Shown here: piece by piece, positions 1 through 64,000 of the stretch
Position numbering within the stretch: the first letter of the stretch is position 1
Layout of the letters: each line of letters begins with the position of its first letter
Origin: Zootoca vivipara
Taxonomy: Eukaryota
Assembly (NCBI RefSeq): GCF_963506605.1
Contig: NC_083291.1
Location: forward strand, 36,084,001-36,148,000
DNA: 64,000 bases
Direction: 5' to 3'
Translations under genes and position numbers: made by a program
The notes under the pieces: generated by a model
What the model was told of the DNA's origin: nothing
The model's input: only the letters and a program-made list of their open reading frames with translations
Database searches by the model: none

Positions 1-148
1 TTCGCCAGAAGTGGCTTTGTCATGCTGGCCGCATGACCTGGAAGCTGTACGCCAGCTCCCTCGGCCAATAATGCGAGATGAGCACTGCAATCCCAGAATC
101 GGTCACAACTGGACCTAATGGTCAGGGGTCCCTTTACCTTTACCTTTT
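1..148 (+). mobile_element. Sauria SINE, 3' part
   Basis: Typical body (gctccctcggcc...gagatgagc...ggacctaatggtcaggggtccc) ending in an (ACCTTT)n tail. Confidence 0.9.
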
Positions 149-159
149 ATTGACTAGCT

Positions 160-1305
160 GAAATGTGTGCAGAGGAAAGCAATCAAGATGATCAAGGGAC
201 TGGGAAGAGATCTGATAGCTATCTTCAACTACATCTTAAGGGCTGTCACATGGAAGATGGAACAAGCTTGTGTTCTCCTGCTCTGTAGGGTAGGACCTTT
301 ACCAATGGCTACAAGTTACAAGAAAGGAGATTCCAAATCAACATCAGGAAGAACTTTCTGACAGTAAGAGCTGTTTGACAGTGGACTAGACTCCTTCATT
401 GGAGGTTTTAAGCAGAGGTTGGGTGGCGTTGAGATTTAGTTAAGATTTGTCCATTACAGGGGGTAGGACTAAATTACCCTTGGGGTCCCTTCCAAGACTA
501 TGATTCTGTGATTCTATGGGAAGCATAGCTAATGCCACAGAATACAGAATCAGGATTCAGTGTGTTCGTAACAGATTGGAGAACTGGGCCCAAACTAACA
601 AAATGAAATTCAACAGGGACAAATGTCAGGTTCTACACATAGGCAGGAAGAACCAGCTGCACAAATATAAGCTGAGGGACACCTGGCTTGCTAGTAGTAC
701 ATGTGAAAAGGATCTAGGGGTCTTTGTAGACCACAAACTGAACGTGAATCAACAGTGTGATGCAGCAGCAAAAAAAAAAAGCTCATGCTATTCTGCACCA
801 ACAAAGGTCTAGTTTCCCAGTCAAAGGAAGTAATAGTACCACTCTATTCTGCCTTGGTCAGACCACACCTGGAATATTGTATCAAGTTCTGGGCACCTCA
901 ATTTAAGAAGGATATTGACAGGCTGGAACATGTGCAGATGAGGGCGATCAAGATGATCAAGGGTCTGGAAACCAAGCCTTATGAGGAAGAGTTGAGAGAG
1001 CCATCTTCAAACAACTGAAGGAGTGTCTGTCACGTGAAAGATGGAGTAAGCTTGTGTTTTGCTTTGGAGGGTAGGACCTGGACTAATGGATTCAATGGAA
1101 GGACTAAACATCAGGAAGAACTTTCTGTTTGACAGTGGAATGGGATCCCTCAGAAAGTTTTGGACTCTCCTTCCTTGGAGGCTTTTGAGCACTGGTTGGA
1201 TGGCCATCTGTCATGGATGCTTTAGTTGATATTACTTCATTGCAGGGCATTGGTCTAGATGACCCTTGGAGTTCCTTCCAAGTCCACAATATATGATTCT
1301 ATGAA
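160..1305 (+). mobile_element. Two tandem degenerate CR1 LINE 3' fragments
   Basis: ORF2 C-terminal peptides ([27 protein letters not shown]); CR1 ATTCTRTG termini near 505-517 and 1295-1303. Confidence 0.85.
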
Positions 1306-1557
1306 TAGGGGTACTCCAATAACTCTCAGCATCCTTTACAATTTTCTGGATTTTTTGGGAGAAAAGAGGCAGTGTGGTATCATGGTTTGAGTTGGGCTAG
1401 GACCTGGATTACCTCACAGGGTTGTTGTGAAGATAAAATGAGGAGGAGGGAATGCATGTACGTACACCACCTTGAGCTTCTTGGAGGAAAGGTGAGGTGC
1501 AAATGTAATATACAGTATATATATATGCCATGATTATTTAAAGTGGTGTAATAGTGC

Positions 1558-1922
1558 GTGCCGTAGGTGGCACTGTGGGAGGGACACGGGTGGCGCTGTG
1601 GGTTAAACCACAGAGCCTAGGGCTTGCCGATCAGAAGGTTGGTGGTTCGAATCCCTGAGATGGGGTGAGCTCCCTTTGTTCCGTCCCAGCTCCTGCCAAC
1701 CTAGCAGTTCGAAAGCACGTCAAAGTGCAAGTAGATAAATAGGTACCGCGGGAAGGTAAACGGTTTTTCCATGTGCTGCTCTGGTTCGCCAGAAGCGGCT
1801 TTGTCATGACCACATGACCTGGAAGCTGTACGCTGGCTCCCTCGGCCAATAACACGAGATTAGCGCTGCAACCCCAGAGTCGGTCAAGACTGGACCTAAT
1901 GGTTAGGGGTCCCTTTACCTTT
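1558..1922 (+). mobile_element. Sauria SINE, full length
   Basis: tRNA-like head, B box GGTTCGAATCC, ACCTTT tail, TSD TAATAGTGC. Confidence 0.9.
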
Positions 1923-2489
1923 AATAGTGCTTTAAATGTATGGGGCAGAGGGGCCTTAACTCTGAAATATTTTCAGTCGGAGAAGGTAAATATAATTGTA
2001 GCTCCATTTCTGGGATGAGTTACATATAACTCTAGAAGCATATAACTCTAGAGGCTTTAAATACCCGGGCCTGATTTTACTACTCCACGGGCTTTCACAT
2101 TCATTAATGTTTTCTTTTTAAACATGTGTTGTATGGTATAATTCTAGTAAACCTCGCTTATTTTGCTTCTGTCTGTAATGGAAGTGGATTAAGTGGCAAA
2201 TGATGATTCTAGGAGATGTCATAGGTTTCTAATCCCTCACTCAGCAATAGATTATTGATGTTTAGGTCTCCTTGAATGCATGACACAACTCTCAGCCTCA
2301 ATTCCCCAGTCATCAAAATGGGAATAAGGTGGCCTGTTTTGCAATGATTGAAGACAGTGAGATGAGAAAAATGGTTATTGGTTCTCTTGAGTCTCGGGAA
2401 TCACTGCAGAGTGCAAAACTAAGTCAATTAGTTTAGAAATTAGGTTTCTGAAGCAGATCTAAAATAATATACATCTAATCTGTGTTCAG

Positions 2490-2584
2490 TGGAAAACTTG
2501 GGAAAAGAAGCCGAACCCCTTTAGCAAGAGAAGAATGCAAAGCTGCCAGTTCCAAGGAGGAAGAAGGATGTCCCTCTACCCACA
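2490..2584 (+). CDS. ZGLP1: ZGLP1 internal coding exon (linker before the zinc finger)
   Basis: tgtgttcAG acceptor and GTATGT donor; open frame GKLGKRSRTPLAREECKAASSKEEEGCPSTH; phase-1 end fits the next exon. Confidence 0.65.
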
Positions 2585-3026
2585 GTATGTCAATAATTTA
2601 GGCAATAATTACTTGTAGTATCAGCTGGCAGTACTTGGGATACTAAGGACTAAAAAAAAGCACTTGTTGTGATAATTTTTTCTCCAGGAGAAGTACAGAG
2701 CGGGGAGGGTCTTGTTCCACTTGCCAAGCATGTGGTTTTTCTGTAGCAAACCAATGCACAGTTGTTGTTTCACCTTTTGGTAAAGCTAGTTTTTTTAAAT
2801 ACAAAAAACAAAAAAACAAGGGAGGGGGAGAGAATGAGAGGAAGTAAATGGATGCCTACTCTATTTCAATGTTTTCATTTATTTTTTTAGAAAACCATCC
2901 ATCCCAGAGTCACTTCATGCCTTTAGTGGTTGCTGTAATAAACCCACAAGTTTGAAAGGGGGGGGTTATTTCTCTAAATACTCAGTATGCCTTAATGGTG
3001 GGTTGTGATGAACTAAGTGTAGCCAT

Positions 3027-3344
3027 AAACAGGACATGGGTTTGCTGATCAGAAGGTTTGCAGTTCGAATCCCCGCAATGGGGTGAGCTCCCAGCTCCTG
3101 CCAACCTAGCAGTTCGAAAGCACTTCAAGTGCAAGTAGATAAATAGGTACCGCTCCAGTGGGAAGGTAAATGGCATTTCTGTGCACTGCTCTGGTTCACC
3201 AGAAGCGGCTTAGTCATGCTGGCCACGTGACACGGAAAAACTATGCGGACAAACGCCAGCTCCCTCGGTCTATAGAGCGAGATGAGCGCCGTGACCCCAG
3301 AGTCGTCCGCTACTGGACGTAATGGTCAGTGGTCCCTTTACCTT
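3027..3344 (+). mobile_element. Sauria SINE (intronic)
   Basis: SINE body with TSD TAAGTGTAGCCAT. Confidence 0.9.
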
Positions 3345-3717
3345 TAAGTGTAGCCATGTGCAACTTTCCTAAACACTTTAAGGGCTTACTGTAGGAAAGG
3401 CAAGTGAAGCTTGGCTGCTGTATCATCTGAGCCAGTTCTGACCTGTTAGTCTGATCACAACTCAGCTGATCAGAGTAACTTTTATTCACACTTTGATATG
3501 CTGCTCTGGAATCTTTTGATGAAGTGCAGTTAAGAAATATTCCAAATAAGGTATGTCAGGCTCTTTGAAATTAATACTATATGCAAGAGGGAGGTGCTTT
3601 GATCATCTGATAAACATTAAGTATTGTTTATAATGAGATATGTATTAATCCATTAAGTACCACCCAGGGTTGTGGCTTATAAACTGCTATTTGACCCACT
3701 TGCCCTTTGTCTTTAAG

Positions 3718-3811
3718 GGGATAAGTGCTGTGCGTCTTGCAAGACCAGGAAAACACCACTATGGAGAGATGCTGAAGATGGGACCCCCCTCTGTAATGCT
3801 TGTGGCATTAG
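3718..3811 (+). CDS. ZGLP1: ZGLP1 GATA-type zinc finger exon
   Basis: ctttgtctttaAG...GTacc; encodes DKCCASCKTRKTPLWRDAEDGTPLCNACGIR, the ZGLP1-type finger (CxxC-x17-CNAC with TPLWRDAEDGTPL). Confidence 0.92.
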
Positions 3812-4070
3812 GTACCTTATGACTGCTGAAATGGCATGGCATATTTCTTGTTGGTTTCCTTAAAAGTTATGCCCAGCATATCTTCTGGCAGTGCAAAAAG
3901 TTTAAAGGAAGGGTGTATTCGAGATAATACACAACAGCACTGACTACAACTTGCCGTGCAGCCTGAAAACGGCTCTTCTCTGTTCTCTGAAGCCTATGGT
4001 GAGATCAACAAACAGATTTAGAAGCCATTGCAGCTCTCCTAGCAACAGCTAGAATTTGCATCGCTAAATA

Positions 4071-4363
4071 CAGTGGTACCTCGCAAGACGAATGCCATGC
4101 AAGACGAATTTTTCACAAGACGAATGCGTCTTGCGATCTGATGGTGACTCGTAAGACGAATTCGTTTTGTGAAAAATTCGTCTTGCGAATCGCGGTATCC
4201 CATAGGAATGCATTGAAATTTAATCAATGCGTTCCTATGGGCAAAAAAAAAAAAAAGAAATTTCAATGCATTCCTATGGGAAACTGTGAATTCGCAAGAT
4301 GAATTTTTCGCAAAACGAATTGACTCACGGAACGAATTAAATTCGTTTTGCGAGGCACCACTA
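4071..4363. mobile_element. Tc1/mariner (pogo/Tigger-like) MITE
   Basis: TIR CAGTGGTACCTCGCAAGACGAAT / ATTCGTTTTGCGAGGCACCACT, TA on both flanks, internal repeats of the TIR motif. Confidence 0.8.
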
Positions 4364-5324
4364 TACAGGAAGTCTGAAGCAATTCATGAGTTAAAAGATG
4401 GGCTGGAGCAGACACAGCAAGTGTTAACATGCATTCAAAGAGCATGCTAAATCACATAAGCCAGAAACCAACATGAGTGCTGTTCATAAGTTTGTAGAAT
4501 GCAGGAGTATCTACCCTTACAGCTTATCCTCAGTGATCTGACTCCTAGATACTCTTTCTTATTCTTCCCCTTTAAACACCCCTCATTTGTGGCAACTGCT
4601 AATATTATTTTAATATTTCAATAGGCTAAGATACCTGTGTAACAATGTCTAACAAACTCTGCCGTTCTTCTCTCCATTTATTTTTGATTTTTTACTATAT
4701 AGGCACCCCCGCCCCCCCAAAAAAGCGATGATGAGACAAAAGTGATGATCTGAACCGCATGACAATATGAAAGCATTTATCTGAGCTTTTTTCAAACATG
4801 AAAAAAAGTTATACCCAACTTTACACCACAAAGCAGCTTATAAAAATTAAAAAGCTACAATGGTCAAAATTTTATGCATTGAAGAGTAACACATAAGAAC
4901 AGTATGTATTGCCAGGGCCTCCTACAATAAAACAAATTAACCTGTTTGTTCAAGGCTTGTTCATCTAAAAGGGTCTAACAGTTACCACTGTGCAGAAACA
5001 AGCTGTAACAAATTATCTACTTAATTGTGGCATACTACAGTATATAACAGGCCACAGCACTTGAGGCCATTGCAGTCTCTGGCCCAGTGCTCTAATTGAC
5101 CCATATCATATTCCACCATCACCTCTCTTTCCTATTTCCTGGCATCTGGGATCCTTAGCCTGATGTTTCACCTGACACCCCTCTGAAAAATGATGCATCT
5201 CCACTTTCATGCCATTTGGAATTAACTGGGAGATTAAGTTGGGGTGGGAAGGTTACTACAAACAGACCTAAATGAATGGAATGACCTGCCACATGACTTA
5301 ATCAACTCTGTTTTTGACCTTCAG

Positions 5325-5460
5325 GTACAAAAAGTACAGAATCCGGTGTTTCCAGTGCTGGAATATTCCAAAGCATGGTGGAAATCCCTTTTCTCATTGT
5401 TCCAGTTGTGGACGCAGGCTTCATTTAGTTGCTGCCCAGGAGAAATCTAGGAAAAGGTAA
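5325..5460 (+). CDS. ZGLP1: ZGLP1 exon after the finger (ends at TAA 5458-5460 or splices at 5456)
   Basis: tttttgaccttcAG acceptor in matching phase; encodes YKKYRIRCFQCWNIPKHGGNPFSHCSSCGRRLHLVAAQEKSRKR, continuing CNACGIR-YKKY. Confidence 0.9.
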
Positions 5461-5576
5461 AGGGGGTGATTAAGGGGCAGCGGCGGGAGAAGCAGCTTCT
5501 AAAACACACCAGCCCTACATTAGCCCTTCACCGGTAGGAAAAAAACCTAAGGGCTCTCTTTTCTTTCCATTTCTAG

Positions 5577-5607
5577 ATGTGGAAGCTTTCTAAGGGTTTG
5601 CAGTTAG
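5577..5607 (+). CDS. ZGLP1: Possible ZGLP1 terminal coding exon (RCGSFLRVCS*)
   Basis: Donor AG|GTAAAG at 5456/5457; strong pyrimidine tract ctctcttttctttccatttctAG; in-frame TAG. Confidence 0.55.
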
Positions 5608-6549
5608 CTGGATATCAAAACAGCTCTTGGTTAATCTGGCCGACTCGTCTGAAGGGTCTGGCTGAACAGCCTGGTAGATTGGTCATTAGGAGGTTCAGTG
5701 GATGAAGGGCTCTTCTTTGTTTGTCTTTGTTTGTCTGTATGCTGCTTTTGTTTTTGAAGTCAGTGCTATGCCTTATGTTGGGTGTTTGTTTGGAGTGTGT
5801 GGGAGGAGGCAGGAAAGAAGGGGATGTTTTTGGCAAGGAAAAAAGTGTTTGCTTCCATTAACTTTCATAAGCAATTGGGGCTACTATATGTTGGAACAGA
5901 ATGCGATGTTCCCATTGAGGATGGACATATTGAAATTGCAATTTCAGGCAGTGACTCCCACCCAGCCTTTTAGCACTTGGGGTTGCTGCCTTCTTGTTAA
6001 TAGTTCTTGTAGTGATGGACTGGAAAGTACAAAGAAACATTTCCACAAACTGTAAACTTTGGGAACAGCAGTCCTTGAGCAGTTGTGGTGGGGGAGGGAG
6101 TTTGTTTAAAAGACATGAAATGCAGCTCTTTCATGAATTCCTGATGGTTTTCTATTGCACTAAATACAGCAAGTGTAAATATATAATATTTATGATACAA
6201 AATATTTATATACTTGATTCAAGTATTTGTTGGGGATGCTGATGAATATCCATTGTTAGTACAACATGCAGCATTTCTGAGTGTGTCTCAAAAAGTGTGT
6301 CCAACCAGGATTGTGCCATGTGGCACTTTTCTTTTCAAAGTGGTATTTATTTTTGTAAATAGTCTTTATATTTGAAGTATTTGTTTTCTGTATTCTCCCT
6401 TACATAGCACAGCCAAAAGAAAATGAACATAAAAAATGTTGTGAAATTGAAAGCAATTACTCTGATTTTCCTGTAATTTTTCACTTAATATCCCAAGTTC
6501 AAGAGTACTGAACTTCTTGATGGTTATTTTGCTGGTTATAAGCTTCTGC

Positions 6550-6555
6550 AATAAA
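6550..6555 (+). promoter_or_regulatory. Candidate ZGLP1 polyadenylation signal
   Basis: AATAAA after ~950 nt of repeat-free AU-rich sequence, followed by GT-rich sequence. Confidence 0.45.
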
Positions 6556-6827
6556 TATTATTTATTGTAACTGAGTGTGGGAAATTCTTTTAATTCCTAC
6601 CGGTATTTTTTGAGTCAAACTTGGAATAAAGCATTGAATGGGCAGGGAGGCAGGAAAAGTAGCCTGAGACATACACAACTGAATTCAGGTGTGGTTAGGC
6701 AATTACTGTACTACTTTGTAGTCCTTATTATAACAGTAGAGGAAGCCTGCAAAATAGGAGCTCATGATGTGCTTGGGATTCTGATGGTGGCTAGCTGTTT
6801 TCTAAGCAGAGACCTGGGCCTCTAGTA

Positions 6828-7126
6828 CAGGGGTAGGCAACCTAAGACCCATGGGCCACAGGCGGCCCATGGGGGTCGTTTAACCAGCCCCCCAAACCGA
6901 GCTGCCCGTTTGGCGAGTTCCCATGTGCTGCGCTAAACTGGCGCAGCACGGTGCGGGGACTCGCTTCTGCAGTGCCGGAAGTCACGTCTGCGCATGCTCA
7001 GACGCCGGAAATCATGTCTGCACAGATGCCGACGCCAGAAATCGTCGTCGCGCGCACGATCCGGCCCACGGAGGGATATCCGCTTGAGTGAACCGGTCCA
7101 GGTGATGTAAATCTTGTCAATCACTG
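6828..7126. mobile_element. hAT (Charlie-type) MITE
   Basis: CAG...CTG termini; perfect 8-bp TSD CTCTAGTA (6820-6827, 7127-7134). Confidence 0.85.
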
Positions 7127-7754
7127 CTCTAGTAAAATGGTATGAAATTCCACAAGAGACCTCGGAAAATGATCTGGACCCAACAAGCCCTACAGGGGCA
7201 AACCCCTGAAACTGATCCATGCTACTCCCCCCCCCAAGTGCCCCAAAGGTCTAACTGAATCGGATAACCAATCTGCCTCTGACAACAGAGCCATCATTAA
7301 TTCCCTTCTATTTCCACCTCCCTACCCCAGGACAGAAAGCCAGATCCAGTATGTGTCCTGCCAGATGCATTTTGGCCTGATGTAGTTTGATAGAGGACCA
7401 CAGTTGTCATAGCAGACATAAGAAACAAGCTGCCACAGACAAGACTTACTTGGTGTGTATGTACAAGTTACCCAACCAAAAGCCTTTTAAGGTCTTCAGT
7501 GCCACATATGAGGCAACCTTCATTAGGTCAGGCAGGAAATTTTCTAGCCAGTGGGGTGTCCAGTACACCAACAAAATCCCAATGCCAGGTACAAAGACTT
7601 GAAAATAGAAGAATGCTGGACCAGGTATCTGATCAATAAGTCAGCCAGACTTCCTTCTCAATAGATATGCTCCAATAATAGCAACTGTTACAGTATGTGT
7701 TGAACTCACATGTGTGTCTACCACTCACATTATACTTACTTACTTGCTTGCTTG

Positions 7755-8226
7755 CTTACTTATTTATGCATTTTCCATAATTTGATACATCCACTTTACA
7801 ATTATCATAATTTATCCTATATTCTTCGACTTCCCCGCACATCCCTCCATGGGTTCTTGTTTAATCTTGTGGAGCTGCATTTCCTTAATTTCCACCCCAC
7901 TTCAAGCTGTTTTTAGCTGCTGCTCATATGTCTAGCCCTACTTGGAAATTTATCTGGCTATTGTATTTCTTTAAATATTCTCCAAAATATTCCCACTCCT
8001 CTCTTATATCAGACTCATCCGGATTCCTTATCTTTACAGTCAACATTGCTAACTCCACATATTCTATTAACTTGTTCTGCCTGTCTTCTTTTGTAGGACT
8101 CTTTTTGTCCTCCCACATTGATGTATAAATTGTTCTGGCTGCTGCAGTTGCGTAGAGAAAGAGATTGAGTACCTTCTTGGGTACCTCACCCTCTATTATA
8201 CCCAATAGGAACATCTCTGGTTTTTT
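7755..8226 (-). mobile_element. L1-clade LINE 3' fragment
   Basis: ORF2 C-terminus LFLYATAAAR..W...PT.E; homologous to the fragments at 9476 and 42343. Confidence 0.75.
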
Positions 8227-8227
8227 T

Positions 8228-8326
8228 GGTATCTGAAGAAGTGTGCATGCACGTGAAAGCTCATACCAATGACAAACTTAGTTGGTCTCTAAGGTGCTAC
8301 TGGAAGGATTTTTATTTTGTTTCGAC
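8228..8326 (+). mobile_element. Penelope-like element terminal fragment with damaged hammerhead motif
   Basis: CTGAAGAAGTGTGCATGCACGTGAAAGCTCATAC...TTAGTTGGTCTCTAAGGTGCTAC; same family as 12443-12790. Confidence 0.75.
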
Positions 8327-9329
8327 CTTCTGATAGATCTTCTAAGAAGTGGAAGCAACTGAGGATATAAAGTATGTGACCCACCTCTGCTATTCCTTTT
8401 TCCTCACTTTTCTTGTCCACTAGGTGTTACCCTGTTTCTGTATAAACCACCTGTACATGCTCCTAATTTTGTCTCCGTCTCTGGTTAATTTCTGTCCCTT
8501 TTTTATTTTTTATTGTTACTGTTTTTTGTTTTTTATTCAGAGGTCCTTCCTTCCACCTCTCTTTGCCCTGCGGCTGTTTTCTTCACTCTGCTATACACCT
8601 ACTATAATCAGGCTCAAGGGTATTTGAATATTCCTTAGATCTGCTGGCATTATAATACCTTGCCCACCACCTTTTCCCCTTGCCAGGTTCGCACTTTACC
8701 ATCTGTTCTTCCTTCGCTTATTTTTTCAAGTTCCACCACTCACATTATTGTTGTCGTTCTTGTTCTTGTTATTTGTTAATTTGTGTGCTGCCCTTCATTT
8801 GTAGATCTCAGGGCGGTTTGCAACATAAAAATACAAGATAAAAACACACAATACATAATAAAAACAAACCAATAATTTTCCCCAAAACACATTTAAAAGG
8901 GGTGCATCAGACTGTTGTCTCATGTTAAGCTTGTGGTCTACTAAGACTCCAAGATTATTTTCACAAGTACTGTCAATAAGCCAGGTGTCCCCCATCTTAT
9001 ATTTGTGCAGCTGGTTCTTCCTAACATCTGGAGGGCACCATTTTAGCTATTCCTAGTTCAGGGGAATTTAGATTATTGTCTGCTGCCTTCTCTAGGAAAC
9101 TGCTTTATATTAAGACTATTGGCCCACAATGCTCACTAATTATATTCACTGCCTGACAGCAGCTCTCTAGGATTTCAGAGTGAAGTCTTTCCTCGTTATA
9201 TTTGGAGTTGTCAGGAATGGAGCCTGGAACATTTTGCATGCAAAATATATGCTTTGTTGCTGTTCCTTCACTATTGTTACAGGCTAGAAGGGAAGTGGAC
9301 TGCATTCTTCCACATGTGGTAGACATGTA

Positions 9330-9875
9330 AAAAGGTAAAAGTGTATTGGGAAATGATTTATGATGAATTGAAAAAAATGTTCAAAACTACTATTCCCCCC
9401 CCCAAAAAACACCAGAGTCCTTTTCCTTGGGGATAATCCAGACTGAAATTCCCAGGTGTTGGAAAAAGGTTACTTATGTATGCAACAACTGCGGCCCGTG
9501 TTTTATTAGCCCCCAAATGGAAAGTGAGCGAGGTCCCTACTAAAGAGGATTGGCAACTTAAGTTGACAGAATATGCACAACTTGCAGATTTAACATATAG
9601 AATAAGAGAGCAAGAAGAACATATGTTTAAAGAAGACTGGAAAACATTTATTGAATATATGGAAAATAACTGTATACAGCTCAAAACACTGGCAGCATTA
9701 AAATAAATTCAACAATTTTTGATGGATGTAAAAGTGGAAAACTGATCTGAATGGTTACAGTAAAATGTGCAGGAATGTAGGATACGTAGAATGAACCATG
9801 GAATCACTGGATATTTTAAAGTTTGTAAAATGTTTATTTGAAATTGAAAAATTGAAAATTTTATAAAAATTATTA
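9330..9875 (+). mobile_element. L1-clade LINE 3' fragment
   Basis: MYATTAARVLLAPKWK..EVPTKEDWQLKL followed by an AT-rich 3' UTR. Confidence 0.75.
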
Positions 9876-10017
9876 TAGAAGAAGAAGAGAGGTGGAATGC
9901 AAATATTTAATGAATGAACGTATGTTGAACAAGATCCCATTATTCTCTGAATCAGATTCAGTACATCATAGCTGATACAGTGGCAACATGAGATGCCTGT
10001 TAACCAACCTCTCACTA

Positions 10018-10956
10018 TTACTGTTGAAAAAAGACCCTCTTCCCCAGGAGATCCCACAGAGCTTCCTTAACATCTTTGTTCCTGAGGCTGTAGATGTAAG
10101 GGTTGGACATCGGGGTGAGGACAGTGTACACCACAGCAAAGACAGCCCCTCGCTGGGATGAGTAGCTGGATGTTGGCAGAAAGTAGACAGCAATGATAGC
10201 TCCATAGAAGAGGGTCACCATGGTGAGGTGGGAGCCACAGGTGGAGAAAGCTTTGCGCCTCCCCGAAGAAGATAACTTCATCACAGCTACCACAATGCGG
10301 ACATAGGTGAGGATGATGAAGACAAAAGGTCCAAGAACGACAATGACACCTTCAAAGAAGATTACGGCTTCATTGACGCTGGTGTCTGAGCAGGATAGCT
10401 GCAGGAGGGGCTGATGGTCGCAAAAGTAATGGAACAAGTGGTTGTCCCCACGATAACTGAGACGCAGGAGGAGGCTGGCATGGAGCATGGAGTGGAGGGT
10501 AGAAATAATCCAGCAACCAGCTACCAAGTATCCACAGACCTTCTGGTTCATTACCGTAGTGTAGTGTAGTGGATTGCAAATTGCAACGTAGCGATCCAGA
10601 GCCATGACGCTCACTATCAGAAGGTCAGTCACGCCAAACATGTAGAAAAAGAAGAACTGAGCCATGCAGCAGTAGAAAGGGATAGTCTTGGAAGTGGAGA
10701 TGATGTGAGCCAACATCTGAGGCACGGTGACTGATAGGAAGCCCACATCCACCACAGAGAGGCTTCGAAGCAGGAAATACATGGGAGTCTGGAGTCGGGC
10801 ATCCAGAGAGATGAGAATGATCATCATGATGTTGCCCAGAAGTCCTGCTGCATACATCAGCAGAAAGATTAGGAAGAAGAGTGGCTGCTCTTTAGGCTGG
10901 GTGGAAAAACCCAGAAGGACAAACTCGACGATGTCTGTGCCATTCTCACAGTCCAT
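10018..10956 (-). CDS. Olfactory receptor, class II (family 1-like), 312 aa, intact
   Basis: 7TM OR motifs GN, LQTPMYFLL, MALDRYVAICNPLHY, KAFSTCGSHL, NPYIYSLRN; NGT sequon; ATG at 10956 follows a ctgcAG acceptor, so the ORF-track start at 11010 is probably intronic. Confidence 0.95.
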   Translation of the reverse strand: MDCENGTDIVEFVLLGFSTQPKEQPLFFLIFLLMYAAGLLGNIMMIILISLDARLQTPMYFLLRSLSVVDVGFLSVTVPQMLAHIISTSKTIPFYCCMAQFFFFYMFGVTDLLIVSVMALDRYVAICNPLHYTTVMNQKVCGYLVAGCWIISTLHSMLHASLLLRLSYRGDNHLFHYFCDHQPLLQLSCSDTSVNEAVIFFEGVIVVLGPFVFIILTYVRIVVAVMKLSSSGRRKAFSTCGSHLTMVTLFYGAIIAVYFLPTSSYSSQRGAVFAVVYTVLTPMSNPYIYSLRNKDVKEALWDLLGKRVFFQQ

Positions 10957-12442
10957 GGGACCTGCAGATAGAAACACACCACACAGCTGGAATGAGGCAA
11001 AGGGCTTCAAAGCATAACTACCTGCCTAAAGGAAGACCCATCTAACACAACACTGAAAGGGATGGTTCAGTGGTTAAGATTGCAGATTTTGGAATGCAGA
11101 TTCTGAAGTTGAACTCTTAATACAGTATTTGAATTTTGGCCTTTTTACACTTGTTGAGCAGTCTTTTTGTTTTGTGGTTTTATCAGATGGAAAATGCCGG
11201 CTGACATTAACAAACTGTCAGCTACCAAATACTGTCAAATCCTTTGGATACCGCCCACCATTTCATATCAACAAAGTCCTGTCAACATTTCTAAATACGA
11301 TACCATATAGAGAATCAAATATTTTTGCTTGATCAATATTCTGGCATAGCTACCATTAAATACTAAGTGGTCATTCCCCCCCTCATTCAATTGTTTGAAT
11401 ATTGATAAAGGTCATCTCCTAAACCAGATATGGGGGACTTGTCGCCTTCCAACTGATGTTGGACCTCAACTCTCACCTGCCCCAGTTAGCACAGCCAATG
11501 GCCAGGGATGATGGAAGTTGAAGTTAAACATCTGAAGGACACAGGTTATCCACTCCTGCTCTGAACTATCCTTCTTTCCTGCTTACAATGATTCTCCATT
11601 TTTGTTGCATTATATCTTGCTAATGACCACCAGTCACACTCATTGTTTCAACACACCTATTCGTTTGTGCTTCCACCTTGACAGTTTTCATAGGATGGAA
11701 CAAGAAATGGTGACAAACAACACATGACAAGCATGCATTTCCCAATTGTTAACATTATTTTATAATTATTAAAAAATGAAAAAAAAATGGTGCAAGGCTG
11801 CCTTTTATGTGCTTTCAACACATAAAGATGCATTATATTGAGTAAAGCCCAGTCATCTTTACTCTGACTGGCAGCAGTGTCCCAAGATCTAGGGCCGGGA
11901 TTGCCCCCAGTGAGTCAATTTAAGAGTATTTGTCGTGATCATGAATCTGTGGAACAAAGTAGCACATTCACATGGCATGCGTTATCTTTTGCAACCTCAT
12001 GATGCCATGGAAAACCAAGGCAATAACTGATCGAAGAAGAATCTGACAGATTCGGGGACCACAGGGCACATGTGAATGAAGTATAGAGACCATGAATGAC
12101 TGAGTGGGGGAAAGTGGATGGCAGATGATAATTTACCCCTGTGCATCTTACTAGACAGTCAAGTGCAGCAGCAGATATAGACAGAAGATGGGGAGGGAGA
12201 GATAGGGAGGGAGACAGAACATATTTTTTGGTGGTGGTGAGCCATGTTCTAAAATAGGGGTTTGCTGTTATCATGTCTAGTAAGATCACATCATCGTCTG
12301 ATCACAAAGTTTCATGGATATTGAACTAGATGTAGGGATGTGTGAATCTGTCCACTTTGGTTCCTTTCAGTTTTTTGTTTTCATAATCTTAAATTCAATT
12401 CTCTACACTGCCACATCAGTGTGCTTTTTATTTTATGTCCTT

Positions 12443-12790
12443 GTGGTGGAAATGGGTGATAGACTGACTGATAGCTGTTGACGACTGAAAACGACTGCAA
12501 ATGGACTTGCATGAAAAAGCAAGGGGTGAGGACTGTTCATGCAAGTCCATTTGCAGTCGTTCGCAGTCGTCAACAGCTATCAGTCAATCACCCATTTCCA
12601 CCACCCCTCCCCACCCTTTCTCTACATATAAGCGTCTGGGGACTTCTGTCTCAGTGTATCTGAAGAAGTGTGCATGCACACGAAAGCTCATACCAAAATA
12701 AAAGCTTAGTTGGTCTTTAAGGTGCTGCTGGAAGGAATTTTTTTATTTTGTTTCGACTACGTCAGACCAACACGGCTACCTACCTGTAAC
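12443..12790 (+). mobile_element. Penelope-like element pseudo-LTR with inverted 5' copy
   Basis: ~70-bp inverted repeat (12443-12515 / 12536-12604), then TATA-like sequence, hammerhead motif, AATAAA and a typical end (AAGGTGCT...CAGACCAACACGGCTACC). Confidence 0.8.
12656..12693 (+). ncRNA. Minimal type I hammerhead ribozyme (Penelope-associated)
   Basis: GTAT-CTGAAGA-A-GTGTGC/AT/GCACAC-GAAA-GC-TC-ATAC: intact CUGANGA, GAAA and UH core, stem I GTAT/ATAC, palindromic stem II, vestigial stem III. Confidence 0.75.
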
Positions 12791-13924
12791 TTGCTTTGAA
12801 GTATCATTTGAAGTATCATGCAGTATCTCTGCACACAAATCAGAATGAGTGCTAATTAAATGCCCATTATCATCTAATCTCCCTGCAAATTAATAAACAA
12901 GTTTTCTGGAAGCAGGCTGTTAGTCTGCTCCAGTGCAAACAATGAAGGGGGCTTCCTGATGGCTGTTTATTGTAGGATCAGTGTTCCTCATGCATGCAAA
13001 GGTTTGGGTTTGTTTTTGGTTTTTTTGGTAGAGGACACACCACATTGTTTTGATATTTCAAGGACCCATTTGCAAGTTAAGTCCTCACCTGAAAGCACCC
13101 AAAGAGGTGGAAGATGGTACCTTAAAGACTGTGATAAACACTTGCCCCCCCCAAAATGGGGCAGTATAATTCACAACAAGAAACTTAGGATGTGAAGGTG
13201 AGCAATCAAGCTGAAACTACAGCACATATTAGAGGTCTTCTACTGTCCCATAATCACTTTACCTATTTTGTGTTTTACATTGCCCTTCCTTATATCAAAT
13301 GTCCACATTTTACATCCTTGTGTACAACATATCCACAGGCTTTCCATTCACAGATATACAGACACAGACACACAAGCATTTTCTCTCTCCAAACTTTTAT
13401 GCCAGGTTGATTTTGCATCAAAAGGGCTGCCATGTCTTGCCTTGGTCTGGGCCAGACAAATTCAGTCCCACCACAGACTCTCATTCTGTCACTCAGCTGA
13501 TGAAAGTCTAAATAAAGGGTGCCTAGCACACTGTTCTCGAAGCTACCAACACGTGTCACGAAGAGCTGGACATGACTAAACAACAACAACAACAACACAC
13601 TGTTACAGACATTGTATTAAAAGTTAATGGGGCATCAGAGACTGTAGCGTGCTACAAGATAGTAGCTAAATCCATCCTTACCTGCCTCTGTCTGGATGCT
13701 CTTAACTCCTCACTCACTTGATCTTCAGGCTTGAACAAAAGCCCTGGGTAAAATGGAACAAAACTCAACAGAACTGCTTTGCTTAAGTATCTCTAAGTTC
13801 TGATTTAAGAAACAGGAAGGGTCTTGTTAAAGATTTGCATTGGGAGCCTGTAGAGATCTCTCACAAGCCGCTTGTATAGCTGCTCTATTTTTTAAAAAAA
13901 GGAAAGAAAAGGGAGATATTAAAA

Positions 13925-15922
13925 GCACAACTTCAGACAATACCAATGAGACGGAAACATGGAAGGTGTCTAAAGAAGCCAGGGTGGCTATCTAAATAAC
14001 TTTTAACTGAGTTAAGATTTAAAAGGGATATGTACCAAAAATGGGAAAGGGGGGAAATCACCAGAGAGGAATTCAAACAAATAGCCAGCACGTGTAGAGA
14101 CAAAGTCAGAAAAGCTAAAGCACAGAATGAACTCGGGCTTGCTAGAGAGGTTAAAAGCAACAAAAAGGGCTTTTATGGTTATGTCCGTAGCAAAAGCAAG
14201 AACAAGGAAACAGTGGGGTCACTTAGGGGAGAAGATTGTGAAATGCGAACAGGGGACAGAGAAAGGGCAGAACTCCTCAATACCTTCTTTGCCTCAGTCT
14301 TCTCCAAAAAAGAAAACAATGCCCGACCTGAAGAATATGGAGCAGATGATTCAGCAGGGGAAACACAGCCCAGAATAAGTAAGGAGGTAATACAAGAATA
14401 CTTGGCTAATTTAGATGTATTCAAGTCTCCAGGGCCAGATGAACTACATCCAAGAGTATTAAAAGAACTGGCAGAGGTGATTTCAGAACCACTGGCAATA
14501 ATCTTTGAGAATTCCTGGAGAACAGGCGAAGTCCCAGCAGACTGGAGGAGGGCAAATGTTGTCCCTATTTTCAAAAAGGGGAAAAGAGAGGACCCAAACA
14601 ATTACCGCCCAGTCAGCCTGACATCAATACCAGGAAAGATTCTAGAACAGATCATTAAGCAAACGGTCTGTGAGCACCTAGAAAGGAACGCTGTGATCAC
14701 TAAAAGTCAGCATGGGTTTCTGAAAAATAACTCATGTCAGACTAATCTGATCTCATTTTTTGACAGAATTACAAGCCTGGTAGATGAAGGGAACGCTGTG
14801 GATATAGCCTATCTTGATTTCAGCAAGGCCTTTGACAAGGTGCCCCATGATATTCTTGTAAAGAAGCTGGTAAAATGCGGGCTAGACAATGCTACCATTC
14901 AGTGGATTTGTAACTGGCTGGCTGACCGAACCCAAAGGGTGCTCATCAATGGCTCCTCTTCATATTGGAGAGTAGTGACTAGTGGTGTGCCACAGGGTTC
15001 TGTCTTGGGCCCAGTCTTATTCAACATCTTTATCAATGACTTGGATGATGGGCTTGAGAGCATCCTGAGCAAGTTTGCAGATGACACCAAATTGGGAGGG
15101 GTGGCTAATACCCCAGAGGACAGAATCACACTTCAGAATGACCTTAACAGATTAGACAACTGGGCCAAAGCAAACAAGATGAATTTTAACAGGGAGAAAT
15201 GTAAAGTACTACACTTGGGCAAAAAAAATGAAAGGCACAAATACAGGATGGGAGACACCTGGCTTGAGAGCAGTACATGTGAAAAGGATCTAGGAGTCCT
15301 GGTAGACCACAAACTTGACATGCGTCAACAGTGTGATGCAGCAGCTAATCAATAGGAGTATAGCGTCTAGATCAAGGGAAGTAATAGTACCACTGTATTC
15401 TGCTCTGGTCAGACCTCACCTGGAGTACTGTGTCCAGTTCTGGGCACCACAGTTCAAGAAGGATACTGACAAGCTGGAACGTGTCCAGAGGAGGGCAACC
15501 AAAATGGTCATAGGCCTGGAAACAATGCCTTATGAGGAACGGCTTAGGGAGCTGGGTATGTTTAGCCTGGAGAAGAGAAGGTTAAGGGGTGATATGATAG
15601 CCATGTTCAAATATATAAAAGGATGTCATATAGAGGAGGGTGAAAGGTTGTTTTCTGCTGCTCCAGAGAAGCGGACACGGAGCAATGGATTCAAACTACA
15701 AGAAAGAAGATTCCACCTAAACATTACGAAGAACTTCCTGACAGTAAGAGCTGTTCAACGGTGGAATTTGCTGCCAAGAAGTGTGGTGGAGTCTCCTTTG
15801 GAGGTCTTTAAGCAGAGGTGTGACAGCCATCTGTCAAGAATGCTTTGATGGTGTTTCCTGCTTGGCAGGGGGTTGGACTGGATGGCCCTTGTGGTCTCTT
15901 CCAACTCTATGATTCTATGATT
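13925..15922 (+). mobile_element. CR1 LINE, 5'-truncated, young (441-aa RT ORF plus one frameshift)
   Basis: RT motifs KSPGPD, NYRPVSLTS, LDFSKAFD, GVPQGSVLGP, FADD; tail (ATTCTATG)n. Confidence 0.95.
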
Positions 15923-15954
15923 CTTCAACTCTAAAAAGAAAACTTAGCAATCGT

Positions 15955-16166
15955 AGCAACCTAGAAAAGACCCTGATGTTGGGAAGATTGAGGGCACAAG
16001 GAGAAGGGGACGACAGAGGACGAGATGGTTGGACAGTGTTCTCGAAGCTACAAACATGAGTTTGACCAAACGGCGGGAGGCAGTGCAAGACAGGAGTGCC
16101 TGGTGTGCTATGGTCCATGGGGTCACAAAGAGTCGGACACGACTAAACGACTAAACAACAACAACA
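15955..16166 (+). mobile_element. BovB LINE 3' fragment
   Basis: EKTLMLGKIEG...RWLD coding end, (CAA)n tail, TSD AGCAATCGT. Confidence 0.85.
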
Positions 16167-16915
16167 GCAATCGTGTTCTATATATCAAGTATAAAAATTC
16201 CACCCTTTCCCCATCGTATGTTTCCCACCATATACTGGATTGTATCTTATCTGTTTACATGAAATCAGGCCACCAAAGACTGCAACACAATTCAGACTAC
16301 AACCGACCTTGCCTTTTAACCTCTATCGATTCAGCTAGACTGGTAACAAAAATGCAATTTATATGCGTTGTATGTGCGATATAACATTGTGCCACCAGAT
16401 GGCGACCCGGAGTCCCGTTTTTCTCGACCTGTTTTCCCTGTTTAAATTTACAACGTTTTATACCTGCCTATGTCAGGCAGGGCAGGGCTAAGACATTTTG
16501 CCACCTGAGATGAACCACGAAATGCCCCCACTGCAGGGAGGAAGGGGGACATGAAGATCTACATGAGGAACAAGGGGGAGAGGGAAGATCAACATCGGGA
16601 ACAAGCAGGAAGTAAAGAGCTACATTAGAAAAAAAAAGGGGGGAGAGATTTACATTGGGGACAAGCGAGAAGAGACATTTGGAATAAGGGTGGGAATCAA
16701 ATCAACCTTACCCAGTGGATAAACTGGGAATCAAGGGTTGCGGATCCCAGGAGACTCCAGAGGGCAGCTCCTGCCGTTTCCTCCCTAGTTACTATGGTTT
16801 AAACAGAAAGATGACAAATCTTCCCAGCCATTGCAAGTGACCTGGTCTGCTGTCTAGGTGCTAGTCATGGGTGGGCACATTCAAGGGCCATCTACCTGTT
16901 CTCCCCTTTGGGGTT

Positions 16916-17258
16916 AAAAGGTAAAGGTAAAGGGACCCCTGACAATTAAGTCCAGTTGTGAACGACTCTGGGGTTGTGGCGCTCATCTTGCTTTACAGGC
17001 CGAGGGAGACGGTGTTTGTCCACTTCCGCAGTTTTTCCAGGTCATGTGGCCAGCATGACTAAGCCACTTCTGACGAAACCAGAGCAGCGCACGGAAACAC
17101 CATTTACCTTCCTGCCAGAACGGTACCTATTTATCTATTTGCACTTTGACATGCTTTCAAACTGCTAGGTCGGCAAGAGCTGGGACCGAACAACGGGAAC
17201 TGTTGCGGGGATTTGAACTGCCTACCTTTTGATTGGCAAGCCCAAGCGGCACAGTGGT
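16916..17258 (-). mobile_element. Sauria SINE
   Basis: (AAAGGT)n tail and reverse-complement SINE body. Confidence 0.85.
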
Positions 17259-17688
17259 TACTTATCTTTAAAATGGACTTGGAGCCAGACAGCCTTTCAC
17301 ATAGAGAATGCCTTCCAACAGAGGACTTTAAAGGAGGACCCAGGACCATTTACGTACATACTAGGCATGTGGTGGCAATTATGACATTTCTGAACTAGTA
17401 TCAGGGTACATTGAAGGAGTAGCCTGAACAAGTGGAGAATTAATCCAGCAAGACAGAGATACTGTTTCCTGGAGAGTCACGAGTCGTGGAGAATGTGTAT
17501 GATGGGGTTGCGCTTTGCTTTGTTGCTTATGGGTACACCTTAATCCAGCACTGCCTGAGATTGCCCAGGTGGTTGGGATGACTTCCTAAAACACTCTTGG
17601 CTGGTGTAGCTGTTCTGTCCTTTTCCTGGAGAAGTCAGCCTTGGCCACAGTCATCCATGTGTTGCACGCCCACCCAATCTCCCAGTGC

Positions 17689-18076
17689 TGTAAGATTCCA
17701 GGGGTTCTAGGCACTTACTCAGGATTCACTTTCCTCGGAATGAGTGACAAATGAGACTGTGGTGTCTTTGTGATATATGGTTTATTTACACATGCTTCTC
17801 CCATAGTCACAGCCTTGGATTCCAGCAGAAATCAAGCATGTCTCTCCCTCACAGGCTTCAGCCTGCAGCCTGCTTCTAGCTCACACACGCACACAACACA
17901 ACTTTGGCTTTTGTCCTTATAACTAACAGCCAATTGAGGCAGCCGGCCCACCCATTTGTTTTCTGACACAGAGCCACTTCCTTTGTTACCTTAATGACCC
18001 ATACTTGAGGGACCATTACCTCATCAGGAAGCTGGCTATTCCAGCAACTGAATCCTTGCTGGATCCAGGAATTAAG
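17689..18076 (-). mobile_element. Possible solo LTR
   Basis: TG at left end, imperfect terminal repeat, flanking AGTGC direct repeat, TATA and AATAAA on the minus strand; right end lacks the canonical CA. Confidence 0.4.
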
Positions 18077-18099
18077 AGTGCATGCACCCCGCTCCAACT

Positions 18100-18343
18100 G
18101 CCAGTGTGGTATAGTGGTTAGGAGCGGTAGACTTGTAATCTGGGGAACCGGGTTCGTGTCTCCGCTCCTCCACATGCAGCTGCTGGGTGACCTTGGGCTA
18201 GTCACACTTCTCTGAAGTCTCTCAGCCCCACCCACCTCACAGGGTGTCTGTTGGGGAGGAGGGGAAAGGAGATTGTTAGCCGCTTTGAGACTCCTTCGGG
18301 TAGTGATAAAGCAGGATATCAAATCCAAATCCAAACTCTTCTT
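18100..18343 (+). mobile_element. tRNA-derived SINE, Squam3-like
   Basis: A box TGGTATAGTGG, B box GGTTCGTGTC, CORE-like GTGACCTTGGGCTAGTCAC, L2-like 3' stem, CTT tail. Confidence 0.75.
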
Positions 18344-18551
18344 CCAATTTACAGCATATGAATTTATGATATGCAAATTAGACTACAATAATACAATGAA
18401 AGTCAAGTGCATTTAAAGAGTTTTGAGAGATTTCAATTGATTCAAAATGTGGCTGCCAGGATATTAACTGGAGTTAGTCACACACAATATATAACTGCTG
18501 TGTTGCTTTTTAGAATTGTAGAGTTGGAAGGGACCCTGAGGATCATCCAGT

Positions 18552-18782
18552 GCAGGGGTGCCCCACAGGTCAATTGCGATCTACCTGTCGATCGTGGGAT
18601 GAACCTAGTCGATCCTGGTTGATCGCAGGACCCTGATGCCTCCCCCACCCCCCAAAAAAGCTCACCTTTGGCTGATCCTTCCCCCCAAAACTCAACAACT
18701 TCGATCAATTCAATGGGTAGTATCACTGCCAGTTTATTTATAGTGGGAGTAGATCACAGTCTCTTGGAAGTTGGCCACCCCT
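18552..18782. mobile_element. hAT-like MITE inserted in a CR1 3' end
   Basis: CAGGGGTG...CACCCCT termini interrupting GGAAGGGACCCTGAGGATCATCCAG...CAACCC. Confidence 0.55.
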
Positions 18783-19260
18783 AGTGCAACCCCCCCCCCC
18801 CCCGCCATGCAGGAATAGGCTGCTGTCCCATATTGAGCTCCGTCATTGAGAGGAGAGGTGGACCTACAGAGAAAGAAATTGCTGTATCATCCATAACTGG
18901 TGAACACCACTCTGCTGTGTGATGATGAGTAATCTTCCCTTGGAGTAATTTCAAAGCTACTCCATTGTCCTACAAAAAGTCGGATTTTGTGAGTGGGGAT
19001 GAAGGCTAAACAGGGAAGGCATACCTGATGTCAAGCATGTTCTTTGTCAAAAGCGGGTGAGCAAAATGTGTCTTTCCCAAGTGTGGAAAAGTCAATGCCA
19101 AGTGTGGTCGCAACTCTGACTATTTCTAAGATTGCTGTTGGTTTGTTTAGCAGCTGTACCGTAGTTGGTGTGCAACATTAATCTTTAAATTGTTTGGTGT
19201 ATTTTATTGATTTTTCTAGCTGCCTTGATTATTCTTTTTATGGACAGATTATTTTTTTAA

Positions 19261-21212
19261 TATATCAACATCAACATCAACAACACATTCAATACATTCA
19301 TGAAAAAGACTCTGTGCCTTTCCCAGGCGCTTGCTTCCTCAGAAAATCTCTGATCCTGCTGAGAAGCCTCCGTGCAGCTGCCTTTATGTCCTGGTTCCTC
19401 AGGCTGTAGATGAAGGGGTTCAGCATGGGTGTGACCACTGCATACAAGAGAGAGATGACGGTGCCTTTCTGGGCTGCGTAAGCAGAGGGAGGCTGGAAAT
19501 AGAGGGAGCTGATGGTGCCATAGAACAAGACCACTGCAGCCAAGTGGGAGCCACAGGTGGAGAAGGCTTTACGCTTCCTAGCGGTAGGTGGGACTCTCAT
19601 GATAGCACAGAATATGTGGATGTAGGAGATGAAGATGAGAACAAAAGGCCCTAGGATATCCACAACACCCTCTGTCTGCACCAGGATTTTTATGAGCCCT
19701 GTGTCGGAGCAGGAGAGTTCCAAAAGAGGGTAGACATCGCAGAAGAGGTAGGGGATCTCCCTAGAGCCACAGAAAGAGAGGCGGGATACCAGAAGCGTGT
19801 AGAGCAAAGAGTGGAGAGCAGAAACGATCCAGGACCCAGATGCCAAAACGATGCAACACTTGTGGCTCATCACGGTGGTGTAATGTAAAGGGCGGCAGAT
19901 GGCCACATAGCGGTCATAAGCCATGCAGGCCAAGAGGAAATTATCCGTGTTGCCGAATGTCAAGAAAAAATACATCTGGATCAAGCAGCCATTGAAGGAG
20001 ATGGTCTTGGTTTCGGACATCAAACTCATCAATATCTTGGGAACAGTGGTGGAGGCAAACATGGCATCTGCCAGCGAGAGGTAGCTGAGGAAGAAGTACA
20101 TTGGGGTGTGACGGAGGTGGTCGTCAAAGCGGATCAGCAGGATTATCAAAAGGTTCCCTAGTAGGGTTAACAGGTAGATGAAGAGAAAAAGAAAGAAGAG
20201 GAGGCTGTGATGTTCTGCTAGGGCAGAGATACCCAAAAGGACCATTTCAGAGATGCTTGTTTGGTTCATTCTGGCCATTTTACATCTGTAAAAGGGAATG
20301 AGAGACCAAGATAGAAGGATATCGTTTAACTGCTGCTGTGCAACTTTTGCAACTTATCCACACAACGAGAAGGGTTCGGTTGGGTCTTGCTTACCTGCAG
20401 CAGGTCACAGATTTCCCTTTGGAGAATGTGGCAGCTGAGCTCACAAAAGGCACAAACACAAACATCAAGACATTGTCAGCAATTGGGTATAGTATATAAA
20501 GAGCAGCGTGTACCTCTCTCAATACCTTGGTGAATGGGTCAATGGATGGGTCATACTTATAGATTTAATGTAAGAGGAGTTTTTGTTTTTCTAATTAAAG
20601 CCAAGCAAAATATATTTTTTGTGTTTCTTCATTGTTTCCTGAATGTATGGTCTCCCCAGCATGCTTTCTGCAGCGCAATTAATCTGCTAAATACGTCCAA
20701 TGGTGTGTATGGGTGTGCGCGCCAGGAAGGCCATTGACCCGAGCGCACATTGGGGGAGCATGAACGCCCCCCCGACACCTGAGCACCCCCCCGTCAGCGG
20801 CAGGCGCTGGGGAACACAGAAGATACTCTTCACCCTCTGTGCCCTGCCCCTGCTCAGCGTACAAATGCCTGCCTGGCAGCAGTGAGTGCTGGGGGGCACA
20901 GAGGGTGAACAGCCCCCTCTGCGCCCTGTGCCTTCCCAGTGGCATCGGCAGCAAGGGCTGAGTGAGCGCCCCCTGGCACTGGTGCACCCGCTCCAGGCTC
21001 TGGCAGATGGCGCTATGCCCTTGTTTATATGCCCCTGTTTATTTTCTTCCATCCTGGTACTTAAGGAGATGTAAGCTACATTCATGCCATACATGTAAAT
21101 CATGACTGCCCTGAAGAATCCTGGGAATTGTATTTTACCTTTCACAGAACTACAATTCCCAGCACCCTTTGTAGTTCTCAGGCCTCTTTGGGGGAAGTCA
21201 CTTTATTTTACA
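19261..21212 (-). repeat. Inverted duplication IR1, left arm
   Basis: Reverse complement of 24918-26951, including the OR CDS, 5' intron, upstream region and MITE. Confidence 0.95.
19298..20278 (-). CDS. Olfactory receptor, class II (family 1-like), 326 aa, intact; twin A1
   Basis: PMYFFLSYLS, MAYDRYVAICRPLHY, KAFSTCGSHL, PMLNPFIYSLRN; NQT sequon. Confidence 0.97.
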   Translation of the reverse strand: MARMNQTSISEMVLLGISALAEHHSLLFFLFLFIYLLTLLGNLLIILLIRFDDHLRHTPMYFFLSYLSLADAMFASTTVPKILMSLMSETKTISFNGCLIQMYFFLTFGNTDNFLLACMAYDRYVAICRPLHYTTVMSHKCCIVLASGSWIVSALHSLLYTLLVSRLSFCGSREIPYLFCDVYPLLELSCSDTGLIKILVQTEGVVDILGPFVLIFISYIHIFCAIMRVPPTARKRKAFSTCGSHLAAVVLFYGTISSLYFQPPSAYAAQKGTVISLLYAVVTPMLNPFIYSLRNQDIKAAARRLLSRIRDFLRKQAPGKGTESFS

Positions 21213-21692
21213 TGGCCCAAAATGCCCCCATTCTGGATTAGTTGTAGTTTCCAGGTCACCTTCAAAGGTAGCCCCACATAGAGTGCATTGCATTGCAGTA
21301 GTCCAAGCAAGAGATAACCAGAGCATGCACCCCTCTGGCCAGACAGTCCACGGGCAGATGGGGTCTCACCATGTGTACCAGATGGAGCAGGTAAACAGCC
21401 GCCCTGGACACAGAATAGACCTGCACCTCCATGGACAGCTGTGAGTCCAAAATGACTCCCAGGCTGCACACCTGGTCCTTCAGGGGCACAGTTACCCCAT
21501 TCAGGACCAGAGAGTCCTCCACACCTGCCCACCCCCTGTCTCCCAAAACAGTACAGTACTTCTGTCTTGTCAGGATTCAACCTCAATCTGTTAGCCGTCA
21601 TCCATCCTCCAACCGCCTCCAGACACTCACACAGGACCTTCACTGGTTCAGATTTGAAAGAGAGGTAGAGCTGGGTATCATCCGCATAACTG
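21213..21692 (-). mobile_element. L2-clade LINE fragment
   Basis: YADDTQLYLSF, RLRLNPDKTEVL, LGVILDSQL. Confidence 0.85.
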
Positions 21693-21987
21693 ATGAACAA
21701 TTGAAAAATCAAACTGCCCTATGTCAATATTATAATGCCACCATACAAATATGTGACCACACCTGGAACGCTGTGCATTGTTCTTCTCACCTCTCTCATA
21801 ATACTAGAAATCAGTATTCTCCAAGGAAGCTGAACACTGCAAGATTCAGCATGGAGCAATGAAAGTGATTCATCGATTCGTCAAAGAGTGCTTACTTAAA
21901 CTATGGAATGTTCTCCACAGGATGATCACCAGTTTGGATGACTTTAAAAGAGGATTATTATTATTATTTACAATTTTATTATATATT

Positions 21988-23863
21988 CCTGTTGTCTTTG
22001 TCCATGGAGTTTTCTTGGCAGGGATACTGGAGTGGCTTGCCAGTTCCTTCTCCAGGTGGATCACGTTTAGTCAAAACTCTCCACGATGACCTGTCTATCT
22101 TGGGTGGCCCTGCACGGATAGCTCATAGCTTCTCTGAGTTATTCAAGCCCCTTCGCCACGACAAGGCATTGATCCATGAAGGGGAGAAAAGCAATGACAA
22201 ACATAGACAGCATCTTAAAAAGCAGAGACACCACCTTGCCTACAAAGGTCCGTATAGTTAAAGCTATGGTTTTCCCAGTAGTGATGTATGGAAGTGAGAG
22301 CTGGACCATGAAGAAGGCTGATCGCCAAAGAATTGATGCTTTTGAATTATGGTGCTCTTCACTTGGAGAGTGAAGCCAAATGGGCCTTAGAAAGCACTGC
22401 TAATAACAAGGCCAGTGGAAGTGATGATATTCCAGCTGAACTATTTAAAATTTTAAAAGATGATGCTGTTAAGGTGCTACACCCAATATGCCAGCAAGTT
22501 TGGAAAACTCAGCAATGGCCAGAGGATTGGAGAAGATCAGTCTACATCCCAATTCCAAAGAAGGGCAGTGCCAAAGAATGCTCCAACTACCGCACAATTG
22601 CACTCATTTCACACGCTAGCAAGGTTATGCTGAAAATTCTACAAGGCAGGCTTAGGCAGTATGTGGACCGAGAACTCCCAGAAGTGCAAGCTGGATTTCG
22701 AAAGGGCAGAGGAACCAGAGACCAAATAGCAAACATGCCCTGGATTATGGAGAAAGCTAGAGAGTTCCAGAAAAACATCTACTTCTGCTTCATTGACTAT
22801 GCAAAAGCCTTTGACTGTGTCGACCACAGCAAACTATGGCAAGTTCTTAAAGAAATGGGAGTGCCTGATCACCTCATCTGTCTCCTGAGAAATCTCTATG
22901 TGGGACAAGAAGCTACAGTTAGAACTGGATATGGAACAACTGGTTGGTTCAAAATTGGGAAAGGAGTATGACAAGGTTGTATATTGTCTCCCTGCTTATT
23001 TAACTTATATGCAGAATTCAGCGAAAGGCTGGACTAGATGAATCCCAAACCGGAATTAAGATTGCCGGAAGAAATATCAACAACCTCAGATATGCAGATG
23101 ACACAACCTTGATGGCAGAAAGTGAGGAGGAATTAAAGAACCTTTTAATGAGGGTGAAAGAGGAGAGCACAAAATATGGTCTGAAGCTCAACATCAAAAA
23201 AACCAAGATCATGGCTACTGGTCCCATCACCTCCTGGCAAATAGAAGGGGAAGAAATTGAGGCAGTGAGAGATTTTACTTTCTTGGGCTCCTTGATCACT
23301 GCAGATGGTGACAACAGTCACGAAATTAAAAGACACCTGCTTCTTGGGAGAAAAGCAATGACAAACCTAGACAGCATCTTAAAAAGCAGAGACATCACCT
23401 TGCCTACAAAGGTCCGTATAGTTAAAGCTATGGTTTTCCCAGTAGTGATGTATGGAAGTGAGAGCTGGACCACAAAGAAGGCTGATCGCCGAAGAATTGA
23501 TGCTTTTGAATTATGGTGCTGGAGGAGACTCTTGAGAGTCCCATGGACTGCAGGAAGATCAAACCTATCCATTCTGAAGGAAATCAGCCCTGAGTGCTCA
23601 CTGGAAGGACAGATCCTGAAGCTGAGGCTCCATTACTTTGGCCACCTCATGAGAAGAGAAGACTCCCTGGAAAAGACCCTGATGCTGGGAAAGATTGAGG
23701 GCACTAGGAGAAGGGGACGACAGAGGACGAGATGGTTGGACAGTGTTCTCGAAGCTACGAACATGAGTCTGCGGGAGGCAGTGGAGGACAGGAGTGCCTG
23801 GCGTGCTCTGGTCCATGGGGTCATGAAGAGTCGGACACGACTAAACGACTAAACAACAACAAC
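21988..23863 (+). mobile_element. Rearranged BovB LINE (inverted 5' piece, displaced internal piece, main 3' half)
   Basis: RT peptides NYRTIALISHASKVMLKIL, FIDYAKAFD, RYADD; (CAA)n tail; 22182-22355 duplicates ~23348-23520; 21988-22181 resembles the BovB 5' region in reverse. Confidence 0.9.
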
Positions 23864-24026
23864 ATTATGTATTCCATTTCTATACCTCCCATCACCTGAT
23901 AATCTCATGGTGAAGTAATGGTCTGATCGGGCAATACGAGACAGTTTTCTAGGTACCTCCCTGGAATTTGTATTTTTATTTACTTTAAGCTGCATAAAAA
24001 GAACCACGTGATGAAGAATTGCTATA

Positions 24027-24074
24027 GAATGAATGAATGAATGAATGAATGAATGAATGAATGAATGAATGAAT
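24027..24074. repeat. (GAAT)n microsatellite
   Basis: About 12 perfect units. Confidence 0.95.
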
Positions 24075-25822
24075 GTCCAATGTCCAAAATGTCTGGATTT
24101 GGCTTCCATGTTTCTTATACTTTCAGTCCTCCTCACTCAATTCCAGCTCCCATCAGCCCCAGCCACCAAGACGGAGAGAATTGAAGGTCAACATCTGGGC
24201 CATCAATTCTCCATTCCTGACTTATGGGAGCAGGAGATGGTGATGCACACTGGTTATATGGCTCTTCAATAAAGTGACTGGGACTCACCTGATAAGGAGG
24301 TGCTAGTTGCACAAAGTTGGTGCACCCTCCTGCTGACAAAACAGGAATCTGTGTGTGGTAGGAAATGGTATATCCATTCGGGGGGAAAAGCATCATAGCC
24401 AGCTTGGAAACTGGCTCAGAGAAATTCTTTTTTTCCTTCCTGCAGGCTCCATAAGATCTCTTTTATTTGGATGATAGATAAAAACATTACAAAGTGTAAG
24501 GGGGCAGTTGTTTAAAATGAACAGGACGCCTTCTCCATCTTGGATGTACACGTTCCACTGCACCTTGTAATCCTGAATGGAGCATATATTTCATTTCATG
24601 GAAGTTGTGCAATCTCCAAGGAGGAAAGAGGCCTCTTGACAGTTGAAATTTCGCTGGGCGGCAGCAATGAACAACACCTTGACCATTAGGATCTGTGAGA
24701 AATTACAACTGGGAGAAATGTGTGATATGAATAAAATAGATACATGAATAGACTGTTTCATTCGGCTGAGAAACAGTCCCCAGTGGATTGATAACAGTGG
24801 AGAACTGTGCCAGAGAGAGCTTGTTAATTGGCACAGTTCTCCACTGTTCCATCCATATCAACACGTAAAGCCCAGACTTTCTGTCCCTTAGGTAGCAAAG
24901 TTCTGGAATCATAGAGTTGTAAAATAAAGTGACTTCCCCCAAAGAGGCCTGAGAACTACAAAGGGTGCTGGGAATTGTAGTTCTGTGAAAGGTAAAATAC
25001 AATTCCCAGGATTCTTCAAGGGCAGTCATGATTTACATGTATGGCATGAATGTAGCCTACATCTCCTTAAGTACCATAATGGAAGAAAATAAACAGGGGC
25101 ATATAAACAAGGGCATAGCGCCATCTGCCAGAGCCTGGAGCGGGTGCACCAGTGCCAGGGGGCGCTCACCCAGCCCTTGCTGCCGATGCCACTGGGAAGG
25201 CACAGGGCACAGAGGGGGCTGTTCACCCTCTGTGCCCCCCAGCGCTCACTGCTGCCAGGCAGGCATTTGTATGCTGAGCAGGGGCAGGGCACAGAGGGTG
25301 AAGAGTATCTTCTGTGTTCCCCAGCGCCTGCCGCTGACGGGCGGGTGCTCAGGTGTCGGGGTGTGTGTGTGCCTAGTTCATGCTCCCCCAATGTGCGCTC
25401 GGGTCAATGGCCTTCCTGGGGCACACCCCCATACACACCATTGGACATAAATGTGTTGCGTATTTAGCAGATTAATTGCGCTGCAGAAAGCATGCTGGGA
25501 GACCACACATTCAGGAAACAATGAAGAAACACAAAAAATCTATTTTGCTTGGCTTTAATTAGAAAAACAAAAACCCCTCTTACATTAAATCTATAAGTAT
25601 GACCCATCCACCAAAGTATTGAGAGAGGTACACGCTGCTCTTTATATACTATACCCAATTGCTGACAATGAACTCAATAAATGCAAGACCAACTCAGGAA
25701 AGTGGCTCACACATGTTGCTGCACAGATATGTGAAGTAGGTTGTAGTCTTGATGTTTGTGTGTGTGTCTTTTGTGAGCTCAGCTGCCACATTCTCCAAAG
25801 GGAAATCTGTGACCTGCTGCAG

Positions 25823-25931
25823 GTAAGCAAGACCCAACCGAACCCTTCTCGTTGTGTGGATAAGTTGCAAAAGTTGCACAGCAGCAGTTAAACGATATCC
25901 TTCTATCTTGGTCTCTCATTCCCTTTTACAG
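25823..25931 (+). other. Short 5' UTR intron of OR twin A2 (mirrored in A1)
   Basis: CAG|GTAAGC donor; ctctcattcccttttacAG acceptor 7 nt before the ATG. Confidence 0.7.
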
Positions 25932-25938
25932 ATGTAAA

Positions 25939-26919
25939 ATGGCCAGAATGAACCAAACAAGCATCTCTGAAATGGTCCTTTTGGGTATCTCTGCCCTAGC
26001 AGAACATCACAGTCTCCTCTACTTTCTTTTTCTCTTCATCTACCTGTTAACACTACTAGGGAACCTTTTGATAATCCTGCTGATCCGCTTTGACGACCAC
26101 CTCTGTCGCACCCCAATGTACTTCTTCCTCAGCTACCTCTCGCTGGCAGATGCCATGTTTGCTTCCACCACTGTTCCCAAGATATTGATGAGTTTGATGT
26201 CCGAAACCAAGACCATCTCCTTCAATGGCTGCTTGATCCAGGTGTATTTTTTCTTGACATTCGGCAACACGGATAATTTCCTCTTGGCCTGCATGGCTTA
26301 TGACCGCTATGTGGCCATCTGCCGCCCTTTACATTACACCACCGTGATGAGCCACAGGTGTTGCATCGTTTTGGCATCTGGGTCCTGGATCGTTTCTGCT
26401 CTCCACTCTTTGCTCTACACGCTTCTGGTATCCCGCCTGTCTTTCTGTGGCTCTAGGGAGATCCCCTACCTCTTCTGCGATGTCTACCCTCTTTTGGAAC
26501 TCTCCTGCTCCGACACAGGGCTCATAAAAATCCTGGTGCAGACAGAGGGTGTTGTGGATATCCTAGGGCCTTTTGTTCTCATCTTCATCTCCTACATCCA
26601 CATATTCTGTGCTATCATGAGAGTCCCACCTACCGCTAGGAAGCGTAAAGCCTTCTCCACCTGTGGCTCCCACTTGGCTGCAGTGGTCTTGTTCTATGGC
26701 ACCATCAGCTCCCTCTATTTCCAGCCTCCCTCTGCTTACGCAGCCCAGAAAGGCACCGTCATCTCTCTCTTGTATGCAGTGGTCACACCCATGCTGAACC
26801 CCTTCATCTACAGCCTGAGGAACCAGGACATAAAGGCAGCTGCACGGAGGCTTCTCAGCAGGATCAGAGATTTTCTGAGGAAGCAAGCGCCTGGGAAAGG
26901 CACAGAGTCTTTTTCATGA
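25939..26919 (+). CDS. Olfactory receptor, class II (family 1-like), 326 aa, intact; twin A2
   Basis: Same OR motifs; 5 residues differ from 19298-20278. Confidence 0.97.
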   Translation: MARMNQTSISEMVLLGISALAEHHSLLYFLFLFIYLLTLLGNLLIILLIRFDDHLCRTPMYFFLSYLSLADAMFASTTVPKILMSLMSETKTISFNGCLIQVYFFLTFGNTDNFLLACMAYDRYVAICRPLHYTTVMSHRCCIVLASGSWIVSALHSLLYTLLVSRLSFCGSREIPYLFCDVYPLLELSCSDTGLIKILVQTEGVVDILGPFVLIFISYIHIFCAIMRVPPTARKRKAFSTCGSHLAAVVLFYGTISSLYFQPPSAYAAQKGTVISLLYAVVTPMLNPFIYSLRNQDIKAAARRLLSRIRDFLRKQAPGKGTESFS

Positions 26920-27487
26920 ATGCATTGAATGTGTTGTTGATGTTGATATATAGTTTATAAAGATAAAAACAGATACATTTCACCCATTGGAATTGGTTGA
27001 CGTGTTGCCTCCTTCTTCTTTTTTGTATTTTGGTGTTTTGACTCAGGTCTGCAACACAGGGGTTGTTTCATTAGCATTTAGGAAGGAGGTGCCAGGGAAA
27101 CATTTAGGGAACTAGCCTAGTCCCCCTATTCCAATGACTGCACACCACGGGGTAAGATGGAGGGTGATATATCTACCAGTCTTTTCTGCTCATTTTCTCA
27201 CTCCCCCTTCCTTTATGCAAGTCATGGCAGAGATCTCCATTGTATCCCTCAAAGCTCAATGTGCAGAAACTGAACCCCTGCTGACAATTTCTGCAGCTGC
27301 TTCAAACACAATTCTAGGATCCCAGCTGCTTCCTCTCTGGTACATGGAGAATCTCCTTTCTGGGGCCCAGTCCATCCCATCCCATCTCCTGTTCCAAATC
27401 AAAATCTTGCCAATGTAAAATGTTTAAAAAGAAGGCAGCCCTTAGACCATTGTGCTGTCATGCTCCTTTGGGTATCAATCTGTAGAT

Positions 27488-27623
27488 CAGGCACCCCCAA
27501 ACTTTGGCCCTCCAGATGTTTTGGACTACAATTCCCATCATCCCTGACCACTGGTCCTGTTAGCTAGAGATCATGGGAGTTGTAGGCCAAAACATCTGGA
27601 GGGCCGAAGTTTGGGGATGCCTG
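27488..27623. mobile_element. Palindromic hAT MITE
   Basis: CAGGCA...TGCCTG fold-back; perfect 8-bp TSD CTGTAGAT; mirrored at 51390-51525. Confidence 0.85.
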
Positions 27624-28834
27624 CTGTAGATTATCCCTCACATCTTTTCTGATCTGTGCATAGACCGCCCCCAGCCCCCAGAGATTATGCTTCTCCCCAG
27701 TTGTGGAGCAAACCAGAATCCTCTTGACATCCATACTCAAAGGAAAAAAAACTTTTCTAAGACTTATTAATGAGGACAAGCTAATTTGTTAAGCTGAATG
27801 ATGGGTTGGGTCTCTGAATGATGATTCTCCAGAGTTTATGCTATTGCATTATATTATTTCTGGAGGGGGAACCTGTTTGAGACGTCCTTGGACCCTGGAG
27901 AGCACCACCCTTAAGCAGAGATGAACACTGCTTCCCTTGCATCAGAAAACACAGAGCTAATCTCCTCAGCAGATGAAGGAGGCCAGTTTCCTCCTATGCA
28001 GAACAAGTCCACTTCCTTTGTTCTTCACATTGACAGGAGCAAGTGAGCAAACAGGAAGTGCCTTTACTTAAGTAAGTGTGAATATAGTTATGTTTTTGGG
28101 GTGGGAGCAAGACTCCCCTAAAATATCTGGATTCAGTGAAGGGTTAGAATTTAAGGAAACCCCTAAATTACTGGGCCTAATGGGCCTTGAGTTTAAAGTG
28201 GGTTTTCCATGTCCAGGAAACCACTTGGCGGAAGAACCATCAAAAGGTAATCACTGGAATGGCCGAGACAAACCCATTAAGAAGGTCAGTTTCTGTCTGG
28301 GCTGGACAGAAAATGGGGAAAGCCCTCTCTGAGGTAAGAGATAATTAGCAGAGACAAAAGGACAGAGTTTCAGGAGGGTGGAGAACTGCAGTGGGCAATG
28401 AGGTAAGCAAACAGGAAAGAATTGTCATTTTTGAAGCTGGAGAGTGGGGGGGGGGCAAAGCATGAAGCTGCAGAAGAGGTGAGACATGATATTTGGAGTC
28501 TCTTGGAATCTGAGGCTGCAGCAATGGAAGAAACAGGACCCTCTTGGGATGTGAATGCTCTGATCTCTCTCAATCTAGACACAGATTGCATGCATATGTA
28601 AATAAACCATGTATCATAAAGAGATCACGGACTCCACTTGGCCTCATTGTTCCAAAAGTAAACACAGACCCTGGTAAGCATGCATGGCACCTCTAGAATC
28701 TCTCACTGCTCATAGATTGGTGAAACAATGTGTCACCCACTTAAAAGCTTCTAACATCCAAGAAACCTATTGAGGATTATTTAATGGTTACTAATCAGTA
28801 TCTGCTGAATTCACCCAGTACAATTAAAGCCCAT

Positions 28835-29410
28835 GACCCCTCAATTTCTACATTCCAGTCATGAGTCTTATCCCACCAGGTTTCAATAATTTCTATTAGG
28901 TCATATCTGCCACCCTGCATTAAGAGTTCAAATTCGTCTTCATTGTTTCCTATACTCTGTGCATTTGTATAGAGACAACTGAAACCACAAGACGTTCCCT
29001 CCAGCTGCTTCCTTCTTGTAGTTTCCTGCCCTTTAGCAGGTTTCTGTAGCACCACCTCAGTTTCCTGTGCATCAACGTGTTTTCCTTTCATCTGTAATAT
29101 TGTCTCCCTCCTCCTCAGGATTTAGTTTAAAGCTCTCCTGATGGGGTTCATGAGACCCTTAGCAAACACATTCTTGCCAACCACTGTGAGGTATAACCAA
29201 TCTCTTGCCAGAAGTCCATCCTCAAGGAAGCAGGAACCATGGTCCAAGAAGCCAAACCATTCCTGACAACACCTGAGCAGCCACTGGTTTACCTCCAGTA
29301 TCTTCCCCTCTCTTCCTGGGCCACAACCTTCAACAACAAGCAGTGATGAAAAAACCCACCTGTACCCTAAGGCTCTTCAGCTTCTAATCCAGAGTCTTAA
29401 AGTCCCTTGC
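28835..29410 (-). mobile_element. CR1 LINE ORF1 end / ORF2 endonuclease start (in OR 5' intron)
   Basis: CLYTNAQSIGN...ETWWD..HDWNV (AP endonuclease start) preceded by ORF1 esterase-like VNQWL..FGFLDHG; mirrored at ~49600-50180. Confidence 0.8.
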
Positions 29411-29568
29411 TATGTCTGTGTCTGTCAGTATCTCAAAACCAGAATACAATATGAGGGGAGGAAAGAGGGATTTCTGCATAGCTCAGTTTGGGCAGCTAGC
29501 AAGCAGAGGGTGGGGAATTTACTAGCCTAAACATTTCTTCTTCTTGCCCCTACAGCAGCTTTCGCCTA

Positions 29569-30504
29569 ATGAGTCCTGGGAATGCAACAGACTTCTCTGA
29601 ATTATTCCTCCATGGCTTCCCAACCCAGCCAGAGTTTCAAGGGCTCCTCTTCCTGCTATTCCTCTCCATGTACCTGCTGGCCATTCTGGGGAACACAACA
29701 ATCATCTTCTTGATCCGTTCTGATTTACAGCTCCTCCACGCTCCTATGTATTTCTTCCTCAGCAACCTTGCCTTAGCTGACTTGGGCTTCATCTCCACCA
29801 CAGTCCCCAAAGTGCTAGAAAACTTGTTGTCTCAAAAAAAGACCATCTCCTATCGTGCCTGCCTGGTGCAGATGTACTTTTATATGTCTTTTGGCAACTC
29901 AGACAGCTTCCTGTTGGCTTCCATGGCCTACGACCGTTTCGTGGCCATCTGCTTCCCCTTGCATTATTCTGCCCTGATGAGCCGTCAGCGTTGCCTCCTC
30001 CTCGCATCAGTGTCCTGGGTTGTCCCTATTGTCCACTCTCTGCTTTATACCATTTTGATGTCCCACATTTCTTTCTGTGACTCTAGGGAGATCCCACATT
30101 TCTTCTGTGATCTTTACCCAGTGTTGGATATCTCTTGCTCAGACAGCAGTGTCATTGAAATGCTGCTTCTGACTGAAGGGGTGATGGAGATCCTAGGGCC
30201 ATTTGTGCTGATCATCATCTCCTATATGTGCATTTTCTACACCATCCTGAAGATTCCATCAAACTCTGGAAAGAAAAAGGCTTTCTCCACCTGCGGGTCC
30301 CACATTGCTGTGGTGGTCTTGTTCTATGGCACTGTGAGCTGGGTTTATTTCAAGCCACGTTCCAACAACTCGGATCGCAAGGACACTTTGGCTGCTGTCA
30401 TGTATACCATGGTGACCCCTATGCTGAATCCCTTCATTTACAGTCTCAGGAATAGTGAAATGAAAGCGGCCATGAAGAGGGTCATTAGGCACCATTTTCA
30501 TTAG
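29569..30504 (+). CDS. Olfactory receptor, class II (family 1-like), 311 aa, intact; twin B1
   Basis: LHAPMYFFLSNL, MAYDRFVAIC, KAFSTCGSH, PMLNPFIYSLRN; NAT sequon; acceptor just upstream. Confidence 0.97.
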   Translation: MSPGNATDFSELFLHGFPTQPEFQGLLFLLFLSMYLLAILGNTTIIFLIRSDLQLLHAPMYFFLSNLALADLGFISTTVPKVLENLLSQKKTISYRACLVQMYFYMSFGNSDSFLLASMAYDRFVAICFPLHYSALMSRQRCLLLASVSWVVPIVHSLLYTILMSHISFCDSREIPHFFCDLYPVLDISCSDSSVIEMLLLTEGVMEILGPFVLIIISYMCIFYTILKIPSNSGKKKAFSTCGSHIAVVVLFYGTVSWVYFKPRSNNSDRKDTLAAVMYTMVTPMLNPFIYSLRNSEMKAAMKRVIRHHFH

Positions 30505-30929
30505 TGTCTTTAGCTGTCACATCTTATAGTAGCAGGAGTGGGAGCCAACATCACTTGGGCAGCAGAGCACACAGATGGTGTGTCCGCTTTCGGGTCTGTT
30601 TTAAACTTTGGCCAAAATGTTGGGTATCTGTAATGGGGAAATGGACTGCAATCTGTCTTTCAGGTATTTGGGGCATGCATGTGCTAGGATTAGCTGAACT
30701 TTTGTTGTTGTTGTTGTTGTTTAGTCATTTAGTCGTGTCCGACTCTTCATGGACCAGAGCATAACTACCATAAGCAAATATCTTAACCCTAATACATGCA
30801 GTAAAGATCAGCATCATAATCATATATTTGCCTTATATTAACTATCACTCCCCTGTAAGTAATAACCAGACTTCAAATAGATAATTAAATTTTGCAAGAG
30901 TAGATTTATGATTTAGGAATAGTATATAC

Positions 30930-31228
30930 AAATCCATGCAACGGGGTGAGCTCACATTGCTAGGTCCCAGCTCCTGCCCACCTAGCAGTTCGAAAGCACA
31001 TCAAAGTGCATGTAGATAAATAGGGACCGCTGCGGCGGGAAGGTAAATGGTGTTTCCGTGTGCTGCTCTGGTTCGCCAGAAGCAGCTTTGTCATGCTGGC
31101 CACATGACCCGGAAGCTGTCTGCGGACAAACGCCAGCTCCCTCGGCCTATAGAGCGAGATGAGTGCCGCAACCCCAGAGTCGGATACGACTGGACCTGAT
31201 GTTTATCGGCCCCTTTACCTTTACCTTT
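30930..31228 (+). mobile_element. Sauria SINE, 5'-truncated, left arm only
   Basis: SINE body and ACCTTT tail; empty site at ~48095 in the right arm. Confidence 0.88.
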
Positions 31229-31449
31229 ATAGGCAACCAAATGGTCTTTGCATTATTCACTCACACAGGAAGCCTCCCCCCTCTCTATAGGGTATAGTTG
31301 GATTCAAACTAACCATCTCCCTTGTTCTCTCTCTTTTTTAGCATGTGTCTGTGGCATATTGTTACACCCACGCTTTAGGGTTTTTTTGGTTCACTGGGGA
31401 CTTATTTTACTCTTTAGATATAAGTTGTATACTGTATATGTGCTTAATG

Positions 31450-31587
31450 CAGTGTTTCTCAAACTTGGGTTTTTTTCAGCTATTGTTGAACTACAACTCC
31501 CATCATCCCTAGCTAGCAGGATCCCATCAGTGGTGATGGGAATTCTTGTTCAACAACAGCTGGAGACCCAAGTTTGAAAAACACTGA
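31450..31587. mobile_element. Palindromic hAT MITE
   Basis: CAGTGTTTCTCAAAC...GTTTGAAAAACACTG; TSD (g/a)CTTAATG; mirrored at ~47740-47875. Confidence 0.8.
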
Positions 31588-31944
31588 CTTAATGATTGCA
31601 TTGCTGCCCATATATGTGCAGGGCCATCTGAAGCATATCCAGAACCATGGTGCAAAGATCCCTCCGGCGCCCCCCCTCCCCGTTTGCCAGAGTGGTTGAC
31701 CTTTTCCCAAGTCTCTGCAGGGATAGCTCTCCTCCCGCAGAGGCTTGGGAGGCAAGCTGCATGCCAGCCAGCCATATGGTTGATGGAGCACAGCTGGTGG
31801 GCATGCAGGGAAAGGGGAGCCGAGCAGCTCCCCCACTCGCTGGGGTGCCCCTGAGAGGCCAGTGCCCTGGCACAATGCGCCAGTAAGCCCAATAGGAAAG
31901 ACAGCTTTGTATATGTGTAATCTTGCTGCCCAAGACAACACCCA

Positions 31945-33245
31945 TTTAGAATCATAGAATCATAAAATTCCTGAAATGTAGAGTTGGAAGGGACCCTAAG
32001 GGTCATCTAGTTCAACCCCTTGCAATGCAGGAATCTCAACTAAAGCATTCATGGCAGATGGCTATCTAACCTCTGCTTAAGAACCTCCAAAGAAGGAGAG
32101 GTCACCCAGGTTCGAGGAAGCTCGTTCCACTCTCTTCAGAAAGTTTTTCCATATGTTTAGCTGGAATCTCTTGTAACTTGAAGCCATTGGTTCAGATTGT
32201 ACCCTCTGGAGTACAATCTTCCTCCATCTTCCATGTGATAGCCCTTTAGGTATTTGAAGATGACTACTATCATATCTCCTCTCATGGAGGACTTTGTCAA
32301 AAAGCCTAACTGAAATCAAGTGTCAGCATAGTGTCAACAAGTGAACACGCACAGCTGACTGATTTGGACGGTGGCCCAGAATTGGGGAATGCAGAAGAGG
32401 AGCAGAGTGCCCAGTTCAGAGAGATAGCAGGAAACAGCTCTCCCAAAGCTGTTAATAATCCACCCGGTGTGAAGCAGAGGCGGAGGTGTGGGTTACAAGA
32501 GAGGGGGAGGCTGACGTCACTTAATAGACGAAAGAAGGCGTAGTTCCCACAGTGGGATAAAGGGAGGCGGAACAACGCCAAGCACTCAGATAAGTCATCA
32601 GACTAGTCATAAGTCAGTGAGAGCAGTGGGCTGGAGACCTGTGGCTTGGTTGTATTTTATTACTGTAAATAAACTTTCTCTTCAACGTTGAAATGTGTGG
32701 GCGTCTTGAGGTCGCGACTTAACATCAAGATTCTCCACAGCATTCCTCTGATCCACTTGCAACGCTATAAAAAATAATAATGAGATTTGTCTGGCATGAC
32801 TTGTTTTTGAGAAAGCCATGCTGGGTCTTAGTAATCACAGCATCCTTTTCTAAATGCTCACACCGATCAAGTAATTATTTGTTCTAGGACCTTTTCTGGT
32901 ATCAATGTCAAGCTGACTGGTCTTCCTCCCATCTCCCTTTGAAGATGGGGACAAAAATTGCTCGCCTCCACACCGCAGGGACCTCACTTGCTCTCCAAGA
33001 ATTCTCAAAGATTATAGAGAGAGGTTCTGAGATTACATCCTCGAGCTCCTTCTAGGACCCTTGGTGCAGCTCATCATTCCCTGGAGATTTGAATTCATTT
33101 AAAGTAACTAGATGTTCCCTTATCTTTTCCTATTTTGTTCTTCAGCTCCCTCCTTGCATTGCTGGGCACTGTTTTCATTTATGTGTAATAAACCAATCTT
33201 CCTCTATTTCCTCGTGTGCAGATTCTTTGTTGGGCAAAAGGGTAA
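31945..33245 (-). mobile_element. Degenerate CR1 fragments (interrupted by a solo LTR)
   Basis: CR1 3' end AGAATCATAGAATCAT and RT-region remnants; mirrored at 45715-47285. Confidence 0.75.
32321..32724 (+). mobile_element. Solo LTR, 404 bp, left arm only
   Basis: TG...CA termini, perfect 5-bp TSD TCAAG, AATAAA at ~32668; empty site at ~46240. Confidence 0.85.
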
Positions 33246-33802
33246 AGGTATACAACCATTTTAAATGGATGCATGCAGTGACTCCACAGAAAAGTTTCCA
33301 ATCCTCTCAGAGTTGCACAATTAAAATATTTGTAATGCGTGAGCCATGGCCAGTGCAAGACCTTTGGGCACGTGAAGTGAACCACAAAATGGTGTCCCCC
33401 TCCGGGGAAGAAGGAATGAGTGAAGATCTAGATCAGGAAGGAGCAGCAGTGGCCAGTTCATTCATTGGAGACCAGATCTGCTGCCCCATGGATCCTGCTG
33501 CCTGAGGCAATCACATCACCTTGCTTCATGGGTGGGCCAGCCCTAGTGTGAACGTCTTGCCACCTGGAGTGTGTGTAGCAAGTTTTGAATATCAGAACAT
33601 CACACATTAAACGCTTCCCGATACAAGGCTGCCTTCTGATGTCTATGGAAGGTTGTATAATTATTTATCTTTTTGACATCTGACAGGAGTTCCACACCGT
33701 GGGCGCCACTACCCAGAAGGCCCTCTGCCAGATTCCCTGTAACCTCACTTCTCACAAGTTCTACATGCCTGTCTTTCTTCCCTTACTTTTCACAGCTGAG
33801 CC

Positions 33803-33980
33803 ATGGGAGAAGAGAACCACACAGGCCCATTGCAGTTCATTCTCCTGGATGTCTCTGCCCAGCCAGAGCATCAGCATCTCTTTGCCTTGCTCTTCCTCAC
33901 CATGTACCTGTTGATCCTTCTGGGGAATCTGCTGATTGTCCTTCTGGTCTACTCTGATGCTCATTCACTTGAAACCTCCC
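33803..33980 (+). pseudogene. Truncated olfactory receptor (N-terminus and TM1 only)
   Basis: Acceptor cttttcacAG, then MGEENHT..FILLDVS..PEHQHLFALLFLTMYLLILLGNLLIVLLVYSDAH; homology stops before the PMY motif. Confidence 0.85.
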
Positions 33981-34071
33981 CAAGCTTCCATCCATAAGTT
34001 TGTCAAAATAAACTTTTGACATGAATTCTAGCAGGATCTCTATAACACAACAGTAGAAACTGTTATTTATT

Positions 34072-35178
34072 ATTTTTTTACAATCTTCTTATGATATAAA
34101 AACCTCTGGAATTTAATTATTACAAAAAATAATGCAAGTTAATTGGATTCTAAGGGAAAGGAAGATCCTGATCATTTCTATTCAGTATGTGTTATTTTAT
34201 TTCATACAATTTATTTCCCAGATTTACTAGCATTTCTACTGATGAGAAAAAATGTTTCTCATGATTTTAGATTCTGTGTTATTATATGTTTACATTTTGT
34301 ATGCCCTGCCTTTAGTTGCCTATATTAATGAATTGTTTAGTTTGTGATTTATCTTTCTGTATTCCTTGGGTATGATATGGCATTCTACCTGTTAGCTTCC
34401 AAATTAAGAGACAAGTATCTATGAAATCTCCAGAAATTCTCTGCTATTTATGGGGAGCGATCTCGTCTTGAATGCCTCCAGACTGTGGGTTTTATTGCTC
34501 GAGGCATTCAAACATATTCTGGAAAATGTAAGTTTGTGCAATTAAAGTGGATTGCTCTATCACCCTTGTGCAACAAATCCACTTTAGGGGGGGGGGACTA
34601 CTTATTGTGGTCATTAAAGTGATAGGAAAATGCATTGAAAAGTGTGGAATGAGGTAATTAAGAACCAGAGAGAAGATACATAAACACCAAGGAAGGAAAC
34701 CAGGTCTGCTCACTGTCCTATAACAGTGAGAAGACAAACCAAGTCCAACCCAAATTAAAATTTCTCAATAAAGACCAGATGTGGTCTAACCTGTGTGGAA
34801 GCCTTGTGCAAGTAAATCAGGATGAGGTCATTATATAATCATACATTTTCCAAACTTACTTTTATTAGTTTTCATATTGTTATGGAACCACAGAGACAAG
34901 TAAACAAAGACAAAAAATTCATTAATATAGCCAATTAAAGGCATGGCATACAAAATGTAAACATATAATAACACAGAATCTAAAATCATGAGAACCATTT
35001 TTCTCATCAGTAGAAATGCTAGTAAATCTGGGAAATAAATTGTATGAAATAAAATAACACATACTGAATAGAAATGATCAGGATCTTCCTTTCCCTTAGA
35101 ATCCAATTAACTTGCATTATTTTTTGCAATAATTAAATTCCAGAGGTTTTTATATCATAAGAATATTGTAAAAAAATT
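34072..35178. repeat. AT-rich inverted repeat, ~290-bp arms and ~520-bp spacer
   Basis: 34072-34365 is the reverse complement of ~34882-35178 (near-identical mirrored ORFs 34143+ and 35106-). Confidence 0.9.
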
Positions 35179-35474
35179 AAAAATTAAATATTTACATGTC
35201 TAATTTCTAAAAGATTTTCCACAAGGTGACTTGCAACAAATTTCAAAGGCACTCAGGTTTACATTCTAGGTTTACAGACCTCCAAGCTAAGGCGCCTCCC
35301 CTGAATATTTGTCAACAGGCAAGTCTCTCTTTGAAGAGAAGTGTGTGGCCACCACAGAAAAGGCTCATTTCATGTCTAACGTCTGAAAGTGAGGGCGCAG
35401 AAAATGACCTCCGTATTCAGGAAAGTTCCCATGGAGCAAGCAGCCTTTCTTTTAGACACCTCCATCTTAAGCCA

Positions 35475-35838
35475 CCCAGGTGGCTTAAGGGACCCAGGTG
35501 GTGCTGTGGTTAAACCACTGAGCCTAGGGCTTGCTGATGAGAAGGTCGGCGGTTCGAATCCCTGTGACGGGGTGAGCTCCCGTTGCTTGGTCCCAGCTCC
35601 TGCCAACCTAGCAGTTCGAAAGCACGTCAAAATGCAAGTAGATAAATAGGAACCGCTACAGCGGGAAGGTAAACGGCGTTTCCATGTGCTGCTCTGGTTT
35701 GCCAGAAGCGGCTTTGTCATGCTGGCCACATGACCTGGAAGCTATACGCCGGCTCCCTCGGCCAATAATGCGAGATGAGCGCGCAACCCCAGAGTCGGTC
35801 ACGACTGGACCTAATGGTCAGGGGTCCCTTTACCTTTT
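35475..35838 (+). mobile_element. Sauria SINE, full length
   Basis: Head, B box, tail; TSD ATCTTAAGCCA. Confidence 0.92.
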
Positions 35839-36042
35839 ATCTTAAGCCAAACAGGGCTCTGAAGGCTACACTTTGAATTGTACTCAGAAGCAGTCCAGCA
35901 ACTGCAGTATAAATTTAGCTGGCGCAAAGAGTGTGGTTTTATTTATGTGGCAAATGGCTGAAAAGCTAGATAAAAGTTGGCAACTTCCCATTGATGGCCC
36001 TCTTTGTTGGTTTTCCAAACTGGTGCACGGCTGACTCTTGAA

Positions 36043-37011
36043 TCATCTCATATCCTCTATGCCTCTTGTCCTCTGAAACCAAAGCCTTAGTAGCCTTCTC
36101 ATTGCCTCGTGCATCTCAGTGTTCCTCAGGCTATATATGAAAGGATTGAGCATCGGCGTCACCACCGTATAGAATATAGATGCCACTTTCAATCTGGAGC
36201 CAGAGTAGGTGGACGAGGGGCGGATGTAGGTGCCCATCAGGCTGCCATAGAATATGGCCACAGTGGTGAGGTGGGTGCTGCAGGTGGAGAAGGCCTTATA
36301 CTTCCCCGAAGCTGATGGAACCTTCAAAACCACCGATAAAATGAAGAGGTAGGAGAGGAGAATGAGTGTGAGAGGTCCAAGCATTGTTGCGGTGCCTTCA
36401 ATCATGAGCAGTGTTTCAGCTGATGAGGTGTCTGAGCAGGAGAGCTTGAGCAAAGGGTGCATGTCGCAGAAGAAATGGGGGATTTCCCGGGAGCCACAGA
36501 AGGAAAGTTTAGAGATGGTAGATACATACAGTATCCCTTGGGAAAAAGACAGGAGCCAAGACCCAGAAGCCAACAGCAGGCAGCGCTTGTAGCTCATGAT
36601 TGTCGTGTAGTGTAGCGGGTGGCAGACGGCCACGTAGCGGTCGTATGCCATGGAGGCCAAGAGGAAGTTATCTGTGGTGCAAAAGACCACAAAGAAATAC
36701 AGCTGGGCCAGGCAGCCGTTGTAGGAGATGGTGTTTGATTGAGAAACCAAGATGTGCAGCATCTTGGGCACAGCGTTGGAGCTGAATCCTAGGTCAGCCA
36801 AGGACAGGTGGCTGAGGAAGAAGTACATGGGGGCGTAGAAGAGAGAGCTGTTGGAGGAAATCAGGAAGATGATCAAGAGGTTCCCCAGAAGGCTAACGAG
36901 GTACATAGAGAGGAAGATGGGGAAGAGGAGCCCCCCGAATTCTGGCGCAGAGGAGAGGCCCAGGAGGATGAATCCAGCAACGCTGGTTTGGTTGTCTTGT
37001 CCTGTTTCCAT
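36043..37011 (-). CDS. Olfactory receptor, class II (family 1-like), 322 aa, intact
   Basis: PMYFFLSHLS, MAYDRYVAVCHPLHY, KAFSTCSTHL, PMLNPFIYSLRN; NQT sequon; acceptor 7 nt upstream; candidate upstream donor AAG|GTGAGT at 39859/39858. Confidence 0.97.
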   Translation of the reverse strand: METGQDNQTSVAGFILLGLSSAPEFGGLLFPIFLSMYLVSLLGNLLIIFLISSNSSLFYAPMYFFLSHLSLADLGFSSNAVPKMLHILVSQSNTISYNGCLAQLYFFVVFCTTDNFLLASMAYDRYVAVCHPLHYTTIMSYKRCLLLASGSWLLSFSQGILYVSTISKLSFCGSREIPHFFCDMHPLLKLSCSDTSSAETLLMIEGTATMLGPLTLILLSYLFILSVVLKVPSASGKYKAFSTCSTHLTTVAIFYGSLMGTYIRPSSTYSGSRLKVASIFYTVVTPMLNPFIYSLRNTEMHEAMRRLLRLWFQRTRGIEDMR

Positions 37012-37701
37012 GGCTCTGCTGAGAATGGGAATAAAAGAAAGGGAATCACGTTTTTGTTTACACCCAGGTTCTGTACTTCAGCGTATGCAATAATAAAATA
37101 AATAAATCTAGTTTCCAAGGTGACAGATGCGGGGACAGGGAAGGAGAAACAGTGACCATCATAATATAACCAAGCAGAGAAACTGGGCTTCCTCTCTACC
37201 TTGGTGCCCTTTGGAATAATTATGGCCTTTCAAACAGGGAGGGTCTTGCTTTTGTTTATTACTGTGTTGTGTGTTTTTGTGTTTCTATACTGTAAACTAC
37301 CCTGTGATCCTTGGATGAAGGGAGGAACAGAAATTTAATAAATGTATAAAAGAATAGGCTGGCTTTATTCAAGATGTGCTGGTTTTGCACTGACTCCCTA
37401 ACTATGTACCTTGTGGTCCTTACTCACAAGAATTCCAATGCTACAATCCTGTACCCGCTTACCTGGGAGTAAACGCCATTAAATACAAAGAGCCTTACTT
37501 CTGAATAGGCATGCAGACCATTGTACTGTAGGGACTCGGCTGTACAGCTGCAAATAAACGTTTTAAGTGCGTTTTAAGTACAACATACAATGTGACGCTA
37601 GATGGCGATGGTGAGCCTTATGGAAAATTCAATGTACTGTATTTTTAAAAACGCTTAAAGACACATTTTCAAAGCAGTTTTTATATTTGTCTAGATTCCA
37701 C

Positions 37702-37952
37702 TTTCCTGCCAACCTAGCAGTTCAAAAGCACAAAGTGCAAGTGGATAAATAGGTACCACTCTGGCGGGAAGGTAAACGGCGTTTCTGTGCGCTGCTCTGG
37801 CTCACCAGAAGCGGCTTTGTCCTGCTGGCCACATGACCCAGAAGCTGTCTGTGGACAAATGTCGGCTCCCTCGGCCTATAGAGCGAGATGAGCGCCGCAA
37901 CCCTAGAGTCGTTTGTGACTGGACCTAACGGTCAGGGGTACCTTTATCTTCT
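37702..37952 (+). mobile_element. Sauria SINE, 5'-truncated
   Basis: SINE 3' body; TSD TAGATTCCAC. Confidence 0.85.
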
Positions 37953-38040
37953 TAGATTCCACCTAGGTTAATTATAGACTGAATTCTTAATGACTGCTTG
38001 GATTTCAGCTTCTTATTATGTCGTAGCATTTGCAGACAAT

Positions 38041-38215
38041 CAGGGCCGTCTTAACCATGCCGGGCGCCCGGGCACCGTGGTGCGGAGATCGCTCCGGCGC
38101 CCCCGCTCCGCCCCGTTTCTTGCCGTGGCTGGTGGGTGGGCGCAGGGCGCAGCATGGCTTCCGGGCGGCGCCCTGGCGCCCTGCGCCACCCAGCCTACCC
38201 CTAGAGCCGGCCCTG
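38041..38215. mobile_element. hAT (Tip100-like) MITE, CpG-rich
   Basis: TIR CAGGGCCG/CGGCCCTG; perfect 8-bp TSD CAGACAAT. Confidence 0.9.
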
Positions 38216-38329
38216 CAGACAATACAGTAGTATGTAGGGAGTGCCTTCTCTCATATTAAACTACCAGAGGAAAGATAAGTCTTGGTTGTTAGGAAGAAAG
38301 GGAGGGGGAAGTGGGGAAGTTAGTAGGTC

Positions 38330-38466
38330 NNNNNNNNNNNNNNNNNNNNNNNNNNNNNNNNNNNNNNNNNNNNNNNNNNNNNNNNNNNNNNNNNNNNNNN
38401 NNNNNNNNNNNNNNNNNNNNNNNNNNNNNNNNNNNNNNNNNNNNNNNNNNNNNNNNNNNNNNNNNN
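38330..38466. other. Assembly gap
   Basis: Run of N. Confidence 1.
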
Positions 38467-38931
38467 GGAAGGAGCAGCTCTTTAGAATACCAGAGATTTC
38501 TCTAGTCTGGTGTCCAAATAGCTGAATCATCAATCACAGTCCTGATTTCACTCGTGGCTAAAAAATACTGAAAGTTGGCCTCTCTCCTGCCCCCCCTTTT
38601 ATATGCATCCCTTTACATTTACTTACTGAACTGCATTTGCCACTTCATTGCTCATCTGCCAGTTAGCCTCCCTGAGTTTAAAAATGGAATTCATTATTTC
38701 CCTCTGCACTCACCCAAAATAATTGTTGTTTCCTGCAAACAATGCTGCTGGGGTCAAATAGCACCGGGGAGATTAATGTTGGGGAAATAGTGTGGAACTG
38801 AATCCAGATCAGAAACACTTTCTGGTTTAGGCTCCGTGCAGCTGCTCCCCCACCCACCCACCCCGCCTTTTTTCAAAATAAAAATGGCCAGATAATGAAC
38901 ACATATTTAAAAGAATAAATAATATCTAATT

Positions 38932-39264
38932 TGACTGCAAGAAGATCAAACCTATCCATTCTGAAGGAAATCAGCCCTGAGTGCTCATTGGAAGGACAGA
39001 TCCTGAAGCTGAGGCTCCAATACTTTGGCCACCTCATGAGAAGAGAAGACTCCCTGGAAAAGACCCTGATGTTGGGAAAGATGGAGGGCACTAGGAGAAG
39101 GGGACAACAGAGAACGAGATGGTTGGACAGTGTTCTTGAAGCTACGAACATGAGTTTGACCAAACTGCGGTAGGCAGTGGAAGACAGGAGTGCCTGGTGT
39201 GCTCTGGTCCATGGGGTCATGAAGAGTCGGACATGACTAAACGACTAAACAACAACAACAACAA
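38932..39264 (+). mobile_element. BovB LINE 3' fragment
   Basis: TARRSNLSILKEISPECSLEG...RWLD; (CAA)n tail. Confidence 0.9.
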
Positions 39265-39269
39265 TTTGT

Positions 39270-39516
39270 CCCAGAGACAACGGCAAAATTACATTCAGAG
39301 GGATACCAGGGCAGAGGGCCTTCTCGGTAGTGGCACCCCGCCCTGTGGAACGCCCTCCCACCAGATGTCAAAAAGAAAAACAACTACCAGACTTTTAGAG
39401 GACATCTGAAGGCAGCCCCGTTTAGGGAAGCTTTTAATCTTTAAGAAATTAGTGTATTTTAAGCCGCCCAGAGGGGCTGGGGAAACCTAGCCAAATGGGC
39501 AGGGTATCAATCAAAA

Positions 39517-39565
<49 letters not shown>
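39270..39565 (+). mobile_element. L2-clade LINE 3' end with (ATT)n tail
   Basis: RAFSVVAP.LWNALP-type end; same family as 41640 and 54895. Confidence 0.7.
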
Positions 39566-39566
<1 letters not shown>

Positions 39567-41011
39567 CATCTTGAAAAGGCATTAATGAAAAATCGCAGCA
39601 GTTTCTAAAATAAGGTTCCTGCTTCTATCCTGTTCCTTTTGGAGCTGTATAGCAGGGATGGCGAGCCTGTGGCTCTCCAGATGTTGTTAGACGTCATCTC
39701 CCATTAGCCCCAGACAGTATACCCAAGCATGAGAGATGATGGCAGCCCAGAAACATCTGGAGGACCACAGTCACCAACACTGCTGTATCGGGTCAACTGT
39801 GCAACATCAATCAACACCCTGGAAACAACAGAATATTACCTACAAGGTTCAGACTCACCTTGTTGAATCTTGGTAATTTGACAAAGGGATAGACCCCGGA
39901 TGGTAATGACGATGATGATAAAATGTTTTCTGCTTTCCTATATGGAGGGAAAGCAATTGGAGATTGCACAACTAACTTGAGGCGGCAATCGGCCTAAAAC
40001 ATTTCAATGTGAAATTAATGAACCAATGGAAAGCAGGAATTCCAGTGAGAAAATAAGTCAGAGAACAGAGGAGATATGCAATCAACTGTCGGGTATAGGG
40101 GGGATCCACTTCCTTATTTACTGAAGGTCATGCCAAATGGCAATGAAGACCCCAGCTATGCTTGCAAAGTTGAAAGGGCAAGAACGACTTGCATACCTGG
40201 ACATTGGTTTCGCTGAAGTAAATAAACTGAAGCAGTAGCACAGAAGAGCATATAAACGTATCAAACTGGAGAGGATTTCAATGGTGTGGGCTTTGGTTGC
40301 CAAGGACAAAAGCAGCAGGAGAGCATATCTCCACAGGGAAGTTGTTAATCAAAATTAGAGCAAAGCACTGCAGGTTCTGTGGTATGAAATTTCCAAGTCC
40401 CTCCATACAGTCAACAGGAGATTTTCCAACCCAACTTTTACTCCCTTTTCCACTTTAGTGAAAGATCACTTATGACACAGGTCCTCAACCTTTGGGGGCC
40501 TTGGAGCACACCTGGAAATCTAAGAAACTCTTATGGGCACCAGAAAAATACCCTTTTCACAGAAGAGAAATTGGCAAGTCTCAGAAGAACAGCCCCCTCC
40601 AAACAGGCAAATTACCCTCCAAAACGAACACCAAGAAATAAATAACAGAAAACATCCTCCCACGAAAAAAACCCAGACAAGGCTCCCATAGAATTGTGTT
40701 ATATTATTTGTGGCTTGTACGAGTCCGCTGTTTTATTTGATTTATTTTGTTGTGTTGTGTTTTATGATGGGCGTAAAGCCGAATAAACATCCTGATTGAT
40801 TGATTGGCTCCCATAGCAAATAACTCCCATCCAAAAAAACCTCAATTAATTTTTAAAAATCATGGTAGGGGCATGGGGCCTTGTTGTGAAGGTACTATGA
40901 TGCCCACAGCCACATTGGGGACCCCAGACATACGCCATATCTAAGGATGAGCTTTCAGAGGAAATTTCAGAAAATAATACAATGCATGATCTTCAAACGC
41001 ACTATTTCAGT

Positions 41012-41607
41012 CATCTTTACAACAAACCGATAAGTAGGTCAGTTGTGTGTTTTTTTATTATTATTGCCGTGTTGCAGATCAGGGACTGAGACAAAGACTA
41101 GTCATGCACATTCCAATTTTTGCCTATCAGATAAATTTGTTTGTGAAATGTTTTCTTCAGTTTGGGGCTGGTGTGTTTTACCAACATGGAGGGTATTGGG
41201 TGGTGAGCTATGTGAAACCTCTACTTAATCCATAAGGCTTGACAGGGTATAGAACTGATGGACAAGGTGGAAGTACTGGGAACCTTGGGAGGAAGTCAGC
41301 TTGCTGTTGATACCAGGAAAGGTCCTAGATAGAACAAATAATGAAACAGTTGGTCTGTGAGCACTTAGAAAAAGATGCAGGGATGACTAAGATTCGACAT
41401 AGGTTTCTCAAAAACAAATCATGGTACATGAATCTCATTTCTTCTTCTTTTTGATAGTGCTGCAGGATTGTCGGAATGCTGTTGACATAATGTACCTTGA
41501 TTTCAGTAAGGCTGAAATTTCTGTGCAAAATAACAATAAAAAACAGGGAAAATTGGTACGACAGGCTATAAGAAAGTATTATATAATATAAAAAGAATAA
41601 AGTAATA

Positions 41608-41649
<42 letters not shown>

Positions 41650-41952
41650 CTGGGCGGCTTCCAACAAAACATTAAAATACAGAAATCCATCAAACATTAA
41701 AAGCTTCCCTAAACAGGGCTGCCTTAAGATGTCTTCTAAAGGTCTGGTAATCGTTGTTCTCTTTGACCTCTGGTGGGAGGGCGTTCCACAGGGTGGGTGC
41801 CACTACTGAGAAGGCCCTCTGCCTGGTTCCCTGTAACTTGGCTTCTCGTAGCGAGGGAACCGCCAGAAGGCCCTTGGCACTGGACCTCAGTGTCCGGGCA
41901 GAACGATGGGGGTGGAGGCGCTCCTTCAGGTATACTGGACCGAGGCCGTTTA
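41012..41952 (+). repeat. Direct duplication, copy 1
   Basis: Matches 42968-43935 (SINE remnant, CR1 fragment, L2 3' end). Confidence 0.9.
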
Positions 41953-42966
41953 GGGCTTTAAAGGTCAACACCAACACTTTGAATTGTGCTCGGAAATGTA
42001 CTGGGAGCCAATGTAGGTCTTTCATTATTATTTTTATAATATTTTTTATTAGAATTTTCCAAAATATAAAAATAGGTAAACACAAAAAGAAAAAACTGTA
42101 ACAATAACACTATACAAAAAAGATAAAAAGATAAAAAAAAGAAGAAAAGAAAACACACAATTAAAGATACTTGTTCCTTTGTATGTTCACATTGTATATA
42201 GGGACCCCCTCGGGTTCCCTTCCCCTGTGGTTCATTAGCACGTTTATACTTTAGCAAATTCTAAACCATTTAATCACCTTGTATAATCTTATTTTACTCC
42301 TTTCATTTAACATATTCATAAGTTCCACAGTTTATTTACAACCTAATTCTGATCTTGATATATCACTTTTGCATATTTTTTAAAATATAGCTTAAAGTCT
42401 TTCCATTCTTCTTCTGTCACTTCCTCTCCCCGGTTGCGGATTCTTCCGGTCATCTCAGCCAGTTCCATAAACTCCATCATCTTCATCTGCCAGTCGTCGA
42501 TCATTGGTAGTACATGTGATTTCCAGTTCTTGGCGATTAGAATTCTTGCCGCCGTCGTAGCATACATGATGTAGCATCATGTATGCAATGTAGGTCTTTC
42601 AGGACCGGTGTTATGTGGTCTCGGCGGCCGCTCCCAGTCACTAGTCTAGCTGCCGCATTCTGGGTTAGCTGTAGTTTCTGGGTCACCTTCAAAGGTAGCC
42701 CCACGTAGAGCGCATTGCAGTAGTCCAAGCGGGAGATAACTAGAGCATGCAGCACTCTAGCGAGACAGTCTGCGGGCAGGTAGGGTCTCAGCCTGCGTAC
42801 CAGATGGAGCTGATAAACAGCTGCCCTGGACACAGAATTGACCTGCGCCTCCATGGACAGCTGTGAGTCCAAAATGACTCCCAGGCTGCGCACCTGGTCC
42901 TTCAGGGGCACAGTTACCCCATTCAGGACCAGGGAGTCCTCCACACCTGCCCGCCTCCTGTCCCCC
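41607..42966 (-). mobile_element. L2-clade LINE 3' part interrupted by an L1 fragment
   Basis: SRLDYCNALYVGLP, LHWLPV, RAFSVVAPTLWNALP; L1 3' fragment 42025-42585 flanked by 16-bp TSD CAATGTAGGTCTTTCA. Confidence 0.88.
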
Positions 42967-42967
42967 A

Positions 42968-43552
42968 CATCTTTACAACAAACCTATAAGTAGGTCAGTT
43001 GTTTTTTTTTTATTATTCCTGTGTTGCAGATCAGGGACTGAGACAAAGACTAGTCATGCCCATTCCAATTTTTGCCTATCAGGTAAATTTGTTTGTGAAA
43101 TGTTTTCTTCAGTTTGGGGTTGGTGTGTTTTACCAACATGGAGGGTATTGGGTGGTGAGCTATGTGAAACCACTACTTAATCCATAAGGCTTGACAGGGT
43201 ATAGAACTGATGGACAAGGTGGAAGTACTGGGAACCTTGGGAGGAAGTCAGCTTGCTGTTGATACCAGGAAAGGTCCTAGAACAAATAATGAAACAGCTG
43301 GTCTGTGAGCACTTAGAAAAAGATGCAGTGGTTACTAAGATTCAACATAGGTTTCTCAAAAACAAATCATGGTACATGAATCTCATTTCTTCTTCTTTTT
43401 GATAGTGCTGCAGGGTTGTCGGAATGCTGTTGACATAATGTACCTTGATTTCAGTAAGGCTGAAATTTCTGTGCAAAATAACAATAAAAAATAAGGAAAA
43501 TTGGTACGACAGGCTATAAGAAAGTATTAGATAATATAAAAAGAATAAAGTA

Positions 43553-43591
<39 letters not shown>

Positions 43592-43935
43592 TTATTTATA
43601 CCCCGCCCATCTGGCCGGGTTCCCCCAGCCACTCTGGGCGGCTTCCAACAAAACATTAAAATACAGAAATCCATCAAACATTAAAAGCTTCCCTAAACAG
43701 GGCTGCCTTAAGATGCCTTCTAAAGGTCTGGTAATTGTTGTTTTCTTTGACCTCTGGTGGGAGGGCGTTCCACAGGGTGGGTGCCACTACCGAGAAGGCC
43801 CTCTGCCTGGATCCCTGTAACTTAGCTTCTCGTAGCGAGGGAACCGCCAGAAGGCTCTTGGCACTGGACCTCAGTGTCCGGGCAGAACGATGGGGGAGGA
43901 GATGCTCCTTCAGGTATACTGGACCGAGGCCGTTT
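42968..43935 (+). repeat. Direct duplication, copy 2
   Basis: Matches 41012-41952. Confidence 0.9.
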
Positions 43936-44917
43936 ATAAGTACATTCGATAACAGAAATGGTAAATACATTGGGAGCTGACAGGAAGTCTTTTGTATTGT
44001 AGTAAGAATGTATGATGAAACGGATTGTATAGGATTGAATTAATTTTTATTTGTATATTCAATACACAAGATTTGTTTTTGTTATTAATCAATTTCAATA
44101 AAGCATTAAAAAAAATGATATGCTTGTGGATTTTGTAGCTGATTGACTGACTGAACCCAAAGAATACTCATTCATGGTTTCTCGTCATCCTGGAAAAAAA
44201 TGGCAAGTGGGATGCCCCAGGATTCTGTCCTGGTCCTGTTGTCTTTATCAATGACTTGGATGAAGGAATTGAGGGGATGCTCATCACATTTGCAGGTGAC
44301 ACCAAACTACCAGAAGGAGGGGTAGCTAATGCTGCAGAAGACAGAATCAGGATTCAAGATGGCCTTAACAGTTTTGAAAAATGTAAGGTTCTACACTTAG
44401 GTGGGAATAACCAGCTGCACAATTATAAGATTTGGACATATAAGGACACCTGGCATGTGTCTAACTCTGGCTTGTGTGCCAACTTTCCTTTTATGTTTTG
44501 GTCATGTGCAAATTGAATAAGCACCTCCTCTCCCCAGGTGCAGACACAAGAGCTATCCAGAATCACATCTGATCAGCCTGAACAACTGAGGTCCAGCTCC
44601 GAGGGCCTTCTGGTGGTTCCCTCATTGTGAGAAGTGAGGTTACAGGGAATCTGGCAGAGGGCCTTCTGGGTAGTGGCGCCCACCCTGTGGAACTCCTGTC
44701 AGATGTCAAAAAGATAAATAATTATACAACCTTCCATAGACATCAGAAGGCAGCCTTGTATTGGAAGCGTTTAATGTGTGATGTTCTGATATTCAAAACT
44801 TGCTACACACACTCCAGGTGGCAAGATGTTCACACTAGGGCTGGCCCACCCATGAAGCAAGGTGATGTGATTGCCTCAGGCAGCAGGATCCATGGGGCAG
44901 CAGATCTGGTCTCCAAT

Positions 44918-45493
44918 TGTAGCCTTATTAGCTTCCAAGGGTCCTTTAGTTGCGCCCAGGCAGGACAGAGACAGTCAATAATGACACCGGTGGTTGAATT
45001 CAGAGAAAGAATTTAATCCTTATATTTAAGGGACTCTCGGTGATCCATGTTTCACGACAAGAGTAGAGTAACACAAATTTGCAAAGCTTCTTATATACTT
45101 CTTGGGCTCCTTCCCCCTCCTCTGTAAATGTGCGCACGCAAGGGGGTCACAAGTACATATAAGGAAGATCCGTGTCCGGTCCTGTGCATAAACACATGCT
45201 GACTCAGCCTTGAGTAAGACTATGCGTCAAGCATAGCAGCTTCCAGCGTCAAGCTTATCCACTGATAAGGCTTTCTCTGTGTTCCACACAAGGTCAGCTT
45301 ATTCGGCCTTGATAGGAAGCTGTCTCACTTACATTACACTTTGACACACAGAGAGAGGCAAAGAAAAAGCATTTTAAGCAAGGCATCCCAGGGAAAGGCG
45401 GAGGGTGGGGCTAAGCCACACAATCAGAATTATACAATGCAACTATATGATCAGATTTAGCTCAATAATACAATTAGCAAACCCCTCCCTTCA
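44918..45493 (-). mobile_element. Solo LTR, 576 bp, ERV1-like, right arm only
   Basis: Minus strand TGAAGG...GGCTACA, 4-bp TSD CAAT, TATATAA and ATTAAA on the minus strand; empty site at ~33465. Confidence 0.85.
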
Positions 45494-46477
45494 CAATGAA
45501 TGAACTGGCCACTGCTGCTCCTTCCTGATTTAGATCTTCACTCATTCCTTCTTCCCCAGAGGGGGACACCATTTTGTGGTTCACTTCACGTGCCCAAAGG
45601 TCTTGCACTGGCCATGGCTCACGCATTACAAATATTTTAATTGTGCAACTCTGAGAGGATTGGAAACTTTTCTGTGGAGTCACTGCATGCATCCATTTAA
45701 AATGGTTGTATACCTTTACCCTTTTGCCCAACAAAGACTCTGCACACCAGGAAATAGAGGAAGATTGGTTTATTACACACAAATGAAAACAGTGCCCAGC
45801 AATGCAAGGAGGGAGCTGAAGAACAAAATAGGAAAAGGTAAGGGAACATCTAGCTACTTTAAATGAATTCAAATCTCCAGGGAATGATGAGCTGCACCAA
45901 GGGTCCTAGAAGGAGCTCGAGGATGTAATCTCAGAACCTCTCTCTATAATCTTTGAGAATTCTTGGAGAGCAAGTGAGGTCCCTGCGGTGTGGAGGCGAG
46001 CAATTTTTGTCCCCATCTTCAAAGGGAGATGGGAGGAAGACCAGTCAGCTTGACATTGATACCAGAAAAGGTCCTAGAACAAATAATTACTTGATCGGTG
46101 TGAGCATTTAGAAAAGGATGCTGTGATTACTAAGACCCAGCATGGCTTTCTCAAAAACAAGTCATGCCAGACAAATCTCATTATTATTTTTTATAGCGTT
46201 GTAAGTGGATCAGGGGAATGCTGTGGATGTAGAGAGTCTTGATTTCAGTAAGGCTTTTTGACAGAAGTCCTCCATGAGAGGAGATATGATAGTCATCTTC
46301 AAATACCTAAAAAGCTATCACATGGAAGATGGAGCAAGATTGTACTCCAGAGGGTACAATCTGAACCAATGGCTTCAAGTTACAAGAGATTCCAGCTAAA
46401 CATATGGAAAAACTTTCTGAAGACAGTGGAACGATCTTCCTCGGTCCTGGGTGGCCTCTCCTTCTTTGGAGGTTCTT

Positions 46478-46763
46478 CCTATAGATAAATTTTATTGTTT
46501 AAAAGCACGATGAATAAAAACACAAATATACATCAGAAAAATACAAAAAGTTACAAATACAGGAAAAAAGAGGGGGGGGGAGAAAAAAGCTAGAAAGCCT
46601 AATCTTAAAAAAAAAAACATTCCTGTTCGTAGGAACCTGTGAAAGACAAGATAGATAAAAATGTATAACAAAAGGGATGGGAAGTATCTGTGTACAAAGG
46701 TAATGAGTGTATATATTCTGTATCTTTTCCTTTTTTCTAGAGGATAGATTTGGTTGGAATGTT
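46478..46763 (-). mobile_element. LINE (L1-like) 3' UTR fragment, right arm only
   Basis: 16-bp TSD TTCTTTGGAGGTTCTT; AATAAA on the minus strand; absent at ~32085. Confidence 0.7.
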
Positions 46764-46791
46764 TTCTTTGGAGGTTCTTAAGCAGAGGTTA

Positions 46792-47158
46792 GGGACCCAG
46801 GTGGCACTGTGGGTTAAACCACAGAGTCTAGGGCTTGCTGATCAGAAGGTTGGCGGTTTGAATCCCTGCAACGGGGTGAGCTCCCGTTGCTCGGTCCCAG
46901 CTCCTGCCAACCTAGCAGTTCGAAAGCACATCAAAGTGCAAGTAGATAAATAGGGACCGCTCCGGTGGGAAGGTAAACTGCGTTTCCGTGTGCTGCTCTG
47001 GTTCGCCAGAAGCAGCTTTGTCATGCCGGCTACATGACCCGGAAGCTGTCTGCAGACAAACGCCGGCTCCCTCGGCCTATAGAGCGAGATGAGTGCCGCA
47101 ACCCCAGAGTCGGACACGACTGGACCTGATGGTCAGGGGCCCCTTTACGTTTACCTTT
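46792..47158 (+). mobile_element. Sauria SINE, full length, right arm only
   Basis: TSD AAGCAGAGGTTA; absent at ~32070. Confidence 0.92.
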
Positions 47159-48510
47159 AAGCAGAGGTTAGATAGCCATCTGCCATGAATGCTTTAGTTG
47201 AGATTCCTGCATTGCAAGGGGTTGAACTAGATGACCCTTAGGGTCCCTTCCAACTCTACATTTCAGCAATTCTATGATTCTAAATGGGTGCTGTCTTGGG
47301 CAGCAAGATTACACACATACAAAGCCGTCCTTCCTATTGGGCTTACTGGCGCATTGCGCCAGGGCACTGGCCTCTCAGGGGCGCTCCAGCGAGTGGGGGA
47401 GCCTGCTCGGCTCCCCTTTCCTTCCTGCATGCCCACCAGCTGTGCCCCATCAACCATATGGCTGGCGGGCATGCAGCTTGCCTCCCAAGCCTCTGCGGGA
47501 GGAGAGCTATCCCTGCAGAGGCTTAGGATGGAAGCTGCGCCCTGCCAACTATATGGCTGGCGGGTGTGCAGCTTCCTTCCCAAGCCTCCAAGGGAGGAGA
47601 ACAATCCCCGCAGAGGCTTGGGAAAAGGTCAACCACTGTGAGAAATGGGGGGAGGGCGCCGGAGGGATCTTTGCACCACGGCGCCGGATATGCTTAAGAC
47701 GGCCTTGCACATATATGGGCAGCAATGCAATCATTAAGTCGGTGTTTCTCAAACTTGGGTCTCCAGCTGTTGTTGAACTAGAATTCCCATCACCACTGAC
47801 CACTGGTCCTGCTAGCTAGGGGTGATGGGAGTTGTAGTTCAACAGTAGCTGAGAACCCAAGTTTGAGAAACACTGCATTAAGCACATATACAGTATACAA
47901 CTTATATCTAAAGAGTAACATAAGTCCCCAGTGAACCAAAAAAAGCCCTAAAGCGTGGGTGTAACAATATGCCACAGACACATGCTAAAAAAAGAGAGAA
48001 CAAGGGAGATGGTTAGTTTGAATGCAACTATACCCTATAGAGAGGGCGGAGGCTTCCTGTGTGAGTGAATAATGCAAAGACCATTTGGTTGCCTATACTA
48101 GTCCTAAATCATAAATCTACTCTTGGAAGATTTAATTATATTTGAAGTCTGGTTATTACTTACAGGGGAGTGATAGTTAATATAAGGGACATATATGATT
48201 ATGATGCTGATCTTTACTGTATGTATTAGGGTTAAGAAAATATTTGCTTATGGTAGTTATGCTCTGGTCCATGAAGAGTCGGACACAACTAAATGACTAA
48301 ACAACAACAACAAAAGCTCAGCTAATCCTAGCACATGCAGGCCCCAAATACCTGAAAGACAGATTGCAGTCCGTTTCCCCATTACAGATACCCATCATTT
48401 TGGCCAAAGTTTAAAACAGACCCGAAAGCGGACACACCATCTGTGTGCTCTAGTGTCCAAGTGATGTTGGCTCCCACTCCTGCTACTATAAGATGTGACA
48501 GCTAAAGACA

Positions 48511-49446
48511 CTAATGAAAATGGTGCCTAATGACCCTCTTCATGGCCGCTTTCATTTCACTATTCCTGAGACTGTAGATGAAGGGATTCAGCATAGGGGT
48601 CACCATGGTATACATGACAGAGGCCACAGTGTCCTTGCGATCCGAGTTGTTGGAACGTGGCTTGAAATAAACCCAGCTCACAGTGCCATAGAACAAGACC
48701 ACCACAGCAATGTGGGACCCGCAGGTGGAGAAAGCCTTTTTCTTTCCAGAGCTGGATGGAATCTTCAGGATGGTGTAGAAAATGCGCACATAGGAGATGG
48801 CGATCAGCACAAATGGCCCCAGGACCTCCACCACCCCTTCAGTCAGAAGCAGCATTTCAATGACACTGCTGTCTGAGCAAGAGATCTCCAACAAAGGGTA
48901 AAGATCGCAGAAGAAATGTGGGATCTCCCTAGAGTCACAGAACGAAATGCGGGACATCAAAATGGTATAAAGCAGAGAGTGGACAATAGGGATAGCCCAG
49001 GACACTGATGCGAGGAGGAGGCAACGCTTACGGCTCATCAGGGCAGAATAACGCAGGGGGGAGCAGATGGCCACGTAACGGTCGTAGGCCATGGAAGCCA
49101 ACAGGAAGCTGTCTGAGTTGCCAAAAGACACATAAAAGTACATCTGCACCAGGCAGGCATGAAAGGAGATGGTCTTTTTATGAGACAACAAGTTTTCTAG
49201 CACTTTGGGGACTGTGGTGGAGATGAAGCCCAAGTCAGCTAAGGCAAGGTTGCTGAGGAAGAAATACATAGGAGCGTGGAGGAGCTGTAAATCAGAACGG
49301 ATCAAGAAGATGATTGTTGCGTTCCCCAGAATGGCCAGCAGGTACACGGAGAGGAATAGCAGGAAGAGGAGCCCTTGAAACTCTGGCTGGGTTGGGAAGC
49401 CATGGAGGAATAATTCAGAGAAGTCTGTTGCATTCCCAGGACTCAT
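48511..49446 (-). CDS. Olfactory receptor, class II (family 1-like), 311 aa, intact; twin B2
   Basis: OR motifs including MAYDRYVAIC; ~23 residues differ from 29569-30504. Confidence 0.97.
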   Translation of the reverse strand: MSPGNATDFSELFLHGFPTQPEFQGLLFLLFLSVYLLAILGNATIIFLIRSDLQLLHAPMYFFLSNLALADLGFISTTVPKVLENLLSHKKTISFHACLVQMYFYVSFGNSDSFLLASMAYDRYVAICSPLRYSALMSRKRCLLLASVSWAIPIVHSLLYTILMSRISFCDSREIPHFFCDLYPLLEISCSDSSVIEMLLLTEGVVEVLGPFVLIAISYVRIFYTILKIPSSSGKKKAFSTCGSHIAVVVLFYGTVSWVYFKPRSNNSDRKDTVASVMYTMVTPMLNPFIYSLRNSEMKAAMKRVIRHHFH

Positions 49447-52400
49447 TAGGCTAAAGCTGCCGTAGGGGCAAGAAGAAGAAATGTTTAGGCTAGTAAATTC
49501 CCCACCCTCTGCTTGCTAGCTGCCCAAACTGAGCTATGCAGAAATCCCTCTTTCCTCTCCTCATATTGTATTTTGGTTTTGAGATACTGACAGACACAGA
49601 CATAGCAAGGGACTTTAAGAAGCTGACATAGCAAGGGATTAGAAGCTGAAGGGCCTTAGGGTTTTTTCATCACTGCTTCCTGTTGATCGCTGTGGCCCAG
49701 GAAGAGAGGGGAAGATACTGGAGGTAAACCAGTGGCTGCTCAGGTGTTGTCAGGAATGGTTTGGCTTCTTGGACCATGGTTCCTGCTTCCTTGAGGATGG
49801 ACTTCTGGCAAGAGATTGGTTATACCTCACAGTGGTTGGCAAGAATGTGTTTGCTAAGGGTCTCATGAACCCCATCAGGGGAGCTTTAAACTAAATCCTG
49901 AGGAGGGAGACAATATTACAGATGAAAGGAAAACACGTTGATGCACAGGAAAATGAGGTGGTGCTACAGAAACCTGCTAAAGGGCAGGAAACTACAAGAA
50001 GGAAGCAGCTGGAGGGAACGTCTTGTGGTTTCAGTTGTCTCTATACAAATGCACAGAGTATAGGAAACAATGAAGACAAATTTGAACTCTTAATACAGGG
50101 TGGCAGATATGACCTAATAGAAATTATTGAAACCTGGTGGGATAAGACTCATGACTGGAATGTAGAAATTGAGGGGTCATGGGCTTTAATTGTACTGGGT
50201 GAATTCAGCAGATACTGATTAGTAACCATTAAATAATCCTCAATAGATTTCTTGGATGTTAGAAGCTTTTAAGTGGGTGACACATTGTTTCACCAATCTA
50301 TGAGCAGTGAGAGATTCTAGAGGTGCCAGGCATGCTTACCAGGGTCTGTGTTTACTTTTGGAACAATGAGGCCAAGTGGAGTCCGTTATCTCTTTATGAT
50401 ACATGGTTTATTTACATATGTATGCAATCTGTGTCTAGATTGAGAGAGATCAGAGCATTCACATCCCAAGAGGGTCCTGTTTCTTCCATTGCTGCAGCCT
50501 CAGATTCCAAGAGACTCCAAATATCATGTCTCACCTCTTCTGCAGCTTCATGCTTTGCCCCCCCCCCCCACTCTCCAGCTTCAAAAATGACAATTCTTTC
50601 CTGTTTGCTTACCTCATTGCCCACTGCAGTTCTGCTCCACCCTCCTGAAACTCTGTCCTTTTGTCTCTGCTAATTATCTCTTACCTCAGAGAGGGCTTTC
50701 CCCATTTTCTGTCCAGCCAAGACAGAAACTGACCTTCTTAATGGGTTTGTCTTGGCCATTCCAATGATTACCTTTTGATGGTTCTTCTGCCAAGTGGTTT
50801 CCTGGACATGGAAAACCCACTTTAAACTCAAGGCCCATTAGGCCCAGTAATTTAGGGGTTTCCTTAAATTCTAACCCTTCACTGAATCCAGATATTTTAG
50901 GGGAGTCTTGCTCCCACCCCAAAAACATAACTATATTCACACTTACTTAAGTAAAGGCACTTGCTCACTTGCTCCTGTCAATGTGAAGAACAAAGGAAGT
51001 GGACTTGTTCTGCATAGGAGGAAACTGGCCTCCTTCATCTGCTGAGGAGATTAGCTCTGTATTTTCTGATGCAAGGGAAGTGTTTGTTCATCTCTGCTTA
51101 AAGGTGGTGATCTCCAGGGTCCAAGGACGTCTCAAACAGGTTCCCCCTCCAGAAATAATATAATGCAATAGCATAAACTCTGGAGAATCATCATTCAGAG
51201 ACCCAACCCATCATTCAGCTTAACAAATTAGCTTGTCCTCATTAATAAGTCTTAGAAAAGTTTTTTTTTCCTTTGAGTATGGATGTCAAGAGGATTCTGG
51301 TTTGCTCCACAACTGGGGACAAGCATAATCTCTGGGGGCTGGGGGCGGTCTATGCACAGATCAGAAAAGATGTGAGGGATAATCTACAGCAGGCATCCCC
51401 AAACTTCGGCCCTCCAGATGTTTTGCCCTACAACTCCCATGATCCCTAGCTAACAGGACCAGTGGTCAGGGATGATGGGAATTGTAGTCCAAAACATCTG
51501 GAGGGCCGAAGTTTGGGGGTGCCTGATCTACAGATTGATACCCAAAGGAGCATGACAGCACAATGGTCTAAGGGCTGCCTTCTTCTTAAACATTTTACAT
51601 TGGCAAGATTTTGATTTGGAACAGGACATGGGATGGGATGGACTGGGCCCCAGAAAGGAGACTCTCCAGAGAGGAAGCAGCTGGGATCCTAGAATTGTGT
51701 TTGAAGCAGCTGCAGAAATTGTCAGCTTCTGCACATTGAGCTTTGAGGGATACAATGGAGATCTCTGCCATGACTTGCATAAAGGAAGGGGGAGTGAGAA
51801 AACGAGCAAAAAAGACTGGGGGATATATCACCCTCCCCCGTGGTGTGCAGTCGTTGGAATAGGGGGACTAGGCTAGTTCCCTAAATGTTTCCCTGGTGCC
51901 TCATTCCCAAAGCCTGGGAATCTTCTTCCCAGCTAAGGAAGGAGGCGCTATGCTCACGGGCACAACATCAACACCCCCCCATTGCCCTTGCAAGCTGGTG
52001 CCCCTACGAAAAAATTCGCCGCACAGCACTGCTCTTACCCCAAGTATATTTGGATGGGTGGGCTTCTGCCCACTCCATATTTTTGAGGGTTTTTTGAGCA
52101 GTGAGTATTTCCCCAGTCAGCTTGGTTTCATTTCGCAGGGGCAATAATGTCCTTGCAATTTTTTGGACATCCAAAACCACAGATTCTGGATCTACCCTGA
52201 GATGTCTTTTTAACAGTGCATTCTGCCTTGGAAATGTGAGAACCATCCCCAAAACATCCTGAATCCAGCCAATGCACACAACTTTAGTTGGGCTCAATAA
52301 ACCCTCCAACTACCCCTCCTATTTTTTTAACCACATCATGACCTCCTGGTAGCGACCTTCTTAAAAAACCCTAAGGGGCTAGTCCCTCTACTCAGGTAGT

Positions 52401-52449
52401 TTCCCAAGCCACTAAGGGTTTTATGTCCCAACACCTTGAATTCGGCTCA

Positions 52450-53549
52450 GTTCCAGAAAAACGTCTACTTCTGCTTCATTGACTAAGCAAAAGACTTTGA
52501 CTGTGTCGACCACAGCAAACTATAGCAAGTTCTTAAAGAAATGGGAGTGCCTGATCACCTCATCTGTCTCCTGAGAAATCTCTATGTGGGACAAGAAGCT
52601 ACAGTTAGAACTGGATATGGAACAACTGATTGGTTCAAAATTGGGAAAGGAGTACGACAAGGTTGTATATTGTCTCCCTGCTTATTTAACTTATATGCAG
52701 AATTCATCATGCGAAAGCCTGGACTGGATGAATCCCAAGCCGGAATTAAGATTGCCAGAAGAAATATCAACAACCTCAGATAGGCAGATGACACAACCTT
52801 GATGGCAGAAAGCGAGGAGGAATTAAAGAACCTTTTAATGAGGGTGAAAGAGGAGAGCGCAAAATATGGTCTGAAGCTCAACATAAAAAAAAAAACCCAA
52901 GATCATGGCCACTGGTCCCATCACCTCCTGGCAAATAGAAGGGGAAGAAATGGAGGCAGTGAGAGATTTTACTTTCTTGGGCTCCTTGATGGTGACAGCA
53001 GTCACGAAATTAAAAGACGCCTGCTTCTTGGGAGAAAAGCAATGACAAACACTAGACAGCATCTTAAAAAGCAGAGACATCACCTTGCCGACAAAGGTCC
53101 ATATAGTTAAAGCTATGGTTTTCCCAGTAGTGATGTATGGAAGTGAGAGCTAGACCATAAAGAAGGCTGATCGCCGAAGAATTGATGCTTTTGAATTATG
53201 GTGATGAAGGGGACTCTTGAGAGTCCCATGGACTGCAAGAAGATCAAGTCTATCCATTCTGAAGGAAATCAGCCCTGAGTGCTCACTGGAAGGACAGATC
53301 GTGAAGCTGAGGCTCCAATACTTTGGCCACCTCATGAGAAGAGAAGACTCCCTGGAAAAGACCCTGATGTTGGGAAAGATGGAGGGCACTAGGAGAAGGG
53401 GACGACAGAGGACGAGATGGTTGGACAGTGTTCTCGAAGGTACAAACATGAGTTTGACCAAACTGCAGGAGGCAGTGGAAGACAGGAGTGTCTGGCGTCC
53501 ATTGGGTCACGAAGAGTCGGACACGGCTAAACGACTAAACAACAACAAC
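52450..53549 (+). mobile_element. BovB LINE 3' portion, disrupted
   Basis: RT peptides with stops and frameshifts; (CAA)n tail. Confidence 0.92.
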
Positions 53550-54164
53550 CTGGTGTTTTATTTGTGGGGCATAGGAATTTGTTCACCCCCCAAAAAATAT
53601 AGTCCGGCCCACCACATGGTCTGAGGGACAGTGGACCAGCCCACAGCTGAAAAAGGTTGCCGACCCCTGCTTTAGATAGAGCCCCTTTTAAAACCATGTT
53701 TGGAGCACAGTGTGTTTGAAGAGCATGCTCTTGTTTCTTTTTGAAACACAATTGTAATAGCCAATGAATTCATTTATTTTTAGGGTTGAAAATATTTGTG
53801 CCTTTGGCATGCATGTCTACTGCAGAAGACCATCTACGGTAATTACTTATAGCACTAGTGAGTCATATGAATGAACCAGCAAGTTGTTCAAAAACACAAT
53901 AAACTGGAGTGGTCTGAAATATAACACCCACCCACGAATTTTGCCCCGATGGCTTTTGTAGCGCTTTGTATTTACCCCTTTTATGATTTCTATATATTTA
54001 AACACTGCCGTCCACACAGACACCACCAGGGGAGATTCCACTTCCATGGGCTGTGATTTTAATGAAGAACTAGATCCTAGGGAGATCCTTTAAAAGACTC
54101 ACATAGAAACAGTCACTGTGCTCCAAAGCCCAAATTGAGTATTTACGAAGTGTGCCAATTGCTG

Positions 54165-54503
54165 AACACGGGTGGCGCTGTGGGTTAAACCACAGAGCCT
54201 ACCTAGGGCTTGCCGATCAGAAGGTTGGCGGTTCGAATCCCCACAATGGGGTGAGCTCCCGTTGCTTGGTCCCAGATCCTGCCAACCCAGCAGTTCAAAA
54301 GCATGTCAAAGTGCAAGCAGATAAATAGGTACCACTCCGGCAGTAAGGTAAATGGCGTTTCCGTGTGCTGCTCTGGTTCGCCAGAAGCGGCTTTGACCTG
54401 GAAGCTGTACGATGGCTCCCTTGGCCAATAGAGCAAGATGAGCGCCGCAACCCGAGAGTCGGTCACGACTGGACCTAATGGTCAGGGGTCCCTTTACCTT
54501 TTA
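54165..54503 (+). mobile_element. Sauria SINE
   Basis: Head GGTGGCGCTGTGGG, B box, ACCTTT tail. Confidence 0.9.
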
Positions 54504-54761
54504 CCAAGTGCTACTCTGATTTTCTCTCTCTTGCTTTTAACACTGGAAAGCTCCCTGGGACATTGACTTCAAAGGGTGGGATCTTTGCTACTCAGGATGA
54601 ATGCTTTTTAAAAAATGAGAACAGCCATAATTTAGTAGGTAGAGCAGACTAACATTGATGAACACCCCTGATACCTTCATATTCATCCCAATTTCTTCCC
54701 TTTCCTGATTTGATAGCTATGAGCTCTAGGATAGCTATGTAGCTTATTCTTTATATGTGTC

Positions 54762-54762
<1 letters not shown>

Positions 54763-54810
<48 letters not shown>

Positions 54811-55423
54811 TATTTATTTATACCCCGCCCATCTGGCTGGGTTTCCCCCACCACTCTGGGCGGCTTCCAACAAATACTAAAATACATTAAAATATCACAG
54901 ATTAAAAACTTCCCTAAACAGGGCTGCCTTTAGGTGTTTTCTAAATGTCAGGAAGTTGTTTATCTGCCTGGTTCCCTGTAGCTTTGCTTCTCGCAGTGAG
55001 GGAACCGCCAGAAGGCCCTCGGCGCTGGACCTCAGTGTCCGGGCAGAACGATGGGGGTTGAGACGCTCCTTCAGGTATACAGGACCGAGGCCATTTAGGG
55101 CTTTAAAGGTCAGCACCAACACTTTGAATTGTGCTCAGAAACGTACAGGGAGCCAATGTAGGTCTTTCAGGACCGGTGTTATGTGGTCTCGGCGGCCACT
55201 CCCAGTCACCAGTCTAGCTGCCGCATTCTGGATTAATTGCAGTTTCCGGGTCACCTTTAAAGGTAGCCCCACGTAGAGCGCATTGCAGTAGTCCAAGCGG
55301 GAGATAACTAGAGCATGCACCACTCTAGTGAGACAGTCTGCGGGCAGGTAGCGTCTCAGCCTGAGTACCATATGGAGCTGATAGACAGCCGCCCTGGACA
55401 CAGAATTAACCTGCGGCTCCATG
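54763..55423 (-). mobile_element. L2-clade LINE 3' fragment with (TAA)n tail
   Basis: SRLDYCNALYVGLP...LHWLPVRF; ATT microsatellite at its 3' end. Confidence 0.88.
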
Positions 55424-55812
55424 GTCTATTCATTATATATGACCCCATTGCAAGATGAGCAGCTTTTATACTTGATTTACAATATTGTCTTATTCCTTAT
55501 ATATTTCTATTTTTATTTTCATATATAAATTCATTGCTAGATAAACAAAATATAATTCCATTTTTCAAGTTAAAGCAATTGGCAGGTTCTACTGTAAACA
55601 TTTTTATGTTTAAATAGAGTAATTTAATTTAATCTAATTAAATTAAATTAGAGTAATTCAAACTATAGTAAACTCACACTGTGGAAGCAATGAGGTTGCT
55701 CTAGAATAACCTTACTCTCATGCCTAAAAAATATGTTGGGGCAAAAGGTAAACACTACTTTCATCAATAGTCTCTGACTCGCCTTATTCAATGGAGGGAA
55801 CCTCTAGACCCC

Positions 55813-57719
55813 TCAGTAACGCCATGGATACCCATACCGATTTGAAATGTTCATTTCCTTCTCACGCTCCACAAAATATTTCACCCTCCCTACGGAAGTC
55901 CAGTGTGATGCCTCCTCCCTCTCTCTCTGAGCTTGCCTTTTCATTGCCTCTCGGATGGGCCGTTGTTCTTCAGTTATTGGCAAGGATTCTTCGAGGTCGT
56001 CTGGAGGTGTCCTCCAGGGAATAAAAGTATCCCCTCGGTATGGCGGAGAGGCTGGTGGTTGCACTTGCAAGGGCTGAGCTCTCGTTGCAGATGACCGGAT
56101 GTTGCTTAGGAACCTGGGGATTTCATCTGGCACAGCTGGCCGGTGAGGTCGGGTGGGCAGCCTCTCAGAATCGGGGGGATGTGGTCTCCACCAGCTGGGG
56201 TGGGGAAGCTGAGAGCTGGATGGCCATCCTTCATGGGCGTGTGAAGCTGATGGCTTTGGCAACGGCTTTGGCAATGGATGTTCACAATGGGTGGGCAGTC
56301 TTTGGGAAGAAGAAGAAGATTGCTGCCGAGGAAAGGAGAGGGGTGCCAGCCTCCGCGCCAAGAAGGGTGCTGGCCTTGGCAGGGAGGGGGGCTGGGGAGG
56401 GGGCACTGGCTTATGCAGGGACTTCAGAAGAGGTATTTCCTGTGGAGCCTGTGTGTTCCCAGAAATACTGCTGGTGGCAGTTACCGGAGGGAGGTTTCTG
56501 GCAGCCATGGATGTAGTGTTCTTCTTCCCAAGGGGATGGAAGACTTGTACAGACTCCATCATGTGCCAAGCCAGATTGGTCCTGGGGATTGGCATAAAGT
56601 GGCGGTCTTCCAATTTGATCTTTTTCCCTTTAAAACCCGGTGCGCTCCCTTTCACGGCAGCCTTCTCTTTGGTTTCAGGTCCCATCTCATTTTTCTCCAA
56701 CCCTGTCTGGCAATGTTTGGAGTTTCCTTTATCCGAATTGTCCTCTTCGTTTTTAAAACTTCCCTCCTCTTGAAATGGAAGCTTTCTCTTCTCCTTACCT
56801 TTTTTCTCCTGACCAGGATGACTTTCCTTAGAGTCCATTATGCTTGTTCCCTCTATGCTCAGAAAACACTTGGGAAACTTTGGTGAAGCTTCTGCCTTTG
56901 TCAAAGGGCCTCTCCTTTTCCCTTTAATCTCTGGTAATGCCTTTGGCGGCTTCATGGACTTTTCATGGGCGAGCTGGCATTTACTAGAGCCCTCTGGGAT
57001 AGGTTCCAGAGTGATTCTGGGGAGCTTGGTTAATGTCTGGGACTCAGCAACACCCCACTTTCTTCTCCCTGTCATGCTGGTGGCTTTGCCTTCAGTTTTC
57101 CCGTTCCCCTCGCGTTTTCCTTTGCTTTGGGTGGAATCACATTTTGACTTCTGGGTTTTCTTCAAGGATTTGGGTCTCAGAGGATCTGGTGGAAACGGAA
57201 ACCCGATATCTTTTAAGATGCAGACTGGGCGCTGGATCAATGGGTTACCCCAGGGCTTATTCGGTTTTGTATCCTGCTCATCTGTTGGAGGAAGCGGCGC
57301 CTGTCCCTGTGTTGCTGAGCCCTTTCTGAGTATGGTCACCTCTGCGCTCTTGATGTTTGGAACATTCACCAAGGAATGTGGGTGCTGGGCTTTTGGCACC
57401 TCTTTGCATGACTCAGGGGCGTCCGGGATTGACTTTGCCTCTACTCTGAAAGACCTTGTGGACACTGGTGCTAATGACTGGTGGCTCCCCAGGGCTTCCT
57501 CTGGAAGGCAGCGCTCCATCAGCACCCCTTCACTGCCTTTGGTTGTCTCACCGGAAGCAAGAGGTGGAAATAGGCCTTCTGGAATAAGCGGCTCCAGTGA
57601 AGCAATCAGGGTCTCTATCTCGGGATACTTAGAGAGGAGGTCCTCTGGCAGCTGGAACTCGTCTCGGAGGAGACTTTCTTCATCAGCTGGTTGGGGAGGT
57701 GGCGGCGGATGTTCCACCA
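55813..57719 (-). CDS. C2orf78-like (DUF4629) protein, large terminal exon
   Basis: 1.9-kb open frame; PRTNLAWHMMESVQVFHPLGKK and PITEEQRPIREAMKRQAQRERE..TSVGRVKYFVEREKEM.IS..YGYP resemble C2orf78-family motifs as recalled; acceptor ttttctttcAG, phase 1. Confidence 0.85.
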
Positions 57720-58004
57720 CTGAAAGAAAACAAATGAAAAGCATAACTCTCAGTGTTTGAAGACATAGAATCTACTCCAGTTGGCTGATACAAACTTGAG
57801 GAAGTCCAAGACTCCCATGACTAGCTGTTAGAGCATCTCCATATTAAATAAAGTTTTAAAATGGCATATGGATCTGGATCCATGTTTATCATGTGTAGAT
57901 TCTTAGCCAAACTATCAGAAGTGCTAGATTGGGCCATGACATCTAGCCCGGAAAGTAGACTTGGAAAGCACATGGTCTCAGTCACTGTATGTTCCCACAC
58001 TTAC

Positions 58005-58130
58005 CATTCAGCCCAGCATTGTTGAGCTGGGTTCCTTCCAGTTTTCCTTGTGCTATAGATGCACCCAGGACACCTGTCACTTGGGCACTGACTGTTCCTG
58101 TCCCCTGAAGTCCATGTGGGACTTGTACCA
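58005..58130 (-). CDS. C2orf78-like internal exon (126 bp)
   Basis: tttctttcAG...G|GTAAGT; symmetric phase 1; open frame VQVPHGLQGTGTVSAQVTGVLGASIAQGKLEGTQLNNAGLN. Confidence 0.75.
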
Positions 58131-59367
58131 CTGAAAGAAATTAATCAGGAGAGATCAGTGATTCTACAGCCAAGGAAGACCACCAATTAATTAATTAATT
58201 CAGTTACTCTTTCTTCTGTCCAGAGGAAGGTAAGTGAAGGCCTTGTTCTCTCCCTAGGGAGGCTCAGCAGCCATAGACTTTCCAACTAGATAATGCACAC
58301 AACTGTCTAAAGGTGGGCAGGCTGCCTGCCTGGAGGTGGGTTCAGGGGCTAAAGTGGCCTCTGGGCTCTATGTGTTTTCAGTGATATAAACTGGGGTCCA
58401 TTTTTTTATACACCTCAGATTTCAGTGTTCAGTGATGAAGTGAAAGCGGGGAAACTGAATAGTATGAGGTACCCTGAATCCAACATTGTCCCAGAGGATT
58501 ATGGGTGGTAGTATATGGTGTGTGGTATGCTCACATGACATGCTGTTTTGGATTAAGAACATAAGCCCATGAGAAGAGAACTGGTGGATCAGGCTAAAGG
58601 CCCATCTCCTCCAACATCCTGTTCTTGTAGCAGATGCTACAAGGAGGACCTGGGTGCAACAGTGTTTCCCCCACTTGTGATTCTCAGCAACTGAGAATAG
58701 GGAAGGTAGAATATGGCTGTTGTGGCCAGTAGCCATGAATAACTTCAGCTATGAAATTGGATTGTTTTTCTAAACATACTTGTCTCTCCGCTGCGATAAG
58801 AGGTTGTCCCTTGCTATCATAATCTTGAAACTAATATAAATGGTGTTCCTTCCATACCTTTACATTATGTGATTTGTTTTTATCTTGAAGTGGCAGTTAA
58901 AGAGCTAAAACTGTTGCCCATTTCCCCATAGTCTAAATGATGTGAATCAATAGGGATTAGTAAACCAACTCAATGACTTCATTAAGGATAATACCCTTAT
59001 AGGTCAGTCCAACTGAAATTTAGGCCCCAACCGTTCTACAAAAGGGAGTTACTCCAACCCCTTAATAATCTTGGTTTCTCTTTTCTCAACCTTTTTCAGG
59101 TCTCAATTACCTGTTTTGAGCGGGGAGGCAGAATTGTGCACTGTACAGTATTCCAAATGTGGTTGCATCGTAGATTAGGATAACAGTTTTGGGATATTGC
59201 AACTTACTCCGTTCCAATATACCCAACGCTCACCCACACTGCAGGGCCATGTGGAAATGGTACTAGGAAATGGTACCTACTGAGGTTAGGTTAATTGCCT
59301 GGTGAGTTGGATGGTCCCAGACACCCATTAGAAAGCAAATGATCCCTTTACAAAGATGAGCACAGAC

Positions 59368-60015
59368 CTTGTGAAGCTGGAAAGTACCCAGTGGCTGGGG
59401 TAGGTTCCAGGGTGGGTTGCTGGAGGACCAGAAGCATCTCATTGTTCGCAGCTGGTGGCATAGGGACAGTGCTACCAATCCGGACGATGGGGTTCCTCTG
59501 CTCCAGTGGGATGGGGGCTAATGTTCCATGGTGGTAGAGGCCCACCCCATCCTGGAAGGAGGTTGGGCGAATGGGACCAAGACCAGGAGGCTGCAGCTGA
59601 ACCAGCTGGAGGTGAGGTTGTCTATATAATTGATTCATAGGTCTGGCCGTTGCAAAGTCCCTGTGCTGTGTTTGCAGTGGTGCATACAAAGGCACTGAGA
59701 GATGTCCAGTTGTGCTCCACCCATGGAGAGAAGGATGCAGAGCCACTGGGGTGAACATCTGCTGCTGATCATTCTGTACACCCTGCAAGAGAGGTATTTC
59801 ACCATGAAGGTATCCCTGGGTGGTGGTGCTGCTGCCTTGGTTTTGTTGGAAGGGCAGAGCTGATCCTTGAACCCGCAGCCAACCACAGGTCTCACATGGT
59901 GCTGATGAGTGGGAGAGGCTGTGTTGACATTCTCCCACCGTGGAGCTGGCAGTCACTGGGGTGCTCTGAGGCTGGCTGTTACCCCCTTCGGTCCGCCTGC
60001 TGTTCGGAGCCGGAT
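59368..60015 (-). CDS. C2orf78-like internal exon (648 bp, Gln/Pro/Thr-rich)
   Basis: tttgtttgcgttgcAG acceptor, CAAG|GTCTGT donor, symmetric phase 1, open throughout (within ORF 59348-60079); first exon not identified. Confidence 0.7.
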
Positions 60016-61789
60016 CTGCAACGCAAACAAAGGGAGCAGGAGTGTAAAGATCCCTGCAGTTCCTGATCAGCCTTCGCAAGAATCAGCCCTTCCTTAGCAA
60101 AGTGGTTTTCTTACTGTTAGGTCAGCCTCTAGTTTATGCAACAAATAATCTCTAGCAGACTTGCCATGGAATTGCACCAGTAGTGCTAAATCTTTTTTTA
60201 AATGTTTTTATGGCTATTGTGGTTTTCCCTTTTGTTCCCCCTGTGAACGATGCCATCACCTTTGGCTTGCGCAATAAAGTTTATGAATTGAATTGGTGAC
60301 TTATGATCCCATTGGGGAGGAATCTTCGTTCCATCCTATCTCCTTCCCTCTCTCTTCCACAGATGAAAAGCCCCACCCTGCTGCTGTTGCCATAGCAGCT
60401 TCTGTCTTTCATGATGTTCTGCTATGTCCCGTCTCCCCCAGGGTAAACATGAAGGTGAATTTTTCCCAGTGTTCCTCAAATGCACCCATGCTCAGTGTCA
60501 ATTCTAGTCAGCATCCCACAGTGGGAACCCATGGAACTGAGATCATAGGAACCTGTTTGCTCCTGTTACCACAGTAACCAGCAAGATTCTAACTGGCCAG
60601 AGAATGTTATGGTGCAAAAGGCAGTGCAGAGTCATGGGCAGTTGGCCTGAACTGAAGGTGCCAGGATAACAAAGATGTCTGTTAGGGGAACTGAAGTTAT
60701 GGCAAGTTGGGGGAACTGAAGTTATGGAAACTCTTGAGTTGTGAGCTGCTTTGGACAAAGTACAATGTACCTTATTCTACAAAGTGCAATGAAGGTTGAC
60801 AGTGGTTCCGAAATGATTCTGTGATTTTGAAGGCGCCTCAGACTTGATTGGCGCATCTCGTGAAAGTAATATTCAAGACTAAGTCCCATTGAAGAACACT
60901 GAATAGGCCTTAGTCGTGGCTTATCTAAACCCCATGGATGATACTGGGACTCTGGAGCGGATTGTGATTGGTGGCTTTTTAATGGAATCCCCCTTTCTCA
61001 CTTTTCTCTTATTTCCGCTTCCATGTATGTTGCCTTCTCTAAGTTGTCAAAAGATTTACTCCATTCCCCTGCTATAACAACTTTTCAAATGGCTTCTCTG
61101 TCTGCTTCATGGGACAATGAAACAGAACATCTGAACATTAAATGGCACAATTTCCTACCTGCCATGCCGACAGGAACACTGAAATAGCACGAATATAAAA
61201 CGAGCCAATGGAGAGCCGTCCTTGCACTTCTCATGGATCCAATGTCCGGTAAGAAGTGGGCAACGGAATGGCGATGGTACAAAGTTGTTTATTGGTGTCT
61301 CTACGGTAACCCTGCAGAATGTGAGGAAGGGGCTAGGAGAATATTAGAATCAGAATCAGATGATGTCATCGTGGAAGGTGGAAGAGCAGCCCAGGGGTGA
61401 GAAAAGGGTGATCAGTTCACACTACCTGGTTGACAATTCACAGGCTCCCTTCAAATTTTAAACATGGTCATCTAAATTTTCCTTGGGGGTGGTGATTTTT
61501 GAATGGAAGACCAATGTATTATTATTTTTCCTTATTAAATGCTTGCTCCACATCCTGTTAAGGTCAACACACCTCTAGCTGTGTCCCATCATGTTAAGTA
61601 TAATGGTTTAATTGACATTGAAATGGAAAATGCTTGTATGTATGTTGCCGAAGGCTTAACTGGAAAATTCCATTGGGCTATATGGAAGCTAAGAAGAGCT
61701 ATCTGAGAACTGAGAAGGGTTGATAATTAGCTGTTTATGAATATGTTCTCTGCTAGCTCTCACATGGTGAGAGATGGATTCAATTGCAA

Positions 61790-62108
61790 ATGCAGGCATC
61801 CATGACAGACGGACATCCAACCTCTGCTTAAAAACCTCCAAGGAAGGAGAGTCCGCCACCTTCCAAGATAGTTTGTTTCACTGTCAAACAGCTCTTATCA
61901 CCAGAAAGTTATTCCTGAAGTTTAGTCGGAACCTTCTTTCCTGTAACTTGAAGCCATTGGTTTGGGTCCTAGCCTCCAGAGCAGGAGAAAACAAGCTTCA
62001 GCTTCCATGTGACAGCCTTTTAGATTATTTGAAGATGGCTAGCATATCTCCAATCTACGTTTTTCCAGGCTAAACATACACAGTTCCCTCAACCATTCCT
62101 CTTAAGTT
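61790..62108 (-). mobile_element. Old CR1 3' fragment
   Basis: Reverse complement of a CR1 end (AACCTCTGCTTAAAAACCTCCAAGGAAGGAGAGTCC...). Confidence 0.75.
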
Positions 62109-62322
62109 TGGAACAAGGTGAATAGAATGAGATGTGGGACCGATTGTAAAGTCAGTGGAAAATATTAACGTTCACCCAAAGGTGAAAGGCAGACACCTTT
62201 TAATGGACAAGTGACATGACGGGTACCACAATTTATCTTCAACGCCTCCTCTTCCTGTGACATGCCATGACGTGTTATTGTTGCCACTCTTATTCATGGG
62301 GTGGGATTGCTGTAATGGTTTC

Positions 62323-62825
62323 TGTCAGGAGTATGGGCAGGAGTCAGGCTCTGGGGCCTGTAGTACTTTGTAGGACTGGGGGCTGCCTCAGCTTGTGCTG
62401 GAGAGGCAAGGAGTGACCACTCAGGTGAGGCCACTTGATACCTCACTGCGCCTGGTGGCAGGAGCTGGGAGGGATAAAAGCTCAGCATTTCCCTTCAGAT
62501 CTTGGCCACAGCAACGCTATCCTTGCCTGGTTGCATCTGGCCTCTTGATCCTTGCTCCTTGGACCCTTGCCTTGCCGACGCCTTGATCCTCGACCCTTGG
62601 ACCTTGGCCTGTCGACACCTTGCTCGTCGACCCTTGGACCTTTGCCTTGCAGACGCCTTGCTCCTTGACTCTCAGACCTTCGCCTCTGCCTTGCTCCTTG
62701 ACCCTGAGACTCCCTGCTGCTGGACCCTCAGCCCTGCACCTGTTCCTGCTTCTACACCACCATCTTGCCTCTGGTCCTGACGTCCTCAGCCAGGGCTTCA
62801 ACTGCTCGCCGACCGCACTGTGACA
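62323..62825 (+). mobile_element. Solo LTR (Gypsy-like), 503 bp
   Basis: TGTCA...TGACA termini, flanks GTTTC/GTTTG, GATAAAAG TATA-like box, internal CCTTG-rich tandem repeats. Confidence 0.7.
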
Positions 62826-63204
62826 GTTTGGCAAAAACAATGCCGTTATGTTCTTTATTTGAGGCTGCTTCTTCCTCTAGCCTTTGGGAGTGAAAACCTT
62901 GTTGCAATAAAATAAAGATCAGGCTTAATAGTCACTTTGCTTCTTGCCTGGCTGGTTTCAACTTCTGATCACTTTCTCTGACTGGCAAGCAGACCTTGTG
63001 GGATCGTGGTGAGTCCCTCGAGCAAGGGGTGGGCAGTACTGAGTGACCCCCTATTTCTTAAAACACAGGTTATATTGAAAGCCCCCCCTAAACCTTAAAA
63101 GCCCCCTGAACCCTGGAACAGACTACACACCTCTCCAAATCAGGACATTCAAAATTCCTCTTCCTAATTCAGCTTTCCCTATCAGCACTTGCCACCGTGG
63201 TCAG

Positions 63205-63830
63205 CATACCAGTGTACCAGAAGAAGCAAAGATAACCAGTGTTGAAGCAATGATTCTTCAACATCAACTTCGTTGGTCTGCTCATGTTGTTTGGATGCCT
63301 GATTATCGTCTTCCAAAGCAACTACTCTATTCCGAACTAAAAATTGGAAAGTGTAATGCTGGTGGTCAACAAAAGAGGTTTAAAGACAGCCTCAAGGCAA
63401 ATCTAAAAAAATGTAGTACCTTAGAGACCAACTAAGTTTCTCATTGGTATGAGCTTTCGTGTGCATGCACACTTCTTCATATAAAAAAAAGTAGTATAAA
63501 CACCAACAATTGGGAAACACTTGCCTGCGAGTGCTCCAATTGGAGAACAGCCTTTACCAAAGGTGTCATGGGCTTGGAAGACGCTCGAACTCAGGATGCA
63601 AGGGAGAAATGAGCTAAGAGGAAGGCATGCTTGGCAAATCCACACCGTGATCAACTCCTACCCGGGAACCAATGACCCCACTGTGGAAGGACGTGCGGAT
63701 CCAGAATTGGCCTCCACAATCACTTATGGACTAATTGTTAAAACCGCGTTTATGGAAGACAATCTTACTCAGCTATGAGTGATCACCGAAGGAGGAGGAG
63801 GAGGAGGAGGAGGAGGAGGAGGAGGGAGGA
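63205..63830 (+). mobile_element. RTE-clade LINE 3' end (not BovB) with purine triplet tail
   Basis: QLRWSAHVVWMPDYRLPKQLLYSEL..G.QKRFKDSLK; decayed terminal zinc finger PHCGRTCGSRIGLHNHL; (GGA)n tail. Confidence 0.8.
63413..63483 (-). mobile_element. Penelope terminal fragment nested in the RTE element
   Basis: Reverse complement of the 8228/12656 motif; hammerhead core reads ATGAAGA instead of CTGAAGA. Confidence 0.75.
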
Positions 63831-64000
63831 GGCACGGGTTGAGGGGAGTTGCAGTTCAGAGCCCCCAGGGGCCACCAGGTTGAGGGAAGCTGCACCAATT
63901 CAATATTAATGCATTCATCTTTGCCCTCCCTTCCCCACACTAAAAGCGGATGGAGACTGCAATTTGAAGTGGACCGCTCACTACATTGCCCTCATATTGA

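Follow-up and report, generated by a model that had tools for sequence, protein, structure and literature searches.

A probable inverted segmental duplication of an olfactory receptor (OR) unit in a class-II OR cluster of Zootoca vivipara

Results

Two arms, arm L at 27077-33757 (6,681 bp, plus strand) and arm R at 44625-51911 (7,287 bp, minus strand), were aligned as colinear reverse complements by gapped self-BLAST and MAFFT in the window (the whole stretch of 64,000 nucleotides analysed). As assembled in the common lizard, the pair is a genuine inverted segmental duplication, though an unremarkable one with known counterparts in mammalian receptor clusters. It probably arose as a lineage-specific duplication within a class-II OR cluster of Zootoca vivipara, with later conversion between the arms and a potential for non-allelic homologous recombination (NAHR). 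A total of 151 substitutions were counted at 5,893 aligned sites, giving 97.44% identity and 2.56% divergence; the pair therefore lies above the length (at least 1 kb) and identity (at least 90%) by which segmental duplications are defined. The original prediction had placed the reverse-complement arms at 27092-33757 and 44625-51896, within 15 bp of the arms measured here, and had assigned a complete OR gene to each; an intact 311-aa ORF matching 7tm_4 was confirmed in both. Arm L began 158 bp past the stop codon of the OR before it and finished 46 bp short of the start codon of the truncated OR that follows. Homology ended sharply at both sides of each arm, and the flanks were unique.

The OR coding sequence of arm L was located at 29569-30504 on the plus strand (Pfam 7tm_4, E 8.5e-60) and that of arm R at 48511-49446 on the minus strand (E 4.5e-62). 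Their 7tm_4 scores were respectively 203 and 211 bits compared with a cut-off of 27, and the MAYDR and NPFIYSLRN motifs were present; both genes thus have the intact single-exon ORF of about 310 aa and the match above the curated cut-off that mark members of the OR family. The original prediction had also given each arm a promoter region and a 5' intron, both of which are putative; a polypyrimidine tract and an AG acceptor, read from the sequence only, preceded the ATG by 12-15 nt in both arms. When O/E-like promoter motifs were sought upstream of both ORs, one degenerate site was found per arm, which is the density expected by chance. The two proteins differed at 23 of 311 residues (dN 0.034, dS 0.039, dN/dS approximately 0.9). 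RefSeq protein XP_034996734.1 was of the L type and matched residues 1-304 of the arm L protein; XP_034996735.1 was of the R type and differed from the window at 4 residues, indicating that both genes are annotated on what is apparently another assembly or individual. Two RefSeq annotation versions contained proteins of both types, and a sequence identical to the arm R protein was present in NCBI on a Zootoca contig of 42,823,149 bp. With Lacerta and Podarcis proteins as outgroups, derived residues were about equal in number in the L and R copies. The lacertid copies grouped by genus in the protein tree, a pattern that independent duplications would also fit. No third close Zootoca paralogue was seen among the top protein matches listed, which argues against a conversion donor outside the arms. 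A separate candidate, an L-type conversion patch at residues 216-221 of the R-type protein in the older annotation, was rejected: polarisation with Lacerta and Podarcis showed V216 and M220 to be ancestral, so the difference is ordinary polymorphism and gives no evidence of conversion.

Colinearity of the arms was interrupted by five arm-private indels of 95-679 bp, with clean empty sites in the opposite arm. Present only in arm L were a SINE-like insertion of 305 bp at 30923-31227, with its clean empty site at 48094-48098 of arm R, and an insert of 413 bp at 32321-32733, flanked by the 6-bp direct repeat ATCAAG. Arm R alone carried a 679-bp insert at 46478-47156, which holds a SINE copy (46791-47159) and has a clean empty site at 32080 of arm L, an insert of approximately 580 bp at 44918-45497 with ATTG microhomology at its edges, and an extra unit of a 95-bp tandem repeat at 47525-47619. 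The SINE copies carried by two of the private indels were direct on the plus strand, hence opposite relative to the arms, and occupied different arm positions. The SINE insertions in arm L and arm R are independent.

The arms were separated by a single-copy spacer of 10,867 bp (33758-44624), whose two halves had no mutual homology except for dispersed repeats. As predicted, it contained an intact OR, a truncated OR, a smaller fold-back and a direct duplication. The intact OR (322 aa, 36043-37011, minus strand) was recognised by its ORF and a Pfam 7tm_4 match. The truncated OR (33803-33965, plus strand) comprised about 54 N-terminal codons, and a splice acceptor preceded its ATG by 9 bp; resemblance to ORs broke off abruptly after 'SDAH', the rest of the gene was absent, and no other OR fragments were found in the window. 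In self-BLAST, the fold-back paired 34065-34338 with 34912-35184 at 96% identity, and the direct tandem duplication paired 41012-41952 with 42968-43936 on the plus strand at 92.7%. No Rfam matches were obtained over 37100-53000. The assembly gap that the original prediction had flagged in the spacer corresponded to a run of 137 N at 38330-38466, which may be an assembly gap or a deliberate mask. No coding features crossed this run, the sole ORFs across it passing through the Ns themselves. Its flanks showed no overlap or redundancy, with a best local score of 9-10 compared with a shuffle maximum of 13.

The N run lies in the spacer only about 0.8 kb off the geometric centre between the arms, as might be seen if the arms were two haplotypes of one locus, or an uncollapsed haplotig, scaffolded side by side across it. 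A short-read and mate-pair assembly of 2020, if it were the source of the window, would contain many closed gaps within contigs (PMC7643610). However, the accession-version pattern suggests a newer long-read assembly. Non-homologous sequence was present at both sides of each arm, and homology stopped short of the N run by 4.6 kb and 6.2 kb; this counts against haplotigs because haplotigs stay homologous up to the contig end. Heterozygosity in Zootoca vivipara is reported as 0.46%, whereas the arms diverged by 1.4-3.9% (3 to 8 times that value) in addition to the five large indels. The arms therefore had neither the homology running to a contig end or gap nor the divergence near heterozygosity by which false duplications are recognised, and the occurrence of L-type and R-type genes in both annotation versions also speaks for two loci. 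Two mis-scaffolded haplotypes, the scenario that the original prediction had itself set against its reading, do not fit the unique flanks, the divergence above heterozygosity and the independent SINEs, and we consider this origin of the arms quite improbable.

A second inverted repeat, IR1, neighbours the duplicated arms, with arms of its own at 19249-21212 and 24918-26968, a spacer of 3.7 kb and twin 326-aa ORs differing at 5 residues. Its right arm ended at 26947-26968, leaving 109-130 bp to the start of arm L, where the original prediction had given about 140 bp. Four of the six intact ORs were held in inverted arms, as had been claimed. The broader proposal, in which inverted and not direct duplication makes the cluster grow, was not sustained: the window offers two events for it, and in Podarcis raffonei a 663-aa gene model fuses two ORs of the arm-gene subfamily, implying that those two ORs lie in tandem on one strand in that species. 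Direct matches were also found among the IR1 spacer, the right half of the main spacer and the right flank (22763-23863, 38933-39260, 52449-53549 and others). They were considered as traces of older tandem units and rejected as such, the pieces being about 93% identical and the associated ORs only about 52%; the matches are more likely copies of dispersed elements.

The arms are opposite on one chromosome in the assembly, and this orientation depends on the 137-N join if the run is a real scaffold gap. Were it a scaffold join, the window would not fix how the sequence from 38467 onwards is oriented with respect to 1-38329; both copies could then be real and everything right of the N run mis-oriented, making the arms direct repeats produced by ordinary dispersed tandem duplication. 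Tandem placement within this subfamily is indeed possible, as seen from the fused Podarcis raffonei model. However, IR1 lies in uninterrupted sequence next to arm L and demonstrates that inverted OR duplication occurs here. Hi-C scaffolding is expected to leave gaps of fixed length. The sized run of 137 N is unlike such a gap and more likely derives from local links by read pairs or long reads, and such links would fix the orientation as well. Mis-orientation is thus very improbable, and the inverted arrangement of the arms is retained as the probable one.

Divergence between the arms was mosaic. A high-divergence core of 3.4 kb at 29312-32763 on the plus strand (its arm R counterpart at about 46198-49704) had 106 substitutions at 2,700 sites (3.9%; identity 96.1%), compared with 1.4% outside it, where the edges were 98.6% identical. 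The core took in most of the coding sequence and four of the five large arm-private indels. The mosaic was supported by a likelihood ratio of 37.6, a value reached in 0 of 200 permutations, and by Fisher's test (p = 1e-9). The excess remained at non-CpG sites (3.08% in the core vs 1.08% outside). Within the core, the non-coding 3' part was at least as diverged (62/1517, 4.1%) as the coding sequence (32/936, 3.4%), showing that the excess is not explained by selection on the protein. A receptor coding sequence more diverged than its surroundings is accounted for by this core, which continues well beyond the gene. Judged from the alignment, this two-tier divergence fits arm-to-arm gene conversion at the arm edges. 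An unannotated donor paralogue could in principle also produce a divergence mosaic, and independent duplications would likewise be compatible with it.

OR families are noted for ectopic conversion and diversifying selection. A young duplication, diverged by about 1.4% throughout, might accordingly have had its core raised to 3.9% later, either by ectopic conversion from an outside paralogue or by positive selection together with hypermutability, and the 23 amino-acid changes between the copies at a dN/dS of about 0.9 would suit such a history. However, selection on the receptor does not account for a non-coding 3' part at least as diverged as the coding sequence, and the excess persists at non-CpG sites. 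Among the top protein matches, no third Zootoca paralogue was nearer than the Lacerta and Podarcis orthologues, and derived residues were split evenly between the copies. A young duplication with a secondarily diverged core is therefore unlikely, and homogenisation of the arm edges is the reading preferred here.

The longest perfect tract shared by the arms was 347 bp (32760-33106 vs 46201-45855), followed by tracts of 189 and 179 bp. Identical uninterrupted tracts of a few hundred bp, as used in homologous recombination, are thus represented by the 347-bp tract. As this was the only perfect tract of at least 200 bp, the arms are a modest recombination substrate.

Discussion

The structure of the locus suggests that a complete OR unit was duplicated in reverse orientation at a distance of 10.9 kb, with single-copy sequence left as a spacer between the copies. 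The copied unit would have comprised the single coding exon with 2.5 kb upstream of it and 3.25 kb downstream, spanning from the end of the previous OR to the start of the next. A copy, a spacer and an inverted copy form the layout that fold-back or template-switch inverted duplication would make. Both copies appear to have been kept intact, with about 10 private amino-acid changes gained by each, and the middle of each arm probably gathered SINE and other insertions independently. Conversion between the arms may have kept homogenising the indel-free edges, which now stand at 1.4%, and the insertion-interrupted core, including most of the CDS, may have escaped conversion and reached 3.9%. NAHR between inverted arms inverts the intervening DNA rather than deleting it. 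The arm pair could serve as a substrate for this process, in which case the spacer would be inverted and no gene deleted; the original prediction had said as much, and its statement follows from established knowledge of NAHR as a potential of the locus.

The proposed layout can be compared with human fold-back inverted duplications, whose single-copy spacers measure 0.8-70 kb (median 3.4 kb; Hermetz et al. 2014, PMC3907307). The same order of copy, single-copy spacer and inverted copy was seen in Zootoca, and the spacers of the main repeat (10.9 kb) and IR1 (3.7 kb) fall within that range. However, the human duplications are pathogenic and terminal and extend over megabases, whereas the Zootoca case is interstitial, 7 kb in size and fixed or old. 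Inverted microhomology at the spacer/arm junction was only 1 bp, compared with 2-8 bp in most sequenced human junctions (PMC3907307), so the mechanism of origin carries no specific signature.

A second comparison is provided by the human 8p23.1 inversion, described in PMC3371712, citing Giglio et al. 2001, as bracketed by the inverted, OR-containing low-copy repeats REPD and REPP, with subunits of two age classes. The Zootoca arms likewise are paired paralogous blocks of an OR region on one chromosome that could act as substrates for NAHR-mediated inversion, and the two age classes of the REPD/REPP subunits match the two-tier divergence of the arms. The scale is different, with repeats of 0.6-1.1 Mb bracketing 4.5 Mb in humans and arms of 7 kb bracketing 11 kb in Zootoca. 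Inversion at 8p23.1 is demonstrated and polymorphic in humans, whereas the Zootoca pair is a candidate substrate only. The Zootoca pair also differs in lying on an autosome-sized lizard chromosome and in being, probably, a lineage-specific duplication.

The original prediction had likened the arms to sex-chromosome palindromes. The mosaic divergence lends this comparison some support, a core at 3.9% with edges at 1.4% fitting conversion, and intact gene copies in inverted arms around a unique spacer are shared with the palindromes of the human and primate Y and X. The likeness fails in identity (97.4% compared with >99%), in arm length (6.7 and 7.3 kb, both <8 kb) and in a spacer that, at 10.9 kb, exceeds the arms. 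Moreover, homogenisation in Zootoca is only partial and the genes concerned are chemoreceptor genes, not testis genes. It is conceivable, but most improbable, that IR1 and the main repeat together form an autosomal palindrome system of lacertid OR clusters, in which ongoing conversion between arms would preserve regulatory flanks around diverging receptor cores, and recurrent flipping of the spacer would reorder and reorient the ORs inside it with respect to control elements of the whole cluster, as a heritable switch of receptor choice.

The general understanding of OR cluster evolution is unchanged by this locus. What it provides is a base-pair record of one lizard OR unit copied in reverse and of the subsequent evolution of both copies: after duplication, neither gene was disrupted, both proteins changed rapidly (dN/dS of about 0.9), SINEs were inserted independently and homogenisation appears partial. 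The locus is also a concrete candidate for an 11-kb inversion polymorphism in Zootoca.

Structure and gene content of the inverted arms

A real and well-delimited inverted segmental duplication of one olfactory receptor (OR) unit is, with good probability, present in Zootoca vivipara. Seed-and-extend repeat finding, gapped self-BLAST and block-wise MAFFT all recovered two copies, arm L at 27077-33757 (6,681 bp) and its colinear reverse complement, arm R, at 44625-51911 (7,287 bp). The arms were 97.44% identical (151 substitutions at 5,893 aligned sites) and were separated by a spacer of 10,867 bp. The OR genes of arm L (29569-30504, plus strand) and arm R (48511-49446, minus strand) were convergent; each was an intact 311-aa ORF scoring far over the Pfam 7tm_4 cut-off. 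Arm boundaries in the original prediction of a 25-kb palindrome-like OR module lay within 15 bp of these, and everything it had placed in the spacer was found there: an intact OR of 322 aa (36043-37011, minus strand), a truncated OR of about 54 N-terminal codons (33803-33965, plus strand) and, in gapped self-BLAST, a 274-bp fold-back and a direct duplication of about 0.95 kb. IR1, a smaller inverted repeat with twin ORs (arms 19249-21212 and 24918-26968), ended 109-130 bp ahead of arm L. The inverted arms of these two repeats contained four of the six intact ORs, as had been predicted.

Arm L began 158 bp past the stop codon of the preceding OR (25939-26919) and ended 46 bp ahead of the ATG of the next, inside the pyrimidine tract before its splice acceptor, showing that the copied block is one complete intergenic-to-intergenic OR unit. 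This next OR stops short after codon ~54. The copied unit comprised 2.5 kb of upstream sequence, the coding exon and 3.25 kb of downstream sequence, and both arms retained a polypyrimidine tract and a putative AG acceptor 12-15 nt 5' of the ATG. The putative acceptor was a tandem CAGCAG in arm L (29553-29558) and CGGCAG in arm R (49457-49462), the upstream AG of the NAGNAG acceptor being lost in arm R.

Probably two loci rather than two alleles

Judged from the sequence of their ends, flanks, substitutions, indels and SINE insertions, the arms would be poorly explained as two alleles of one locus. Homology between them stopped abruptly at 33757/44625; at 27077/51911 it faded within about 30 bp, and the sequence beyond was unrelated. 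The heterozygosity reported for Zootoca vivipara is 0.46% genome-wide (PMC13560796), compared with 1.4-3.9% divergence between the arms. Five large indels were private to one arm and had clean empty sites in the other. Arm L contained a SINE-like element at 30923-31227; another copy of its family lay within a 679-bp insert in arm R (46478-47156). The two copies occupied different arm positions and were both direct on the plus strand, hence opposite relative to the arms, indicating independent insertions after the duplication. XP_034996734.1 from Zootoca vivipara was identical to the arm L protein over residues 1-304, with an alternatively spliced C-terminus. The arm R protein had an exact counterpart among NCBI proteins, and XP_034996735.1, also of the R type, differed from the arm R protein of the window at four residues (56, 216, 220 and 221). 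Accession versions suggest that XP_034996735.1 came from an older annotation, made on a different assembly or individual. In that case L-type and R-type genes would each have been assembled on two occasions, and the window would stem from the newer long-read assembly. Four differences from the gene at 48511-49446 are many non-synonymous changes for a single gene of 311 aa compared across two assemblies or individuals.

A run of 137 N (38330-38466) interrupted non-coding spacer sequence. Each arm was wholly on one side of it, and non-homologous sequence extended up to the run for 4.6 kb from arm L and 6.2 kb from arm R. The flanks of the run showed no overlap or mutual repetition (best local score 9-10 vs a shuffle maximum of 13), and no OR similarity was found near it. 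Should the run mark a genuine scaffold join, only how the right-hand block is oriented and what it adjoins would stay in doubt, not the existence of two copies. Immediately left of the run was a 175-bp GC-rich element (38041-38215) with terminal inverted repeats CAGGGCCG...CGGCCCTG. The 8-bp target-site duplication CAGACAAT occupied 38033-38040 and 38216-38223 on either side, and the element resembles a hAT-type MITE.

Mosaic divergence between the arms

The arm L and arm R proteins differed at 23 of 311 residues (dN 0.034, dS 0.039), and polarization against Lacerta and Podarcis orthologues assigned derived residues about evenly to the two copies, some 10 to each. In a central core (arm L 29312-32763) 106 substitutions were counted at 2,700 sites (3.9%), compared with 45 at 3,193 sites (1.4%) in the remaining edges. 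The likelihood ratio for two tiers of divergence was 37.6, a value matched by none of 200 permutations (Fisher p = 1e-9), and at non-CpG sites the core and edges diverged by 3.08% and 1.08%, respectively. Core divergence was 4.1% in the non-coding 3' flank vs 3.4% in coding sequence; the opening third of the coding sequence, at 1.6%, fell in the low-divergence tier. On these alignments the excess is regional and not protein-specific, since divergence of the core 3' flank equals or exceeds that of the coding sequence and the first coding third is low; the coding sequence is the more diverged only when set against the 5' flank and the distal part of the 3' flank.

Four of the five large private indels fell inside the core, and no third close Zootoca paralogue of the arm ORs was found among the protein matches. 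Most simply, the duplication would be an older one: arm-to-arm gene conversion would have kept homogenising its indel-free edges, and insertions would have disrupted homology in the core and left it free to diverge. The likeness to palindromes drawn in the original prediction failed on the usual criteria of identity (97.44%), arm length and spacer length; it gains some support from the mosaic arm identity, which suggests partial gene conversion. Sampled 31-mers of 28301-38300 were present at a share of about 0.18 in runs of other species vs 0.64-0.78 in conspecific runs, the former equating, as a rough scale, to about 5% divergence from those species. Because the core is 3-4% diverged against this ~5%, the duplication seems to have occurred around the time those relatives split off, or later.

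The twin 326-aa ORs of IR1 (19298-20278 and 25939-26919) differed in nine codons, all within codons 25-167. Codons 168-326 showed no differences, so the IR1 arms are identical across their outer ~520 bp. This mosaic is of the same kind as in arms L and R and may represent a recent conversion tract.

Other elements in the window

At least eight copies of one SINE-like family of about 300-350 bp, 76-93% alike, were found (1580-1923, 3038-3346, 16922-17259, 30931-31229, 35488-35837, 37704-37950, 46791-47159 and 54166-54501); the family was not recognized by Rfam in the two copies scanned. An element of about 200-330 bp occurred in four direct copies (15960-16171, 23546-23864, 38933-39260 and 53231-53549; 90-94%) and was included in larger matches at 22763-23863 and 52449-53549 (93%). 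It is probably a dispersed repeat rather than the remnant of an old tandem unit. A 441-aa ORF (14030-15355, plus strand) with a reverse-transcriptase domain (RVT_1, E 1e-34) is probably a LINE fragment between OR genes, and a 643-aa ORF with a DUF4629 match (55813-57744, minus strand; E 5e-9) lay right of the OR cluster.

Cluster growth and inversion potential

Two or three proteins of the arm-OR subfamily were present in each of Lacerta agilis, Podarcis muralis and P. raffonei. The protein tree grouped them by genus (Lacerta pair 91/93, Podarcis clade 97/94) and placed Zootoca L and R at its base, where branching was not settled. Such grouping fits either recurrent lineage-specific duplication or concerted evolution, and protein data cannot separate the two. 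P. raffonei XP_053227858.1, a 663-aa 'uncharacterized protein', contained two complete ORs of the subfamily in one model, probably because annotation read through from one tandem gene into the next. This implies that two copies lie side by side on the same strand in P. raffonei, and hence that the subfamily expanded in tandem too. With only two inverted events and this tandem pair, the proposed rule that the cluster expands through inverted copies and not through tandem ones was unsupported.

The order of copy, single-copy spacer and inverted copy has the same layout as in fold-back inverted duplications. Its spacers measure 10.9 kb between arms L and R and 3.7 kb in IR1; single-copy spacers of human fold-back cases span 0.8-70 kb (PMC3907307). 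Inverted microhomology at the spacer/arm junction amounted to just 1 bp, too little to assign the origin to a fold-back mechanism. In present-day structure, arms L and R are like the paired low-copy repeats bracketing the human 8p23.1 inversion, and the two age classes of subunits in those repeats (PMC3371712) parallel the two tiers seen here. The longest perfect tract between the arms was 347 bp and the next was 189 bp. NAHR between inverted arms would flip the spacer without gene loss, and for arms L and R such an inversion would be a potential of the locus only.
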